A DNA stretch of 63,953 bases, the filler included, from Tortispora ganteri (Eukaryota): NCBI GenBank assembly GCA_003707115.1. It is 21 parts of 21 records of this genome, joined end to end, with 100 filler letters (N's around TTAATTAATTAA, not from the genome) between each part and the next. Parts side by side here need not be neighbours in the genome. Positions count along the whole stretch, not along the records: positions 23,190 to 26,258 come from PPNB01000105.1; positions 26,359 to 29,421 come from PPNB01000106.1; positions 29,522 to 32,475 come from PPNB01000109.1; positions 32,576 to 35,508 come from PPNB01000110.1; positions 35,609 to 38,502 come from PPNB01000111.1; positions 38,603 to 41,362 come from PPNB01000112.1; positions 41,463 to 44,308 come from PPNB01000113.1; positions 44,409 to 47,217 come from PPNB01000114.1; 13 more parts are not named here. One strand, 5' to 3'. The notes under the pieces were generated by a model that saw nothing but the letters and a program-made list of their open reading frames with translations, ran no database searches and was not told where the DNA came from. This document shows positions 1 to 63,953 of the stretch, piece after piece (within the stretch, counting starts at the first letter, position 1; each line of letters starts with the position of its first letter). The translations under genes and the position numbers were made by a program.

Positions 1-2
1 CT

Positions 3-965
3 ATGTATGTAGCGGTTGGACCTGTTGCAGCTGAATGTCTCGATGAGCCTACTATTGGAACTGGAGGCAAGAGTGCCTACAATACTGGAATAAATGTTGA
101 TAACCCGAGCACGGCGTTTTCTCAATTAATTATGGGACCGTTTAGTTCAGAGTACTGGTATGCTTTCCGAATTGTTGTTATTCTTGACGAAGACAATCTG
201 TCCGTTGAATGGGGAACATTTTTGGATTTCACGGGCACTACGGCTGAGTCTATAGAGTTTGCAGGCCGAGATATTCCGGCTTCTGCTGTTCCTGTTTTGA
301 GCTCCAGCTCCATATACGCACCGACTAGCCTATCATCTGTTACCTCTATGGCTGGGGGTTCTAGTTCTAGTCCGGTACCTATCGAGACATCTAGTTGTGT
401 TGCAATCGACTCTAATGCCGAACTATCGGGAGTATTTGCGGCGATGTATACATCGGATAATTACTATAGCGAGAGTGAAATTGTTGATGCGTCGTACAGG
501 TTTAACGAGCGGACTGTTTACTCGAATGACCTTAGTTACACTGACTATTCGGTGAGCTGGGTATTCCAAGGTGAAACCGCTGGACCTTCTGAAGTTGTTG
601 GCTATTTCAAGCCGAATACTGAAGCGATGTATGCATTATTTACATTGAACAATATTGTTGCAGCAGTTGAAAATGCTACAATGTATATAGCAATTGGGTC
701 TGTTGCTGCTGAATGTCTTGATGGATCGGCGATTGGCAGTGGTGGTCAAAGCTCGTACAACACTGGGCTGGATGTTAACAGCCCGAGTACTGCGTTCTCT
801 CAAATTATTATGGGATCATTTAGCTCTATGTACTGGTATCCATTCCGTGTTGTTGTTGTTATTGACCAAGAGAACCGGTTGGCAGCATGGAGTACGTTTT
901 TGGATTTCACAGCACTCAACGTGCAAGTTTCATTTGCAGGATATGATATTCCTGCGAGTGTATAA
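3..965 (+). CDS. 3' part of adhesin/flocculin-like protein with two tandem PA14/GLEYA-like beta domains (5'-partial)
   Basis: Internal duplication (MYVAVGPVAAECLD...YWYAFRIVV and MYIAIGSVAAECLD...YWYPFRVVV) separated by a Ser-rich linker; the YP(F/I)RIV strand resembles PA14/GLEYA adhesin domains. Confidence 0.7.
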   Translation: MYVAVGPVAAECLDEPTIGTGGKSAYNTGINVDNPSTAFSQLIMGPFSSEYWYAFRIVVILDEDNLSVEWGTFLDFTGTTAESIEFAGRDIPASAVPVLSSSSIYAPTSLSSVTSMAGGSSSSPVPIETSSCVAIDSNAELSGVFAAMYTSDNYYSESEIVDASYRFNERTVYSNDLSYTDYSVSWVFQGETAGPSEVVGYFKPNTEAMYALFTLNNIVAAVENATMYIAIGSVAAECLDGSAIGSGGQSSYNTGLDVNSPSTAFSQIIMGSFSSMYWYPFRVVVVIDQENRLAAWSTFLDFTALNVQVSFAGYDIPASV

Positions 966-2673
966 ATGTATATTTATAAAGATATTTATTTATGTATTTT
1001 TGAGTAAATACAGATGAATAGGGGAGTAGTAGTTGTTGTGGATTTCCAGGAAAATCAATACTGAAAAATGCAAGTATCTGAAAAGCCGGTTGAATCAGTG
1101 TGAGTGGAAATTAAAGTTAAATGAGTAGGAATTAAAGTTAAATGAGATTAGCTTCATAAATTGAATCAGCAGTACCTTAGTGCGAAAGTAGACTAGTGCG
1201 ATAATCGTGGTATTAATGGAAATAATCGCGTAGTAGAAAACTAATAAATCATTGAATTAAAGACTAGAAGATTGTAAATAATTTTTACAAAAATTATTAG
1301 ACAAATTTCATTGATTTTGGTAGAGTACAGAAACCTGATTTATTTTAATATAGGCAATGATTGGCACATGCCAAATATCATTATATTAGGCAAAGCGAGA
1401 AATAAAGTTTTTTTTTTTAAATCTCGTAATCGGGAGTATCTGGAACATAAATGAGATCTATGAACTTTGATAATGGCGCATCACACTAAAAAAAACCGCG
1501 TTGAAGAATCTATTAAATCTTTAAAATCTTGCAATACTATAGCTATTTAAGATGCAAGCATGTATAGAATAATTTGTTTAAAATTGAAGAATGTAGTGGG
1601 TTATCGAAAACAAGAAAACTACAAAGTTGTATGATTACATTATATGAAGAATTAGTAAGAACAAATAATATGCAGTAAATTCTCAATTTCAATGTAATTT
1701 TTTTCTTAATAAAGTTATGAGCTAAGTTTAATGATTGGTAAAAAATCCGGGCCTATATTAAAGATTTCTGAATTGTCAGAACATCGGGGAACCGGTCAGG
1801 TCATTTTACCGCAACTCGAGTTGCAAATTATGCAGTCGGAGATGAGTTTCCGAATCCGAAAAAGTCGAATAAATGGAAAAGTATAGAAATATTCATAAAA
1901 TAAGAATGAAATAAAATAGGAAATATGAAAGATTTTCCCCCCTACTAACCCCTCTTCAATAATTAAATTCATTAATGATAAATCATGCGATAATTGCGAT
2001 GATGTGCTATTTAGATAATTACTGTGAATCAGGGCGCTTTTTTTCAACTATTAACGACTCAATTAGATAGATTTAATAGCTCGAATAGAACTTAGTAGGC
2101 AGTTTTTTAAAAAAATTATTTAATTACTGCAACCCCAAGTGAGATTTTTCAGGGTTTGATTCAATCATATAACCTTGAATATGTACTTAAGCTCTCCACA
2201 TATATATTGATCTAAGCTCGTTTGAAACTTTATCTAACTTATAGAGAAATTATTACTTCTGAGCGGCCCGTACATATCAATAATTAGTCAATAATTTTTA
2301 CAATATAACGAATTACAATAGTTCTATTTCTATAAAAATCTTACCAGAAAACTGTTAACGCTGTAATACACTAAACGATACATGCACAGCTCTCGTTCTT
2401 GCCATTTAGTTTCTGTAGCCATGCGAAAGCACGAATTCAAGACTAAAAGTCGCTAGTGTGAACTTTAAAACTTTAATTACCTGGCAACCCATCAAGTCAC
2501 TCTCTTTCAACTTAACCACTATGACATACTCAAGGTGACTAGAAGAATGTCAAAAATGCTAGGCCAAATAAGATAATGATAAGTTTCAAGTGGAAAAGCT
2601 AATGAGATTTTATGGTTTCTGCTAGTACTTAAAAGAAACGCGAGGCACTGCTCTTTGCTCTCAATCACTCTTC

Positions 2674-3316
2674 ATGGTGCATACAGTATACAGTACTATC
2701 GTGGAAACGAACACGCTCATTTGCAGCCCACCTGTTGAGACTTCTACTGTCTACGGACGCTTGTACACTTCTGAGTCTGGTGCTACACGTGCGACCGTTT
2801 ACGACGATCAATGTGCGCCCCACGTGTCTACGGTTTCAGGCTGGTACTGCAACCAATGCACACCCGCTACGGTGACCTATGTACCTAGTCCGCCTCTCGT
2901 CAAAGACGACTGTACCTACGTTTGGTCTTATTACGAGTCTGTGTCTATTTCCGTGTCGGTTGACGTGCACGTCTCCATTGAGATTCCAGTCATTATCACG
3001 GAGACTATAGCACCTGCGCCTCCGCCTACCCACCCCGCTACAGCTACCGCGACTGTTCCTACGACTGTTCCTACGACTGTGCCCACGACTGTGCCCACGA
3101 CTGTGCCCACTACTGTGCCTGCAGACGCATGCTCAACCGCACCTGCCTACAACGCAGGCCAAGCATTTGCCGCTATATACGAGGGCGCAGTAGACTTGTC
3201 GTCCAGCGATATCCAGAACGGTGACTACAGGAACTATCAGCGAGACGACGTGGCCGCCACGGTCTCGTCAAACTCTATATCGGCATCAGTTTCCGAACAA
3301 GGCTACGTCGAGTACC
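2674..3316 (+). CDS. Adhesin-like family member (Cys-rich N-terminal domain, TTVP repeats, start of PA14/GLEYA-like domain); 3'-partial, 5' end degenerate
   Basis: Close paralog of 39151-41362 and 58709-61359; the upstream signal-peptide region is recognisable but disrupted. Confidence 0.65.
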
Positions 3317-3416
3317 NNNNNNNNNNNNNNNNNNNNNNNNNNNNNNNNNNNNNNNNNNNNTTAATTAATTAANNNNNNNNNNNNNNNNNNNNNNNNNNNN
3401 NNNNNNNNNNNNNNNN
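3317..3416. other. Artificial contig linker (44N + TTAATTAATTAA + 44N), first of 20 identical linkers
   Basis: Same 100-nt spacer with stops in all six frames starts at 3317, 6730, 10098, 13398, 16654, 19890, 23090, 26259, 29422, 32476, 35509, 38503, 41363, 44309, 47218, 50090, 52956, 55790, 58609 and 61360. Confidence 0.99.
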
Positions 3417-4305
3417 GCCCCTTTATTGAAATGAGCTTGTCTATATCGCTAGGATTCAGCTCACGTATACCTTGCTTAGTGTCGAGGCCGTACGGACGGA
3501 CCTTGTAAATTATACTGCCGATACGGTCTTTTTCTTGTTCCTTGTGTTCTAAAGGAATTTCAATTAGATCGTCCACTAGGTCCGCCATCATTGTTCTAAT
3601 GGCTTGATCCATAATGGGAATGACTTCTTGCGGGTAGTTTATAGACTGATAGAAGAGTCTTTTTGCGGGGGTATAGCTCTTTATGTCATTTAGGTCTAGA
3701 TTGAGACACGTCAGTTCCTTTTGGTACATATTCCTCAGTGCATCCATGTATATGAGATCTTCTCCTTCACCAGGGGCGTAATCAATTTCATCCATTTCGA
3801 GCCTGTACCGTCGCTTGAATTGGCGCAGGAATTCGAGGAACATGTCAGTGCAGTCTTGGACATTGATATTAGTTCCCCATATAACTTGTGTCGGCTCATC
3901 TGAGTTGACGGACATTGGGCTACTGGCCGAATCTAAACCGTGGCTTACACCTAGCGAACCAGCGTCGACCATTCGGCGGTCAGAAGGCGACAGCAGCGTG
4001 GTATTTCTAATATCGCCGCGATAGGTGCGACTAGACCCTTCAGACCTTAAATCTGCTCGCAGAGTAGAAGATGGAGTACCAGAACTCGAGTATCCGAGTG
4101 GCGTACTAGAACGCGTACCGCGGGAATTCAAAGATATAGGAGTGCGTATGTTTGCTGGAGTCTCCCCGAGCGAACTGCTAGGATACTCCATGCGGCTTCC
4201 AGAAGACGGAGTGTTGTCATCTACAAACAGGCGTCCGTTATTGCGGTCAGTCCCTCTTTCTGGCGTTTCGCCGATACTCGAAGAGATATCCAGAGGTGAC
4301 GACAT
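3417..4305 (-). CDS. MCM4: DNA replication licensing factor MCM4, N-terminal part
   Basis: S/TP-rich disordered N-terminus, VIWGTNINVQDC, NYPQEVIPIMD, YKVRPY, RELNPSDIDKLISIKG motifs. Confidence 0.95.
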
Positions 4306-4378
4306 TGTGCAGCTATTGATGCAAGTGAACGGTTAGTAAAGATTGCAGAAAAGAAAGTAAGGGGGTGTGTACGTCTTT

Positions 4379-4390
4379 ACGCGTTCGCGT
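4379..4390. promoter_or_regulatory. Tandem MCB elements (ACGCGT + TCGCGT) upstream of MCM4
   Basis: MluI cell-cycle boxes about 75 bp upstream of a G1/S replication gene. Confidence 0.7.
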
Positions 4391-4407
4391 CTAGAACTTT
4401 AATTCAC

Positions 4408-4890
4408 ATATATCCCGAATAGGCAATAAGTCTGCATTGAGCTGCAGTGCTGCATGCCTAAACCCATACCTCTTAAAGCTAGTAATAATGTTTACGTTTC
4501 TGCTCTATTCTTCACAAATATAAAAATATTTCATACCTTGGCGAAGTAGCATTTTGTACAACTCTAGAGCGTTTCAGTTACTCGACCACTAACCAAGGCT
4601 CCTAGCTTGGGCTATAAGTCTTCATCTTGAGCATTGGTGTAAATTTCCAAAATAAGCTCTTATTGGCTAATATTAGTCATGTGACATACCTTAATATTCT
4701 AAATCATTGCCTCTGAATGGTCAGTCTTTTATCCCCTGAACCCTGACAATAAATTTGTAACACCCTAACCTGATAATCATGTGTTATTATTGGTCAAAAC
4801 AAATAAGAACCTTAAATTTTGCTTTGCTACAATTTATTGGCTTATTTTGAACCGTTCTCATATTTGGTAAGCGGGCAGCTTTTATTGGCC
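4408..4890. repeat. Degenerate copy of the CCAAT/Cbf1/telobox repeat module
   Basis: ATTGG at 4633, 4662, 4789, 4836, 4884 (47-48 bp phasing of the last three), GTCATGTGAC at 4676, ACCCTAACCTGA at 4762; matches motifs in 37315-38308. Confidence 0.55.
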
Positions 4891-5696
4891 AATTGCAATT
4901 AAGCGACACTTTAATACAGATGTAGGCATATGGTTTGGTTTATTTGTTTAAAAAATTGCAATAGGATATTAAGAAAAGTACATTATTAACAATCAGCATA
5001 TAGACTCTAGTATAGTTTTTTTAAAAATCCTTCAGAGCGTAAAACTGGCGGTAAAAACATCATATGTCGTATGTAGAAATAAAGTCATCTATTGCACAGA
5101 TAGATTAGCATTAATGTAATATTAAAGGATTCTACTGAATAATAGTAACTGTTATAGTAATATTGCTTGATTTTACAGTCTAGCTTAAGCATAGACGTCT
5201 TTAACTGAGCTTCTCGTATTCGGACAACAGATCGCTGGGGTATATGATTGCTGCGGTTTAACACGACCAATTCAAAGAAACTAGGTCTGTATTTAGTCTT
5301 AAATACAATTAAACGTAGTTATTAACAGTTTTTTATTCTTTTTTATGTAGTGCTTTCTATACATTTTGATCGTATTTGATCATATTGACCGGTTTTCTGG
5401 TGAACCTTGTTAATCATAGCCGATCGTGCAATAGCGGTTTTAGACACTATAAGTACATATTCTCAGGCTTAGAGCTTTTGACTTAAAGGCTAAGAAAAAT
5501 CAAAAACTTCTTCTTATTTGTTCTGGAGGCTGTTATTCTTGAAATTAGCACATTCACTGCAACAGCGTCTACCTCTTCCGAGACAAAGTTGCTTTCCTAG
5601 AATTGAGAAGTTAATCCTTATTACTGGGTACCCGAAGTTGTCTCATTTCCTGACCATCCAACAGACCGAGAAATCGACAAATACCCTATATATTAT

Positions 5697-6729
5697 ATGC
5701 TTCTCAACGCCAGATTACATAGACTAAGGCCGCTAAATGGTTTTCTGAATATCGCACGACTGCATTCAGGACACAGAAGCCAGGCGATGCCTGTACACCA
5801 TTTACGGTCTTTTTCTGCAGACGAAGAGAATCTACGGGCACTCTTTGACGAGCAGAAATCTCAGCCTAAAATCTTCGAATCGTTCGATGTGAATGCCGGA
5901 TTTCTTATGGTTCCGGGTCTAAAGGGCCCTACAGACTTAGTCAATTTCTCAAATAAGTGTCTAGAGAAATCTCATATTCTTTTGAAACGAATACTTACTG
6001 ACGGCGCCGAAGGAAAAGAACTGAACAAGATCGTCAAATTGTTAGACGTTTTATCTGACACTTTATGTCAAGCTATTGATCTTTCTGAGTTTATTAGGAC
6101 TTCTGGGATTTCTCCAGCTTTCTCTAGAGCGGCTGAACAGGTCTACGAGCGGATGTTCGAGTTTATGAATATTTTAAATACATCCGAAGAGCTGTATCAG
6201 TTGTTATTGCATATTAAGAATAGATCAGACGTATGGAACTCTCTTGGTCACGAAGAACAAATGGTTGCAGATATTTTGCTTTATGACTTTGAGAAGTCTG
6301 GCGTTAATAGAGGTCACCATACAAGGAAACAATTCATTGAACTGTCAAATCGGATCGACAATGCCGGAAGAGACTTTGTGATGAACGCCTACCCGGAAAA
6401 GGACTCTATTGAATTGCCTGTTTCTCAGCTTTCTGGAGTAGACCCCAGCGTTCAGTCTAAGCTACCAATAAGAAGAGGTTACGCAACAGTGCCTACTACC
6501 GGTCCAATCGCTCACCATATCATGACCACCGCCGACAGCGCTGACACCCGTCGAGAGCTTTGGCTGGCTGACAGAAAAACTTCAGATAGACAAGTCTCTC
6601 GTCTGGAAACGTTATTGAAGACGCGTGCAGAACTGGCGCAGACTTTGGGGTTTCAATCTTATGGAGAGTACCAGCTTCGCGACAAAATGGCAAAATCACC
6701 TCGTGCAGTGAAAAGATTTCTTGAGAACA
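5697..6729 (+). CDS. OCT1: Mitochondrial intermediate peptidase (M3 family), 3'-partial
   Basis: Arg-rich presequence; LDVLSDTLCQAIDLSEFIR, MFEFMNILNT, DFEKSG, RAELAQTLGFQSY, KMAKSP motifs. Confidence 0.92.
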
Positions 6730-6829
6730 NNNNNNNNNNNNNNNNNNNNNNNNNNNNNNNNNNNNNNNNNNNNTTAATTAATTAANNNNNNNNNNNNNNN
6801 NNNNNNNNNNNNNNNNNNNNNNNNNNNNN

Positions 6830-7335
6830 GGCACATGTACGAACCTAGTACGGATGATTTGGAGAGAATGAAAGAAATGGAAAAAGAGCGCATCGAACGT
6901 GAGAAAGAAGCGCAAATGAAAAAAATACGCGCGCAACGCTATAAAGACTCTTATCATGATTTGAAAGATGATTGGCAGGTCGAAAAGGAGATGATATTCA
7001 AAAACACAGAATTAGATTACGATAAAGAACAGGTCATGAAAGATTTGGATGCCTCTTCAAAAGCGGAAGCTATCGCTAAACAAGCAGCCAAAAAGCCCGC
7101 TATTGGTAAAATTATTACTGATCCTGCAAATGATGCAAATTCTCTGAAAGAACTTGCAGATGCAGATGAGGGTGTTATAGAGGACGACATGATTGACCCT
7201 AATGCCGACCCCCGAAAGAGAGCTGCACAGGAAGCCACTTTGAAAAGAAACAAATTGAACATTGTTCCTGTTGACAGAGTTGCTGAAGAAAGTACAGAGA
7301 AAGACAAAGAGGCTAAGAATGAAGGAGTTCTATGA
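6830..7335 (+). CDS. Charged C-terminal part of an unidentified protein (5'-partial)
   Basis: Open frame from contig start, K/E-rich; conserved in allele 44409-44914. Confidence 0.65.
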
Positions 7336-7704
7336 TTATTTAGCAATTGGTTTTGTTTTATACTGTGTACGTTTTGTTTTTTTTTTTTTTGGTTCTTTCT
7401 CAGTATGCTTTATTACTTAGTTATACAAGTTAAAAGCACGGTATTGCATACATTCATTTCCAAAGATATTATCTACGCATTCTAGAACTTTGCGAATTTT
7501 TACTTGTTTCATATGCTATTTTATTCACTATGCGGCGATTATTAGCTGCATTGACTAGCAACATTTATCACATATGCATGTCTCCTCTTCTTTCCCCGTT
7601 GTCTTACCTGTTGTCAACAGCCTCCTAACCGCACCTACCCCTTTTGCTTACACCGATCACTATCCACCCCGGAATCTCACTTTAACTTAGATAAATGATT
7701 TATA

Positions 7705-10097
7705 ATGTCTTCATACAACTCCTCGTATAGTCGTTCAAATAAGCGACCAGCTACTAGTAATCTCAATGCTTCTATAATTGAAGAAGAAGCTGTTGAGTCT
7801 GGAGATGAAACCGCCCAATCAACTACTGTTACTGTCCCTATATGGTTTCACGAATCACATATATGTCAATACCCTGCTGTAATTGATTTATCGCTATTTC
7901 CAGATATTAAAGAAAACTTTGATATTATTGAATTAGTTCCTGGATCAGAGCGGCAACGGCGACTTACGAGATCCTCACGCGAAGGCTCTGTGACGAGATC
8001 TTCGCATGCCTCCAGCGAGCGGGAGACATTCATTAAATCAGCAAATATTAATTCTCACAATATAAATCATGCAGCTTCAAATTCTGGTAGTTTCTATTTT
8101 GTTGCAAGATCATTACCGCCTGAGGTTGGCAAAGGTCAGAACCTCAAACTGTCCGTTCTTCGTGAAGGCCTGCAACATTCCCTGTCTCTGTTCCCACGGG
8201 CAATGGTCAATTTACGCCGAGTTGAACACCGTGAAAGTATTATTGCTGATCTTATAGAAATTGGAATTAAAGATATTAACCTTTCCAGGGCTGATCAATG
8301 GCATATCTCTGCCAGTCTCAGAAATCAATGTGTTTACTCCTCAGAAAGGATCACGTTCTTGAAGGCTATACGTGTTTCTGTAAATTCGATATTCAAACGA
8401 GGTCGCAAACAATTCTCGGCACTTATCGGACCGAACACAAAAATTGTATACCGCACAGAATCTGCTAAATATACAATACTTCTACAGATGTCCCGTGAAA
8501 TGTGGTACTTTGACGAACATGGAGAGATCCTGTTCCATAAAGTCATCAACTCGCTTCTTCCTGAGCTAATATCCAGATGGAATACGGCCGGCGTATCGCA
8601 TTTTGTTTCAATAATCTTGTTCACTTCGGTTGATTTATCAAATGGAACTACTCCTTATCGACCAGGAAAACGACCAAAGAAAACTCTCGATTATTACAAG
8701 GTAATTGTAAATAACGTTGCATTAACGAGATGGAGCGATATCATGCAAACACTACGAAAGGAATTTTGTGCCTTCTTAGAGAATGTACTCCAGCAACCTG
8801 ATGTTGCCAATTCAGATGATACTTCTTCAGAAACACCTGAACGCATAATCGGCTCTTTATTACCCGCTATTCAAGGAAATATACTCGAAGCTATTAACAT
8901 GTCTTTGACACAAGCTGACAGAGATACTACTGATACTACTTTTAAGCACACAGGTATACAAACAGTGATTGTTACTCCAAGTGCAGGTCTCTTTGACGTT
9001 GACTACGATCTGCTTTACCGCACAGGCGAAATCTTGTTAGAAGAAGGAACCGGTATTGACTTTGTTTCATTGCAGAATATGCCTTTATATGTTTCACCTG
9101 CACTGAGATTTCTTGAAACAGAATCTAATGACCTCATATATTGTCTGCCACACTGGGCGCAGATATCTTTTTGGCCAAATTTCGAGAGGGCTTATACATT
9201 TACATCTTGGAAACCTAGCTGTCAAATGTACGAGATTCAAATGACTGGAGTAATGGAAGACGAGCTAAGTTCTATTAGTATAGAGCCTTTGTTGCCTCCT
9301 CCAGCTGAAAAGTCTGAACATCAGTGGATGACTGAATATGATGAATCCATATTTCTTCCTGTTCATCCAGATTCTGATTTCCCTGATTTAATGAAACAAT
9401 TTGGATTTGGAAAGGAATCAGTAAGCCCTGATGATTCGAGGTACGGTCATACAAGTAGCGAGCTATCTGGCTCAGTAAAGAATTCTCTTGATAGAGGTTT
9501 TGAGAATAGTTTCCCGGATAGAATGACTCCGACAACTGACATTGGATCTTCTGATAAAGATTCAAAGGCTCCAAAACACACGGTAGTGGGATTTAAAATC
9601 TCCTCGACATCTTCTGACAAGAGCTCCAACACCGATTCAACATCTCGTGTACCATCATACGCGACGCCCAAACTAATGTCTGTCGCTTCAACTAAGCGCG
9701 GCCCTCTGTCTGCAGTGGTCGTAGACCCACGGACGGTAGTGAATGATACAACTGGTCTACATGTACTGGACGATTCTCGTTCGTTATTATCTAAACCATC
9801 AGTCAGCACGCTCAAAAGCATTGGGTCCACAAGGCCCGTTAAGGCACTGCCGGAAACAGACTCGGATGTATCAAGCACTATGGCCGCGCACTTTGAGAAT
9901 TTAGATGAGAATATCTCGCATGAACGCGCCATTCCTACAAAATCATATACTCCAAGTTCTCAGGGACAAGATTTACAGACCACCATGGATCTTAGTAGAA
10001 GTCCTAACTCTAAAAAATCAAAAAGTTTCAGGTCGGAAACTTCCTTGAGGGCTCCTGTATCTGTTCCTTCGAGTAATCATAGAAAAATTCGCGGAGG
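7705..10097 (+). CDS. IML1: SEACIT/GATOR1 subunit IML1 (DEPDC5 ortholog), 3'-partial
   Basis: TKIVYRTESAKYTILLQMSREMWYFDEHGEILFHKVINSLLPEL, GNILEAIN, TPSAGLFDVDYDLL, C.MYEIQM.G.ME motifs. Confidence 0.95.
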
Positions 10098-10208
10098 NNN
10101 NNNNNNNNNNNNNNNNNNNNNNNNNNNNNNNNNNNNNNNNNTTAATTAATTAANNNNNNNNNNNNNNNNNNNNNNNNNNNNNNNNNNNNNNNNNNNNAAC
10201 GACATATC

Positions 10209-11039
10209 ATGACTAAAACTCGATTCATACCATGTAAATATTACCGGGAAGGGTACTGTAAAAAGAGAGATCTTTGTGAGTATAATCATAAAAGGATAAA
10301 AAAACTAGTCAAAGCTGATTCCGTAAATGAGACTTGTTCAGTTTGCAAGGAACCGATCAATAAGCGGACAGTTTGTCTCATGCTCTTCTGCATGCATAGT
10401 TTTTGTTCCACATGCATCACAGACTGGAGTAGAACATGTAAAACTGAAAAGAAACCGTTATCTTGTCCACTATGTCGGAAAGGTGAGCGGTACATTGTCG
10501 TGCCAGTGTTCCCTAAGAATCGTCAAAAGGCGTTAGATCTTTTTGAAGACTCGTTATTACATATGTTTGAAACTTCCGAACAGAATATGGTTGCAAACCC
10601 GGCATTAATAAGCATCGCGAAATACTTGAGTAAATACAAATCTGAAATTAACCAGCGTGAATCTTTAGCTTATGAATTGAGTGCTTTCTTTAAGGAATCA
10701 AGCTATCTCTTAGTTGAGTCTTTCCAGACCATGAAGAAACAGCCGTTAATTGTCAATCTATGGAAAAGACTGTATGTTACACTGGCTGTAGCATACGTAA
10801 ATAGCGAGGTATCACTCTGTGAGGATATTATTATTGTTTTGCATACGCTTTACGATCCACAAAAACCTATGACTGAAGTCTACCATGAAGTTGAAACCTT
10901 TATGGACAAGTATCCACGATTAGCGCACAATTTTAGATCAATTTTGAACGCACCGCATGCTGAATCTAAAGCAGATTGTTTTTTTTTTTTGAATCTTTCA
11001 GCTTTATTAGTCGACACTCCTCACGCAATTAAAAAATAA
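10209..11039 (+). CDS. CCCH zinc finger + RING finger protein (makorin-like E3 ligase)
   Basis: CKYYREGYCKKRDLCEYNH followed by CSVC...CMHSFCSTC...CPLCR (C3HC4). Confidence 0.8.
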   Translation: MTKTRFIPCKYYREGYCKKRDLCEYNHKRIKKLVKADSVNETCSVCKEPINKRTVCLMLFCMHSFCSTCITDWSRTCKTEKKPLSCPLCRKGERYIVVPVFPKNRQKALDLFEDSLLHMFETSEQNMVANPALISIAKYLSKYKSEINQRESLAYELSAFFKESSYLLVESFQTMKKQPLIVNLWKRLYVTLAVAYVNSEVSLCEDIIIVLHTLYDPQKPMTEVYHEVETFMDKYPRLAHNFRSILNAPHAESKADCFFFLNLSALLVDTPHAIKK

Positions 11040-11125
11040 TGGGTTCACCACTTCTTGCACGGGACCCTTGCCTGCTTTGCCCACTGGGACTTAGCCTTTA
11101 CCATAACATCTTTCTTCTGTCGACA

Positions 11126-11355
11126 ATGAGTACCGCCTCTTCGCAAGTCGAAAAAGTTGAAGCTTCAATCAAAGAATTGGTAAGTATCACAATTTTGTGT
11201 GAAACTTTACGATTATTTTTTTCTAACAATAACGGAAGATGAATGAGATTCAGCGTAATGCGGAAATGATAACACAACACACCAAGGAACTGGATCAACG
11301 ACTAGACGAGATGGAAGCTAAATTCTCTAAACCGAAACCTCAGATTAGTAAATGA
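11126..11355 (+). CDS. Spliced ~56-aa coiled-coil micro-protein, HSBP1-like (exons 11126-11179 and 11239-11355)
   Basis: GTAAGT donor at 11180, CTAAC branch at 11223, in-frame AG acceptor at 11238 (or 11253); product MSTASSQVEKVEASIKELMNEIQRNAEMITQHTKELDQRLDEMEAKFSKPKPQISK; a synonymous difference is seen in the second allele. Confidence 0.7.
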
Positions 11356-11528
11356 GTTCAGTTCAATCTTTATATATTTTAATAACAATTTACGTCCGAT
11401 ACGGTAATATTAATAATAACAATAATAATAATAATAACACTGTAGAATACAGTATTTGGCTGTGTCAATTGACACAAGAGACTTTTTTGGGTTGTACCCT
11501 CCCCTAACGCGTACACATTTGTAGACAT

Positions 11529-12734
11529 TTACAACTCGTCGTGAGCTTTGTTCCAGACAGCAGGGAAATCACTAACGGCCTCAGAAATAGATTTGAGAAT
11601 GTTCAATTTTATAGTAGATTGATCAACCTTTTCCCGAGCAAGATTAGCAGAGTTCTTCAGGAGAGCAGTAAGGCGCGTGGTCTCCTTCTTAATGTAGTCG
11701 GCGTCCTTAGCCAGTTTGCCAAGAATCTTCTCATAAGCTTCAATATCGGTACCGTTGGCCTTGAGTTCCTGCACTTTAGTTTTGATCTCTTCCACGACAG
11801 CTGCACGGTGTTCGGCCTCGGCTTCGACAAGGGTAGCAAACAGCTCGTTAAGCTCTTCAATGACACCGGCATCAGGGTCCAAACTGCCAGAGAGAGTGCG
11901 TTTAGTTCCGACGCGTTCGCGAAGGTACTCTAAGAGAGTCTCTGCGTTTCGCTCACCCTTGTATTGTAATGGGTTCTCCTTAGCATCCTTCTTGAACAGC
12001 ATAATAGTGGGGAATGTGGCAACCCCGTACTCCGTAGCGTGTCCAATACCGGTCTCTTTAGAGGTCTCGATGCGGGCAATAACGACATCCTTGTCCTTTG
12101 CAAAAATTTTAGCAAGCTGCTCGTATTCCGGAGCCATGTTCTTGCACTGCGCACACCATTCAGCAGTGAAAGCGAGGAAAACATGCTTGGTCTCGTCCAG
12201 GACGATGTCGTCCCAGTTTCCATCTGTAACTTCGACAACTTCAGTAAGCGCCTTCCAGCCGCCAGGAGAGATTCTTTCACCAAGAGGAGTTTCCTTTGGT
12301 TTGGGTTTCACCTCTTTGGTACGCGTGGGGGCGGCAGGCTGCTCGAAGCCTTTCACTCCAGAGTGCTCTTCAACAAATTCCTTAAAAGCGTCGAGAGTAC
12401 GGGCCTTTGTGAAAGTAACAGGTCCGTCAGCCTTAATCGAATTGAACATCTTGATAGTCGGGTAGCCCTGGATTTCGAACTTCTTTCCAGCGATCCTGTT
12501 CTTGTCGGCGTCGATCTTCACAATTTGAACGTCTTCTTCGTTAAAAGAGAGTCCGAGATCCTCATATACAGGAGCCATATTGCGGCAGTGGCTGCACCAG
12601 GACGCATAAAACTTCACAAGCGTCGGCTTGCCAGATGCAATAAGTTCATCTATATCTTCGTCAGTAGCAACGATAGTATCAGCTGCAACGAGGCTGGCAA
12701 ACAGAGCGAGTACGAATCCGCTGGCGAATTTCAT
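11529..12734 (-). CDS. Protein disulfide isomerase, ERp38/TigA type (two thioredoxin domains + ERp29-like C-terminal domain, HDEL)
   Basis: Signal peptide, WCSHC and WCAQC active sites, helical C-terminal domain, C-terminal HDEL. Confidence 0.93.
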   Translation of the reverse strand: MKFASGFVLALFASLVAADTIVATDEDIDELIASGKPTLVKFYASWCSHCRNMAPVYEDLGLSFNEEDVQIVKIDADKNRIAGKKFEIQGYPTIKMFNSIKADGPVTFTKARTLDAFKEFVEEHSGVKGFEQPAAPTRTKEVKPKPKETPLGERISPGGWKALTEVVEVTDGNWDDIVLDETKHVFLAFTAEWCAQCKNMAPEYEQLAKIFAKDKDVVIARIETSKETGIGHATEYGVATFPTIMLFKKDAKENPLQYKGERNAETLLEYLRERVGTKRTLSGSLDPDAGVIEELNELFATLVEAEAEHRAAVVEEIKTKVQELKANGTDIEAYEKILGKLAKDADYIKKETTRLTALLKNSANLAREKVDQSTIKLNILKSISEAVSDFPAVWNKAHDEL

Positions 12735-12922
12735 TTTTGTGTAGCGAAATGAACACGTAGATGTCCACCGAAATTATATAAGCAAACTAAAGTGTAAACT
12801 TTAATCTGACAATTGAGCCGGGTAACAAGAAACCCGCGAAAAGTTTCCAAGCGATTCACACACATACCTACCGAAAGCATCTCGACTGGTACAAAAGGGT
12901 AGCAGACAGCGACGCAAGAAAA

Positions 12923-13303
12923 ATGGTTGAACTCAGTGTCATCGAAGACGATAAGAACGCACAAGACTTTTTGGACCACACATCCGATATTTCGGATGTT
13001 TCCGGCAACGAGTCCGAAGATGATTTTGATCCTGAATCTGAGACTCTAGTTGACCGACTTTACGCCTTGCGAGACGTCATTCCTCCTACACAGCGATCGG
13101 TAATTGCCAATGCGTGTGCGAATGCTAAAGACACTACGCTGTTGCTTGGCAGTAAAGCCGGCTCTTTGATGTGGTCTATAACCTCCAGCCTTCTGTTGGT
13201 CGGTGTTCCCTACTCGCTTGCTGTGCTAGGTGACGCCGACCCCAGCGCCATGATGGACCCACAGGCGCAGCTTGCTGGTGAAGGCGTGCTACCGCCGCAA
13301 TAA
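12923..13303 (+). CDS. TOM22: Mitochondrial import receptor Tom22
   Basis: MVEL start, acidic patch, ETLVDRLYALRDVIPP, TM segment WSITSSLLLVGVPYSLAV. Confidence 0.92.
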   Translation: MVELSVIEDDKNAQDFLDHTSDISDVSGNESEDDFDPESETLVDRLYALRDVIPPTQRSVIANACANAKDTTLLLGSKAGSLMWSITSSLLLVGVPYSLAVLGDADPSAMMDPQAQLAGEGVLPPQ

Positions 13304-13887
13304 TGTACATATGAATCAAATTTTCTAGCGAAATATGTAGTATGAATAATAGACGTAGACAAGTTGTTAGTATTACAAATTCTGACCTGTAGTTCTGNNN
13401 NNNNNNNNNNNNNNNNNNNNNNNNNNNNNNNNNNNNNNNNNTTAATTAATTAANNNNNNNNNNNNNNNNNNNNNNNNNNNNNNNNNNNNNNNNNNNNATT
13501 TCAGTCGCTCTCTGCTGATACAATCATACGTATGGCAGATACATTTAGTGATAGCGTATCGAGAAAAGATGTTACTCAAAGGCGCAATATTGAGATAGCG
13601 AAACTTGAATCAGTGCATAACTAAAGGTTGCTAAAGAACAATAACGGACATTATTTTTTTGTGCTTGACCCTTATTGATGATGACGAATTTATGAAAATA
13701 TATTTATTGCTGGATGAATATAATTCTAGTGCTATAGCGCTGCTATTGTTTTTCAATGCGAATACCCGTTGCCATGCAAAGATCACTATACATATAAAGC
13801 AGTTTGCACATATGCGCGCATTGAGGGATGTAAAGAGATAAAAGCAATATAGAATTTGATTTGATTACTACTGTGTTGTTGGACTAT

Positions 13888-14343
13888 ATGGCGGGAGGCA
13901 AAAGGCTGCGTATTCGTAGCTTTGTGGAGAGCTTGAAAGACATGATTCAAAGGGTGATTGAGCGGATCAGGGGAAGCGGGTATACGAGAGTGAATGAGAC
14001 GGATTCTAGGTCGGCAAGTCATGCAGATTTAGGAAGTCAGAAAACACATATATTAAGAAGAAAAAGAAAGCGGACATTGAGCGAGTTTCTTTATGACAGC
14101 TGCACGGATCCTCTGAAAGCCGCTGAAGACAGCCTATGGAAGACTTATGACAAGACTAAAACGCATATCCGCGTTCTTTCAGAAGATTTATTAGGCAAAG
14201 ATTGTTCTGATAGCTTGCGCATAACTGCCAAACAAACGAAAGCTGCAGTCACAGGAATAGTAGCGGCTACTACAGCTAAACGATATTCTGCTAGGACCGA
14301 TTCTTGGACCTCAGGACTGACTGAAGACTCGTATTTTGTTTAA
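13888..14343 (+). CDS. Hypothetical basic protein (151 aa)
   Basis: Only long ORF in this part of the contig; RRKRKR basic patch; no recognisable family. Confidence 0.4.
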   Translation: MAGGKRLRIRSFVESLKDMIQRVIERIRGSGYTRVNETDSRSASHADLGSQKTHILRRKRKRTLSEFLYDSCTDPLKAAEDSLWKTYDKTKTHIRVLSEDLLGKDCSDSLRITAKQTKAAVTGIVAATTAKRYSARTDSWTSGLTEDSYFV

Positions 14344-15308
14344 TACATGTTAACTGATGCTATTTACGTGTATAAATGAGATTTACTGCGCTGCAGAATT
14401 ACATATGATTAGTCTGTGCGTTTTTCTTCGTTTTTCTTCTTCATTCTGGCTTTGTTATAACTACAACCGGTTTAATAAAACCAGATTCACGATTTAAGTT
14501 ACTAATATCCACAGATATTGAGTTTGAGTATTGTGTATGGCATAAGAGGTTATTTTTACTTTAAATTAATATATATGATTTTTATGCAGGTCTGTTATGC
14601 ATATTCGTGCTGCGAAACGCCTCAAAAGTGACATTTTACGTTGTGTTGAGAGATTCCGATTGCCTAATTGTTTCGAAAAGTTTATTTCAATATAATTTAA
14701 TACTCTTATTTTGATTCTTAGTTTTCTAGATTGGGTATTTTTTATGCAATTAAAAATATTCATTATTTTACTCCGCTTTGATCCGGCCAATCCTACCCTT
14801 TGAAAGTCATATTAGGCACTTAAAAAGATGACATAGGCAGCTTAATTTCTTCTTATTAAAGATAACTTTTAGCTCAACCGCAGCAAACGCGGCTACTTGC
14901 ATGTCCACGCGCTTCACAGTACATCTATTTAGTAGCATAGATTATAATATGTATTTTAAAATGCTCACTTGAATAATATTGATAGAACTGTTCAGGAGTC
15001 CCCCCCCTCCTTTCTCTACTCTCAATGTATTGCCTGTAGGACATAGCAGTATCCACTTCATAATCTTATCGGTATTAAAGTTCATAAAATCCTCATAGTT
15101 AAATGAAGATATTGTGGTTAACCATTGCATTTCCATCGGTTTACCCGCCGAAATCAGTGCAGTTACATTTCCGCAAATTAATAAGCTAATTCATTAAGAA
15201 AGTCCGATAAAATGCTATAATAGCACAAAACAGCTATTATATAGTCAAATATTAACCACTCTCTTACATACCACTCAGTAACTATTCGGTCTTTTCTTGT
15301 TCACCAAA

Positions 15309-16653
15309 ATGTTGAGCACAGTAACTTTAACGGATACGTCTCTTTGTAAACCACCAACAACTACTACAACTGTCTATGAAAAGACTTATAGTAGCGCAAA
15401 TGGTATAGTCACTGCTTATGATGATTATTGTATACCCGAGACAATAGTCGTCGATGACGTCTACTGTTGTGCCTGTACACCAACAGTTTTGACATATGTT
15501 CCTCAGGGCCCGCTAGTAAGCGAATCTCATACTTATGTATGGGATATGTACCAAGAAATTTCGTTTTCCACATCTATTGCCTTCAATTTCACTATAGAGA
15601 AACCTTGTGCCGTTACCAAGTATGAAAATTATAATCCCAAACAGACAACGCTAAGTTCTGTCGCAGGTATGACATATAGTCTGGTATCTAGCCATCATGC
15701 CAGTAGTATTACCAGCGAGATAAGCACTATAGTGAGCTCACCACTGGCGCATACCTTTGAGGATTTTGACATTTCAGTTAGAGAAGATTCGACGGCAGTT
15801 GAACCGACAACAGTCCCGGAAGGTCCAACTTCATACTTTTCAGGCAATGACATTAGTACTGGAGATCCTTCCATTATTGTCGAGTCTTCCGGGATAATTA
15901 CAGTACAGTCTTCTGTAGAGGTATCTTCGTCTGCGCAATTGCCATCATATTACGCAGAATCTTCGTCAGTTTTGACTAATACTAGTAGTTCTAGCACTGT
16001 GCAAAACGACATGAGCAGCTCACATCCGACTACATCAGTGGATCTTTCATCTGATATTGAAGTAATAACGGCGATTCCCCCTGTAACAGCCACAAATGGC
16101 TTCCCTGGAGTTGTAACAGTGGTTTCTCCTGGAACGGGCCATAGCATTAGTATCTCATCCTCGTCTTCACTATCGTCATCGTCTTACTCAGTATCTTTGT
16201 CAGTTTCAACTGCCGGAACAAGCACAGATAGTTTCCCTGGAGTTATAACCATGATTCCTCCTGACCCTGTCCCTCCTGTTCCTACTAGCTCGGACGGTTT
16301 CCCTGGAGTCATAACCATGATTCCTCCTGACCCTGTCCCTCCTATCCCTACTAGCTCGGACGGTTTCCCTGGAGTTATAACCATGATTCCTCCTGACCCT
16401 GTCCCTCCTATCCCTACTAGCTCGGACGGTTTCCCTGGAGTTATAACAATGATTCCTCCTGCCCCTCCTGCAACAACAAGCTCGGATGGTTTCCCTGTTG
16501 TTATAACCATGATTCCTCCTTCTCCTGTCCCTCCTATCCCTACTAGCTCGGACGGTTTCCCTGTTGTTATAACAATGATTCCTCCTTCTCCTGTCCCTCC
16601 TATCCCTACTAGCTCGGACGGTTTCCCTGGAGTTATAACCATGATTCCTCCTG
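15309..16653 (+). CDS. Ser/Thr/Pro-rich cell-surface protein, diverged member of the Cys-rich N-domain family; 3'-partial
   Basis: LCKPP...TVY...AYDDYC.P...YC..CTP...TYVP..P......TYVW..Y aligns to the N-domain of 2674/39151/61359; followed by 22-aa repeats. Confidence 0.7.
16226..16653 (+). repeat. Coding minisatellite, 66-bp unit (SSDGFPGVITMIPPDPVPPIPT)
   Basis: About 6-7 near-identical tandem units running into the gap. Confidence 0.9.
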
Positions 16654-16753
16654 NNNNNNNNNNNNNNNNNNNNNNNNNNNNNNNNNNNNNNNNNNNNTTA
16701 ATTAATTAANNNNNNNNNNNNNNNNNNNNNNNNNNNNNNNNNNNNNNNNNNNN

Positions 16754-17604
16754 CCTAGTCGCGACTGAAAGAATCTTCGGATGGATGCAACGTCACGATC
16801 AAAATAGCGTTCAGCGTCTGAGTGATTAATAGAAACACATTGAGGGAAATCTATGACAATAAACTGGTCTTCAGGAGGAATATTGTTCTCGTCTATACCG
16901 TTTCTGATCATGATATTAAACTCATTGAAATCGCAATGGACAAGACCATGACAGGCGAGTTTGACAATGAAATCCATCATGGCAGCATAGAGACCAGCAG
17001 GATCACCGTGAGCTTGCAGTTGTCGCATAGGATAACCATCTACTAGCGACATAATTACTGCATGCCGACTGTTATCGTATGGTTTGGGTACATGGAATCC
17101 CGCGTCGTACAGCGCCTTCATAAAAGTGTATTCCTTTTCTGCAGCCAGCCGTGACAGGTACATCCAAGAAGCAGATTTCCGAGACTTCAGGTAATCGCGG
17201 TTGTTTTTCACTGTACGGAATGATATTCTGCCTAATCGATGAAGCTTCAAGACTCTTGACTGACCATCGGGATCCCCTACAAGATATATATCTGATTCCT
17301 TGCCAATACCAATCTGTGCACCAATGGCAGATATTGTTTTGCGCTTTATAAATGCATTAAGTGCAAGATAGTCATAACCAGCATAAGTGAGACGGTATCC
17401 GTCATATTTGGCATTGCGCATCTTTGATATAAGTCCAGGTTTAGCGATGTCAGATATCGCGCGTTGAGAAGCCCGTTTACCAGCGATCTGCAGTATAAGT
17501 TTAGTCGGCACTACTTCATGATTCTTTGAGCCCATCTCTACTGCAGTAAGTACCCTGAAATCATCATCATTTAAGTATCTGAGCGCTCTTGTGTCGAGTT
17601 TCAT
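16754..17604 (-). CDS. RIO2: Atypical kinase Rio2, 5' part
   Basis: MKLDT, VEMGSKNHEVVP, IGIGKESDIY, KLHRLGRISFR, HCDFNEFN, IDFPQ. Confidence 0.97.
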
Positions 17605-17868
17605 GGTTGAACAATGTTCAAAATCAACATTTGCTGTGGACTAAATTTCTGAAAATCGCAGGAATAGAGTAAGTTGCTATAGTTACGGGGGTGAAGAAAG
17701 GGATTTGGGCTTTGAGCTTTATGTAGCGCGCAAAAGTATAGGGGAGGGTTTAGATTGCGATCCAACTCCACAAAGAAACTGTTTAACGGTTGTAGATATT
17801 ATTCTAACTTGTTATTTTTTTCTGATCAGTTTTGCTATTATTTTGCAAGAGTTTGAGTGTATTTGAGA

Positions 17869-18603
17869 ATGACTGTCAGCACTGAGACTGCTACTGAGAC
17901 ACAGCGCGATACGCTGAGACTTGTTGGTGAGCCTAATATGGCACAGTTTGACGCTGAACAAGTTCGATTAATGGAGGAAGTATGTATTGAATTAGATTAC
18001 GATGACAATGTTATTGGCGAGGTGAGCAAGAAAGAGTGTCACTTAATGACCAATATTGAGAAGGGAATGCTACATAGGGCATTTTCTGTGTTTTTATTTG
18101 ATTCAGAGGATAGACTGTTGTTACAACAACGCGCAGATGAAAAAATCACGTTCCCTTCTATGTGGACCAATACCTGTTGCTCGCACCCGCTGGCAGTTGC
18201 CAACGAGATCGGAACTGATTTGGTTACATCTGTACAGGGTGCTAAGCATGCCGCTCAGCGTAAGCTTAAGCATGAACTTGGAATTGAGAAGCATGATATT
18301 CCTATTGAGAAGTTTAAGTTTGTGACTAGAATTCACTACATGGCACCGAGCAACGGTCTTTGGGGTGAACACGAGATCGATTACATTCTGATTATCAGAT
18401 CTGATCCGAAACTTGACGTTAACCCTAATGAAGTCAAAGACTACAGGTACGTTTCCCAGACCGAACTCAAACAGATGTTCAACGACCCGAAACTGACCTT
18501 CACGCCTTGGTTCAAGCTTATATGCGATGCATTCTTGTTCAAATGGTGGGGATCTATTGATTCGATCAGCGACATGACTGACGAAAATATTCATCGAATG
18601 TAA
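17869..18603 (+). CDS. IDI1: Isopentenyl-diphosphate delta-isomerase (type 1)
   Basis: LHRAFSVFLF, LLQQRADEKITFP, WTNTCCSHPL, WGEHEIDYIL, FTPWF; first ATG at 17869. Confidence 0.97.
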   Translation: MTVSTETATETQRDTLRLVGEPNMAQFDAEQVRLMEEVCIELDYDDNVIGEVSKKECHLMTNIEKGMLHRAFSVFLFDSEDRLLLQQRADEKITFPSMWTNTCCSHPLAVANEIGTDLVTSVQGAKHAAQRKLKHELGIEKHDIPIEKFKFVTRIHYMAPSNGLWGEHEIDYILIIRSDPKLDVNPNEVKDYRYVSQTELKQMFNDPKLTFTPWFKLICDAFLFKWWGSIDSISDMTDENIHRM

Positions 18604-18744
18604 AATGTGCTCTTTTAACGATTTGCACTTTTACAGTTAATTTCGAACATTAGACTGACCTGATCGGCTTCGTATGGGATTCAGATATCAGCCAACACTG
18701 CTCTTTCCCACTTCTCTTCCCCCCCCACACAACTTTTTGCCGTA

Positions 18745-19746
18745 ATGGAATTGTCATTGAAAGAGTTATTCAATGAATGCGTTACACGGTATAATAATAT
18801 AACACAACTGTCTCCGCGTAGTGAAAATTTTATAGAGCAGTATAATGAAACAGTTAAGATGTTTGACCAATGTATACATGCTCTGAGGCAACTGTCACTA
18901 TATTCCTCGAACGAGGATCTCGAAGACCTGTCTACCAGCGATATGCGTTATATATCAACTTACTATTACCGAGGCAAGATAGCTGAGATGAATGTTGATC
19001 GAAATACAGCTGTAAATGACTCGATCCAGTTTTTTGAGATATTTCTCAAGCTGACTGAAGAATACGGACTAGTCCCAGCCTCTTTGAAGAAATTCGTGGA
19101 AGCAACCAAGAACGGTTCAAGTGCCGAGACAACAGATAGTTTTATTCACCCAAAGAACCCGGAAGGCCGACGTAAGAATAAGATCGAGCAGTTCAAAGCA
19201 GAAAAAGAGATACGGGAACGCCTGAAAGCGCTATCGACGCGCCCACATGCAGACGAGGACGTGGTGCGAGAGACACAAATAACACAGATCGCATTACAGG
19301 TCGCCAATACTTTGACGTCGATTGAGTCATTACGGTTAGAAAAAGGACTGATTGATAATAAGCCGGAAGTGGTGCCTCAGACTAAGAATGGCATTGACGA
19401 GACACGACTAGATTATGAGAACAGCCGTAGTGGCGGCCCACGCTTACAACATCGCGGCCCAGGGCCTACAATTCTGGAGTCTACAAAGCACGGTTTAATG
19501 AGAACATTAAATAGGGATATAAGAAGAGGTCCGGACCCTAGCACCTTACCAACTATGAGTATTGATGAGTATTTGGATATCGAACGACGAAGAGGAGGCA
19601 TACTCGACAGCCAGTCCAGCCAGAAGCCAGAGCTCAATGATGAAGAGTCAGAAGACGAGGATGAGAAGACAATGAAGGAAAGAGAATGGGACGAGTTTAA
19701 AGAATTGAATCCAAAGGGATCTGGAAACACAATGAACAACGGATAG
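18745..19746 (+). CDS. TAP42: PP2A regulatory subunit Tap42/alpha4
   Basis: SLYSSNEDLEDLSTSDMRY, RKNKIEQFK, LPTMSIDEYL, REWDEFKELNPKGSGNTMN. Confidence 0.93.
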   Translation: MELSLKELFNECVTRYNNITQLSPRSENFIEQYNETVKMFDQCIHALRQLSLYSSNEDLEDLSTSDMRYISTYYYRGKIAEMNVDRNTAVNDSIQFFEIFLKLTEEYGLVPASLKKFVEATKNGSSAETTDSFIHPKNPEGRRKNKIEQFKAEKEIRERLKALSTRPHADEDVVRETQITQIALQVANTLTSIESLRLEKGLIDNKPEVVPQTKNGIDETRLDYENSRSGGPRLQHRGPGPTILESTKHGLMRTLNRDIRRGPDPSTLPTMSIDEYLDIERRRGGILDSQSSQKPELNDEESEDEDEKTMKEREWDEFKELNPKGSGNTMNNG

Positions 19747-19784
19747 ATTAACAAAAAGGGATTTGGTATGGTATATATATGTCA

Positions 19785-19889
19785 TTAGCATGCACAAGAC
19801 TCTTCAGCTGCCGGGGGCTCAACATTGACGTCTATGACTGTTGCCGAGGTGGAGTTTGAATTCTGTTGGTCATTATTTTCTAGGCCGGG
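19785..19889 (-). CDS. YPT6: C-terminal tail of a Rab GTPase, Ypt6/Rab6-like (5'-partial)
   Basis: Reads PGLENNDQQNSNSTSATVIDVNVEPPAAEESCAC*; CxC geranylgeranylation motif and VID motif typical of Ypt6. Confidence 0.65.
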   Translation of the reverse strand, partial: PGLENNDQQNSNSTSATVIDVNVEPPAAEESCAC

Positions 19890-19989
19890 NNNNNNNNNNN
19901 NNNNNNNNNNNNNNNNNNNNNNNNNNNNNNNNNTTAATTAATTAANNNNNNNNNNNNNNNNNNNNNNNNNNNNNNNNNNNNNNNNNNNN

Positions 19990-20480
19990 GTCATGGTCTT
20001 GTCCATTGCGATTTCAATGAGTTTAATATCATGATCAGAAACGGTATAGACGAGAACAATATTCCTCCTGAAGACCAGTTTATTGTCATAGATTTCCCTC
20101 AATGTGTTTCTATTAATCACTCAGACGCTGAACGCTATTTTGATCGTGACGTTGCATCCATCCGAAGATTCTTTCAGTCGCGACTAGGATTCCATTCTGA
20201 ATCGTATCCGCGATTCACTGAGGATGTCGTCCGAAAAGATGACATTGACGTCAGAGTTGAAGCTTCAGGCTACAGCAAGAAATCTGTCAAGGAATTTGAA
20301 CAAGCAATGGCTTCTTTGCGCGAAAAAACTGATGCTGATTATGAGTCCGAAGAATCATATGAAGATGAAAATCACGATTTCAACGACTCTGAGAATGACA
20401 ATGATTACGAATCCGATAATGACGAACTTGATACCGAATCTACTGCATCTAATGTTTCTGAATCTAATGTTATCTCATGA
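19990..20480 (+). CDS. RIO2: Rio2 3' part (overlaps contig 16754-19889 in reverse complement)
   Basis: About 197-bp overlap with 16754-16950; YFDRDV, VEASG, acidic tail. Confidence 0.95.
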
Positions 20481-20497
20481 CCAGTTAATATTCATTA

Positions 20498-22291
20498 TCA
20501 TTGATGTACCCTGTGCGCTAAAACATCCTGTAGTTCGTTTAACGTAGCATTCATATCCGCAGGCCCAGATGTCGGCGTCACTGAGTGCACTCTCACAGTT
20601 CGCTTCACGGGCTTTATCATTCCAATTTGTGGTCCGCTAACTGCTCTGGAAGAACCTAATGTCTTCTCAATTGATGACCAAGATTGCTCAAATTGGGTTT
20701 GATCTACGCCTCGACTGTTCCTGACACTATCTCCATCGTCATTGAATGTTCCAATGAAAGGTGAGAATGTTTCTGAGCCTGTCACAGAGGTCGAGGACAT
20801 CAAACTTGGCACTTCATAGTCTTCCGACTGACAATACGCATTACCACTTTCAGAAACAGAGCCATGGTCTGCATCTTTCGTTTGGACAAACCTCTGGAGT
20901 TGGTCTCGTCCTTTCCTCCACTCAAGCAACAAGGACTCAATATCCGTAGATATCATATCATAGTGTGCCAACAATTTCTCGGCTTTCTCTAAAGTATCTT
21001 CATTACCCATTAAGCTTTGTAGTGTTTCTTCACTCGCTAGACGTAATCTCGCCTCGATGCTATTCAATCCTCCAGAAACTGCATTCATGGCGGCTGTATG
21101 TTTAAGCAGCATATCAGATTTAGGCTTGCTTGCAGATTTCAGAGACTCTTGGATAATTTTCTGCAGATTATTGTCATAGCTGTAAGCGTCAAACATTGAA
21201 TTTACTGCTTGGCCAATAAGATTAGACACTTTATCTGTTTCTTTAGTGACGGAAACCCAGATTTCACGATCTTCGTTTTTGCCAGTAGCCTTTAAGGCTA
21301 GAAGTTCGCATATAAAAAGCTTTCTAGCAATAAATAACTTAATGAATCGCTTTTTTAGAGAAGATATAGAGGTAGATGTGTGTTCAGTTTCGGGATCGCC
21401 AATTGATAGCGCAGTGAGCTCACGTTCATCGACCTTATAGAGACTGGTGAGTGTTTTCAAAGAAAGAGGGTCACAGAAAGGTCGGATATACTCGCAGCTT
21501 CTGCATATTTGCGGAAACACAAGCTTTAATGTAGCATCTATTGAATCCCTCAGATAGCTACAGTGTGCGTTCCGATCGATTCTGTCAATAGGCGGAGCGC
21601 GATAGCCGGGAACAGCGCTTTTGTACCCTTTTGAGTAGAGTTCTGCTTCTTGCACAATGCGTATTGACTTTGTTATCGAATAATCAAGTATATTAGAGTT
21701 ATGTACAAGTCGAGATGCAGCCTGAGCGGCATAAGTGTATAGCTGCCGCAGCTCACGTCTGCGAGAGTGAGCGTAAAAGGAGATAGCAACGCAGAGTGAC
21801 ACTACTAATAATGCGAGTTTCTTATCGTTAGATTGAAGCTGGTCGGTTTTTGAGGCCCAAGTTATAACAACACCTATTAATATTATGTAACCTGAATGGC
21901 GTAGTGTGAATGTGATAGTCTGATAGCGAGGAGAAAAAAGGGGATCATGGGACTTGAATAGAGAAGAAGCGGCCCAAGTTATTCTGTCATCGAGGAGTCT
22001 GCTTCCGATAAGAGAATATCGAAACCGATCTGTCAGTTCCTGAGCTTCTGATGCGCTTATCTCGCGTGATATTGCCTTGCGAAGAAGAGTTGTGAATCGA
22101 TCTTTTTTTAGCGTGGCTGGATCTGAAAGTGTTAAAGGTCTTAGAGACTTGCTGGTAGGAGCGAAGTTCTTTACGGGGACGAAGTCATCCTTAAATCTTA
22201 TTGATGCTGGTTCTATTCCCCAATTCTCAATACCGCTGTCTCGTACATAATCCGCCAATGGAGAATCGTCAAGGAAAACGGGATTTTCCAT
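20498..22291 (-). CDS. Vezatin/myosin-binding domain membrane protein (VezA/Inp2-like)
   Basis: N-terminal DSPLADY, FRYSLIGSRLL, two TM helices, VQEAELYSKGY...PPIDRI, coiled-coil C-terminal half. Confidence 0.7.
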   Translation of the reverse strand: MENPVFLDDSPLADYVRDSGIENWGIEPASIRFKDDFVPVKNFAPTSKSLRPLTLSDPATLKKDRFTTLLRKAISREISASEAQELTDRFRYSLIGSRLLDDRITWAASSLFKSHDPLFSPRYQTITFTLRHSGYIILIGVVITWASKTDQLQSNDKKLALLVVSLCVAISFYAHSRRRELRQLYTYAAQAASRLVHNSNILDYSITKSIRIVQEAELYSKGYKSAVPGYRAPPIDRIDRNAHCSYLRDSIDATLKLVFPQICRSCEYIRPFCDPLSLKTLTSLYKVDERELTALSIGDPETEHTSTSISSLKKRFIKLFIARKLFICELLALKATGKNEDREIWVSVTKETDKVSNLIGQAVNSMFDAYSYDNNLQKIIQESLKSASKPKSDMLLKHTAAMNAVSGGLNSIEARLRLASEETLQSLMGNEDTLEKAEKLLAHYDMISTDIESLLLEWRKGRDQLQRFVQTKDADHGSVSESGNAYCQSEDYEVPSLMSSTSVTGSETFSPFIGTFNDDGDSVRNSRGVDQTQFEQSWSSIEKTLGSSRAVSGPQIGMIKPVKRTVRVHSVTPTSGPADMNATLNELQDVLAHRVHQ

Positions 22292-22653
22292 TGTGGTTGT
22301 AGTGGTGGTTGTTTAGTGTAAACAAGCCAGAACCGCGGTAAAAGTCCCAAAAAAGTAGCTTAGAAAACGAAATCATGTGGGGAGTAACCTTGTCAGCTAA
22401 ACACCATTCACGACGCGTACTGCGCAGTTGTACTTACAAAATTATACGATTTATCTCTGATAAAATAATATAAGACTGAAGAACAATGATCAGAACAATA
22501 TATCACCTTGAACATATACCCCAAGCTGCGGTAACGCAAATGTGATGAACGTGCACCGCAATTCCGATTTGGGAAATAACGAGGTTAGGGTTTTAAAGAT
22601 TAAAACTTCTATATATTTATCTCGGAGCGTAAATTATTTAAGAGCGAAAGACA

Positions 22654-23089
22654 ATGTCTGAAAAGCGACCCATACGCGGTATCAGAGCAACTAAACGACA
22701 GAAAAACACACGTGATACATTATCTGTACCAGTTGCAACCGAAGGAGATGATTTGGTTGAGCTAGAGAGCCTATACAGTCAGATCGATAACGAACATCCA
22801 GATTATCAGCTGATCTTGAACGGAATAGTACACGAATGCGATTCTATGCTTCGCCAGCGCGCTCAAGATACTAATTTGCAGCCTCTAAACGGCCGGTTCC
22901 ATTATATATATGCTGATGTCCTCAGCAAACTAGCAGCTGTGGTTAACAATGGTGACGAGACACCATTGGACTACATGAACGCAGCCATCGACAGGGCAGC
23001 TATTGGACTAAACGCAAAAGACTACCGAGATGAGCTACAGGGGCTTATTGGGTGCTTATATGCCCTGCGGGCATTGTATGCATGCTCTG
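22654..23089 (+). CDS. ETT1: Enhancer of translation termination Ett1/Nro1, 3'-partial
   Basis: KRP.RG...KRQK N-terminus, LNGIVHECDSMLR, FHYIYA, AAIDR...GL. Confidence 0.8.
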
Positions 23090-23189
23090 NNNNNNNNNNN
23101 NNNNNNNNNNNNNNNNNNNNNNNNNNNNNNNNNTTAATTAATTAANNNNNNNNNNNNNNNNNNNNNNNNNNNNNNNNNNNNNNNNNNNN

Positions 23190-23615
23190 GACGCTGGATA
23201 CCGTCATAGATATTCTCCATAAGACCGGGACCGAGTTCTACCGAGAGAGGTTTTCCAGTGCGAAGCACGGGATCTCCCACAGTGAGACCAGCAGTTTCCT
23301 CGTATACCTGAATGGTGGCCTTATCACCTTCGATACGGATGACTTCGCCCACGAGATTGTCGTGGCCTACACGGACCAATTCGTACATAGCGCAACCAAT
23401 CATGTCTTGAGCAATCACTACAGGTCCAGACACCGAAAATACAGAACCGTAGTGGCTTTCCTTATCGCCATTGAGCTTCGACATCTCCTTGCGGGCCTTT
23501 TCCATAGCGCCAGCCTAAAAGAACACGGGTTAGCGATGTTGTTATGGCAAATTGATAGCATAAAAAGTGAATTAAGGAAAAATAAGCCTTAATTAAGTAC
23601 AATTCTACTTACCAT
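23190..23615 (-). CDS. VMA1: V-ATPase catalytic subunit A, 5' part; exon 1 is ATG only (23613-23615), intron 23515-23612
   Basis: ATG|GTAAGT...GCTAAC...TTTTAG|GCTGGCGCT restores [53 protein letters not shown]. Confidence 0.95.
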
Positions 23616-23827
23616 TTTGAGATTCTTAAGTTATTGTTCGACAGAAGAGCTTTATGAAGTGGTGGTGAATCTGCACTTAACGAACACAAAAATGGCCGAT
23701 AAGTTGTTAAGTTTCGAAAGCTGTGTGGTTCCGCCACATAATAGTAAGCCTGCATGAGCGTTAGAGAATTCCTATTGGTTAAGATTATGTTGTCATGGCA
23801 ATTTGTGCAGGTCACAAGAAGGAGATC

Positions 23828-24366
23828 TGTTGGAGAACTACCCGAATAGGGTAATGTAGCTTAGGGTTTTGAGCGCAATGAGAGAAACTACGTGTAGATA
23901 CGTGAAGTATTAGAAAGAGGTAAACCTTGATCAGTAATAAGATCTGGGCTAAAAACCTCTTGTCGTACAATATTCTTGATAATGTAACTGTCTTAACAAT
24001 GCAGATGTATTGCACTGCAGGGAAGCGGTCTGTGTATTATGCTTAGACTTTGGTCTGAAGCTTGTCACTATACGCTGGTTGACTGTTTAGAGACTGTTGT
24101 CTGTCTGCCTTGATCAGGGGCAGATGGACGTCTATTTATCATGTTCGTGGGATTTGTAAAATCACGTCACGTATGTTAATTACCTCGTTATTTGAGGTAT
24201 ATAAGCCCAATTGGGGTCTTCTATGCGTGATATGGAAGAGCTTTAGGAGAAAGCTACCGCATTTGTAATATGAGCGGTTTTATCTTTATTATGAAGGTTG
24301 GGAAAAAGAACTAGTACTAGGTTTTACGGTTTGGGAACTTGTGCCCTTGACAACCGTCTTCCAACA
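23828..24366 (-). repeat. 3' LTR, 539 bp, termini TGTTGG...CCAACA
   Basis: Inverted 6-bp termini; boundaries independently confirmed by filled/empty comparisons at 44110 and 52758. Confidence 0.95.
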
Positions 24367-24375
24367 CTCCCTCTC
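24367..24375 (-). promoter_or_regulatory. Polypurine tract (GAGAGGGAG) priming plus-strand synthesis
   Basis: Purine run immediately 5' of the LTR TG on the minus strand. Confidence 0.85.
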
Positions 24376-24498
24376 AAGACAACATTATTGCTTTTGATAA
24401 AATGAAAAACAACAGAATAATTTGTATTGAATGTACTTGAGAACTGAATAATAAAGGATCACTTTTCCTGGTTTTGCTCGATTCCATTACCACGTGAA

Positions 24499-26258
24499 TC
24501 ACTTGTTTGGTCGAGTAAGAAGTTTGCGCAATTGACCCAAATGTTCGTGTCGTGGCAGTGCTTTAGTCAATACGTCGGCGAGTTGGAGCTCCGATTGAAT
24601 GTAATGCAACGAGACGTCTTTTCGTTGTGCGAATTCTCGAACCGCGTAGACTTTCACATCAATGTGCTTCATCTTTGAGCGATTGAAGTCACCTTTAATA
24701 GCTGCAATGCAGGCTTGATTGTCTTCATAAAGTGCAACGCCTTCAGGATGATGTATCCCTATTTCAGATAGCTTTCGTTTAAGATAAACGGCTTCAATGG
24801 CGGCTGAAGATATAGCAATGTATTCTGCATGCGCTGTGGCAAGTGCAGTAACTTTTTGCTTGACTGAGGCCCAAGCTATGGGGCCGCCAGCTTGAAGTAA
24901 GACCCACCCTGTGGTAGATTTGCAATCCGTGCGATTTTGATAACTGGCATCAGCATATCCATGTATGTGCTCATCGGCTCCATACTTGTAGAGTATACCA
25001 TGGTCTTTTGTATGTTTAAGATATTGAAAGATTCGTTTGACTGCGTTCCAGTGTGCTTTGGTAGGACAAGTAGAGAAGGATGCAAGAGCATTTACAGAAA
25101 ATGCTATGTCAGGACGAGTGAGGTTTGTAAGAAACATCAGTGTCCCTATTGCACTTCTGAACTCATTGAAGTCCTCATTTGGTTGAGGCTTCGTAATAAT
25201 ATCCAGTCCAACAGCCATAGGAGAAGATTTTTCAGCAGCGTCAGTTAATTCGAATCTAGCCAGTGCTCGTTCTATGAAGAAACTTTGAGATATATGAATA
25301 CCGTCTTCGGTGTGTTTGACATTCAGGCTTAAGAACGAGGAGATTGGTTGTTGAATAGATGCCGTATACTTGGAGTTTAGTTGTTGATAGAAGTCAAGGA
25401 TTAAATCCTCAGATTCTGCAATGACAGCAATGTCGTCAACATAGATCACAAGCATAATATTCTTTTTATAAAAGAAGCAATCATCATAGGTGTTCTGAGT
25501 AAAACCCAGTTCTTTGATGGTTTCAACCAATGTTTCATTCCAGCGTCTTGGTGCCTGTTTGAGACCGTACAGAGTTTTCTTGAGTTTGCAGACTCTGTCT
25601 GTTCCGTCTTCGAACCCTTGAGGTTGTTTCATATAAACATTTTCTTCCAGTTTAGCATTGAGAAAGGCTGTCTCGACGTCAATTTGTGCTGTGTACCAAT
25701 TTCTGGAGGCAGCAATTGCAAGGAGCATCCGTACCATAGTATAGGAGGCCACGCTTGCATAAACTTCGTCAAAGTTCAGTCCTTTTATTTGCTGAAAACC
25801 TTTTGCAACGAGTCTAGCTTTGAATTTGTCAAAGACGCCTTCAGCTGTCTCTTTGACTCTGAAGACCCACATGTTATCAATTGGTTTGATGCCTGGAGGA
25901 CATTTGACCAGTTCCCATGTTTCTTTTGCGATCAGGGAAGTTAATTCGCGGTTGCATGCATCGTTCCATTTTTCTCTGAGTAAAGATTTCTGAGCTTGGA
26001 AGATGGACTTAGGGGGGTCTGTTACTTCAGGTAATAAGAGGTACTCATCGACTGCGACTTTGTTTGAGGCTGGATTTGAATTAATTTCTCCTTTCTGAGT
26101 GAAGCCAAGATTTATTGATTCGGTCGATATTTTGCCGATTTTGGGCAGTTTGGACTCGCAAATCATCAAAGCTCCTTTTTCATTGATTCTCCCTCGCTTT
26201 GGTGATGCGGGAGGAGATAAACCGGTGGTGGTGGGTGCAGGCAGAATTCGTATATGCT
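24499..26258 (-). CDS. Copia Pol polyprotein, C-terminal part (RT + RNase H), intact frame, 5'-partial
   Basis: KARLVAKGF.Q, IDVETAFLN, LYGLKQAPR.W, YVDD, TRPDIAF, YADA, YEDNQ, KHID, QLADVLTK; frame open to the contig end. Confidence 0.97.
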
Positions 26259-26358
26259 NNNNNNNNNNNNNNNNNNNNNNNNNNNNNNNNNNNNNNNNNN
26301 NNTTAATTAATTAANNNNNNNNNNNNNNNNNNNNNNNNNNNNNNNNNNNNNNNNNNNN

Positions 26359-28680
26359 TTGCCTACGTCGATCTACAGCAATTCAAGCGCCTTGCCGCCG
26401 ACTTCAGTCTATAGCAACTCGAGTGTCTTACCTACATCGATTTACAGCAACTCTAGCGCCTTGCCAACATCAGCTTACAGCAACTCAAGCGTCTTGCCAA
26501 CGTCGATCTACAGCAACTCGAGCACCTTGCCGACTTCAGTCTACAGCAACTCAAGCGTCTTGCCAACGTCGATCTACAGCAACTCAACTGCCTTGCCTAC
26601 ATCGATTTACAGCAATTCAAGCGCCTTGCCGCCGACTTCAGTCTATAGCAACTCGAGTGTCTTACCTACATCAGCTTACAGCAACTCTAGCGCCTTGCCA
26701 ACATCAGCTTACAGCAACTCAAGCGTCTTGCCAACGTCGATCTACAGCAACTCGAGCACCTTACCTACATCAGCTTACAGCAACTCGAGCGTCTTGCCTA
26801 CGTCGATCTACAGCAATTCAAGCGTCTTGCCAACGTCGATCTACAGCAACTCAAGCGTCTTGCCTACATCGATTTACAGCAATTCAAGCGCCTTGCCGAC
26901 TTCAATCTACAGCAACTCAAGCTCCTTGCCGACTTCAATCTATAGCAACTCAAGCGTCTTGCCAACGTCGATTTACAGTAATTCAAGTGCCTTGCCTACG
27001 TCGATTTACAGCAATTCAAGCGCTTTGCCTACGTCGATTTACAGCAATTCAAGTGCCTTGCCTACGTCGATCTACAGTAATTCAAGCGTCTTGCCAACGT
27101 CGATCTACAGCAACTCGAGTGCCTTGCCGACTTCAATCTATAGCAATTCAAGTGCCTTACCAACGTCGATTTACAGCAACTCAAGCGTCTTGCCGACTTC
27201 AGCTTTTAGCAACTCAAGTGCCTTGCCTACGTCGATTTACAGCAATTCAAGCGCCCTGCCTACTTCAATCTACAGTAATTCAAGTGCCTTGCCTACGTCG
27301 ATTTACAGCAATTCAAGCGCCCTGCCTACTTCAATCTACAGTAATTCAAGTGCCTTGCCTACTTCAATCTACAGCAATTCAAGTGCTTTACCGGTTACTT
27401 CGTCTGACGTCTCGAGCATTCTGTCTTCTTCATCGGTGTTAAGCAACTCGAGCGTTGTACCGACTTCAGCTTTTAGCAACTCAAGTGCCTTGCCTACGTC
27501 GATTTACAGCAATTCAAGTGCTTTACCGGTTACTTCGTCTGACGTCTCGAGCATTCTGTCTTCTTCATCGGTGTTAAGCAACTCGAGCGTTGTACCAACT
27601 TCTAGCTATAACAATTCAAGTGCTTTACCGGTTACTTCGTCTGACGTCTCGAGCATTCTATCTTCTTCATCGGTGTTAAGCAACTCGAGCGTTGTACCAA
27701 CTTCTAGCTATTACAATTCAAGTGCTTTACCGGTTACTTCGTCTGACGTCTCGAGCATTCTATCTTCTTCATCGGTGTTAAGCAACTCGAGCGTTGTACC
27801 AACTTCTAGCTATAGCAATTCAAGTGCTTTACCGGTTACTTCGTCTGACGTCTCGACCATTCTATCTTCTTCATCGGTGTTAAGCAACTCGAGCGTTGTA
27901 CCAACTTCTAGCTATAGCAATTCAAGTGCTTTACCGGTTTCTTCGTCTGACGTCTCGAGCATTCTGTCTTCTTCAACGGTGTTAAGCAACTCGAGCGTCT
28001 TGCCTACTTCAGCTTACAGCAACTCGAGTGCCTTGCCAACGTCGATTTACAGCAACTCAACTGCCTTGCCTACATCGATTTACAGCAACTCAACTGCCTT
28101 GCCTACATCGATTTACAGCAATTCAAGCGCCTTGCCGACTTCAATCTATAGCAACTCAAGCGTCTTGCCAACGTCGATTTACAGCAACTCAACTGCCTTG
28201 CCTACATCGATTTACAGCAACTCGAGTGCCTTGCCAACGTCGATTTACAGCAACTCAAGCGGCTTGCCGACTTCAATCTACAGCAACTCAAGCGGCTTGC
28301 CAACGTCGATCTACAGCAACTCAAGCGCCTTGCCTACGTCGATCTACAGCAATTCAAGCGCCTTGCCTACTTCAATCTATAGCAACTCAACTGCCTTGCC
28401 TACTTCAATTTACAGCAACTCGAGCGTCTTGCCGACTTCATTTTACAGCAACTCGAGCGTCTTGCCGACCTCATTTTACAGCAACTCGAGCTTCTTAGCG
28501 ACATCTACCTACAGCAACTCCAGTCTCTTGTCAACGTCGATTTACAGCAACTCGAGCATCTTACCAACTTTAATTTTTAGCAACTCGAGTGTATCGCCGA
28601 TATCCATTTTCAGCAATTTTAGTTCCTTACCAACATCTTTATCCTCAGTGTACAAGAACTCCAGTATCTTGTCAAGCTAA
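26359..28680 (+). CDS. Ser-rich mucin/flocculin-like stalk built of 11-aa (33-bp) and 34-aa (102-bp) repeats; 5'-partial, no GPI tail
   Basis: (LPTSIYSNSSA)n with an NSS/NST sequon in nearly every unit; six 102-bp units at about 27370-27990. Confidence 0.8.
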   Translation: MPTSIYSNSSALPPTSVYSNSSVLPTSIYSNSSALPTSAYSNSSVLPTSIYSNSSTLPTSVYSNSSVLPTSIYSNSTALPTSIYSNSSALPPTSVYSNSSVLPTSAYSNSSALPTSAYSNSSVLPTSIYSNSSTLPTSAYSNSSVLPTSIYSNSSVLPTSIYSNSSVLPTSIYSNSSALPTSIYSNSSSLPTSIYSNSSVLPTSIYSNSSALPTSIYSNSSALPTSIYSNSSALPTSIYSNSSVLPTSIYSNSSALPTSIYSNSSALPTSIYSNSSVLPTSAFSNSSALPTSIYSNSSALPTSIYSNSSALPTSIYSNSSALPTSIYSNSSALPTSIYSNSSALPVTSSDVSSILSSSSVLSNSSVVPTSAFSNSSALPTSIYSNSSALPVTSSDVSSILSSSSVLSNSSVVPTSSYNNSSALPVTSSDVSSILSSSSVLSNSSVVPTSSYYNSSALPVTSSDVSSILSSSSVLSNSSVVPTSSYSNSSALPVTSSDVSTILSSSSVLSNSSVVPTSSYSNSSALPVSSSDVSSILSSSTVLSNSSVLPTSAYSNSSALPTSIYSNSTALPTSIYSNSTALPTSIYSNSSALPTSIYSNSSVLPTSIYSNSTALPTSIYSNSSALPTSIYSNSSGLPTSIYSNSSGLPTSIYSNSSALPTSIYSNSSALPTSIYSNSTALPTSIYSNSSVLPTSFYSNSSVLPTSFYSNSSFLATSTYSNSSLLSTSIYSNSSILPTLIFSNSSVSPISIFSNFSSLPTSLSSVYKNSSILSS

Positions 28681-30143
28681 ATATTTTGGTCTACAGGAAT
28701 ACTAGTATCTTGGTAACATCGTCATCTTAGAACTCAAACGTTGTTGCATCTACTTCGACATTCAGCAACCTCTTTGTATCGCCCGACATCTATTTTAAGC
28801 AATTCTAGCTTAATGGCTGGAAAGAGCACAAGCTCAACTTGAGTTCTCTTTTGTAAGCACGCTGTCTCACCATAAGCCTGCAGACTTGCGGGCGGTCATT
28901 CGATATTACTGTACAATATTTTGCGAACAGCAAAAACGTTAGCATGCAATTTCAATGCCAGATGCTCGTTAGATGGTTGATTTTTTTTCTTCATTCTTTT
29001 CGTTCTTTTCACTCTTTTCTTTTTATCATTTTTTCTACTAATTTTTTTTTCCAACGAATCCGTGCCGATGCGCAATGATCGGAGGCAGTTTACTATTTCG
29101 ATATATTACCCGATATGGGATTTAAGTTTTTAGAGTTTTTTTTCTTCAGGCCCAATCTGTAATCTCTGCTCACAACCATTCCCTTCTTTTACCAACACTT
29201 TAGCGACCATCTACCCCGTAGTAAACGCAAATAAACAAGCCAATAAAAGGCAACATTTTAAATAGATCTGTTTTTGGTATTGTATGGTTGCCAAAGTGGT
29301 CTGAATTTACCCGCATTGGTCCCGATTTGTGCCCATATTCTTCGTTCAAAAAAACATTTAGACCTCCGAACAAACAGAAATAAGTCCGACCACCCAGAAA
29401 TAACAAAGAGCGTTGATTCGANNNNNNNNNNNNNNNNNNNNNNNNNNNNNNNNNNNNNNNNNNNNTTAATTAATTAANNNNNNNNNNNNNNNNNNNNNNN
29501 NNNNNNNNNNNNNNNNNNNNNTAGGGGGGGGAGGGGGCGCAAGAGAAGGGGCGGTGGGAGAGAGGCGTATAGCTGCCGAACAAGGACCCCTACTGGTCAA
29601 GGGAATTTCATTTTCATTCAGTTAATAATGTTTTATCACTGATTAAAGAGTACACACATTCTATGCAATTAGGTCAAATACATAAGTATATATTAATTAG
29701 ACGCAATATTGGCTCATTAACGGAGTGACATACTTTTTTCATTATATTTAATACACATTAGTTTCCACCGGTGTTACGCTTTAAAGTTAAAGTTTGACAT
29801 AACTTAATTGATCCTTACGATATCATCGTCTCACATAAGCATCACCAATAATTCTTAGATACACGAAAGGGTTCACGATAAAGGGTTCAAAACTAATAAT
29901 ATAGATACCCTTGCACTTATTTCTGTTATTTACAGTCAGATATATAAGCGCACTCTCGCTCTTATTCTCAAATATTCTAACTTATCCTTACATCTTCACA
30001 CATTCGAAACATACCTGAATCACTCTAATTTGCACGCTAGGACATAGGCAGCGAAGAACAAGGACATTATAACCTCAAATTAGCACAAAAAGACCAGCAA
30101 ACTTTTGGAATACTTGTTAAAACTTTCCCGAGACAATCCCGCC

Positions 30144-31679
30144 ATGGCTAAATGCAAAATCTATCACTCTCATGAACAAGATAAAGATCTTTCCGTGTTA
30201 GTAGATCATTTTTATAGCCATGAAAACAAACAATTATTATCCAGTAAACCTCATATTATGTCGCCAAGTACGTCATACACGTCGAATGCGACAACTTCTC
30301 AAGGATCATCGTACAGTTTTCCAGAAAGCGCCCGTACACAGCTCATCGAGCAGCTGGAAGCGACCAATTTATCAACACAGTCTCTGAATAGCATAATCGG
30401 ATTCACTTTGAGCACAAGGCAAAATGAAGATGAACAACTTAAATACGATTTGCTCAAAACTGCAGTTCACAGTAATAACTCAAAGTTGGAAATGGTCCAG
30501 GATGAATGGAAGAGCTATTTTGAGTCATTCAACGATGAATTGAATAACACTTTTGGCACAGGAGTGACAGATTACTCCTCCATATTAGTAAACCCCGGGT
30601 TTTCACAGCCGATTGTTCAGATTCCTGAACAGGTACCGGTATTCAATGAGAACGTTTGGACTTCACACTCAAAGCCAGCCTCTCCGTCCGTTAGTCCTCG
30701 CACAATTGAACAAAAAAACAACCAAAAGAAAAGTACATTAACATCTTCATCAAGAAAGAATATGAAAGTTTCTAAGAAAAAACCAGTTCCTAACCGAACA
30801 TTCAGAAAAAGATCAAATTCAACTCCTGCAGTTATGATGCAATCAAAAGGAATAGAGCCAAATGTAAGAGTCGCAAAACCTACACACAACCGGATCGCAA
30901 GAATACAGAGGAGGAATGCATACAATCCGATGATTATTGAACATGAAAAAATGCGCAGTGTAGACAAGGTATACGCACATGAAGCGAGGAGCGCATATGA
31001 AGCAAGACTTGCATTAGAAGAGGATCGTCTTTATGAACAGTCCCGTATCTATGAAGAGAAAAGAGCATTAGAGATGGAATTGAAAATGTCATATGACAGA
31101 AGGAATGTCCAAGAAATGACAATGAGACAAACATATAATGACATTCGCGGTCAAAATGACATTCATATAAAAGAAGAGATGTTGATAAGACAACAGCAAC
31201 AGCAGCAACAACATCATCAGCAGCAACTCCAACTCCAACGTCAACGTCAAATTCATCAACATCAGCAGCAACAACGATTTCGGTCACAACATCGACAGCC
31301 GCATGATCCTGTATCAATAGCACCCCATAATAGTCAGCAATGGCTAATTAGAAACATTCCAGCAGAACAATGTGGAAGACTGAATGACGGTATTTCTGAT
31401 GCATTTCAACCCGCAACCAAACTGGTACAGAGGTCTGATAATCTCGCAAATGCTAAATTTAGAGAGAACTGCAATAAGCTACCTATATCTTCACAAGGAA
31501 ATACACATTTTCCAGTACAGCAAGTGAGGCAGACAGAATGGATTGAGGATTCATACGATGGGACATTATTCGCAGGTCTTTTACTTGAAGAATGCCAGAA
31601 ACATCAGGTAGGTATGAGAAAGAGCCAGGAGCATTCAGAAGGTGACCAAATCGCTGCTCAAATATCAATTGCCGAGTGA
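30144..31679 (+). CDS. Hypothetical Gln-rich, probably nuclear protein
   Basis: About 510-aa ORF with basic patch, coiled coil and polyQ; TATA-like TATATAAG at 29941. Confidence 0.7.
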   Translation: MAKCKIYHSHEQDKDLSVLVDHFYSHENKQLLSSKPHIMSPSTSYTSNATTSQGSSYSFPESARTQLIEQLEATNLSTQSLNSIIGFTLSTRQNEDEQLKYDLLKTAVHSNNSKLEMVQDEWKSYFESFNDELNNTFGTGVTDYSSILVNPGFSQPIVQIPEQVPVFNENVWTSHSKPASPSVSPRTIEQKNNQKKSTLTSSSRKNMKVSKKKPVPNRTFRKRSNSTPAVMMQSKGIEPNVRVAKPTHNRIARIQRRNAYNPMIIEHEKMRSVDKVYAHEARSAYEARLALEEDRLYEQSRIYEEKRALEMELKMSYDRRNVQEMTMRQTYNDIRGQNDIHIKEEMLIRQQQQQQQHHQQQLQLQRQRQIHQHQQQQRFRSQHRQPHDPVSIAPHNSQQWLIRNIPAEQCGRLNDGISDAFQPATKLVQRSDNLANAKFRENCNKLPISSQGNTHFPVQQVRQTEWIEDSYDGTLFAGLLLEECQKHQVGMRKSQEHSEGDQIAAQISIAE

Positions 31680-32475
31680 GTTTTTTGCTGCGAAAGAATA
31701 ATATCAGATGATTGTATGAGGCGTAATTCAGCTCTAGACATCCGGGCAACTTTAGCATCAATAGGATCAGGGATAGGATCTTTTGGCAGAGGAGGCATCA
31801 TACTCAGTGTTCGATCCAGAATTGCTTTTAGCGTGCTGATGGCCAACTCACATACTTCTTTCAAAGAACCGGAGTTGCTGTTTGGATCATGACACATGTT
31901 GTAGAATCCGTCAGTAAGTAAAGCAGCTAGCAAGTCGCCAGTACCAGAAAAGTAAGTATCATAAAAGCTTAAAGGTATAATAAAGGATTTACCATTACTT
32001 GACATTGCAGCTAAAAAAAAGTAAAAGTCATTATCGGGGACATTAGGCCGAATGTCGATGGAAGTTATCACGATATTAGGCGTACCATAAGCTTTACGTA
32101 TACCATGTAGGACTTTAAGAGCCGAACCAACATCTGTAATGCTAATTGTGCGGTCCAAAAGTACTTCAGCCTCCAGCTGATTCGGCACGATCAGAGATGC
32201 GTGGCTAATAAGCTGCTTATAGACAGGAATTGTTGATTCGGCGACGTACAGATTACCGTTATCGCCCATGACTGGATCGACTACTAAGCAGATTTCTGGT
32301 TTGAGTTGTTTGAGGGATTGGACAAGTTCTAGAACTACAACAAGAGCTTCGCTTCCTGGCATATAACCAGTCAATATAGCCTCATAGGAGTTTAGATGAC
32401 TTGTTTGTAGGGCTTCAAGGATACTACGGATCAGATCTGGCGATGCCTTTTCACCTGCGAACCTTCCGTAACCGG
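31658..32475 (-). CDS. BUD16: Pyridoxal kinase (Bud16/Bud17 family), 5'-partial
   Basis: GYGRFAG, LTGYMP, VDPVMGDNG.LYV, PNQLEAE.L, FSGTGDL, ELRLIQS. Confidence 0.85.
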
Positions 32476-32575
32476 NNNNNNNNNNNNNNNNNNNNNNNNN
32501 NNNNNNNNNNNNNNNNNNNTTAATTAATTAANNNNNNNNNNNNNNNNNNNNNNNNNNNNNNNNNNNNNNNNNNNN

Positions 32576-33002
32576 CCGCAGACAGCGCCACCGTCCAGAA
32601 AATGAATCCACGGCGCTGCACGATTGGGCCTGACATCGCCTTCGTTGGTGTTAATACTTTTAGTTGGTAGAGAATATTCAGCCCGTCGTGCGTAAAATAC
32701 AACGCCATGCCTAGCTGGCGCAATAGCACAGAGTAACGCAAAAGTGGGTCGCCTTGTTTGTTGTCGAGCGCCTTCGCCGCAAGCTGCAAATGCGACAATG
32801 GTTTACCCAGACGAAATATCTTGCGCGACATAGCGAGCTGACCCATAAGCGTCCGCCATCGCGCTGCCTGCGCAGGATCGAGCGCCAACAGTAATCGCGC
32901 CACATACTGCGCAAGACGCACAAGTTTGTCACGGCCTTGCGCCCGATTCAAAAATCGCACAAGCTGCGTATAAATAGGATGGTAAACAATAGCTTCTTTC
33001 AT
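32576..33002 (-). CDS. PEX11: Peroxisomal membrane protein Pex11, 3'-partial
   Basis: VYHP...LVRFL, GRDKLVRLAQY.AR, SRKIFRLGK. Confidence 0.92.
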
Positions 33003-33167
33003 GAATTCTGGTCCAAAAGGTGTGCCTCGGTAGAGAAAGAATCAAAAATCTGGGGTTGAGATGTGCGCCCACTCAAGGAGAACCCCTTTTCCACTACTGG
33101 TTGTCATGTGATTGGCCGTTGAGCCGCGGGGCTCCCAGTCTGCTTCAGTCTGCTTCAGCCAAAAATA

Positions 33168-33866
33168 ATGCTTGTCGGCATTAGCGGCGCCACCAGCAGC
33201 GGCAAGTCGACTATCGTGAAAATACTCAGTCAGTTGCTGAAAAACGTTACTGTGATCCATCAGGACGACTTCTACAAATCCGACGATGAGATACCTGTGC
33301 ACAATGGGATCGCGGATTGGGATTGCAAGGAGGCTATCAAGGTCGATGAGCTCTATGACGTCTTGGCTGAAGCTCGAGCAACAGGGAATGTGAAAGATCA
33401 TACGTCATTCGAGGGCAAACTAGATAAGTTTAGTGAACTGTTAAACGACCACGAACTGCAACTCCTTGCTGCAAAGGTCAATGCACAAATAGACAAGAAC
33501 AATACCAAAATAATTATAGTTGATGGTTTTATGCTCTACTTAGACGACCGATTCCTCAATCTATTTGACAAAAAATATCTGGTATATGCACCATACCACG
33601 TTTTGAAGGCTCGAAGAGAAAACAGAAAGGGATACTATACTGAACAAGGATTCTGGGAAGACCCCAAAGGATACTTTGACACGATCGTGTGGCCAGCATA
33701 TGTTAAAGAAAACGGCAAATATTTCAAAGACCCCTTGAACTGTACAGGTGGACGCAGTGCGTATTCTGAAGATAATGGTGTAGTTCTCTTGTTCAGTGAA
33801 CAAGATGGTATTAAGGCCATTATCGCGCACATCTTGAAGGACCTGTCGAGTATCCTAGAAATTTGA
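33168..33866 (+). CDS. NRK1: Nicotinamide riboside kinase
   Basis: GISGATSSGKST P-loop, IHQDDFYK, DWDC, VDGFML, RR..R.GY, FWEDP.GYF...VWP. Confidence 0.92.
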   Translation: MLVGISGATSSGKSTIVKILSQLLKNVTVIHQDDFYKSDDEIPVHNGIADWDCKEAIKVDELYDVLAEARATGNVKDHTSFEGKLDKFSELLNDHELQLLAAKVNAQIDKNNTKIIIVDGFMLYLDDRFLNLFDKKYLVYAPYHVLKARRENRKGYYTEQGFWEDPKGYFDTIVWPAYVKENGKYFKDPLNCTGGRSAYSEDNGVVLLFSEQDGIKAIIAHILKDLSSILEI

Positions 33867-33928
33867 ATTAAGTGTGCCACCAAACGTACCGGTATGTCAA
33901 TTTGAATATCATAGTTCCCTCTATAACT

Positions 33929-34894
33929 CTATACCGGAGTGGGTTCAGAAAGATTAACTAAAAGTTGGTTCAAACACCTTTTGGTGTTGGGGTCATCACG
34001 CAGCACCGGGGAGAAAAAGCCAGTTCGAAGCTGCTCCGGAAGGCACTGCCTAAGGGCTTCACGCGCGCGTGGATTGTCGGACAAACGCAAATAGCATCTA
34101 ACAACGTGTTTTAATAAACGAGGAGCTGGTTCTTCGACTAATTGGGTAATCATGTTAGCCAACACTGTACCTACAGCATAAAATCGCTCGTAGGACTGGC
34201 AAACGTATGCGAGCCCCATATCGCTTAATAGTATTTTTTGAACAACGAAAATCGCAACAGTCTTGGACAGTTCGGAACCGAATTCCATTATTCGCAAAGC
34301 TAGCGGAATGACTTCGGTAGAAAGTAAAAAGTCTATAACAGCAGGGGAATCGTTCTTGACGAGCGCGCCAATTACCCCTAAAGAGGTTAATCTAAGGTAT
34401 TCAAACTGTTTCGATTTAGAGGTAGTATTGAGAAATGGATAGAGATATAGCGGTAAATGAGCCTCAAGGAATGGCACTTTTGTTTCGGGGTGTGATGCCA
34501 CACATTGTAAAAGACTAAGACAATTACATACTCTATTCGCAGCTTGTACTGACAAGTTCTGCGTAGCTAGTGCTGGGTATATCGAGAGCATTTCGTCAAG
34601 TAAGATAGTCATTATGCCGAATCCATTCCATAAAAATAACGCTAAATCTTCGTATTGTTCCCGCCTCTTTCCAAGTTCCAATAGTGCATGATCCCTAGTC
34701 GATTCATTATAAAGGTCAGCGAGCCATTCATAGACCTGAGGATCGTCTCTGACCAGCATAGTTGCGCCAGGTCCAGATCCCTGCGCGGGTACCTGTGCCA
34801 TCCCAGGACCATTACTAGGTTTCCGATTAGCCACTGGTTCGGAAATGTATGATCTATCAGCCCATTCTGCTGCAAATCCAGCAGGTTGCGCCAT
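33929..34894 (-). CDS. CAF40: CCR4-NOT subunit Caf40/Not9 (Rcd1)
   Basis: [59 protein letters not shown]. Confidence 0.96.
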
Positions 34895-35174
34895 GTTTTG
34901 ATTGCTATGTGAATATAGCAACGTTTGTCACTTTCTAGGTAGGTTTTGGCTATGATCGTTCCGCCAAAATTGACTAGACGAAAACTCTAAATGCCCAAAA
35001 AGCTCTAGGTGCTAATTCTTTACTACACCAAACAACCAATACCACCAAGGACACCCCGAAATCAGAATAAATACTGCTTTACCGTAAATTCAGCACTTTT
35101 TTTCTTCAATTATCTGGTTTTACTCTATTTATACAATACATAGTTGTTAGTATCGAATAACAATTGCCACACAC

Positions 35175-35508
35175 ATGGATGATAGTTGGGTTTCTGATAT
35201 CTTAGCCGCGCTAGAGTCGGTCCATAATAGCAAAACCTCAAATCAGGACCGTTTACGCGCCCAAGCCTACCTAGAATCGCTCAAAGGTCATCCGCAAACT
35301 GCGCTCTGTGGTTACAATTTAGCTAAACCTGAATCAAATTACGATTTCACTGTCCGCCACTTTGGTCTTAGTCTTCTACAAAACGCCATTCTTGTCTGTC
35401 CGGAGGGCGACTGGTCAACCGGTAGAACTCTTACAGATCATATTGTTGAAATCGCCAAAAATGTCTCCGATTCTGACCCTCATTTCCTGAAAGAAAAAAT
35501 TGTCGTCT
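35175..35508 (+). CDS. MSN5: Karyopherin Msn5/exportin-5, N-terminal part
   Basis: Importin-beta N-terminal HEAT (ALESVHN...R..AQAYLE, VRHFGLSLL). Confidence 0.78.
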
Positions 35509-36657
35509 NNNNNNNNNNNNNNNNNNNNNNNNNNNNNNNNNNNNNNNNNNNNTTAATTAATTAANNNNNNNNNNNNNNNNNNNNNNNNNNNNNNNNNNNN
35601 NNNNNNNNAATGTATATCGCAACTGCCAAATAATTAGCCCAGTACTGCGAGAAATTTCATTTTAGATGGCAATTTTTCAATCTTAGACTTGATACTTGAC
35701 ACTTTCCAAAAAAGAATATGAACCGTATGTCCTAGAACTATCACTTAAATGCTTGCTTAAACGTAGTGATGCAGGAGCTTTAACTAGGCGTTAAAGATGA
35801 TGGAGGCGTATTTAATTCATAGATTCACCTAATTAATACGTAATCATAATGACTTAAGGGCAAAAGATATAGTGTCTGCTCTTCGAATCGCTAAATCAAA
35901 TGCATGACCGCAGTCGTTGATAATGAATGATCATAGTTATAGATATTTCACCGACCACGCATAAAGATTTAATAAAAAAGCTTACAACTTCAAGCCTAAC
36001 TCCTAAGCATGCAGAATCAATTTGCTGATCGCTTGCTATATATACCTTATTATATCGAACAACGTACTTAGATCGACTATGAGAATGCCTGAATCTATGT
36101 ACTTTAATTAGCAGATGATTATCCAGAACCTCAGGTAGTACATTAGCCAAATTGATATTCTATTTAGGTATAAGCAAGCATTCGTTAATGAATATTGACC
36201 AATGGATTAATTGTTAAATTCGACCATCACCGTGGATAACTTATGCGGTTCCCATTTAAAGGAGGTCCTTGGATTACCAAAATAGCATAAAGTAGAGTTG
36301 TATTATCTCACTACGTGCGCACATTTTTTGATAATTTATGGGCAAACCTAGTTAATATGCACTACTTATCCACTATTCACAATAGCAGTAATTCACCCTA
36401 CAGATTATTTTGTCAGAATTTGGTAGTCCTTCATCGTAGCACATCACTATGTGTTTGCTCTGGCAGCCGTACCACAAAGTCGAAACTCTTCTACGTGGGT
36501 CGTATCGCGTATTAGTAAATTCTGGTATTTCGCGAAAATCTTGAACTTTCTAAAGTGGTCATTATAGCGGCCCAAACGCCACCAAAATACTCAAATATCG
36601 TTCCCTTATGCATATAATACCTTTAAGAAGTATTTCTGCAGCTGGTGACAGTTTACT

Positions 36658-36691
36658 GTGAAAACCGTGAAAACCGTGAAAACCGTGAAAA
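36658..36691. repeat. (GTGAAAACC)x3.8 short tandem repeat
   Basis: Perfect 9-bp repeats decaying into CGAAAA units. Confidence 0.85.
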
Positions 36692-37526
36692 TCTCGAAAA
36701 TCGCAAAAAACACTAAGGCTATAGCCTTGGTAAATTTTCAGATTTCACGAAAATCTTGATTTTTTAGAAATTGCTCTTAAAGCGTCTAAAACGTCAGTAA
36801 ATACTCAAATAACCGAACATTATGCTTAGAATACCTTCAGAGCCTCTTCTAGGCCTTTCACGCGGCTCATGATAGTTTGCCCTTAAAATTGAGCAAATCG
36901 CAATACTCGTAAATGTCACCAAGACCACTGCATCGACTTTGAGAAACACGCTATCTAGGGCAAAGAAACTACATTGCTTTCTAGTCTTGAGGATAGGAAG
37001 ATGCACTTCCCCGTGGGTCTTGTAGCAATTCCTGTACTATTTGACCGTCGATGGTCTTGTCGGTTGGCTTCTGATGAATCTCTGAGATTCTGGCCGGTTG
37101 GACTATGATAGCACTGGCATGCATGTACACGCGATCGATGACTTGACACCACAGGCTGTTGTGTCAAGAGCCCAATGGTTAATCTTATTATTCCTGGACG
37201 CTGTTAACCTTCGATTGAGCGCATCCTGTGTAAGTTGTTAGCGTGCGTTGCTCAATGTATACGGTCGTCGACGAGAGATGGAGTAAGCCTAGTGAAGGAG
37301 AGCAAACAGCGCCCCCTATTGGCTATAAATATCACGTGCAAACACCTATACCCTTGAATAAAGTTTTTTTAGAACTGAAGAAAGATGTCGAGCAATGCAT
37401 CCTATTGGCTATATATCAGGTGATATACCCTATACCCTGAATTAAAGTTGCAGAAAATCGCTGAAAGGCCAAAATAACCCTGAACCCTTCCCGAGAAAAC
37501 GGGAAACCCTAACCTGATTTTCGAAG

Positions 37527-38272
37527 CTTCTGATTGGCTACCCGTAAACTTTAACCTTATTTGTGCATCAGAGCTTCTGATTGGTCAGTTTCAAACTTTA
37601 ACCTTATTTTGTACCGTGGCTTCTGATTGGTCGATCTAAAAGCTTAACCTTCGATCTAAAACTTTAACCTTCGATCGGATCGATCGCCTCTTATTGGTCG
37701 ATCTAAAAGCTTAACCTTCGATCTAAAACTTTAACCTTCGATCGGATCGATCGCCTCTGATTGGTCGATCTAAAAGCTTAACCTTCAATCTAAAACTTTA
37801 ACCTTCGATCGGATCGATCGCTTCTGATTGGTCGATTTAAAAGCTTAACCTTCGATCTAAAACTTTAACCTTCGATCGGATCGATCGCTTCTGATTGGTC
37901 GATCTAAAAGCTTAACCTTCAATCTAAAACTTTAACCTTCGATCGGATCGATCGCCTCTTATTGGTCGATCTAAAAGCTTAACCTTCGATCTAAAACTTT
38001 AACCTTCGATCGGATCGATTACCTCTGATTGGTGATCTAAAAGCTTAACTTTCGATCGGATTGATCGCCTCTTATTGGTCGATCCAAAAGCTTAACTTTC
38101 GATCGAATCGATCGTCTCTGATTGGTTCATCCAGACCAAACTTTAATTGTAAAATAAAGCTTCTTATTGGCTGATTTCTTACCCTAACCTGATTATGCAA
38201 TTAGGCCTTCTGATTGGTCAATATTGTTTCAAACTCTAATTTTTTGAATAAACTGTGCAGCTAATTGATTGG
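37527..38272. repeat. Non-coding tandem array: 46-47-bp units expanded to six 67-bp units, each with a CCAAT box
   Basis: ATTGG at 37533, 37580, 37626, 37693, 37760, 37827, 37894, 37961, 38028, 38074, 38121, 38166, 38213, 38268; the 67-mer is the 47-mer plus a duplicated 20-bp TCGATCTAAAA..TTAACCT subunit. Confidence 0.95.
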
Positions 38273-39150
38273 CTAATATAAGGTTTATACTGCCTAATCG
38301 GGATATATTGCCTCGGCTCGAAACCTTAATCGCTAAAGATCGTCAACCATTATAGTAATATATCTCTGTAATACTGTATGGTTTCACTGCGCACTGAAGA
38401 TACAGTAGTTATAGCATAAAATTAATGTCTTCGGCTAAAGTATTCGCAATACTCCATTTGCCGTAGCCTGAAGATCTATAATATCTTCTGCTTTGTCTCA
38501 TTNNNNNNNNNNNNNNNNNNNNNNNNNNNNNNNNNNNNNNNNNNNNTTAATTAATTAANNNNNNNNNNNNNNNNNNNNNNNNNNNNNNNNNNNNNNNNNN
38601 NNCGGTCAAGCAGATAATAAGGTTCTTAAATTTTGCTTTCGGTAGATTCTAGAGCGCAACGAAGTTGGTGAACCTTGATATTGGCATATCGCACTATAAA
38701 AAGATTGAGGATTTCATTAACTGAAGGTTAAATGAATGATCTAATTCTTGAACGTGCATAAAACCTACATACTTATTAAGTAGAGCTTAGTTTGATCTTT
38801 ACTTAAGTTATGGAAAAACTCCTCCTTACTTGCCAACGGCCAGTGCACATCATTGACTGATCAATACCTTCCACGGAATAACAATCTACAATGGATTTGC
38901 TTTTTCAGAATAGAACCAGTGTCGACAACGCTGCAAGTTGCTGGATGGTACATGCACATTGTTTCCAGTTACATTCTGCGGCATATCGAGCGCACGAGTT
39001 TGAGGCTGAAGTGTTTTAGCCTCAATGCTAATAACTCTAAATACGCAGCAACCAATCAAGGTTAACTTTAAACTTAGGCATTGTGACAGGATTCGGCGAT
39101 TAGAAGAATGTCAATAAGGCTATGCCGAATAAGACAACGATAAGTTTTCA

Positions 39151-41362
39151 TTGAAGACGGCAACAAGTTTATTATGGTTTTTGCTAGCAGCTATAATAAG
39201 CGCAAGCGCGGCTTCTTGCCATCAATCGCTCTCTATGGTACAGACAATATACAGTACTATCGTGGAAACGAACACGCTCATTTGCAGCCCACCTGTTGAA
39301 ACTTCTACTGTCTACGGACGTTTGTATACTTCTGAGTCTGCTGCTAAACGTGTGACTGTCTACGACGACCAATGCGCGCCTGGTGTGTCTACAGTTTCAG
39401 GCTGGTACTGCAACCAATGCACACCCGCTACGGTGACCTATGTACCTAGTCCGCCGGTCGTCAAAGGCGACTGTACCTATGTCTGGTCATACTACGAGTC
39501 CGTGTCTATGTCCGTGTCGTTTGACGTGCACGTCTCTATTGAGATTCCAGTCATTATCACGGAGACTATAGCACCTACGCCTCCGCCTACTCACCCCGCT
39601 ACAGCTACCGCGACTGTCCCTACGACTGTGCCCACTACTGTGCCTGCAGACGCTTGCTCAACCGCACCTGCCTACAGCGCAGGCCAAGCATTTGCCGCTA
39701 TATACGAGGGGGCAGTAGACTTGTCGTCGAGCGATATCCAGAACGGTGAATACAGGAATTACCAGCGAGACAATGTGGCCGCTACAGTCTCGTCAAACTC
39801 TATATCGGCATCAGTATCCGAACAGGGCTATGTCGAGTACCTTTTCTACCTTGAACCATCAGCCGACATTGCGTTTGTAGATGTACAGGCACAGGATCCT
39901 AGTAACTTTGCAGATACTTACGCGTACCTCTTTGATGGCGAATTGGCTATGCGGTGCGATAACATGGACCTTATTGGTTCTTCTGGCTCTTCTGCCACTG
40001 CCCCTCTGGACAGTTCGAATGGGTTCAAAGCAAGTTTTCCGGTCGACTTTGCTGGTGGATACTTGTACCCAGTCCGTATAGTCATTCCTGTTGCGGGCTT
40101 TGGATCGGCGGGTCAATTCAAACGTCAGGCCGGAGTCTCTGTGATCTTGAGTGTCATGTTTACTACCATCAGCGGCGAGACAATAGCTATTTCAGTATAT
40201 GGCTCTACAAGTGGATCACCTGAGCCGGTTAATCCTATTCCTTCAGTTAGTTCAGCCTTATCGATTATATCGGAATCTAGGGTTTTTCCGGAGTCTTCTG
40301 TTGTTTCTAGCTTTCCAGTTGTTTCTAGCTCTCCAATTGCACCTAGCTCAGTCGTTGCTAGCTCATCAGTTGCTGCTAGCTCATCAGTTGCTGCTAGCTC
40401 ATCAGTTGCTGCTAGCTCATCAGTTGCTGCTAGCTCATTAGTTGTTTCTAGCTCATCAGTTGCTGCTAGCTCATTAGTTGTTTCTAGCTCTTCAATTGCA
40501 CCTAGCTCAGTTGCCTCAGGATCTGCTATTGTTTCCAGTTCTTTAGTTGCTGCTAGCTCAATTGCATCTAGATCCTCTATCGCTTCCGGGTCGTCTGCAT
40601 CTTTCGACTCTAGCATCGGCTCGGGATCTTCAGCTTCCCCCAGCTCTTCTACCGCATCGGGCTCGAGTCTCGCCTCAAGCTCTAGCGTGACTTCCGTTTC
40701 AACTACATTATATTCTCCAGCAATTCCATCTGCCTCTAGCACTGCACTGAAATCCAGTTTTGGACGGAGCTCATATGGAAATTCTAGCACTAGTCAACTC
40801 TCTTTTGCCTCAAGTGCAGCAGCCGGATCCTCAGCTGGCTCTAGCTCCTCAGTTGCATCAGGATCCTCAGCTGCACCCGGCTCTAGTGTTTTATCAGGAT
40901 CTTCGACTGTATCAGGATCTTCGGCTGCACCCGGCTCTCGTGTTTTATCAGGATCTTCGGCTGCGTCAGGATCCTCAGCTGCACCCAGCTCCAGTGTTGT
41001 ATCAGGATCTTCAGCTGCGTCAGGATCCTCAGCTGTACCCAGCTCTAGTGTTTTATCAGGATCTTCGGCTGCACCCAGCTCTGGTGTTGTATCAGGATCT
41101 TCGGCTGCGTCAGGATCTTCAGCTGCACCCGGCTCTAGTGTTTTATCAGGATCTTCGGCTGCGTCAGGATTTTCGGCTGCTTCAGGATCTTCAGCTGCAT
41201 CCAGCTCTAGTGTTATATCAGGATCTTCGGCTGTACCCGGCTCTAGTGTTGTACCAGGCTCATCAGTAGGCCCCGGATCTTCGAGTTTGACTGCAAGTTC
41301 TAGTGTTACATCCGGCTCAGTTATTTCTACTGCTTCAAGTAATGCACTAAGTTCTAGTATTG
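39151..41362 (+). CDS. Secreted adhesin-like protein: signal peptide, Cys-rich N-domain, PA14/GLEYA-like domain, Ser/Ala/Gly stalk; 3'-partial, start codon problematic
   Basis: Hydrophobic leader LLWFLLAAIISASAA, LYPVRIVI strand, FKR Kex2-like site, 18-bp SSSVAA and SGSSAA repeats. Confidence 0.8.
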
Positions 41363-41473
41363 NNNNNNNNNNNNNNNNNNNNNNNNNNNNNNNNNNNNNN
41401 NNNNNNTTAATTAATTAANNNNNNNNNNNNNNNNNNNNNNNNNNNNNNNNNNNNNNNNNNNNAACGACATATC

Positions 41474-42256
41474 ATGACTAAAACTCGATTCATACCATGT
41501 AAATATTACCGGGAAGGGTACTGTAAAAAGAGAGATCTTTGTGAGTATAATCATAAAAGGATAAAAAAACTAGTCAAAGCTGATTCCGTAAATGAGACTT
41601 GTTCAGTTTGCAAGGAACCGATCAATAAGCGGACAGTTTGTCTCATGCTCTTCTGCATGCACAGTTTTTGTTCCACATGCATCACAGACTGGAGTAGAAC
41701 ATGTAAAACTGAAAAGAAATCGTTATCTTGTCCACTATGTCGGAAAGGTGAGCGGTACATTGTCGTGCCAGTGTTCCCTAAGAATCGTCAAAAGGCGTTA
41801 GATCTTTTTGAAGACTCGTTATTACATATGTTTGAAACTTCCGAACAGAATATGGTTGCAAACCCGGCATTAATAAGCATCGCGAAATACTTGAGTAAAT
41901 ACAAATCTGAAATTGACCAGCGTGAATCTTTAGCTTATGAATTGAGTGCTTTCTTTAAGGAATCAAGCTATCTCTTAGTTGAGTCTTTCCAGACCATGAA
42001 GAAACAGCCGTTAATTGTCAATCTATGGAAAAGACTGTATGTTACACTGGCTGTAGCATACGTAAATAGCGAGGTATCACTCTGTGAGGATATTATTTTT
42101 GTTTTGCATACGCTTTATGATCCACAAAAACCTATGACTGAAGTCTACCATGAAGTTGAAACCTTTATGGACAAGTATCCACGATTAGCGCACAATTTTA
42201 GATCAATTTTGAACGCACCGCATGTTGAATCTAAAGCAGATTGTTTTTTTTTTTGA
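41474..42256 (+). CDS. Second allele of the CCCH-RING gene, 16 aa shorter
   Basis: Near-identical to 10209-11039; T11 versus T12 run creates TGA. Confidence 0.75.
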   Translation: MTKTRFIPCKYYREGYCKKRDLCEYNHKRIKKLVKADSVNETCSVCKEPINKRTVCLMLFCMHSFCSTCITDWSRTCKTEKKSLSCPLCRKGERYIVVPVFPKNRQKALDLFEDSLLHMFETSEQNMVANPALISIAKYLSKYKSEIDQRESLAYELSAFFKESSYLLVESFQTMKKQPLIVNLWKRLYVTLAVAYVNSEVSLCEDIIFVLHTLYDPQKPMTEVYHEVETFMDKYPRLAHNFRSILNAPHVESKADCFFF

Positions 42257-42388
42257 ATCTTTCAGCTTTATTAGTCGACACTCCTCACGCAATTAAAAAA
42301 TAATCGGTTCACCACTTCTTGCACGGGACCCTGCCTGCTTTGTCCATTGGGACTTAGCCTTTACCATAACATCTTTCTTCTGTCGACA

Positions 42389-42618
42389 ATGAGTACCGCC
42401 TCATCGCAAGTCGAAAAAGTTGAAGCTTCAATCAAAGAATTGGTAAGTATCACAATTTTGTGTGAAACTTTACGATTATTTTTTTCTAACAATAACGGAA
42501 GATGAATGAGATTCAGCGTAATGCGGAAATGATAACACAACACACCAAGGAACTGGATCAACGACTAGACGAGATGGAAGCTAAATTCTCTAAACCGAAA
42601 CCTCAGATTAGTAAATGA
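42389..42618 (+). CDS. Second allele of the spliced HSBP1-like micro-gene
   Basis: Same splice signals and frame as 11126-11355; TCT>TCA synonymous change. Confidence 0.7.
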
Positions 42619-42790
42619 GTTCAGTTCAATCTTTATATATTTTAACAACAGTTTACGTCCGATACGGTAATATTAATAATAACAATAATAATAATAATAA
42701 CACTGTAGAATACAGTATTTGGCTGTGTCAATTGACACAAGAGACTTTTTTGGGTTGTACCCCCCCTAACGCGTACACATTTGTAGACAT

Positions 42791-43996
42791 TTACAACTCG
42801 TCGTGAGCTTTGTTCCAGACAGCAGGGAAATCACTAACGGCCTCAGAAATAGATTTGAGAATGTTCAATTTTATAGTAGATTGATCAACCTTTTCCCGAG
42901 CAAGATTAGCAGAGTTCTTCAGGAGAGCAGTAAGGCGCGTGGTCTCCTTCTTAATGTAGTCGGCGTCCTTAGCCAGTTTGCCAAGAATCTTCTCATAAGC
43001 TTCAATATCGGTACCGTTGGCCTTGAGTTCCTGCACTTTAGTTTTGATCTCTTCCACGACAGCTGCACGGTGTTCGGCCTCGGCTTCGACAAGGGTAGCA
43101 AACAGCTCGTTAAGCTCTTCAATGACACCGGCATCAGGGTCCAAACTGCCAGAGAGAGTGCGTTTAGTTCCGACGCGTTCGCGAAGGTACTCTAAGAGAG
43201 TCTCGGCGTTTCGCTCACCCTTGTATTGTAATGGGTTCTCCTTAGCATCCTTCTTGAACAGCATAATAGTGGGGAATGTGGCAACCCCGTACTCCGTAGC
43301 GTGTCCAATACCGGTCTCTTTAGAGGTCTCGATGCGGGCAATAACGACATCCTTGTCCTTTGCAAAAATTTTAGCAAGCTGCTCGTATTCCGGAGCCATG
43401 TTCTTGCACTGCGAACACCATTCAGCAGTGAAAGCGAGGAAAACATGCTTGGTCTCGTCCAGGACGATGTCGTCCCAGTTTCCATCTGTAACTTCGACAA
43501 CTTCAGTAAGCGCCTTCCAGCCGCCAGGAGAGATTCTTTCACCAAGAGGAGTTTCCTTTGGTTTGGGTTTCACCTCTTTGGTACGCGTGGGGGCGGCAGG
43601 CTGCTCGAAGCCTTTAACTCCAGAGTGCTCTTCAACAAATTCCTTAAAAGCGTCGAGAGTACGGGCCTTTGTGAAAGTAACAGGTCCGTCAGCCTTAATC
43701 GAATTGAACATCTTGATAGTCGGGTAGCCCTGGATTTCGAACTTCTTTCCAGCGATCCTGTTCTTGTCGGCGTCGATCTTCACAATTTGAACGTCTTCTT
43801 CGTTAAAAGAGAGTCCGAGATCCTCATATACAGGAGCCATATTGCGGCAGTGGCTGCACCAGGACGCATAAAACTTCACAAGCGTCGGCTTGCCAGATGC
43901 AATAAGTTCATCTATATCTTCGTCAGTAGCAACGATAGTATCAGCTGCAACGAGGCTGGCAAACAGAGCGAGTACGAATCCGCTGGCGAATTTCAT
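42791..43996 (-). CDS. Second allele of ERp38-type PDI
   Basis: Protein identical except WCSQC for WCAQC. Confidence 0.93.
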   Translation of the reverse strand: MKFASGFVLALFASLVAADTIVATDEDIDELIASGKPTLVKFYASWCSHCRNMAPVYEDLGLSFNEEDVQIVKIDADKNRIAGKKFEIQGYPTIKMFNSIKADGPVTFTKARTLDAFKEFVEEHSGVKGFEQPAAPTRTKEVKPKPKETPLGERISPGGWKALTEVVEVTDGNWDDIVLDETKHVFLAFTAEWCSQCKNMAPEYEQLAKIFAKDKDVVIARIETSKETGIGHATEYGVATFPTIMLFKKDAKENPLQYKGERNAETLLEYLRERVGTKRTLSGSLDPDAGVIEELNELFATLVEAEAEHRAAVVEEIKTKVQELKANGTDIEAYEKILGKLAKDADYIKKETTRLTALLKNSANLAREKVDQSTIKLNILKSISEAVSDFPAVWNKAHDEL

Positions 43997-44109
43997 TTTT
44001 GTGTAGCGAAATGAACACGTAGATGTCCACCGAAATTATATAAGCAAACTAAAGTGTAAACTTTAATCTGACAATTGAGCCGGGTAACAAGAAACCCGCG
44101 AAAAGTTTC

Positions 44110-44308
44110 TGTTGGAAGACGGTTGTCAAGGGCACAAGTCCCAAACCGTAAAATCTAGTACTAGTGCTTATTTTCCCAATCTCCTTTAAATAAAGTTGAA
44201 CCCCGCTGAACAAAAGCAGTATGCTCCTGGGCTCTTCCGTATCAATCAGAAAGAACACGAATAGTTACTTTCTATTTAACTAATGGTGGGGTAATTGATC
44301 TTAATCAA
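44110..44308 (+). mobile_element. Ty1/copia LTR, 5' (U3) end, diverged subfamily; insertion absent from the allele at 12847/12848
   Basis: TGTTGGAAGACGGTTGTCAAGGGCACAAG matches the reverse complement of the 24366 end; begins exactly where identity with contig 10198-13397 stops. Confidence 0.93.
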
Positions 44309-44408
44309 NNNNNNNNNNNNNNNNNNNNNNNNNNNNNNNNNNNNNNNNNNNNTTAATTAATTAANNNNNNNNNNNNNNNNNNNNNNNNNNNNNNNNNNNN
44401 NNNNNNNN

Positions 44409-44914
44409 GGCACATGTACGAACCTAGTACGGATGATTTGGAGAGAATGAAAGAAATGGAAAAAGAGCGCATCGAACGTGAGAAAGAAGCGCAAATGAAA
44501 AAAATACGCGCGCAACGCTATAAAGACTCTTATCATGATTTGAAAGATGATTGGCAGGTCGAAAAGGAGATGATATTCAAAAACACAGAATTAGATTACG
44601 ATAAAGAGCAGGTCATGAAAGATTTGGATGCCTCTTCAAAAGCGGAAGCTATCGCTAAACAAGCAGCCAAAAAGCCCGCTATTGGTAAAATTATTACTGA
44701 TCCTGCAAATGATGCAAATTCTCTGAAAGAACTTGCAGATGCAGATGAGGGTGTTATAGAGGACGACATTATTGACGCTAATGCCGACCCCCGAAAGAGA
44801 GCTGCACAGGAAGCCACTTTGAAAAGAAACAAATTGAACATTGTTCCTGTTGACAGAGTTGCTGAAGAAAGTACAGAGAAAGACAAAGAGGCTAAGAATG
44901 AAGGAGTTCTATGA
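44409..44914 (+). CDS. Second allele of 6830-7335
   Basis: Near-identical, two amino-acid differences. Confidence 0.65.
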
Positions 44915-45280
44915 TTATTTAGCAATTGGTTTTGTTTTATACTGTGTACGTTTTGGTTTTTTTTTTGGTTTTTTCTCAGTATGCTTTATTACTTAGTTAT
45001 ACAAGTTAAAAGCACGGTATTGCATACATTCATTTCCAAAGATATTATCTACGCATTCTAGAACTTTGCGAATTTTTACTTGTTTCATATGCTATTTTAT
45101 TCACTATGCGGCGATTATTAGCTGCATTGACTAGCAAAATTTATCACATATGCATGTCTCCTCTTCTTTCCCCGTTGTCTTACCTGTTGTCAACAGCCTC
45201 CTAACCGCACCTACCCCTTTTGCTTACACCGATCACTATCCACCCCGGAATCTCACTTTAACTTAGATAAATGATTTATA

Positions 45281-47217
45281 ATGTCTTCATACAACTCCTC
45301 GTATAGTCGTTCAAATAAGCGACCAGCTACTAGTAATCTCAATGCTTCTATAATTGAAGAAGAAGCTGTTGAGTCTGGAGAGGATACCGCCCAACCAACT
45401 ACTGTTACTGTCCCTATATGGTTTCACGAATCACATATATGTCAATACCCTGCTGTAATTGATTTATCGCTATTTCCAGATATTAAAGAGAACTTTGATA
45501 TTATTGAATTAGTTCCTGGATCAGAGCGGCAACGGCGACTTACGAGATCCTCACGCGAAGGCTCTGTGACGAGATCTTCGCATGCCTCCAGCGAGCGGGA
45601 GACATTCATTAAATCAGCAAATATTAATTCTCACAATATAAATCATGCAGCTTCAAATTCTGGTAGTTTCTATTTTGTTGCAAGAGCATTACCGCCTGAG
45701 GTTGGCAAAGGTCAGAACCTCAAACTGTCCGTTCTTCGTGAAGGCCTGCAACATTCCCTGTCTCTGTTCCCACGGGCAATGGTCAATTTACGCCGAGTTG
45801 AACACCGTGAAAGTATTATTGCTGATCTTATAGAAATTGGAATTAAAGATATTAACCTTTCCAGGGCTGATCAATGGCATATCTCTGCCAGTCTCAGAAA
45901 TCAATGTGTTTACTCCTCAGAAAGGATCACGTTCTTGAAGGCTATACGTGTTTCTGTAAATTCGATATTCAAACGAGGTCGCAAACAATTCTCGGCACTT
46001 ATCGGACCGAACACAAAAATTGTATACCGCACAGAATCCGCTAAATATACAATACTTCTACAGATGTCCCGTGAAATGTGGTACTTTGACGAACATGGAG
46101 AGATCCTGTTCCATAAAGTCATCAACTCGCTTCTTCCTGAGCTAATATCCAGATGGAATACGGCCGGCGTATCGCATTTTGTTTCAATAATCTTGTTCAC
46201 TTCGGTTGATTTATCAAATGGAACTACTCCTTATCGACCAGGAAAACGACCAAAGAAAACTCTCGATTATTACAAGGTAATTGTAAATAACGTTGCATTA
46301 ACGAGATGGAGCGATATCATGCAAACACTACGAAAGGAATTTTGTGCCTTCTTAGAGAATGTACTCCAGCAACCTGATATTGCCAATTCAGATGATACTT
46401 CTTCAGAAACACCTGAACGCATAATCGGCTCTTTATTACCCGCTATTCAAGGAAATATACTCGAAGCTATTAACATGTCTTTGACACAAGCTGACAGAGA
46501 TACTACTGATACTACTTTTAAGCACACAGGTATACAAACAGTGATTGTTACTCCAAGTGCAGGTCTCTTTGACGTTGACTACGATCTGCTTTACCGCACA
46601 GGCGAAATCTTGTTAGAAGAAGGAACCGGTATTGACTTTGTTTCATTGCAGAATATGCCTTTATATGTTTCACCTGCACTGAGATTTCTTGAAACAGAAT
46701 CTAATGACCTCATATATTGTCTGCCACACTGGGCGCAGATATCTTTTTGGCCAAATTTCGAGAGGGCTTATACATTTACATCTTGGAAACCTAGCTGTCA
46801 AATGTACGAGATTCAAATGACTGGAGTAATGGAAGACGAGCTTAGTTCTATTAGTATAGAGCCTTTGTTGCCTCCTCCAGCTGAAAAGTCTGAACATCAG
46901 TGGATGACTGAATATGATGAATCCATATTTCTTCCTGTTCATCCAGATTCTGATTTCCCTGATTTAATGAAACAATTTGGATTTGGAAAGGAATCAGTAA
47001 GCCCTGATGATTCGAGGTACGGTCATACAAGTAGCGAGCTATCTGGCTCAGTAAAGAATTCTCTTGATAGAGGTTTTGAGAATAGTTTCCCGGATAGAAT
47101 GACTCCGACAACTGACATTGGATCTTCTGATAAAGATTCAAAGGCTCCAAAACACACGGTAGTGGGATTTAAAATCTCCTCGACATCTTCTGAAAAGACC
47201 TCCAACACCGATTCAAC
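45281..47217 (+). CDS. IML1: IML1, second allele, 3'-partial
   Basis: Near-identical to 7705-9637 with scattered SNPs. Confidence 0.95.
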
Positions 47218-47317
47218 NNNNNNNNNNNNNNNNNNNNNNNNNNNNNNNNNNNNNNNNNNNNTTAATTAATTAANNNNNNNNNNNNNNNNNNNNNNNNNNN
47301 NNNNNNNNNNNNNNNNN

Positions 47318-49694
47318 TGCTTTGTCGTCTACTCCAAGCAGTCTATCTTTTGCTTTGTCGTCTACTCCAAGCAGTCTATCTTTTGCTTTGTCGTCTACTC
47401 CAAGCAGTCTATCTTCTGCTTTGTCGTCTACTCCAAGCAGTCTATCTTTTGCTTTGTCGTCTACTCCAAGCAGTCTATCTTCTGCTTTGTCGTCTACTCC
47501 AAGCAGTCTATCTTCTGCTTTGTCGTCTACTCCAAGCAGTCTATCTTCTGCTTTGTCGTCTACTCCAAGCACTTTATCTTCCGCTTTGTCTGCTGCTCGT
47601 TTATCAAATCAGTCATCTGCCTTTTTCGCTCCCACTTCATTGACTTCTGTTCATTCATCGAAACATTATTCGTCTCTCGCAAATACTTCTTCTACAAACT
47701 CTCTAGATCTTTCTGCTTCATCATTTATTGAAACTCTGAACTCCACTACTAGTCTGGTTTCTTTGCTTCCTACCCCCAGCACTAACGTTGTATCCACGAT
47801 CCATTCACAATCAGCGAGTTACAACACTAGCGAAAACATTCCTTTGGACATTTCATCTGCCGCCATACCATCTTTTGCTGCTCTGTCTTCAACTGACACT
47901 CTAAGCATTTTATCGTCTACTTTATATACCTCAGTTTCATCTACTTCGACATCTACTGGAAAAGAAGTGGTACCTACTCCTCTTTGCGATTGTAATGCAA
48001 CAAGCAGTGTCGATGTTGTAGCGGCTAAAGAAGTGGTTGGCTTAACTTACGACGTCACTTGGCTTTTGACGCTCTCAGAAGAGTATAATCCGATGGATGT
48101 TTGCCAGGTTGATTTGCTTGAACCAGTTACCGAAGTGTTGTTTGCCTTTGAAACTACAGGAATAGCTGATATTGCTGATTGTAATATCACTAAACGTGTT
48201 GAGTGCGTTGAGAAAGAAGGTGTTATATATGCGCCTAAGATATCTGTTCGGTATACGTTCTTCAGCGGTATAGTGATAGATTTGACTTCTGGATGTGAAG
48301 GCGGAAGCTATGCTGGTCCTTCCTACTGTTGGAAAACAGACGAACAAGACACAGATACTCTTTCTTTAGAGCTTTTATCTACTACAGTGCAAACGGATAC
48401 AGCTACTTATAGTTCTTACAGTTCTTATAGGTTTAAGACAGATGAAAATGTTCAAAGTAAACGCGATACTTCTTCTGAACACGCTGCATCATTTGTTACG
48501 AATACTATTGCTACTACTGCTAGCTCTTTTGGTCCACTGATTACACATACTGTCATTGAATCATTGCCTGTTACTATTGCTACAAAATGCGTTTCGGAAA
48601 GCTCTATGTCATCTGACCGTTGGATATATGTATGTCCTACTGACTGCTACATTCCTACTACACTACTCTGCGATTGCTCTGCCAGTCATGATACTACATT
48701 GAATGTGCATACGTCAACAGCGACGACGGAAAAAGTCATCTCTACTAAGGCTACTTTGACTGGAATTAGTACTGATGTACCTGTGACAACGCATACTATT
48801 ACCACTAAGCTACCTCCGACAATCGCTACTAGTTGTGTATACGAAAGCTCTATATCAACAGACCGCTGGATATATATTTGCCCCACTGATTGTTATATTC
48901 CTACCACGCTGATTTGTGACTGTTCTGATACGGAGACTGAATTGCCCCCGACTGAACTGCATTCGGCTACTTACGTATCTTCCGTCATTTTGACAACCGA
49001 GAGCACGAAACATGAAGAAACAGTCCCGGTCACTTCCAAGACAACGACAAGCCAACGACACACTACTCCAACGGTTATAACGACTGCCAAAGGTGTTAGT
49101 TCTGTGCCTTTGAAGACATCCACGGTTCATGTGCACAGCACCGAAACAGTTACTACTCATACTGTGACGACGAAATTGCCTCCCAGTATAGCCACTAGCT
49201 GTGTAGATGAAACTTCCATTACTTCAGACATATGGGTTTATGTTTGTCCGACAGACTGCTATATCCCTTCTACGTTAATTTGTGACTATTGCACCTCATT
49301 TGATACGGAAACTTCACCGACAAATCATGGGAAAACTAAAACCGAAACAACCGCGGTTATGAGTACTACTAAATGCGAAGATTGTACAACGGTTTCGGAC
49401 ATTACGCCCATACCCGTGACAGTCACAAGCATGCACGCAGAAGATTCAATGGGCAAGAGCTACTCAGATACAACTACAGTCACATTGACCAGATTTTTGA
49501 CTCACGGAGTTTCTTCACAAGTTACATTGACACAGAAGGTGGCGACCTCGACTACTACAGGATTTTACTTCTATAATACTGCCAATAGCAGTGATACAGT
49601 CACAGTGCCGTATTTCGGTGCAGGATGTGCAACCATTCCGAACATTTTCATTATATCGCTTTGCGGAATTATATCGTCTCTCATTTTATTCTAA
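47318..49694 (+). CDS. GPI-anchored mucin/adhesin-like cell-wall protein, 5'-partial
   Basis: 33-bp SSTPSSLSSAL repeats, a Cys-containing globular segment, three WIYxCPTDCYIP repeats, hydrophobic C-terminal GPI signal. Confidence 0.85.
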
Positions 49695-49775
49695 TATATG
49701 TGCATTGAATTATAAATATTATATTCTATTCGATACTATACCTGTAAAGAAAGCCAATTGCTCTAGTAGTAGAAA

Positions 49776-50089
49776 TTACTTCTTTCCCTGAGCAGCGACG
49801 GCCGCAGCACCAGCAGCAGCGGCTTCTGGGTCAAGATAGTAAGCAGGCTTGACAGGTTTAAAGCTGTCGTCAAGCTCATAAACCAAGGGAATACCTGTAG
49901 GAATATTAAGCTTAGATATTTCTTCGTCAGAAATGCCATCGAGGTGTTTGACCAAAGCACGAAGAGAGTTTCCATGAGCAGCCACCATGACAGTTTTGCC
50001 GGCTTTTAAATCAGGAATAATTTCGGCTTGCCAATAAGGAAGAAGACGATCTATGACAAGTTTTAGAGACTCAGTCTTGGGAAGCTCGG
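49776..50089 (-). CDS. GPM1: Phosphoglycerate mutase, C-terminal part
   Basis: [51 protein letters not shown]. Confidence 0.96.
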
Positions 50090-50189
50090 NNNNNNNNNNN
50101 NNNNNNNNNNNNNNNNNNNNNNNNNNNNNNNNNTTAATTAATTAANNNNNNNNNNNNNNNNNNNNNNNNNNNNNNNNNNNNNNNNNNNN

Positions 50190-50680
50190 GTCATGGTCTT
50201 GTCCATTGCGATTTCAATGAGTTTAATATCATGATCAGAAACGGTATAGACGAGAACAATATTCCTCCTGAAGACCAGTTTATTGTCATAGATTTCCCTC
50301 AATGTGTTTCTATTAATCACTCAGACGCTGAACGCTATTTTGATCGTGACGTTGCATCCATCCGAAGATTCTTTCAGTCGCGACTAGGGTTCCATTCTGA
50401 ATCGTATCCGCGATTCACTGAGGATGTCGTCCGAAAAGATGACATTGACGTCAGAGTTGAAGCTTCAGGCTACAGCAAAAAATCTGTCAAGGAATTTGAA
50501 CAAGCAATGGCTTCTTTGCGCGAAAAAACTGATGCTGATTATGAGTGCGAAGAATCATATGAAGATGAAAATCACGATTTCAACGACTCTGAGAATGACA
50601 ATGATTACGAATCCGATAATGACGAACTTGATACCGAATCTACTGCATCTAATGTTTCTGAATCTAATGTTATCTCATGA
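50190..50680 (+). CDS. RIO2: Rio2 3' part, second allele
   Basis: Near-identical to 19990-20480. Confidence 0.95.
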
Positions 50681-50697
50681 CCAGTTAATATTCATTA

Positions 50698-52491
50698 TCA
50701 TTGATGTACCCTGTGCGCTAAAACATCCTGTAGTTCGTTTAACGTAGCATTCATATCCGCAGGCCCAGATGTCGGCGTCACTGAGTGCACTCTCACAGTT
50801 CGCTTCACGGGCTTTATCATTCCAATTTGTGGTCCGCTAACTGCTCTGGAAGAACCTAATGTCTTCTCAATTGATGACCAAGATTGCTCAAATTGTGTTT
50901 GATCTACGCCTCGAGTGTTCCTGACACTATCTCCATCGTCATTGAATGTTCCAATGAAAGGTGAGAATGTTTCTGAGCCTGTCACAGAGGTCGAGGACAT
51001 CAAACTTGGCACTTCATAGTCTTCCGACTGACAATACGCATTACCACTTTCAGAAACAGAGCCATGGTCTGCATCTTTCGTTTGGACAAACCTCTGGAGT
51101 TGGTCTCGTCCTTTCCTCCACTCAAGCAACAAGGACTCAATATCCGTGGATATCATATCATAGTGTGCCAACAATTTCTCGGCTTTCTCTAAAGTATCTT
51201 CATTACCCATTAAGCTTTGTAGTGTTTCTTCACTCGCTAGACGTAATCTCGCCTCGATGCTATTCAATCCTCCAGAAACTGCATTCATGGCGGCTGTATG
51301 TTTAAGCAGCATATCAGATTTAGGCTTGCTTGCAGATTTCAGAGACTCTTGGATAATTTTCTGCAGATTATTGTCATAGTTGTAAGCGTCAAACATTGAA
51401 TTAACTGCCTGGCCAATAAGATTAGACACTTTATCTGTTTCTTTAGTGACGGAAACCCAGATTTCACGATCTTCGTTTTTGCCAGTAGCCTTTAAGGCTA
51501 GAAGTTCGCATATAAAAAGCTTTCTAGCAATAAATAACTTAATGAATCGCTTTTTTAGAGAAGATATAGAGGTAGATGTGTGTTCAGTTTCGGGATCGCC
51601 AATTGATAGCGCAGTGAGCTCACGTTCATCGACCTTATAGAGACTGGTGAGTGTTTTCAAAGAAAGAGGGTCACAGAAAGGTCGGATATACTCGCAGCTT
51701 CTGCATATTTGCGGAAAAACAAGCTTTAATGTAGCATCTATTGAATCCCTCAGATAGCTACAGTGTGCGTTCCGATCGATTCTGTCAATAGGCGGAGCGC
51801 GATAGCCGGGAACAGCGCTTTTGTACCCTTTTGAGTAGAGTTCTGCTTCTTGCACAATGCGTATTGACTTTGTTATCGAATAATCAAGTATATTAGAGTT
51901 ATGTACAAGTCGAGATGCAGCCTGAGCGGCATAAGTGTATAGCTGCCGCAGCTCACGTCTGCGAGAGTGAGCGTAAAAGGAGATAGCAACGCAGAGTGAC
52001 ACTACTAATAATGCGAGTTTCTTATCGTTAGATTGAAGCTGGTCGGTTTTTGAGGCCCAAGTTATAACAACACCTATTAATATTATGTAACCTGAATGGC
52101 GCAGTGTGAATGTGATTGTCTGATAACGAGGAGAAAAAAGGGGATCATGGGACTTGAATAGAGAAGAAGCGGCCCAAGTTATTCTGTCATCGAGGAGTCT
52201 GCTTCCGATAAGAGAATATCGAAACCGATCTGTCAGTTCCTGAGCTTCTGATGCGCTTATCTCGCGTGATATTGCCTTACGAAGAAGAGTTGTGAATCGA
52301 TCTTTTTTTAGCGTGGCTGGATCTGAAAGTGTTAAAGGTCTTAGAGACTTGCTGGTAGGAGCGAAGTTCTTTACGGGGACGAAGTCATCCTTAAATCTTA
52401 TTGATGCTGGTTCTATTCCCCAATTCTCAATACCGCTGTCTCGTACATAATCCGCCAATGGAGAATCGTCAAGGAAAACGGGATTTTCCAT
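50698..52491 (-). CDS. Vezatin-like gene, second allele
   Basis: Two amino-acid differences from 20498-22291. Confidence 0.7.
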   Translation of the reverse strand: MENPVFLDDSPLADYVRDSGIENWGIEPASIRFKDDFVPVKNFAPTSKSLRPLTLSDPATLKKDRFTTLLRKAISREISASEAQELTDRFRYSLIGSRLLDDRITWAASSLFKSHDPLFSPRYQTITFTLRHSGYIILIGVVITWASKTDQLQSNDKKLALLVVSLCVAISFYAHSRRRELRQLYTYAAQAASRLVHNSNILDYSITKSIRIVQEAELYSKGYKSAVPGYRAPPIDRIDRNAHCSYLRDSIDATLKLVFPQICRSCEYIRPFCDPLSLKTLTSLYKVDERELTALSIGDPETEHTSTSISSLKKRFIKLFIARKLFICELLALKATGKNEDREIWVSVTKETDKVSNLIGQAVNSMFDAYNYDNNLQKIIQESLKSASKPKSDMLLKHTAAMNAVSGGLNSIEARLRLASEETLQSLMGNEDTLEKAEKLLAHYDMISTDIESLLLEWRKGRDQLQRFVQTKDADHGSVSESGNAYCQSEDYEVPSLMSSTSVTGSETFSPFIGTFNDDGDSVRNTRGVDQTQFEQSWSSIEKTLGSSRAVSGPQIGMIKPVKRTVRVHSVTPTSGPADMNATLNELQDVLAHRVHQ

Positions 52492-52757
52492 TGTGGTTGT
52501 AGTGGTGGTTGTTTAGTGTAAACAAGCCAGAACCGCGGTTAAAGTCCCAAAAAAGTAGCTTAGAAAACGAAATCATGTGGGGAGTAACCTTGTCAGCTAA
52601 ACACCATTCACGACGCGTACTGCGCAGTTGTACTTATCAAATTAATACGATTTATCTCTGTTAAAATAATATAAGACTGAAGAACAATGATCAGAACAAT
52701 ATATCACCTTGAACATATACCCCAAGCTGCGGTAACGCAAATGTGACGAACGCGCAC

Positions 52758-52955
52758 TGTTGGAGAACTACCCGAATAGGGTAATGTAGCTTAGGGTTTT
52801 GAGCGCAATGAGAGAAACTACGTGTAGATACGTGAAGTATTAGAAAGAGGTAAACCTTGATCAGTAATAAGATCTGGGCTAAAAACCTCTTGTCGTACAA
52901 TATTCTTGATAATGTAACTGACTTAACAATGCAGATGTATTGCACTGCAGGGAAG
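52758..52955 (-). mobile_element. Ty1/copia LTR, 3' (U5) end; insertion absent from the allele at 22556/22557
   Basis: 197/198 identical to 23828-24025; starts exactly where identity with contig 19990-23089 stops. Confidence 0.96.
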
Positions 52956-53055
52956 NNNNNNNNNNNNNNNNNNNNNNNNNNNNNNNNNNNNNNNNNNNNT
53001 TAATTAATTAANNNNNNNNNNNNNNNNNNNNNNNNNNNNNNNNNNNNNNNNNNNN

Positions 53056-53386
53056 GAGGGTGGCCGAGAGATCAAGAGAGGCCTTCGAGAATATCAGCAC
53101 AGGTTTGATGACGATCTGCGATGGCAAACCCGAAAGCGCTTCGTGCCACATCTGATAAGACCTCGGCCACCCTCTTTGACTGGTACTCTTCTACTGTCTC
53201 TCACATCTTTTTGGATATAACGGACGAGAACGAGACTCCGTTCCTACCCGGCCATGGCGGGGGTTTTATATATACTGTATTACCATTTCGGGACGTCACG
53301 TGACTTGTGCTGTATTTCCGTTTCGGGACGTCACGTGCTTATGATTATTCCCAATTCGGACCGTCCCAATCGGGAAATTATCTACA
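53056..53386 (-). mobile_element. Probable LTR of a second retrotransposon family (partial)
   Basis: Minus strand starts TGTAGATAA, then a duplicated 17-bp enhancer-like unit with CACGTG, TATATATAAAA, and a 13-bp inverted repeat; the contig breaks inside it. Confidence 0.5.
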
Positions 53387-53504
53387 CTCTATCTTATCCA
53401 TCTAATCTCCGCTATCGCCGAGATTAGTCTCCATTCCCCTTCAATTCTCTCTACTCCCGTCCCCGCACTCCTTGAAACAATCAATTTATAACTACAAATA
53501 TAAA

Positions 53505-55789
53505 CTAGAGAGGAAACTCGAAATGAATGTCAAAAAAGCTCGAGTATTCACTGTAGACCACAAATCGCAACGGCGTCCACCCCTCCGACAATGACCGATC
53601 AATAGACCAAACGGCCCTTGACCCCAATGCGTGCACGAGTTTCCATCCACCGCTTCCGATTGCCTCTATGTCCCCGCACCTCATCCCGCTTTCCCCAACA
53701 AACATATACGCTAAGTAAGGGGAAGGGGGCCCATAGACAGTATTTATCCCGTTCGGTCCCTGAACATATACCAGCACCTCTGTCACTGCATTTACATTAT
53801 TGTAGGGGATACGTACATAACGCTCAACAATATCCGCGTCAACCTCGCTGAAATTCCCCACCCGGTACTTCCCATCGGCTACCTCCGTTTCATTGTACTC
53901 CCTAAGGTCCACCGCCCACTCTCGCGCCAGCAGCGTCTGTGAAGGTTCGCACTTGCAAGCGTTTGACACCACTCCACAGCTGCTGCTACTCGAGGCGCTA
54001 GAACTCCACTGAGCTGAGCTGGATAGGCTCGAACTGACACTCGAACTAGAACTGGAACTCAAACTAGAACTCAGACTAGAACTCAAACTAGAACTAGAAC
54101 TAGAACTAGAACTAGAACTAGAACTAGAACTAGAACTAGAACTAGAACTAGAACTAGAACTAGAACTAGAACTAGAACTAGAACTAGAACTAGAACTAGA
54201 ACTAGAACTAGAACTAGAACTAGAACTAGAACTAGAACTAGAACTAGAACTAGAACTAGAACTCAGACTAGAACTGGAACTCAAACTAGAACTCAGACTA
54301 GAACTCAAACTGGAACTCAAACTGGAACTCAAACTAGAACTAGAACTAGAACTAGAACTAGAACTAGAACTAGAACTAGAACTCAAACTAGAACTAGAAC
54401 TAGAACTAGAACTCAAACTCAAACTAGGACTAGAAATTGAACTCGAATTCAAACTAGAACTAGACCTAGAACTAGAACTCAAACTAGAACTAGAACTCAA
54501 ACCAGAACTAGAACTAGAACTGCTTAACACCAATGAAGATCCCACAATTCCAGACGAAGAAACTGTCAATCTGCTAGAGTTGGCCGTCGATGTCAGCAAG
54601 ACGCTTGAGTTGCTGTAGATCGAAGATGGCAAAGCACTCGAGTTGCTGTACATCGATGTTGTCAAAGCACTCGAGTTGCTGTACATCAATGTTGGCAAAG
54701 CACTCGAGTTGCTGTACATCGACGTCGGCAAGACACTTGAGTTGCTGTAGATCGAAGATGTTAAGACACTCGAGTTGCTGTAGATCGACGATGGCAACGC
54801 ATTCGAGTTGCTGTACATCGACGATGGCAAAGCACTCGAGTTGCTGTACATCGATGTCGGCAAGACGCTTGAGTTGCTGTACATCGAAGTTGATAACACG
54901 CTTGAGTTGCTATAGATCGACGATGGCAACGCACTCGAGTTGCTGTAGATCGAAGTTGTTAAGACGCTTGAGTTGCTATAGATCGATGTTGGCAAGAGAC
55001 TCGAGTTGCTGTAAATTGATGATGGCAAGGCGCTCGAGTTGCTATAGATCGACGATGGCAACGCACTCGAGTTGCTGTAGATCGAAGTTGTTAAGACGCT
55101 TGAGTTGCTATAGATCGATGTTGGCAAGAGACTCGAGTTGCTGTAAATTGATGATGGCAAGGCGCTCGAGTTGCTGTACATCGACGTCGGCAAGACACTT
55201 GAGTTGCTGTACATCGACGATGGCAAAGCACTCGAGTTGCTGAAAATCGAAGTTGGTAAGACACTCGAGTTGCCAGACGAAGTTGTTAAGGCACTCGAGT
55301 TGCTGTACATCGAAGTTGATAACACGCTTGAGTTGCTGTAGATCGACGATGGCAAAGCACTCGAGTTGCTGTACATCGACGTCGGCAAGACGCTCGAGTT
55401 GCTGTACATCGACGTCGGCAAGACGCTTGAGTTGCTGTACATCGAAGTTAATAACACGCTTGAGTTGCTATAGATCGACGATGGCAACGCACTCGAGTTG
55501 CTGTAGATCGAAGTTGTTAAGACGCTTGAGTTGCTATAGATCGATGTTGGCAAGAGACTCGAGTTGCTGTAAATTGATGATGGCAAGGCGCTCGAGTTGC
55601 TGTAAATTGATGATGGCAAGGCGCTCGAGTTGCTGTACATCGACGTCGGCAAGACACTCGAGTTGCTGTACATCGAAGATGGCACGGCACTCGAGTTACT
55701 ATAGATCGATGATGGCACGGCACTCGAGTTGCTGTAGATTGACGATGGCAAAGCACTCGAGTTGCTGAAAATCGAAGTTGGTAAGACAC
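53505..55789 (-). CDS. Ser-rich adhesin-like protein with 11-aa NSS repeats, poly-Ser and a C-terminal PA14/GLEYA-like domain; 5'-partial
   Basis: (LPTSMYSNSSA)n as in 26359-28680; C-terminal AYMFVGE..MRC....IGSGG...WTPLRFVV resembles the domains in 3-965 and 39151-41362. Confidence 0.78.
54045..54522. repeat. Coding hexanucleotide microsatellite (GAACTA)n, encoding poly-Ser (TCT-AGT)n
   Basis: Perfect run of roughly 29 units at about 54088-54264 with degenerate flanks. Confidence 0.95.
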
Positions 55790-55889
55790 NNNNNNNNNNN
55801 NNNNNNNNNNNNNNNNNNNNNNNNNNNNNNNNNTTAATTAATTAANNNNNNNNNNNNNNNNNNNNNNNNNNNNNNNNNNNNNNNNNNNN

Positions 55890-58213
55890 GCAGTCTATCT
55901 TTTGCTTTGTCGTCTACTCCAAGCAGTCTATCTTCTGCTTTGTCGTCTACTCCAAGCAGTCTATCTTTTGCTTTGTCATCTACTCCAAGCAATCTATCTT
56001 CTGTTTTGTCGTCTACTCCAAGCAGTCTATCTTCTGTTTTGTCGTCTACTCCAAGCAGTCTATCTTCTGTTTTGTCGTCTACTCCAAGCACTTTATCTTC
56101 CGCTTTGTCTGCTGCTCGTTTATCAAATCAGTCATCTGCCTTTTTCGCTCCCACTTCATTGACTTCTGTTCATTCATCGAAACATTATTCGTCTCTCGCA
56201 AATACTTCTTCTACAAACTCTCTAGATCTCTCTGCTTCATCATTTATTGAAACTCTGAACTCCACTACTAGTCTGGTTTCTTTGCTTCCTACCCCCAGCA
56301 CTAACGTTGTATCCACGATCCATTCACAATCAGCGAGTTACAACACTAGCGAAAACATTCCTTTGGACATTTCATCTGCCGCCATACCATCTTTTGCTGC
56401 TCTGTCTTCAACTGACACTCTAAGCATTTTATCGTCTACTTTATATACCTCAGTTTCATCTACTTCGACATCTACTGGAAAAGAAGTGGTACCTACTCCT
56501 CTTTGCGATTGTAATGCAACAAGCAGTGTCGATGTTGTAGCGGCTAAAGAAGTGGTTGGCTTAACTTACGACGTCACTTGGCTTTTGACGCTCTCAGAAG
56601 AGTATAATCCGATGGATGTTTGCCAGGTTGATTTGCTTGAACCAGTTACCGAAGTGTTGTTTGCCTTTGAAACTACAGGAATAGCTGATATTGCTGATTG
56701 TAATATCACTAAACGTGTTGAATGCGTCGAGAAAGAAGGTGTTATATATGCGCCTAAGATATCTGTTCGGTATACGTTCTTCAGCGGTATAGTGATAGAA
56801 TTGACTTCTGGATGTGAAGGCGGAAGCTATGCTGGTCCTTCCTACTGTTGGAAAACAGACGAACAAGACACAGATACTCTTTCTTTAGAGCTTTTATCTA
56901 CTACAGTGCAAACGGATACAGCTACTTATAGTTCTTACAGTTCTTATAGGTTTAAGACTGATGAAAATGTTCAAAGTAAACGCGATACTTCTTCTGAACA
57001 CGCTGCATCATTTGTTACGAATACTATTGCTACTACTGCTAGCTCTTTTGGTCCACTGATTACACATACTGTCATTGAATCATTGCCTGTTACTATTGCT
57101 ACAAAATGCGTTTCGGAAAGCTCTATGTCATCTGACCGTTGGATATATGTATGTCCTACTGACTGCTACATTCCTACTACACTACTCTGCGATTGCTCTG
57201 CCAGTCATGATACTACATTGAATGTGCATACGTCAACAGCGACGACGGAAAAAGTCATCTCTACTAAGGCTACTTTGACTGGAATTAGTACTGATGTACC
57301 TGTGACAACGCATACTATTACCACTAAGCTACCTCCGACAATCGCTACTAGTTGTGTATACGAAAGCTCTATAACAACAGACCGCTGGATATATATTTGC
57401 CCCACTGATTGTTATATTCCTATCACGCTGATTTGTGACTGTTCTGATACGGAGACTGAATTGCCCCCGACTGAACTGCATTCGGCTACTTACGTATCTT
57501 CCGTCATTTTGACAACCGAGAGCACGAAACATGAAGAAACAGTCCCGGTCACTTCCAAGACAACGACAAGCCAACGACACACTACTCCAACGGTTATAAC
57601 GACTGCCAAAGGTGTTAGTTCTGTGCCTTTGAAGACATCCACGGTTCATGTGCACACCACCGAAACAGTTACTACTCATACTGTGACGACGAAATTGCCT
57701 CCTAGTATAGCCACTAGCTGTGTATATGAAACTTCCATTACTTCAGACATATGGGTTTATGTTTGTCTGACAGACTGCTATATCCCTTCTACGTTAATTT
57801 GTGACTATTGCACCTCATTTGATACAGAAACTTCACCGACAAATCATGGGAAAACTAAAACCGAAACAACCGCGGTTATGAGTACTACTAAATGCGAAGA
57901 TTGTACAACGGTTTCGGACATTACGCCCATACCCGTGACAGTCACAAGCATGCACGCAGAAGATTCAATGGGCAAGAGCTACTCAGATACAACTACAGTC
58001 ACATTGACCAGATTTTTGACTCACGGAGTTTCTTCACAAGTTACATTGACACAGAAGGTGGCGACCTCGACTACTACAGGATTTTACTTCTATAATACTG
58101 CCAATAGCAGTGATACAATCACAGTGCCGTATTTCGGTGCAGGATGTGCAACCATTCCGAACATTTTCATTATATCGCTTTGCGGAATTATATCGTCTCT
58201 CATTTTATTCTAA
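55890..58213 (+). CDS. Second allele of the GPI-anchored mucin, 5'-partial
   Basis: Near-identical to 47318-49694 with variant repeat units. Confidence 0.85.
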
Positions 58214-58294
58214 TATATGTGCATTGAATTATAAATATTATATTCTATTCGATACTATAACTGTAAAGAAAGCCAATTGCTCTAGTAGTAGAAA

Positions 58295-58608
58295 TTACTT
58301 CTTTCCCTGAGCAGCGACGGCCGCAGCACCAGCAGCAGCGGCTTCTGGGTCAAGATAGTAAGCAGGCTTGACAGGTTTAAAGCTGTCGTCAAGCTCATAA
58401 ACTAAGGGGATACCTGTAGGAATATTAAGCTTAGATATTTCTTCGTCAGAAATGCCATCGAGGTGTTTGACCAAAGCACGAAGAGAGTTTCCATGAGCAG
58501 CCACCATGACAGTTTTGCCGGCTTTTAAATCAGGAATAATTTCGGCTTGCCAATAAGGAAGAAGACGATCTATGACAAGTTTTAGAGACTCAGTCTTGGG
58601 AAGCTCGG
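58295..58608 (-). CDS. GPM1: Phosphoglycerate mutase C-terminal part, second allele
   Basis: Same protein as 49776-50089. Confidence 0.96.
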
Positions 58609-58708
58609 NNNNNNNNNNNNNNNNNNNNNNNNNNNNNNNNNNNNNNNNNNNNTTAATTAATTAANNNNNNNNNNNNNNNNNNNNNNNNNNNNNNNNNNNN
58701 NNNNNNNN

Positions 58709-61359
58709 GCTTAAAATCGTTGAAGACGCAAGAACGCTCGAGCTAGCAACTGAAGCACTTGGCAACATGCTTGAATTACCAAATGTAGAAGTTGACACGA
58801 CAGCACTCGAGAAGCTTAAGAAAGAGGTCGACAGCAGACTTGAGTTGCTGATTATTGAAGAAGGTGCCAAACCACTCGAAGGACTAGGTGACAGACTTTG
58901 AGTGGCAGTGGCACTCGAGTTAGTCAATATCGAAGACAGAGATCCGGTACTAGATATTCCAGCACTTTCCGAAGGCGCTGAACCACTTGAGCTGCCTATA
59001 GTGGATGAAGAAGATAGAACGCTTGAAAAACCTATAATCGACGAAGAGGTAAAAACACTAGAATCAGAAATGGCGCTCGATCCATGAGCAAAACTCGATT
59101 CAGAAACAATATGACTAGTGCTGGAATTACCATATGAGCTCCAGCCAATACTGGAACTTAGTGCATTACTTGAAGCAGTAGAAAGAACTGAGCCGGATGT
59201 AACACTAGAGCTTGCAGTCACACTCGAAGATCCGGGGCCTACTGATGAGCCTGATACAACACTAGAGCCGGGTGCAGCTGAGGATCCTGACGCAGCTGAA
59301 GATCCTGATACAACACCAGAACTGGGTGCAGCTGAGGATCCTGACGCAGCTGAAGATCCTGATACAACACTAGAACTGGGTGCAGCTGAAGATCCTGATA
59401 CAACACTAGAGCCGGTTACAGCCGAAGATCCTGATACAACACTAGAGCCGGGTGCAACCGAGGATCCTGACGCAGCCGAAGATCCTGGAGCAACTGGGGA
59501 GCTAGAGGCTGCTGAGGATCCGGCTGCTGCACTTGAGGCAGAAGAGAGTTGACTAGTGCTAGAATTTCCATATGAGCTCCGTCCAAAACTGGATTTCAGT
59601 GCAGTGCTAGAGGCAGATGGAATTGCTGGAGAAGATAATGTAGTTGAAACGGAAGTCATGCTAGAACTTGAGGCGAGACTCGAGCCCGATGCGGTAGAAG
59701 AGCTGGGGGAAGCTGAAGATCCCGAGCCGATGCTAGAGTCGGAAGATGCAGACGACCCGGAAGCGATAGAGGATCTAGATGCAATTGAGCTAGCAGCAAC
59801 TAAAGAACTGGAAACAATAGCAGATCCTGAGGCAACTGAGCTAGGTGCAATTGAAGAGCTAGAAACAACTGATGAGCTAGCAGCAACTGATGAGCCGGGG
59901 GCAGCAGAGGATCCTGACCCAATTGAGCTAGGTACAATTGAAGAGCTAAAAACAACTGATGAGCTAGCAGCAACTGATGAGCTAGCAGCAACTGATGAGC
60001 TAGCAGCAATTGGAGAGCTAGAAACAACTGGAGAGCTAGCAGCAACTGATGAGCTAGCAGCAATTGGAGAGCTAGAAACAACTGGAGAGCTAGCAGCAAC
60101 TGAGCTAGGCGCAATTGGAGAGCTAGAAACAACTGATGAGCTAGAAACAACTGATGAGCTAGAAACAACTGATGAGCTAGAAACAACTGATGAGCTAGAA
60201 ACAACTGATGAGCTAGAAACAACTGATGAGCTAGAAACAACTGATAAGCTAGCAGCAACTGAGCTAGGTGCAATTGAAGAGCTAGAAACAACAGAAGACT
60301 CCGGAAAAACACTAGATTCCAATATAATCGATAAGGCTGAACTAACTGAAGGAATAGGATTAACCGGCTCAGGTGATCCACTTGTGGATGCAGACACAGA
60401 TATGGATATTGTCTCGCCACTAGTAGTAGTGAACACAATACTCACGGTCAGGGAAACTCCGGCTTGACGCTTGAATCGAGCCGCCGATCCAAAGGCCGCA
60501 ACAGGAATGACTATACGTATTGGATAGAAGTGTCCAGCAGCAAAGTCGACGGGAAAACTAGCTTTGAAGCCATTTGAACTAGCCAGTGGGGCAGTGGCAG
60601 AAGAGCCAGAAGAGCCAATAAGGTCCATGTTATCGCACCGCATAGCCAATTCGCCATCAAAGAGGTACGCGTAAGTATCTGCAAGATTACTAGGATCCTG
60701 TGCTTGTACATCTGCAAACGCAATGTCGGCTGAGGGTTCAAGGTAAAACAGGTACTCGACGTAGCCTTGTCCGGATACGGATGCCGATATAGAGTCTGAC
60801 GAGACAGTGGCGGCCACGTCGTCTCGCTGGTAGTTCCTGTACTCCCCGTTCTGGATATCGCTCGACGACAAGTCTACTGCGCCTTCATATATAGCGGCAA
60901 ATACTTCGCCTGAGCTGTAAGCAGGTGTAGTTGAGCATGCGTCTGCAGGCACTGTCGTGTGGGCTGTCGTTGGAACAGTTACTGCAGCTGTAGTGGGTGG
61001 CGTAGCGGGGTGCGTAGGCGGAGGCGTAGGTGCTATAGTCTCCGTGATAATAACTGGAATCTCAATAGAAACGTGCACGTCAACCGACACGGACATAGAC
61101 ACGGACTCGTAGTATGACCAGACATAGGTGCAGTCGTCTTTGACGAGCGGCGGACTAGGAACATAGGTCACCGTAGCGGGTGTGCATTGGTTGCAGTACC
61201 AGCCTGAAACTGTAGACACATAAGGCGCGCATTGGTCGTCGTAGACAGTCGCACGTGTAGTACCAGACTCAGAAGTATACAAACGTCCGTAGACAGTAGA
61301 AGTTTCAACAGGTGGGCTGCAAATGAGCGTGTTCGTTTCCACGATAGTACTGTATATTG
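58709..61359 (-). CDS. Adhesin-like family member (paralog or allele of 39151-41362), partial at both ends
   Basis: Same Cys-rich and PA14/GLEYA-like domains (FYPIRIVI), FKR site, different numbers of 18-bp stalk repeats. Confidence 0.85.
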
Positions 61360-61459
61360 NNNNNNNNNNNNNNNNNNNNNNNNNNNNNNNNNNNNNNNNN
61401 NNNTTAATTAATTAANNNNNNNNNNNNNNNNNNNNNNNNNNNNNNNNNNNNNNNNNNNN

Positions 61460-62262
61460 ACAAATATCACCATATGGCAGTAGATGTGCTATCTTTGGAG
61501 GCATTCATTCTTGTGCCCAGAGCATTTTCTGTCGCATCCATATACCCTTATTACGGAACATTGCTTCCGTGTGTGCGAGCAATGATGTATGATCTTATTC
61601 AGTTTGTTCCACTAATTTGCGTGTGCTTCTTCGGGTTTCTTGTCACATTCTGTTCGCTGGGCAAAGACGTTTATAGCATTCAAAGTATGAGCGGATTACT
61701 TATACGTGTATTTTTTGGATCAGCAGGCACCGGCCTTGATGCCGCGCCCGTCATCAACGACGTGCTAGGAACCCCGCTTATGCTGTTTTTCATTGCGTTA
61801 ACCAACTTAGTACTTGTCACTTTCATTATATCCATCTTGTCGCAGCGATATATGGTAATGATCGGAAATCAGCGTGAGGAATACGAGCTAATGTTTGCAT
61901 CTCACGTTCTAGACACTATAACAACGTCAGACAAAGTGACATATTTCTATCCACCATTGAATATAGTGTCGTTTTTATTCCGTCCATTGCGATACACTAT
62001 GTCTGCAGAACACTATCAGCATTTCCGCATAGTATTATTGAAGATCACACACTTTCCTTGGGTATCCTGTATTTGGCTGTTTGAATATCTGAGGCCGAGA
62101 AAACGATCTCTGTCCCATAACTCGGCTTTACCTTTCCCGGGGGAAGAAACCGAAGAAACTAACCCTCTTGATGCACGTCTTTCGACAATGGAAGACGAAC
62201 TCAAAGCTCTCAGACAACTCCTCCAAGAAGTTCTACAAAAGAAGTCTGAAAAAGATACATAG
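61460..62262 (+). CDS. YVC1: Vacuolar TRP cation channel, C-terminal part
   Basis: YYGTLLP, TM5-pore-TM6 pattern (VFFGS...G.D, LGTPLMLFFI), YPPLNI, LLKITHFP, C-terminal coiled coil. Confidence 0.8.
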
Positions 62263-62296
62263 CTAGAAGTAACTATAAGTGATCATGCATTCCTTT

Positions 62297-62962
62297 TCAG
62301 ATGTAGTCTTGACCGTTGCCACCGAATGGATCAGGAGGATCCCATCTCATAGAGCCCGGACCCATGCGAGATCCAGAAGGTCTATTACCAGGGAAAGAAG
62401 GATGCATGCCGCGTCCAGGACGAAGGTTAGGCATACCAGGCTGCATAGGCGGATTAGGTCCGAGTCCAGGCGGATACAGATCATCAGCTCCATAGTTTCT
62501 GAAATCTGGCACACCTGTCACTGAAGGTGGCTCCTCATTGTTAAATAATGGAGGAGGAAGTTCATCGCCATAATTCCGTCGATGATCAACTGGTACACCG
62601 TTGCCAGTTGATCTATCATTGTCACTTATATTTGCCTCCAAGGATACTGGTCTCGCTGCGCGTTGTGAGGACTCAACATTCGTCGCCCTGGTTTGATCGC
62701 GTGATGAGTTCAAAGAATTCTCAAAAAGCAGGATGAAAGACCTAACTGCGTCGCTAATCTGTGAAGAGTTAATGGAAGGCGTCAGCTCAATGGGATACGT
62801 AGTAGTGCCTGAAGGGTCTTCAGGAATAAATGAAACAAAAAGCCAACCACGTTTCGAAAAGATATAAACCTCGATAATTATATTTGCTTTTTTATAGGTT
62901 AAACTAGACGTTTTACCATAATCGCAGGCTTTAAACGCCTCATCAATGGATTCTTCATACAT
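62297..62962 (-). CDS. FUB1: Proteasome regulator PI31/Fub1-like
   Basis: GADDLYPPGLGP, GMHP, RWDPPDP Pro-rich tail, C-terminal DYI (HbYX-like). Confidence 0.8.
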   Translation of the reverse strand: MYEESIDEAFKACDYGKTSSLTYKKANIIIEVYIFSKRGWLFVSFIPEDPSGTTTYPIELTPSINSSQISDAVRSFILLFENSLNSSRDQTRATNVESSQRAARPVSLEANISDNDRSTGNGVPVDHRRNYGDELPPPLFNNEEPPSVTGVPDFRNYGADDLYPPGLGPNPPMQPGMPNLRPGRGMHPSFPGNRPSGSRMGPGSMRWDPPDPFGGNGQDYI

Positions 62963-63023
62963 ATTGTCGAAAGTCTATTACACTTTCATTCATCTCAACT
63001 ACACTAGTGTATGACAGACGACT

Positions 63024-63123
63024 ACCACAAACCACGAACCACGAACCACGAACCACGAACCGCGGACCACGACGACCCGCGACGACCCGCCCGCCCGACA
63101 ACGCGCGACAACGCGCGACAGCG
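63024..63123. repeat. GC-rich nested short repeats (AACCACG)x4, (ACGACCCGCG)x2, (GACAACGCGC)x2
   Basis: Directly visible; strand-skewed, almost T-free 100-nt tract. Confidence 0.85.
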
Positions 63124-63402
63124 ATTTGAGCGTACTGGGGCGGGTTGGTAGTTACAGCGAGCATTGGTGGATCGGGGGAGGTGTGAGTGACGGGGTGATC
63201 TAGGCAGTAGGGGTGTAGAAGTGAATAAAGATATTAAAATCACACAAACTGATTTATAAACTGATATATATTTTCTAGTAGAGAAATTAGTACAGAATCG
63301 TAAGCGTCAGCGGTGTTGTGCAACTACACCGGTGCAGCGCGGTCACGCATTGAGTTTGACGAGTAAACAGGCACGTTCGCGTACGATAAGATCTACGTCA
63401 TG

Positions 63403-63953
63403 AAGGAGCTAGAGAATACTATATATGATATATAATAACTGTATTTATAACAGATAGTATTCAATGATAAAATACTAAGGCACAATAAGAGGTTTGTGTG
63501 GTGCTATGTAGATGTACAGGCGCTGCAGCGATCGTTTGTCGCACTTGAAGTCTATGTATAAGAGAAATAGCAAGTGCGACAAATTGTCAGGGTTAGGTAT
63601 ATCACGTAAGGAGCTAGAGAATACTATATATGATATATAATGACTGTATTTATAACAAATAGTATCTATAACAAAGAGTATCTATAACAGATAGTACTCA
63701 ATGATAAAATACTAAGGCACAATAAGAGGTTTGTGTGGTGCTATGTAGATCTACCGCCGTTGCAGCGATCGTGTGTCGCACTTGAAGTCTATGTATAAGA
63801 GAAATAGCAAGTGCGACAAATTCAGGGTTAGGTATATCACGTAAGGAGCTAGAGAATACTGTATACGATATATAATGACTGTATTTATAATAAATAGTAT
63901 CTATAACAAAGAGTATCTATAACAGATAGTACTCAATGATAAAATACTAAGGC
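63403..63953. repeat. Tandem 205/235-bp non-coding repeat containing a 13-bp inverted repeat and a TCAGGGTTAGG motif
   Basis: Units start at 63403, 63608, 63843; the length difference is mostly extra 16-bp TATAACAAATAGTATC subrepeats. Confidence 0.93.

Follow-up and report, generated by a model that had tools for sequence, protein, structure and literature searches.

Contig 8 of the window carries the 3'-part of a retrotransposon on the minus strand, with one of its LTR edges lying upstream of the VMA1 gene. The window is the whole stretch of Tortispora ganteri DNA that was analysed, 63,953 nt in length, and consists of 21 unrelated contigs joined by 100-nt N linkers; adjacent parts are not genomic neighbours. 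The visible part of the element comprises a pol fragment (24502..26256, minus; linker, copia-type RT and RNase H region), which is an open ORF of 585 codons running off the end of the contig, the pol stop codon (24499–24501, minus), a polypurine tract GAGAGGGAG (24367..24375, minus; read from the sequence) and, directly downstream of the tract, a 3'-LTR of 539 bp (variant A; 23828..24366, minus) with TGTTGG...CCAACA termini and its outer edge at 23828. The gap between the end of the pol ORF (stop codon 24499) and the start of the LTR (24366) is 132 nt. The inner boundary of the LTR was taken from the start of the LTR at position 44110, which matched 24366–24228, and the outer boundary from the match to 52758–52955.

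Domain search with the contig 8 ORF gave a match to RVT_2 (PF07727; E 1.8e-67; residues 112–347; 241 of the 244 profile positions); in the 238 residues that follow the RT, no integrase (rve or other) was found by this search. RT/RNase H is thus the last pol domain, since no integrase lies between the RT and the 3'-LTR; the contig ends at 26258 inside pol, and the integrase is outside the window. A copia RT, RT/RNase H in the last position and a TG...CA LTR placed after a polypurine tract are the features of Ty1/copia elements (Pseudoviridae), and the element of contig 8 is a Ty1/copia-type LTR retrotransposon; the class that an earlier, sequence-only reading of this DNA had assigned to it was borne out by the RVT_2 match, the lack of an integrase downstream of the RT, and the polypurine tract with its 539-bp LTR. 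LTRs of Ty1, Ty2 and Ty4 have a TGTTGG-type terminus, as has the element described here. In protein searches with the RT, the identity among the matches listed was only 30–43%, and these matches were mostly from plants or unnamed; a literature search for Tortispora retrotransposons found no description of these elements.

Site 1 (VMA1): The A of the VMA1 ATG (23615, minus) and, upstream of it, the first base of the LTR (23828, outer end of the 539-bp 3'-LTR) are 213 bp apart, which is the distance claimed in the sequence-only reading. The visible 5'-end of VMA1 (23191..23615, minus) is composed of a one-codon ATG exon (23615–23613), a 98-nt intron (23612–23515) and exon 2, which runs from 23514 to the contig end; exon 2 was aligned to residues 2–111 of the yeast V-ATPase subunit A (E 1.9e-53) and also matched ATP-synt_ab_N. 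This site is visible on one flank alone (638 nt), the far side of the element being beyond contig 8.

Sites 2 and 3 (filled and empty alleles): The host genome is heterozygous and compact (~9.5 Mb of Logan contigs), and several contigs of the window are allelic pairs of ~99.3% identity. At site 2, the filled allele shows the 5'-end of an LTR of variant B (44110..44308, plus; last 199 nt of contig 14) and was aligned to an empty allele in contig 4, where a divergent spacer of 188 bp (12735..12922) separates the ATG of a PDI-family gene (12734, minus) from that of TOM22 (12923, plus); the break falls between 12847 and 12848. At site 3, the filled allele shows the outer end of a copy of LTR variant A (52758..52955, minus; last 199 nt of contig 17), and the empty allele, found in contig 7, is a divergent spacer of 362 bp (22292..22653) between the ATG of the vezatin gene (22291, minus) and the ATG of ETT1/Nro1 (22654, plus), with the break between 22556 and 22557. 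The flanking genes were assigned by domain match (thioredoxin/ERp29-type PDI, Tom22, Vezatin, Nro1/ETT1); the spacers of ~190 and ~360 bp described earlier and the identities of their genes hold, and the LTR junctions were confirmed at 23828, 44110 and 52758.

Contigs 14 and 17 both stop exactly 199 nt inside the LTR, and the placement of sites 2 and 3 inside divergent promoters therefore rests on the LTR-free alleles of contigs 4 and 7. Each of the three insertions is represented in the window by a single LTR junction. An assembly artefact at 44110 and 52758 was considered and rejected: the 199-nt tails at the contig ends are the regular overlap of a graph-type assembly, and the filled and empty alleles part exactly at TGTTGG, i.e., they differ precisely at the LTR edge. 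At least two of the three insertions are confined to one haplotype, the other carrying the empty allele, and the copia element has been active recently. Insertion alleles of this heterozygous kind, lying near the starts of housekeeping genes, could alter the expression of those genes.

LTR variants and copies: One LTR end is common to two different flanks (23828 and 52758), which are distinct insertions; 52758–52955 and 23828–24025 are identical at 198 of 199 positions. The LTR at 44110 was 80% identical to 24366–24228 over ~135 of its 199 visible bases and gave no match beyond. The LTR at 44110 is, on this comparison, a second variant (B) that does not plainly belong to one family with variant A, as had been proposed from the sequence for all three sites. 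No further LTR copies were found in the window by a low-stringency search with both variants. Logan contigs showed other flanks at both LTR edges, and the summed word depth at the LTR ends was ~12–13 times that of the flank, a figure to be taken as a hint and not as a copy number; more copies of the element are hinted at elsewhere in the genome. Short extra flanks read from Logan loose ends had no match in the window. The figures of two sequencing data sets were near-identical; the sets may be one and were not counted as independent support.

Neighbourhood of the insertions: ARAGORN found no tRNA genes in the 64-kb window, no Rfam RNA families were found in it (even at E ≤ 1 across contigs 4–8), and telomere-like arrays were absent from it, as had been claimed for the surroundings of the three sites. 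At site 2 the visible flanks measured 2650 nt on the left and 550 nt on the right; at site 3 they measured ~5.5 kb on the left, where contigs 6 and 7 overlap by 199 nt, and 533 nt on the right. The insertion flanks carry housekeeping genes, namely VMA1, PDI, TOM22 and RIO2. No Pol III gene at the distance typical of Ty1 (within ~1 kb) was seen in the visible flanks of sites 1–3. It is very improbable that the element has a target like that of Ty1 (a Pol III gene) or Ty5 (silent chromatin) a short way beyond the contig ends: room for it is left by right-hand flanks of only 533–550 bp and by the side of the contig 8 element that is not seen, but the 64-kb window is devoid of tRNA and other Rfam RNA genes as well as of telomere-like arrays, and the neighbours are the housekeeping genes just named.

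Position of the junctions relative to chance: Start codons of Pol II genes follow each of the three junctions at distances of 75–265 nt. ORFs occupy ~72% of the window, and its fully bounded spacers amount to 2650 bp divergent, 3183 bp tandem and 683 bp convergent, so that promoter-bearing spacers make up 90% of the fully bounded intergenic DNA. Once ORFs are avoided, three of three insertions in promoter-bearing spacers have p ~0.72, and the divergent position of both resolved sites has p ~0.17; three of three outside ORFs have p ~0.02 under uniform unselected integration and are unusual against that null only. The contigs behind these null values are short and form a small set that is biased towards repeats, with ORFs called crudely, and the two target spacers themselves are among the data; the sample (three sites, two LTR variants) is without power. 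Given avoidance of ORFs, the location of all three sites in promoter spacers is expected, 90% of the fully bounded spacer DNA being promoter-bearing; the caveats attached to the sequence-only reading, namely n = 3 and selection against ORF insertions in a compact genome, proved well placed.

A promoter preference of the copia element is plausible but unproven. The reading preferred here, to which an even chance is given, is that of a real, non-exclusive preference for open DNA upstream of Pol II genes, sharpened by the loss of ORF-disrupting insertions. It may be inferred that the integration complex would favour, though not exclusively, DNA that lies upstream of Pol II genes and is open and poor in nucleosomes, and that the later loss of insertions disrupting ORFs would sharpen the upstream pattern; by analogy, such a preference would match what has been reported for Tca2 and, as a secondary bias, for Ty5. 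Somewhat unlikely, by comparison, is the absence of any preference, i.e., near-random insertion with survival of only those copies that fell into non-coding DNA. The p value of ~0.72 and the 90% share of promoter-bearing intergenic DNA agree with such survival, and with convergent spacers as tiny as those of the window the surviving copies would nearly always be found beside a promoter; at least two of the insertions, however, are on one haplotype only, and the diploid state would give partial shelter to recessive hits in ORFs. Moreover, of the LTR elements in compact yeast genomes, all that have been studied well show some targeting (PMC7175516, PMC5911963).

True tethering of the kind known from Tf1, in which the integrase would bind a promoter-bound host factor and which would have evolved independently of the gypsy-type Tf1, is decidedly unlikely, in spite of three sites at no more than 265 nt from start codons, two of them in very short divergent promoters (188 and 362 bp), and of a visible context that is neither Pol III nor telomeric. 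The element is copia and not gypsy, the integrase is outside the window and offers no targeting domain for inspection, and three sites give no power. Of the Tf1-like copia targeting suggested in the sequence-only reading, the copia class and the location of all three sites upstream of Pol II ATGs hold, but this location is what chance would give once ORFs are avoided (p ~0.72).

Tf1 of Schizosaccharomyces pombe inserts into Pol II promoters (excerpts of PMC5741268 and PMC3553992). It is a Ty3/gypsy element, whereas the present element, in which the RT is of copia type and is not followed by an integrase, is hence not a member of the Tf1 class; the resemblance to Tf1 would be functional at most. 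Ty1, Ty2 and Ty4 of Saccharomyces cerevisiae are, like the present element, copia-type LTR elements in a compact yeast genome; their insertions fall upstream of Pol III genes at distances of up to ~1 kb (PMC5911963), whereas the flanks seen here contain no such gene. Ty5, a Saccharomyces element that is also of copia type, has a secondary bias for insertion upstream of ORFs with a peak at ~100 bp (PMC7175516, in the part on Ty5); its primary target is Sir-dependent silent chromatin, in contrast to the present sites, which flank housekeeping genes and lack telomere-like repeats. ATCOPIA93 and related plant copia elements share the Ty1/copia class and show H2A.Z-guided integration towards genes (bioRxiv 10.1101/447870, in excerpts); chromatin-guided integration is a feature of ATCOPIA93, and the plant elements, unlike the element in question, insert within genes.

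Among the closest known parallels is Tca2 (pCal), a Ty1/copia element of Candida albicans that provides a precedent for insertion upstream of genes (PMC7175516, in the part on Tca2). Both are copia elements of budding yeasts, and three of three junctions here lie within 265 nt of start codons, inside the ≤300 bp of a Tca2-like preference, though with n = 3 only; the hosts belong to different lineages (Candida albicans and Tortispora), and the LTR of 280 bp reported for Tca2 differs from that of 539 bp found here, as compared by published description. With Tca2 as an earlier yeast copia element of upstream habit and with the secondary upstream bias of Ty5, both in the same excerpts, the novelty implied by the sequence-only reading was overstated. 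What is documented now is a recently mobile copia family. It is unlikely that an early-branching budding-yeast copia family with an integrase directed to Pol II promoters is at hand; together with Tca2, such a family would suggest that the promoter-proximal habit is the older one among yeast copia elements, with tethering to Pol III or Sir4 as later specialisations. If the promoter preference is real, the element would be the second budding-yeast copia example beside Tca2, coming from a very compact genome, and would be of help in the question of how Ty1/copia elements came to choose their sites.

The junctions, distances and gene identities assigned by the sequence-only reading to three LTR insertions of a copia-type element proved right at all three sites: 23828, upstream of VMA1 (site 1); 44110, between PDI and TOM22 (site 2); and 52758, between the vezatin gene and ETT1 (site 3). 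The window (1-63953) consists of 21 contigs of 2.5–3.3 kb, arranged from longest to shortest and merely joined by 100-nt linkers, N runs with TTAATTAATTAA mid-linker (e.g., 3317-3416, 23090-23189), so that adjacency in the window is not adjacency in the genome and reading over a linker creates false neighbourhoods. Self-comparison gave the allelic pairs 3/15, 4/14, 7/17 and 16/19 (identity ~99.2–99.3%); 199-nt exact end overlaps were common to allelic contigs and were also found between contig 6 and each of contigs 7 and 17. This pattern fits a graph-type assembly made either from a heterozygous diploid or from two close strains. A Tortispora caseinolytica protein shares 90% identity with a full-length PDI-family protein of the window (following matches ≤38%); the host is thus a related, early-branching budding yeast.

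Two of the sites were read from filled and empty alleles (with and without the LTR). Site 2: contig 14 equals contig 4 in register up to 44109/12847, then continues with TGTTGG... vs TOM22 in contig 4; the empty allele has a divergent spacer of 188 bp, in which 113 nt separate the break from the PDI-family ATG (12734) and 75 nt separate it from the TOM22 ATG (12923). Site 3: contigs 17 and 7 run together until 52757/22556, where contig 17 turns into LTR sequence; the spacer of the empty allele measures 362 bp, with the vezatin ATG (22291) 265 nt to one side of the break and the ETT1/Nro1 ATG (22654) 97 nt to the other. Contigs 14 and 17 each end exactly 199 nt inside the LTR; a junction artefact as the cause of these tails was rejected, 199 nt being the regular overlap of the assembly. 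One part of RIO2 lies in contig 6 (minus strand) and the other in contigs 7/17, joined by an exact 199-nt overlap (16754-16952, 19990-20188, 50190-50388); contig 6 hence adjoins the vezatin/ETT1 locus in the genome itself.

At site 1, exon 1 of VMA1 is the ATG alone (23615-23613, minus), directly followed by a 98-nt intron (GTAAGT...TAG; within 23515-23615, minus) and by exon 2 (from 23514, minus), which matches residues 2–111 of yeast V-ATPase subunit A (E 1.9e-53). Counted from the A of this ATG, the first LTR base is 213 bp upstream; the flank is 638 nt long, with one side only of the element in view. The element has the same orientation as VMA1. Its open pol ORF of 585 codons (24502-26256, minus) runs off the end of contig 8 and encodes a copia-type reverse transcriptase (RVT_2, E 1.8e-67), the closest database relatives of which, among the matches listed, are only 30–43% identical and give no placement within the copia lineages. 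No integrase domain was found after the reverse transcriptase in this ORF; the integrase, where any targeting module would be carried, lies outside the window. The polypurine tract GAGAGGGAG (24375-24367, minus), 3' of the pol stop codon, precedes a 3' LTR of 539 bp (minus) from 24366 (TGTTGG start) to 23828 (CCAACA end). Its inner edge was set by the LTR start at 44110, matching 24366-24228, and its outer edge by comparison of 23828-24025 with 52758-52955 (198/199 bases identical). The TGTTGG noted earlier at 23828 thus corresponds to the last bases of the 3' LTR, read on the opposite strand.

Sites 1 and 3 carry the same LTR end; the LTR of site 2 is only 80% alike over ~135 of the 199 visible bases, with no match beyond, so that the "family" holds at least two well-separated LTR variants. 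Contig 8 was compared with three coded public sequencing runs in the form of Logan contigs, X1 and X2 being from organism A and X3 from a second organism, B; the figures for X1 and X2 are almost identical and may come from one data set. The X1/X2 flank contig stops exactly at 23827, not ~30 nt into the LTR, and has three differences from the allele of the window, which hints at an empty allele at VMA1 too. Loose ends in X1/X2 at 23828, 23847, 24323 and 24366 represent more LTR copies with other flanks, and several contigs jump 89–412 nt within the LTR (length variants). Summed word depth was ~1000–1200 at the LTR ends vs ~80–90 in the flank; it yields no copy number and is taken only as a sign that the three sites represent a small part of the family. 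In X3, pieces of the element were found at 90–95% likeness; a 52.9-kb contig spans 23190-23809 at ~92% (570/620 letters alike), the alignment ending 19 nt before the site 1 junction. Inside the LTR (24139-24366), other copies seen in X1–X3 lack 89–412 nt of the central part. From the X3 pieces and the skipped LTR parts, the family is common to related species and its LTR variable in length.

The earlier observation that the sites lack Pol III or telomere context holds within reach of the short contigs (visible flanks: site 2, left 2650 nt, right 550 nt; site 3, left ~5.5 kb with contig 6 joined by overlap, right 533 nt). No tRNA gene (ARAGORN) and no Rfam family at gathering scores was found in the whole window; Rfam at E ≤ 1 gave nothing for contigs 4–8 but one chance-level lncRNA match, and contigs 4, 7 and 8 contain no telomere-like arrays.

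Contig 12 (35609-38502, 2.9 kb) has no ORF of ≥90 codons and no Rfam match; it carries a 67-bp tandem repeat (6.5 copies, 95% matches, 37622-38057) adjoined by related 46–47-bp arrays. Several long Ser/Thr-rich ORFs made of tandem 33-nt, 18-nt or 12-nt units (26359-28677, 47319-49691, 55892-58210, 39133-41361, 2626-3315; minus strand: 53508-55787, 58709-61357) look like repeat-rich cell-surface proteins and form paralogous groups of 77–88% identity (contig 9 with 18; contigs 1 and 13 with 20).

For the chance expectation, ORFs were crudely called on 16 non-redundant contigs (14, 15, 17 and 19, as alleles, and 8, as the element, left out) and covered ~72% of the sequence. Fully bounded spacers: divergent, 6, total 2650 bp; tandem, 4, total 3183 bp; convergent, 6, total 683 bp (one false contig 8 interval dropped). 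Convergent pairs lie ~0–80 bp apart (20481-20497, 31658-31679, 33867-33928, 49695-49775, 62263-62296; in one pair the genes overlap by 22 bp); the host genome has very short terminator-only spacers, and the promoter-bearing share of intergenic DNA in fully bounded spacers is 90%. Under uniform, unselected integration, three of three non-ORF sites have p ~0.02. With ORF insertions avoided or lost, p is ~0.72 for three of three in promoter-bearing spacers and ~0.17 for both resolved sites being divergent; all these figures are rough (short, repeat-rich contigs, introns ignored, both target spacers counted in).

Survival of insertions in non-coding DNA could by itself give the pattern and is here indistinguishable from Tf1-like targeting. 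Only one point speaks for a genuine integration bias rather than selection alone: at least two insertions are on one haplotype only, which would give partial shelter to recessive hits in ORFs. Tf1-like targeting by the element, as proposed in the sequence-only reading, is plausible, its basis being three sites and two LTR variants.

No account of these elements was found in the literature covered for Tortispora and retrotransposons, where they seem to be undescribed. The sequence-only reading contrasted this element with Ty1 (Pol III genes), Ty5 (silent chromatin) and the gypsy-type Tf1 (promoters); according to PMC7175516, Ty5 also shows a secondary bias upstream of ORFs, with a peak near 100 bp. 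Yeast elements targeting tRNA genes are listed in PMC5911963; for plant copia elements, H2A.Z guides insertion to genes (bioRxiv 10.1101/447870). Landing upstream of Pol II genes is thus behaviour of a known kind for a copia element.

Follow-up and report, generated by a model that had tools for sequence, protein, structure and literature searches.

The DNA analyzed here (hereafter the window) is a 63,953-nt stretch from the Tortispora ganteri assembly GCA_003707115.1, made up of a chain of 21 small separate contigs with spacers (N's around TTAATTAATTAA) between them. The best named protein match of the host was to Tortispora caseinolytica, at 90% identity. The organism is a small-genome budding yeast. 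Sensitive blastn and nhmmer searches identified only three copies of an LTR in the window. The single complete copy, 539 nt in length (23828..24366, minus strand; TGTTGG...CCAACA), serves as the 3′ LTR of an element on the minus strand of contig c8 and is located upstream of VMA1, at 212 nt from the start codon of that gene. It is adjoined upstream by a polypurine tract, read from the sequence as GAGAGGGAG on the minus strand (24367..24375), and the 3′ part of pol ends 135 nt from the LTR, as a 585-aa ORF on the minus strand (24502..26256) inside which the contig stops. The polypurine tract and the minus-strand reverse transcriptase ORF that follow the c8 LTR identify 24366 as its U3 end and 23828 as its U5 end.

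Residues 112–347 of this ORF match the RVT_2 reverse transcriptase family (PF07727, E = 1.8e-67). The ~240 residues beyond it matched no Pfam family and, judging from their position, are presumably RNase H. No integrase domain was detected by Pfam search in the 3′ part of pol within the window, and the integrase region of the element lies outside the window; full-length relatives of the reverse transcriptase carry integrase PF00665 together with RVT_2. The best of these relatives among the matches listed are mostly plant copia elements with 28–41% identity, and the protein search returned no close yeast relative among the matches listed. Other retroelement domains were absent from the 25 ORFs scanned, out of 54 of at least 150 aa, with overlapping and allelic duplicates left out. 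Because it combines RVT_2 with LTR termini TG...CA and a polypurine tract, the element is a Ty1/copia-type (Pseudoviridae) LTR retrotransposon, and the location of the reverse transcriptase toward the 3′ end of pol fits that class.

The two other LTR copies are pieces at the ends of contigs c14 and c17, at insertions that we call sites A and B; the c8 insertion is site C. Each insertion shows one junction, as the contigs stop inside the LTR. The site A piece (44110..44308, plus strand) comprises the first 199 nt from the U3 end and is 77–80% identical to the c8 LTR at that end (E = 3.5e-27), while the site B piece (52758..52955, with the element on the minus strand) comprises 198 nt from the U5 end and is 99.5% identical to the c8 LTR. 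Because the c14 LTR is only 77–80% identical to that of c8 and c17, the site A insertion and the c8/c17 LTR belong to diverged subfamilies.

Both contigs have LTR-free allelic counterparts in the window. Contig c14 (41463–44308) is 99.3% identical to c4 (10198–13397) up to 44109 and then diverges completely, and c17 (50190–52955) is 99.2% identical to c7 (19990–23089) up to 52757, again followed by complete divergence. The insertion points at sites A and B are exact because these allelic contigs (~99.3% identical) lose homology at the LTR edge, and no microhomology was found at either junction. The insertions are real, recent and heterozygous. A sequence-only reading of the window had described both as fully defined sites in which GGTAAC precedes the LTR by exactly 21 bp, at unrelated loci and with opposite element orientation, and our analysis bears this out to the base. 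At site A, GGTAAC at 44083–44088 is followed by 21 nt (44089–44109) and by TGTTGG at 44110; at site B, GGTAAC at 52731–52736 is followed by 21 nt (52737–52757) and by TGTTGG at 52758. The c14 flank abuts the U3 end of its LTR and the c17 flank abuts the U5 end. The 21-nt offset is thus identical at two unrelated loci with both edges exact.

In the filled allele of site A, GGTAAC lies within CCGGGTAAC (44080..44088, plus strand) and overlaps CGGGTAA at 44081. The empty allele carries the same CCGGGTAAC, followed by 21 nt (12818..12847, plus strand), with GGTAAC at 12821–12826, CGGGTAA at 12819 and the insertion point between 12847 and 12848. At site B, the filled allele has GGTAAC in GCGGTAAC (52731..52736, plus strand), which is not a full Reb1-type core, and the empty allele (22530..22556, plus strand) has GGTAAC at 22530–22535 with the insertion point between 22556 and 22557. 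If a 5-nt target duplication is assumed, the geometry of the two empty sites is the same, with the motif, 16 nt, and then 5 nt at the junction.

All three visible insertions (3/3) lie in Pol II promoters, 75–265 nt from start codons, and two of them, sites A and B, are in short divergent promoters. The site A promoter (12735–12922, 188 nt) separates the minus-strand gene of an ERp38-type disulfide isomerase from the plus-strand TOM22 gene; the motif lies mid-promoter, and the insertion point is 113 and 75 nt from the respective ATGs. The 362-nt site B promoter stands between a Vezatin/Inp2-like gene (minus strand) and an Nro1/Ett1-like gene (plus strand), whose ATGs are 265 and 97 nt, respectively, from the insertion point. 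An exact look-up of five flanking proteins gave no match in the collection searched, and an atlas search with the Vezatin-like protein yielded its family but no informative taxon. We found no tRNA genes and no Rfam RNA genes in the whole window. Around sites A and B, the flanks covered (~2.6 kb to one side of the insertion, ~0.55 kb to the other) contain no tRNA or other Pol III gene. The targeting rules known from budding yeasts do not explain these sites, because no Pol III gene is nearby.

As to which factor might read the motif, we take the Reb1-type core to be TTACCCG. The minus strand at site A reads GTTACCCGG, which contains this core, and that at site B reads GTTACCGC, which is one C short of it. 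The distinction drawn earlier between a full Reb1 match at site A (CGGGTAA) and a variant at site B is therefore accurate, with one G of the core missing in GCGGTAAC and the core present at site A only. The core 7-mer occurs seven times in the window, corresponding to five distinct loci by allelic pairs, against an expectation of ~5 by a rough hand estimate for ~50 kb and both strands, so it is not over-represented. GGTAAC also fits what we take to be the RFX half-site, RGYAAC. A TTAGGG at 22585–22590, presumably of Tbf1 type, lies 28 nt rightward of the site B junction. Reb1 is reported among candidate integrase partners of Ty1 in one proteomic screen (PMC9673352). Among the matches listed in a literature search on Reb1 and LTR-retrotransposon integration, none describes Reb1-guided integration, and those returned for Tortispora and retrotransposons had nothing about these elements in the title or the start of the abstract.

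To estimate the chance of a common motif, we drew random positions from the window's non-redundant contigs and scored any hexamer that two flanks had in common at an equal offset within 60 nt. Such a match arose in 1.2% of cases for a single flank pair; the figure was 3.7% for trials with the three visible flanks and 9.5% over all eight comparisons from the five available flanks. The chance of a few percent proposed from the sequence alone is fair for the narrowest reading but is an underestimate when the freedom in choosing the comparison is allowed for (9.5%). The resulting range of 1–9% precedes any counting of the many other patterns that a reader might have flagged. Beyond the hexamer, 20 of 60 columns agree between the flanks of sites A and B, and other flank pairs agree at 12–24 of 60. 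No other 5-mer or 6-mer was common to flanks of different sites, and the right flank of neither empty site, A or B, has GTTACC at the mirror position. GGTAAC/GTTACC is rare in the window, with nine occurrences at six distinct loci by allelic pairs, two of which are sites A and B.

At site C, the flank next to the c8 LTR shows GGCAAT (23797..23802, plus strand) 25 nt from the LTR, as the sequence-only reading had reported for VMA1, and ATTTGT stands at the place expected for the motif, with no GGTAAC at the 21-nt offset. The count for GGTAAC at that offset is accordingly two of three visible insertion flanks. GGCAAT, the closest look-alike, has two of its six letters different from GGTAAC and is shifted by 4 nt from the expected position. 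An imperfect X-box-like GTTGTCATGGCAAT was also observed at site C.

Further flanks were sought in public data. Metagenome scans with the exact U3-end 22-mer and U5-end 23-mer of the LTR returned 0 loci each. Two public runs of the same organism contained fractions of 0.58 and 0.56 of the sampled c8 words, and in their contigs the summed depth over the LTR reached ~2400–2900, compared with ~80 for unique flank (~30x at both LTR ends), a ratio that is not a copy number. One public contig of the same organism ends precisely at the c8 LTR edge. The flanks from public contigs, among the loose ends listed, are merged consensus sequences of two to three contigs with agreement of 0.58–0.67. GGTAAC/GTTACC at the offset is absent from the majority consensus of three further U5-side flanks and three further U3-side continuations among the loose ends listed, so that no more than one of the three per side could have the motif. 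This is weak evidence.

Taking these observations together, we find that recent heterozygous Ty1/copia-type insertions into short Pol II promoters of a small-genome budding yeast, with a GGTAAC that the promoters have in common by coincidence, are the best explanation, and one that probably holds. Ordinary explanations exist for finding the insertions in promoters: where a genome is compact, only those outside coding DNA survive, and LTR elements may also generally favor open, nucleosome-free promoter DNA. With only three insertion edges visible, the GGTAAC that two promoter sequences share at the 21-nt offset from the LTR edge is most likely a coincidence and not proof of a new targeting system, and we infer that no motif-specific tether is at work.

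A looser, Tf1-like promoter preference is possible, although we regard it as improbable. The elements would enter nucleosome-free promoter DNA that general regulatory factors of any kind keep open, without a single motif or an exact offset, so that the hexamer match would be chance and the closeness to factor sites would not. This accommodates the 3/3 insertions 75–265 nt from Pol II start codons, two of them in short divergent promoters, as well as the lack of Pol III genes in the window. It also accommodates the position of site A 21 nt from what we take to be a perfect Reb1-type core and the presumed Tbf1-type TTAGGG at site B. In a compact genome, however, selection alone would be expected to leave three surviving insertions in intergenic DNA, and promoters commonly contain short factor-like motifs.

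More doubtful still is an integrase tethered, in either orientation and at a distance of about two helical turns, by a factor that reads GGTAAC, either a Reb1-type Myb protein or one recognizing an RFX-type half-site. An identical offset at unrelated loci, both with exact edges, is what such a tether would give, and the equal geometry of the empty sites, with a 5-nt duplication assumed, would be expected from a fixed tether if the element entered in random orientation. The single-pair chance, which is the a priori one, is 1.2%, two of the six distinct loci of a rare motif are these very sites, and the setting in Pol II promoters without tRNA or Rfam RNA genes in the window agrees. The RFX half-site fit that we assume for GGTAAC and the imperfect X-box-like sequence at site C would also be in its favor. 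Against this, the motif is found at only two of three flanks, the third having just the displaced look-alike with two of its six letters altered, and the chance rises to 9.5% over the eight flank comparisons. Moreover, because only site A has the Reb1-type core, as we understand its consensus, no single known factor fits both sites. The two LTRs also come from diverged subfamilies, and the merged public-contig consensus, weak as it is, lacks the motif. A fixed offset beside a bound factor has precedent in Tf1 and Sap1 (PMC5741268), and Reb1 as a reported candidate Ty1 integrase partner (PMC9673352) points the same way. It is correspondingly unlikely that the element, in an early-branching, Tortispora-like budding yeast, is a copia-type counterpart of Tf1/Sap1 that would use the factor as a ruler and integrate at a distance of 16 nt plus the target duplication.

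An assembly artefact, in which the joins of flank and LTR are chimeric contig ends, is hardly credible and was rejected: small leftover contigs do make up the window, and the LTR pieces end at 199 and 198 nt, matching a 199-nt exact overlap between the ends of other contigs in the window, but that length accounts for where contigs stop and not for where LTRs start, both joins fall precisely at the LTR terminus TGTTGG with no common sequence at the join, the complete c8 LTR has this terminus at its boundary as well, and the public contig ends at the c8 LTR edge too.

Several well-studied retrotransposons provide a comparison. The integrase of Ty1 in Saccharomyces cerevisiae binds the Pol III subunit AC40. 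The element described here belongs to the same superfamily, with an RVT_2 reverse transcriptase toward the 3′ end of pol, and its LTR start, TGTTGG, resembles what we take to be that of the Ty1 LTR; unlike the Ty1 situation, no contig here contains a tRNA or Rfam RNA gene. In the same yeast, the integrases of Ty3 and Ty5 are tethered to chromatin- or DNA-bound host proteins (TFIIIB and Sir4, respectively), and Ty3 inserts at a near-fixed position. Unlike Ty3, the insertions here have no Pol III gene at their sites, and unlike Ty5, they occupy active-looking housekeeping promoters (TOM22, VMA1, disulfide isomerase) rather than silent chromatin. Tf1 inserts in Pol II promoters, as observed here, yet it is a Ty3/gypsy-type element, in contrast to the Ty1/copia type indicated by RVT_2. 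Tf1 insertions cluster at −9 and +19 from the Sap1 motif, according to a paper that cites Hickey et al. 2015 for this, and the rule was derived from very many de novo insertions set against 5000 motif matches (PMC5741268), whereas here there are two sites.

If the offset rule held across many insertions, it would mean that a copia-type element locates safe sites in a new manner, with a promoter-bound factor replacing Pol III or silent chromatin; this would be a mode of targeting that is not known to have been described for budding yeasts, and it would provide a simple, sequence-defined system for studies of integrase tethering. As they stand, the data reveal only a little-studied yeast with a recently active copia-type family that has heterozygous promoter insertions adjoining essential-type genes (TOM22, VMA1), a situation ordinary for compact yeast genomes. 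At sites A and B, the empty and the filled alleles can now be placed to the base.

Two of the LTR insertions in the window are real and precisely defined. The homology of contig c14 to its LTR-free allele c4 ends at 44109 (site A) and that of c17 to its LTR-free allele c7 ends at 52757 (site B) in allelic alignments, so the edges leave no room for interpretation, and the flank and the LTR share no sequence at the join of either site. The LTR begins with its terminus TGTTGG at 44110 and 52758, and GGTAAC lies at 44083-44088 and 52731-52736, with 21 bases between in each case, as the sequence-only reading had stated. In the empty alleles, the hexamer starts at 12821 (junction 12847/12848) for site A and at 22530 (junction 22556/22557) for site B.

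The 63,953 bases are 21 separate contigs of 2.5-3.3 kb, ordered largest first, and not one locus. Distances and synteny across the 20 spacers (3317-3416, 6730-6829 etc.; each 100 bases, 44 N + TTAATTAATTAA + 44 N) are meaningless. Four allelic pairs at 99.2-99.3% identity, namely c4/c14 (99.3% over 2650 nt), c7/c17 (99.2% over 2568 nt), c3/c15 and c16/c19, indicate that the source genome is heterozygous (or mixed) and that contigs left unresolved were strung together. Over 199 nt, the start of c6 (16754-16952) is exactly reverse-complementary to the starts of c7 (19990-20188) and c17 (50190-50388), and parts of one RIO2-type kinase gene (RIO1/Rio2_N domains) lie on both sides, so c6 and c7/c17 adjoin one another in the genome; the assembler apparently used an overlap length of 199 nt. 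The LTR pieces end with their contigs 199 nt (c14) and 198 nt (c17) into the LTR. As this matches the exact 199-nt overlap of the other contig ends, the stop is a product of contig cutting by the assembler and is uninformative on the element.

Other contigs carry long tandem-repeat ORFs (26311-28680, 39133-41361, 47319-49691, 53508-55787, 55892-58210 and 58709-61357) with repeat periods of 12, 18, 33 and 102 nt. These ORFs have no credible Pfam family, the one listed match, to the coronavirus NSP15_N model, being spurious (0 passing stretches), and probably encode repeat-rich cell-surface proteins; the repeats are the likely reason that these contigs stayed unplaced. Contigs c13 and c20 match in inverted orientation at 87-93%, and c12 holds a 67-nt tandem repeat (37552-38087; ~6-8 copies, up to 97% identity) outside any long ORF.

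The one complete LTR, in c8 (23828-24366), has 539 nt (TGTTGG...CCAACA), and immediately after it comes a polypurine tract in complement, GAGAGGGAG. A minus-strand pol ORF ending 135 nt before the LTR encodes a reverse transcriptase of the Ty1/copia type (RVT_2, E 1.8e-67), and a search of a large protein collection gave generic copia polyproteins as its relatives, with 28-41% identity. This layout places the element on the minus strand, with the U3 end at 24366 and the U5 end at 23828. The piece in c17 is 99.5% identical to the U5 end of c8 (1 mismatch in 198), and identity of the c14 piece to the U3 end is only 77-80%; the opposite orientations first noted for the two elements thus hold, and by LTR identity the two insertions are assigned to diverged subfamilies. 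No further LTR copies occur in the window beyond c8, c14 and c17, and no other retroelement domain was found in the 25 ORFs scanned out of 54 of at least 150 aa, with overlapping and allelic duplicates left out. In public contigs of the same organism, the summed depth of the LTR ends is ~30 times that of unique flank; depth is no copy number, yet this suggests that the family probably has tens of copies. Neither LTR end had a metagenome match (0).

All three insertions lie upstream of genes. At site A, the insertion splits a divergent promoter of 188 nt: the ATG of an ERp38-type disulfide isomerase is 113 nt away and that of TOM22 75 nt. The closest named protein to this isomerase, at 90% identity, is from Tortispora caseinolytica (next matches at most 38%), which points to a Tortispora-like budding yeast as the source. 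The divergent promoter at site B measures 362 nt, with a Vezatin/Inp2-like gene at 265 nt from the insertion and an Nro1/Ett1-like gene at 97 nt, and the c8 element lies 212 nt upstream of VMA1. In the insertion allele of site A, TOM22 keeps only 75 nt of its own upstream DNA (12848-12922; LTR from 44110), and the LTR has the same orientation as the gene. VMA1 has an apparent 98-nt intron right after the ATG (23515-23612, minus strand), with GTAAGT after the start codon and CGCTAAC and TTTAG ahead of the second exon; the joined N-terminal product resembles the start of S. cerevisiae Vma1.

We consider it likely that these are ordinary promoter insertions and that the GGTAAC match at this offset is a coincidence. 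Random positions were drawn from the non-redundant contigs of the window, and their 60-nt flanks were compared for a hexamer at the same offset. A common hexamer arose in 1.2% of trials for a given flank pair, in 3.7% for the three flanks readable outward from the LTR edge, and in 9.5% for all eight comparisons among the five known flanks in either orientation. The motif at the offset in two of three flanks, a pattern picked post hoc, therefore has a chance level of ~1 to 10% by freedom of choice. Outside the hexamer, the flanks of sites A and B are identical in 20 of 60 columns, compared with 12-24 of 60 for other flank pairs. Public runs with window sequence comprise ~9.5 million letters of contigs; there, the merged consensus of two to three unrelated flanks per LTR end (agreement 0.58-0.67) lacks GGTAAC/GTTACC at the offset. 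At most one of three flanks per LTR end can carry the motif, which is compatible with either reading.

Loose targeting of promoters or open chromatin, with no fixed motif rule, is an unlikely alternative that draws on the empty allele of site B. TTAGGG, a Tbf1-type motif, lies there at 22585-22590 (AACCCTAA on the other strand), 28 nt right of the insertion point, and fits insertion beside whichever general regulatory factor keeps a promoter open.

Rather improbable is the originally proposed tethering of the integrase by a Reb1/RFX-like factor at a fixed offset. Only two of three flanks have the motif: the VMA1 flank reads ATTTGT in its place, and its nearest look-alike, GGCAAT (23797-23802), is shifted by 4 nt and mismatched in two letters. 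The Reb1 core is TTACCCG. Read against it, GTTACCCGG on the other strand of site A is a full match, and GTTACCGC at site B is one C short, in agreement with the full and variant sites first described; site B would not be bound by a factor that requires the whole core, and one reading GGTAAC alone would need to use site A alongside Reb1. GGTAAC also fits the RFX half-site RGYAAC, and the second half is absent at sites A and B when read against the consensus. The U5 end of the LTR (52768-52784; 23838-23854) itself contains CTACCCG, one letter off the Reb1 core, and a GGGTAA whose first base is exactly 21 nt in from the edge. Site B thus has a GGTAA word 21 nt to either side of its junction, probably by chance. 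It is scarcely credible that the joins of flank and LTR are an assembly artefact.

Ty3 integration is Pol III-directed. The same is described for Ty1 (PMC7459421); with no tRNA gene and no Rfam family anywhere in the window, such a rule did not place these copies. The nearest working precedent for a fixed offset is the fission yeast element Tf1, which shows clusters of insertions at -9 and +19 from the Sap1 motif (PMC5741268, citing Hickey et al. 2015). One proteomic screen (PMC9673352) names Reb1, Rap1 and Abf1 as candidate partners of the Ty1 integrase in subtelomeric targeting. Our literature search found no description of Reb1-guided retrotransposon integration among the matches listed, and nothing on Tortispora retroelements. 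A Reb1/RFX-like tether is thus plausible in kind and apparently undescribed but, on our analysis, unsupported here; a genome-wide census that reproduced the offset would sharply raise the interest of the motif match.
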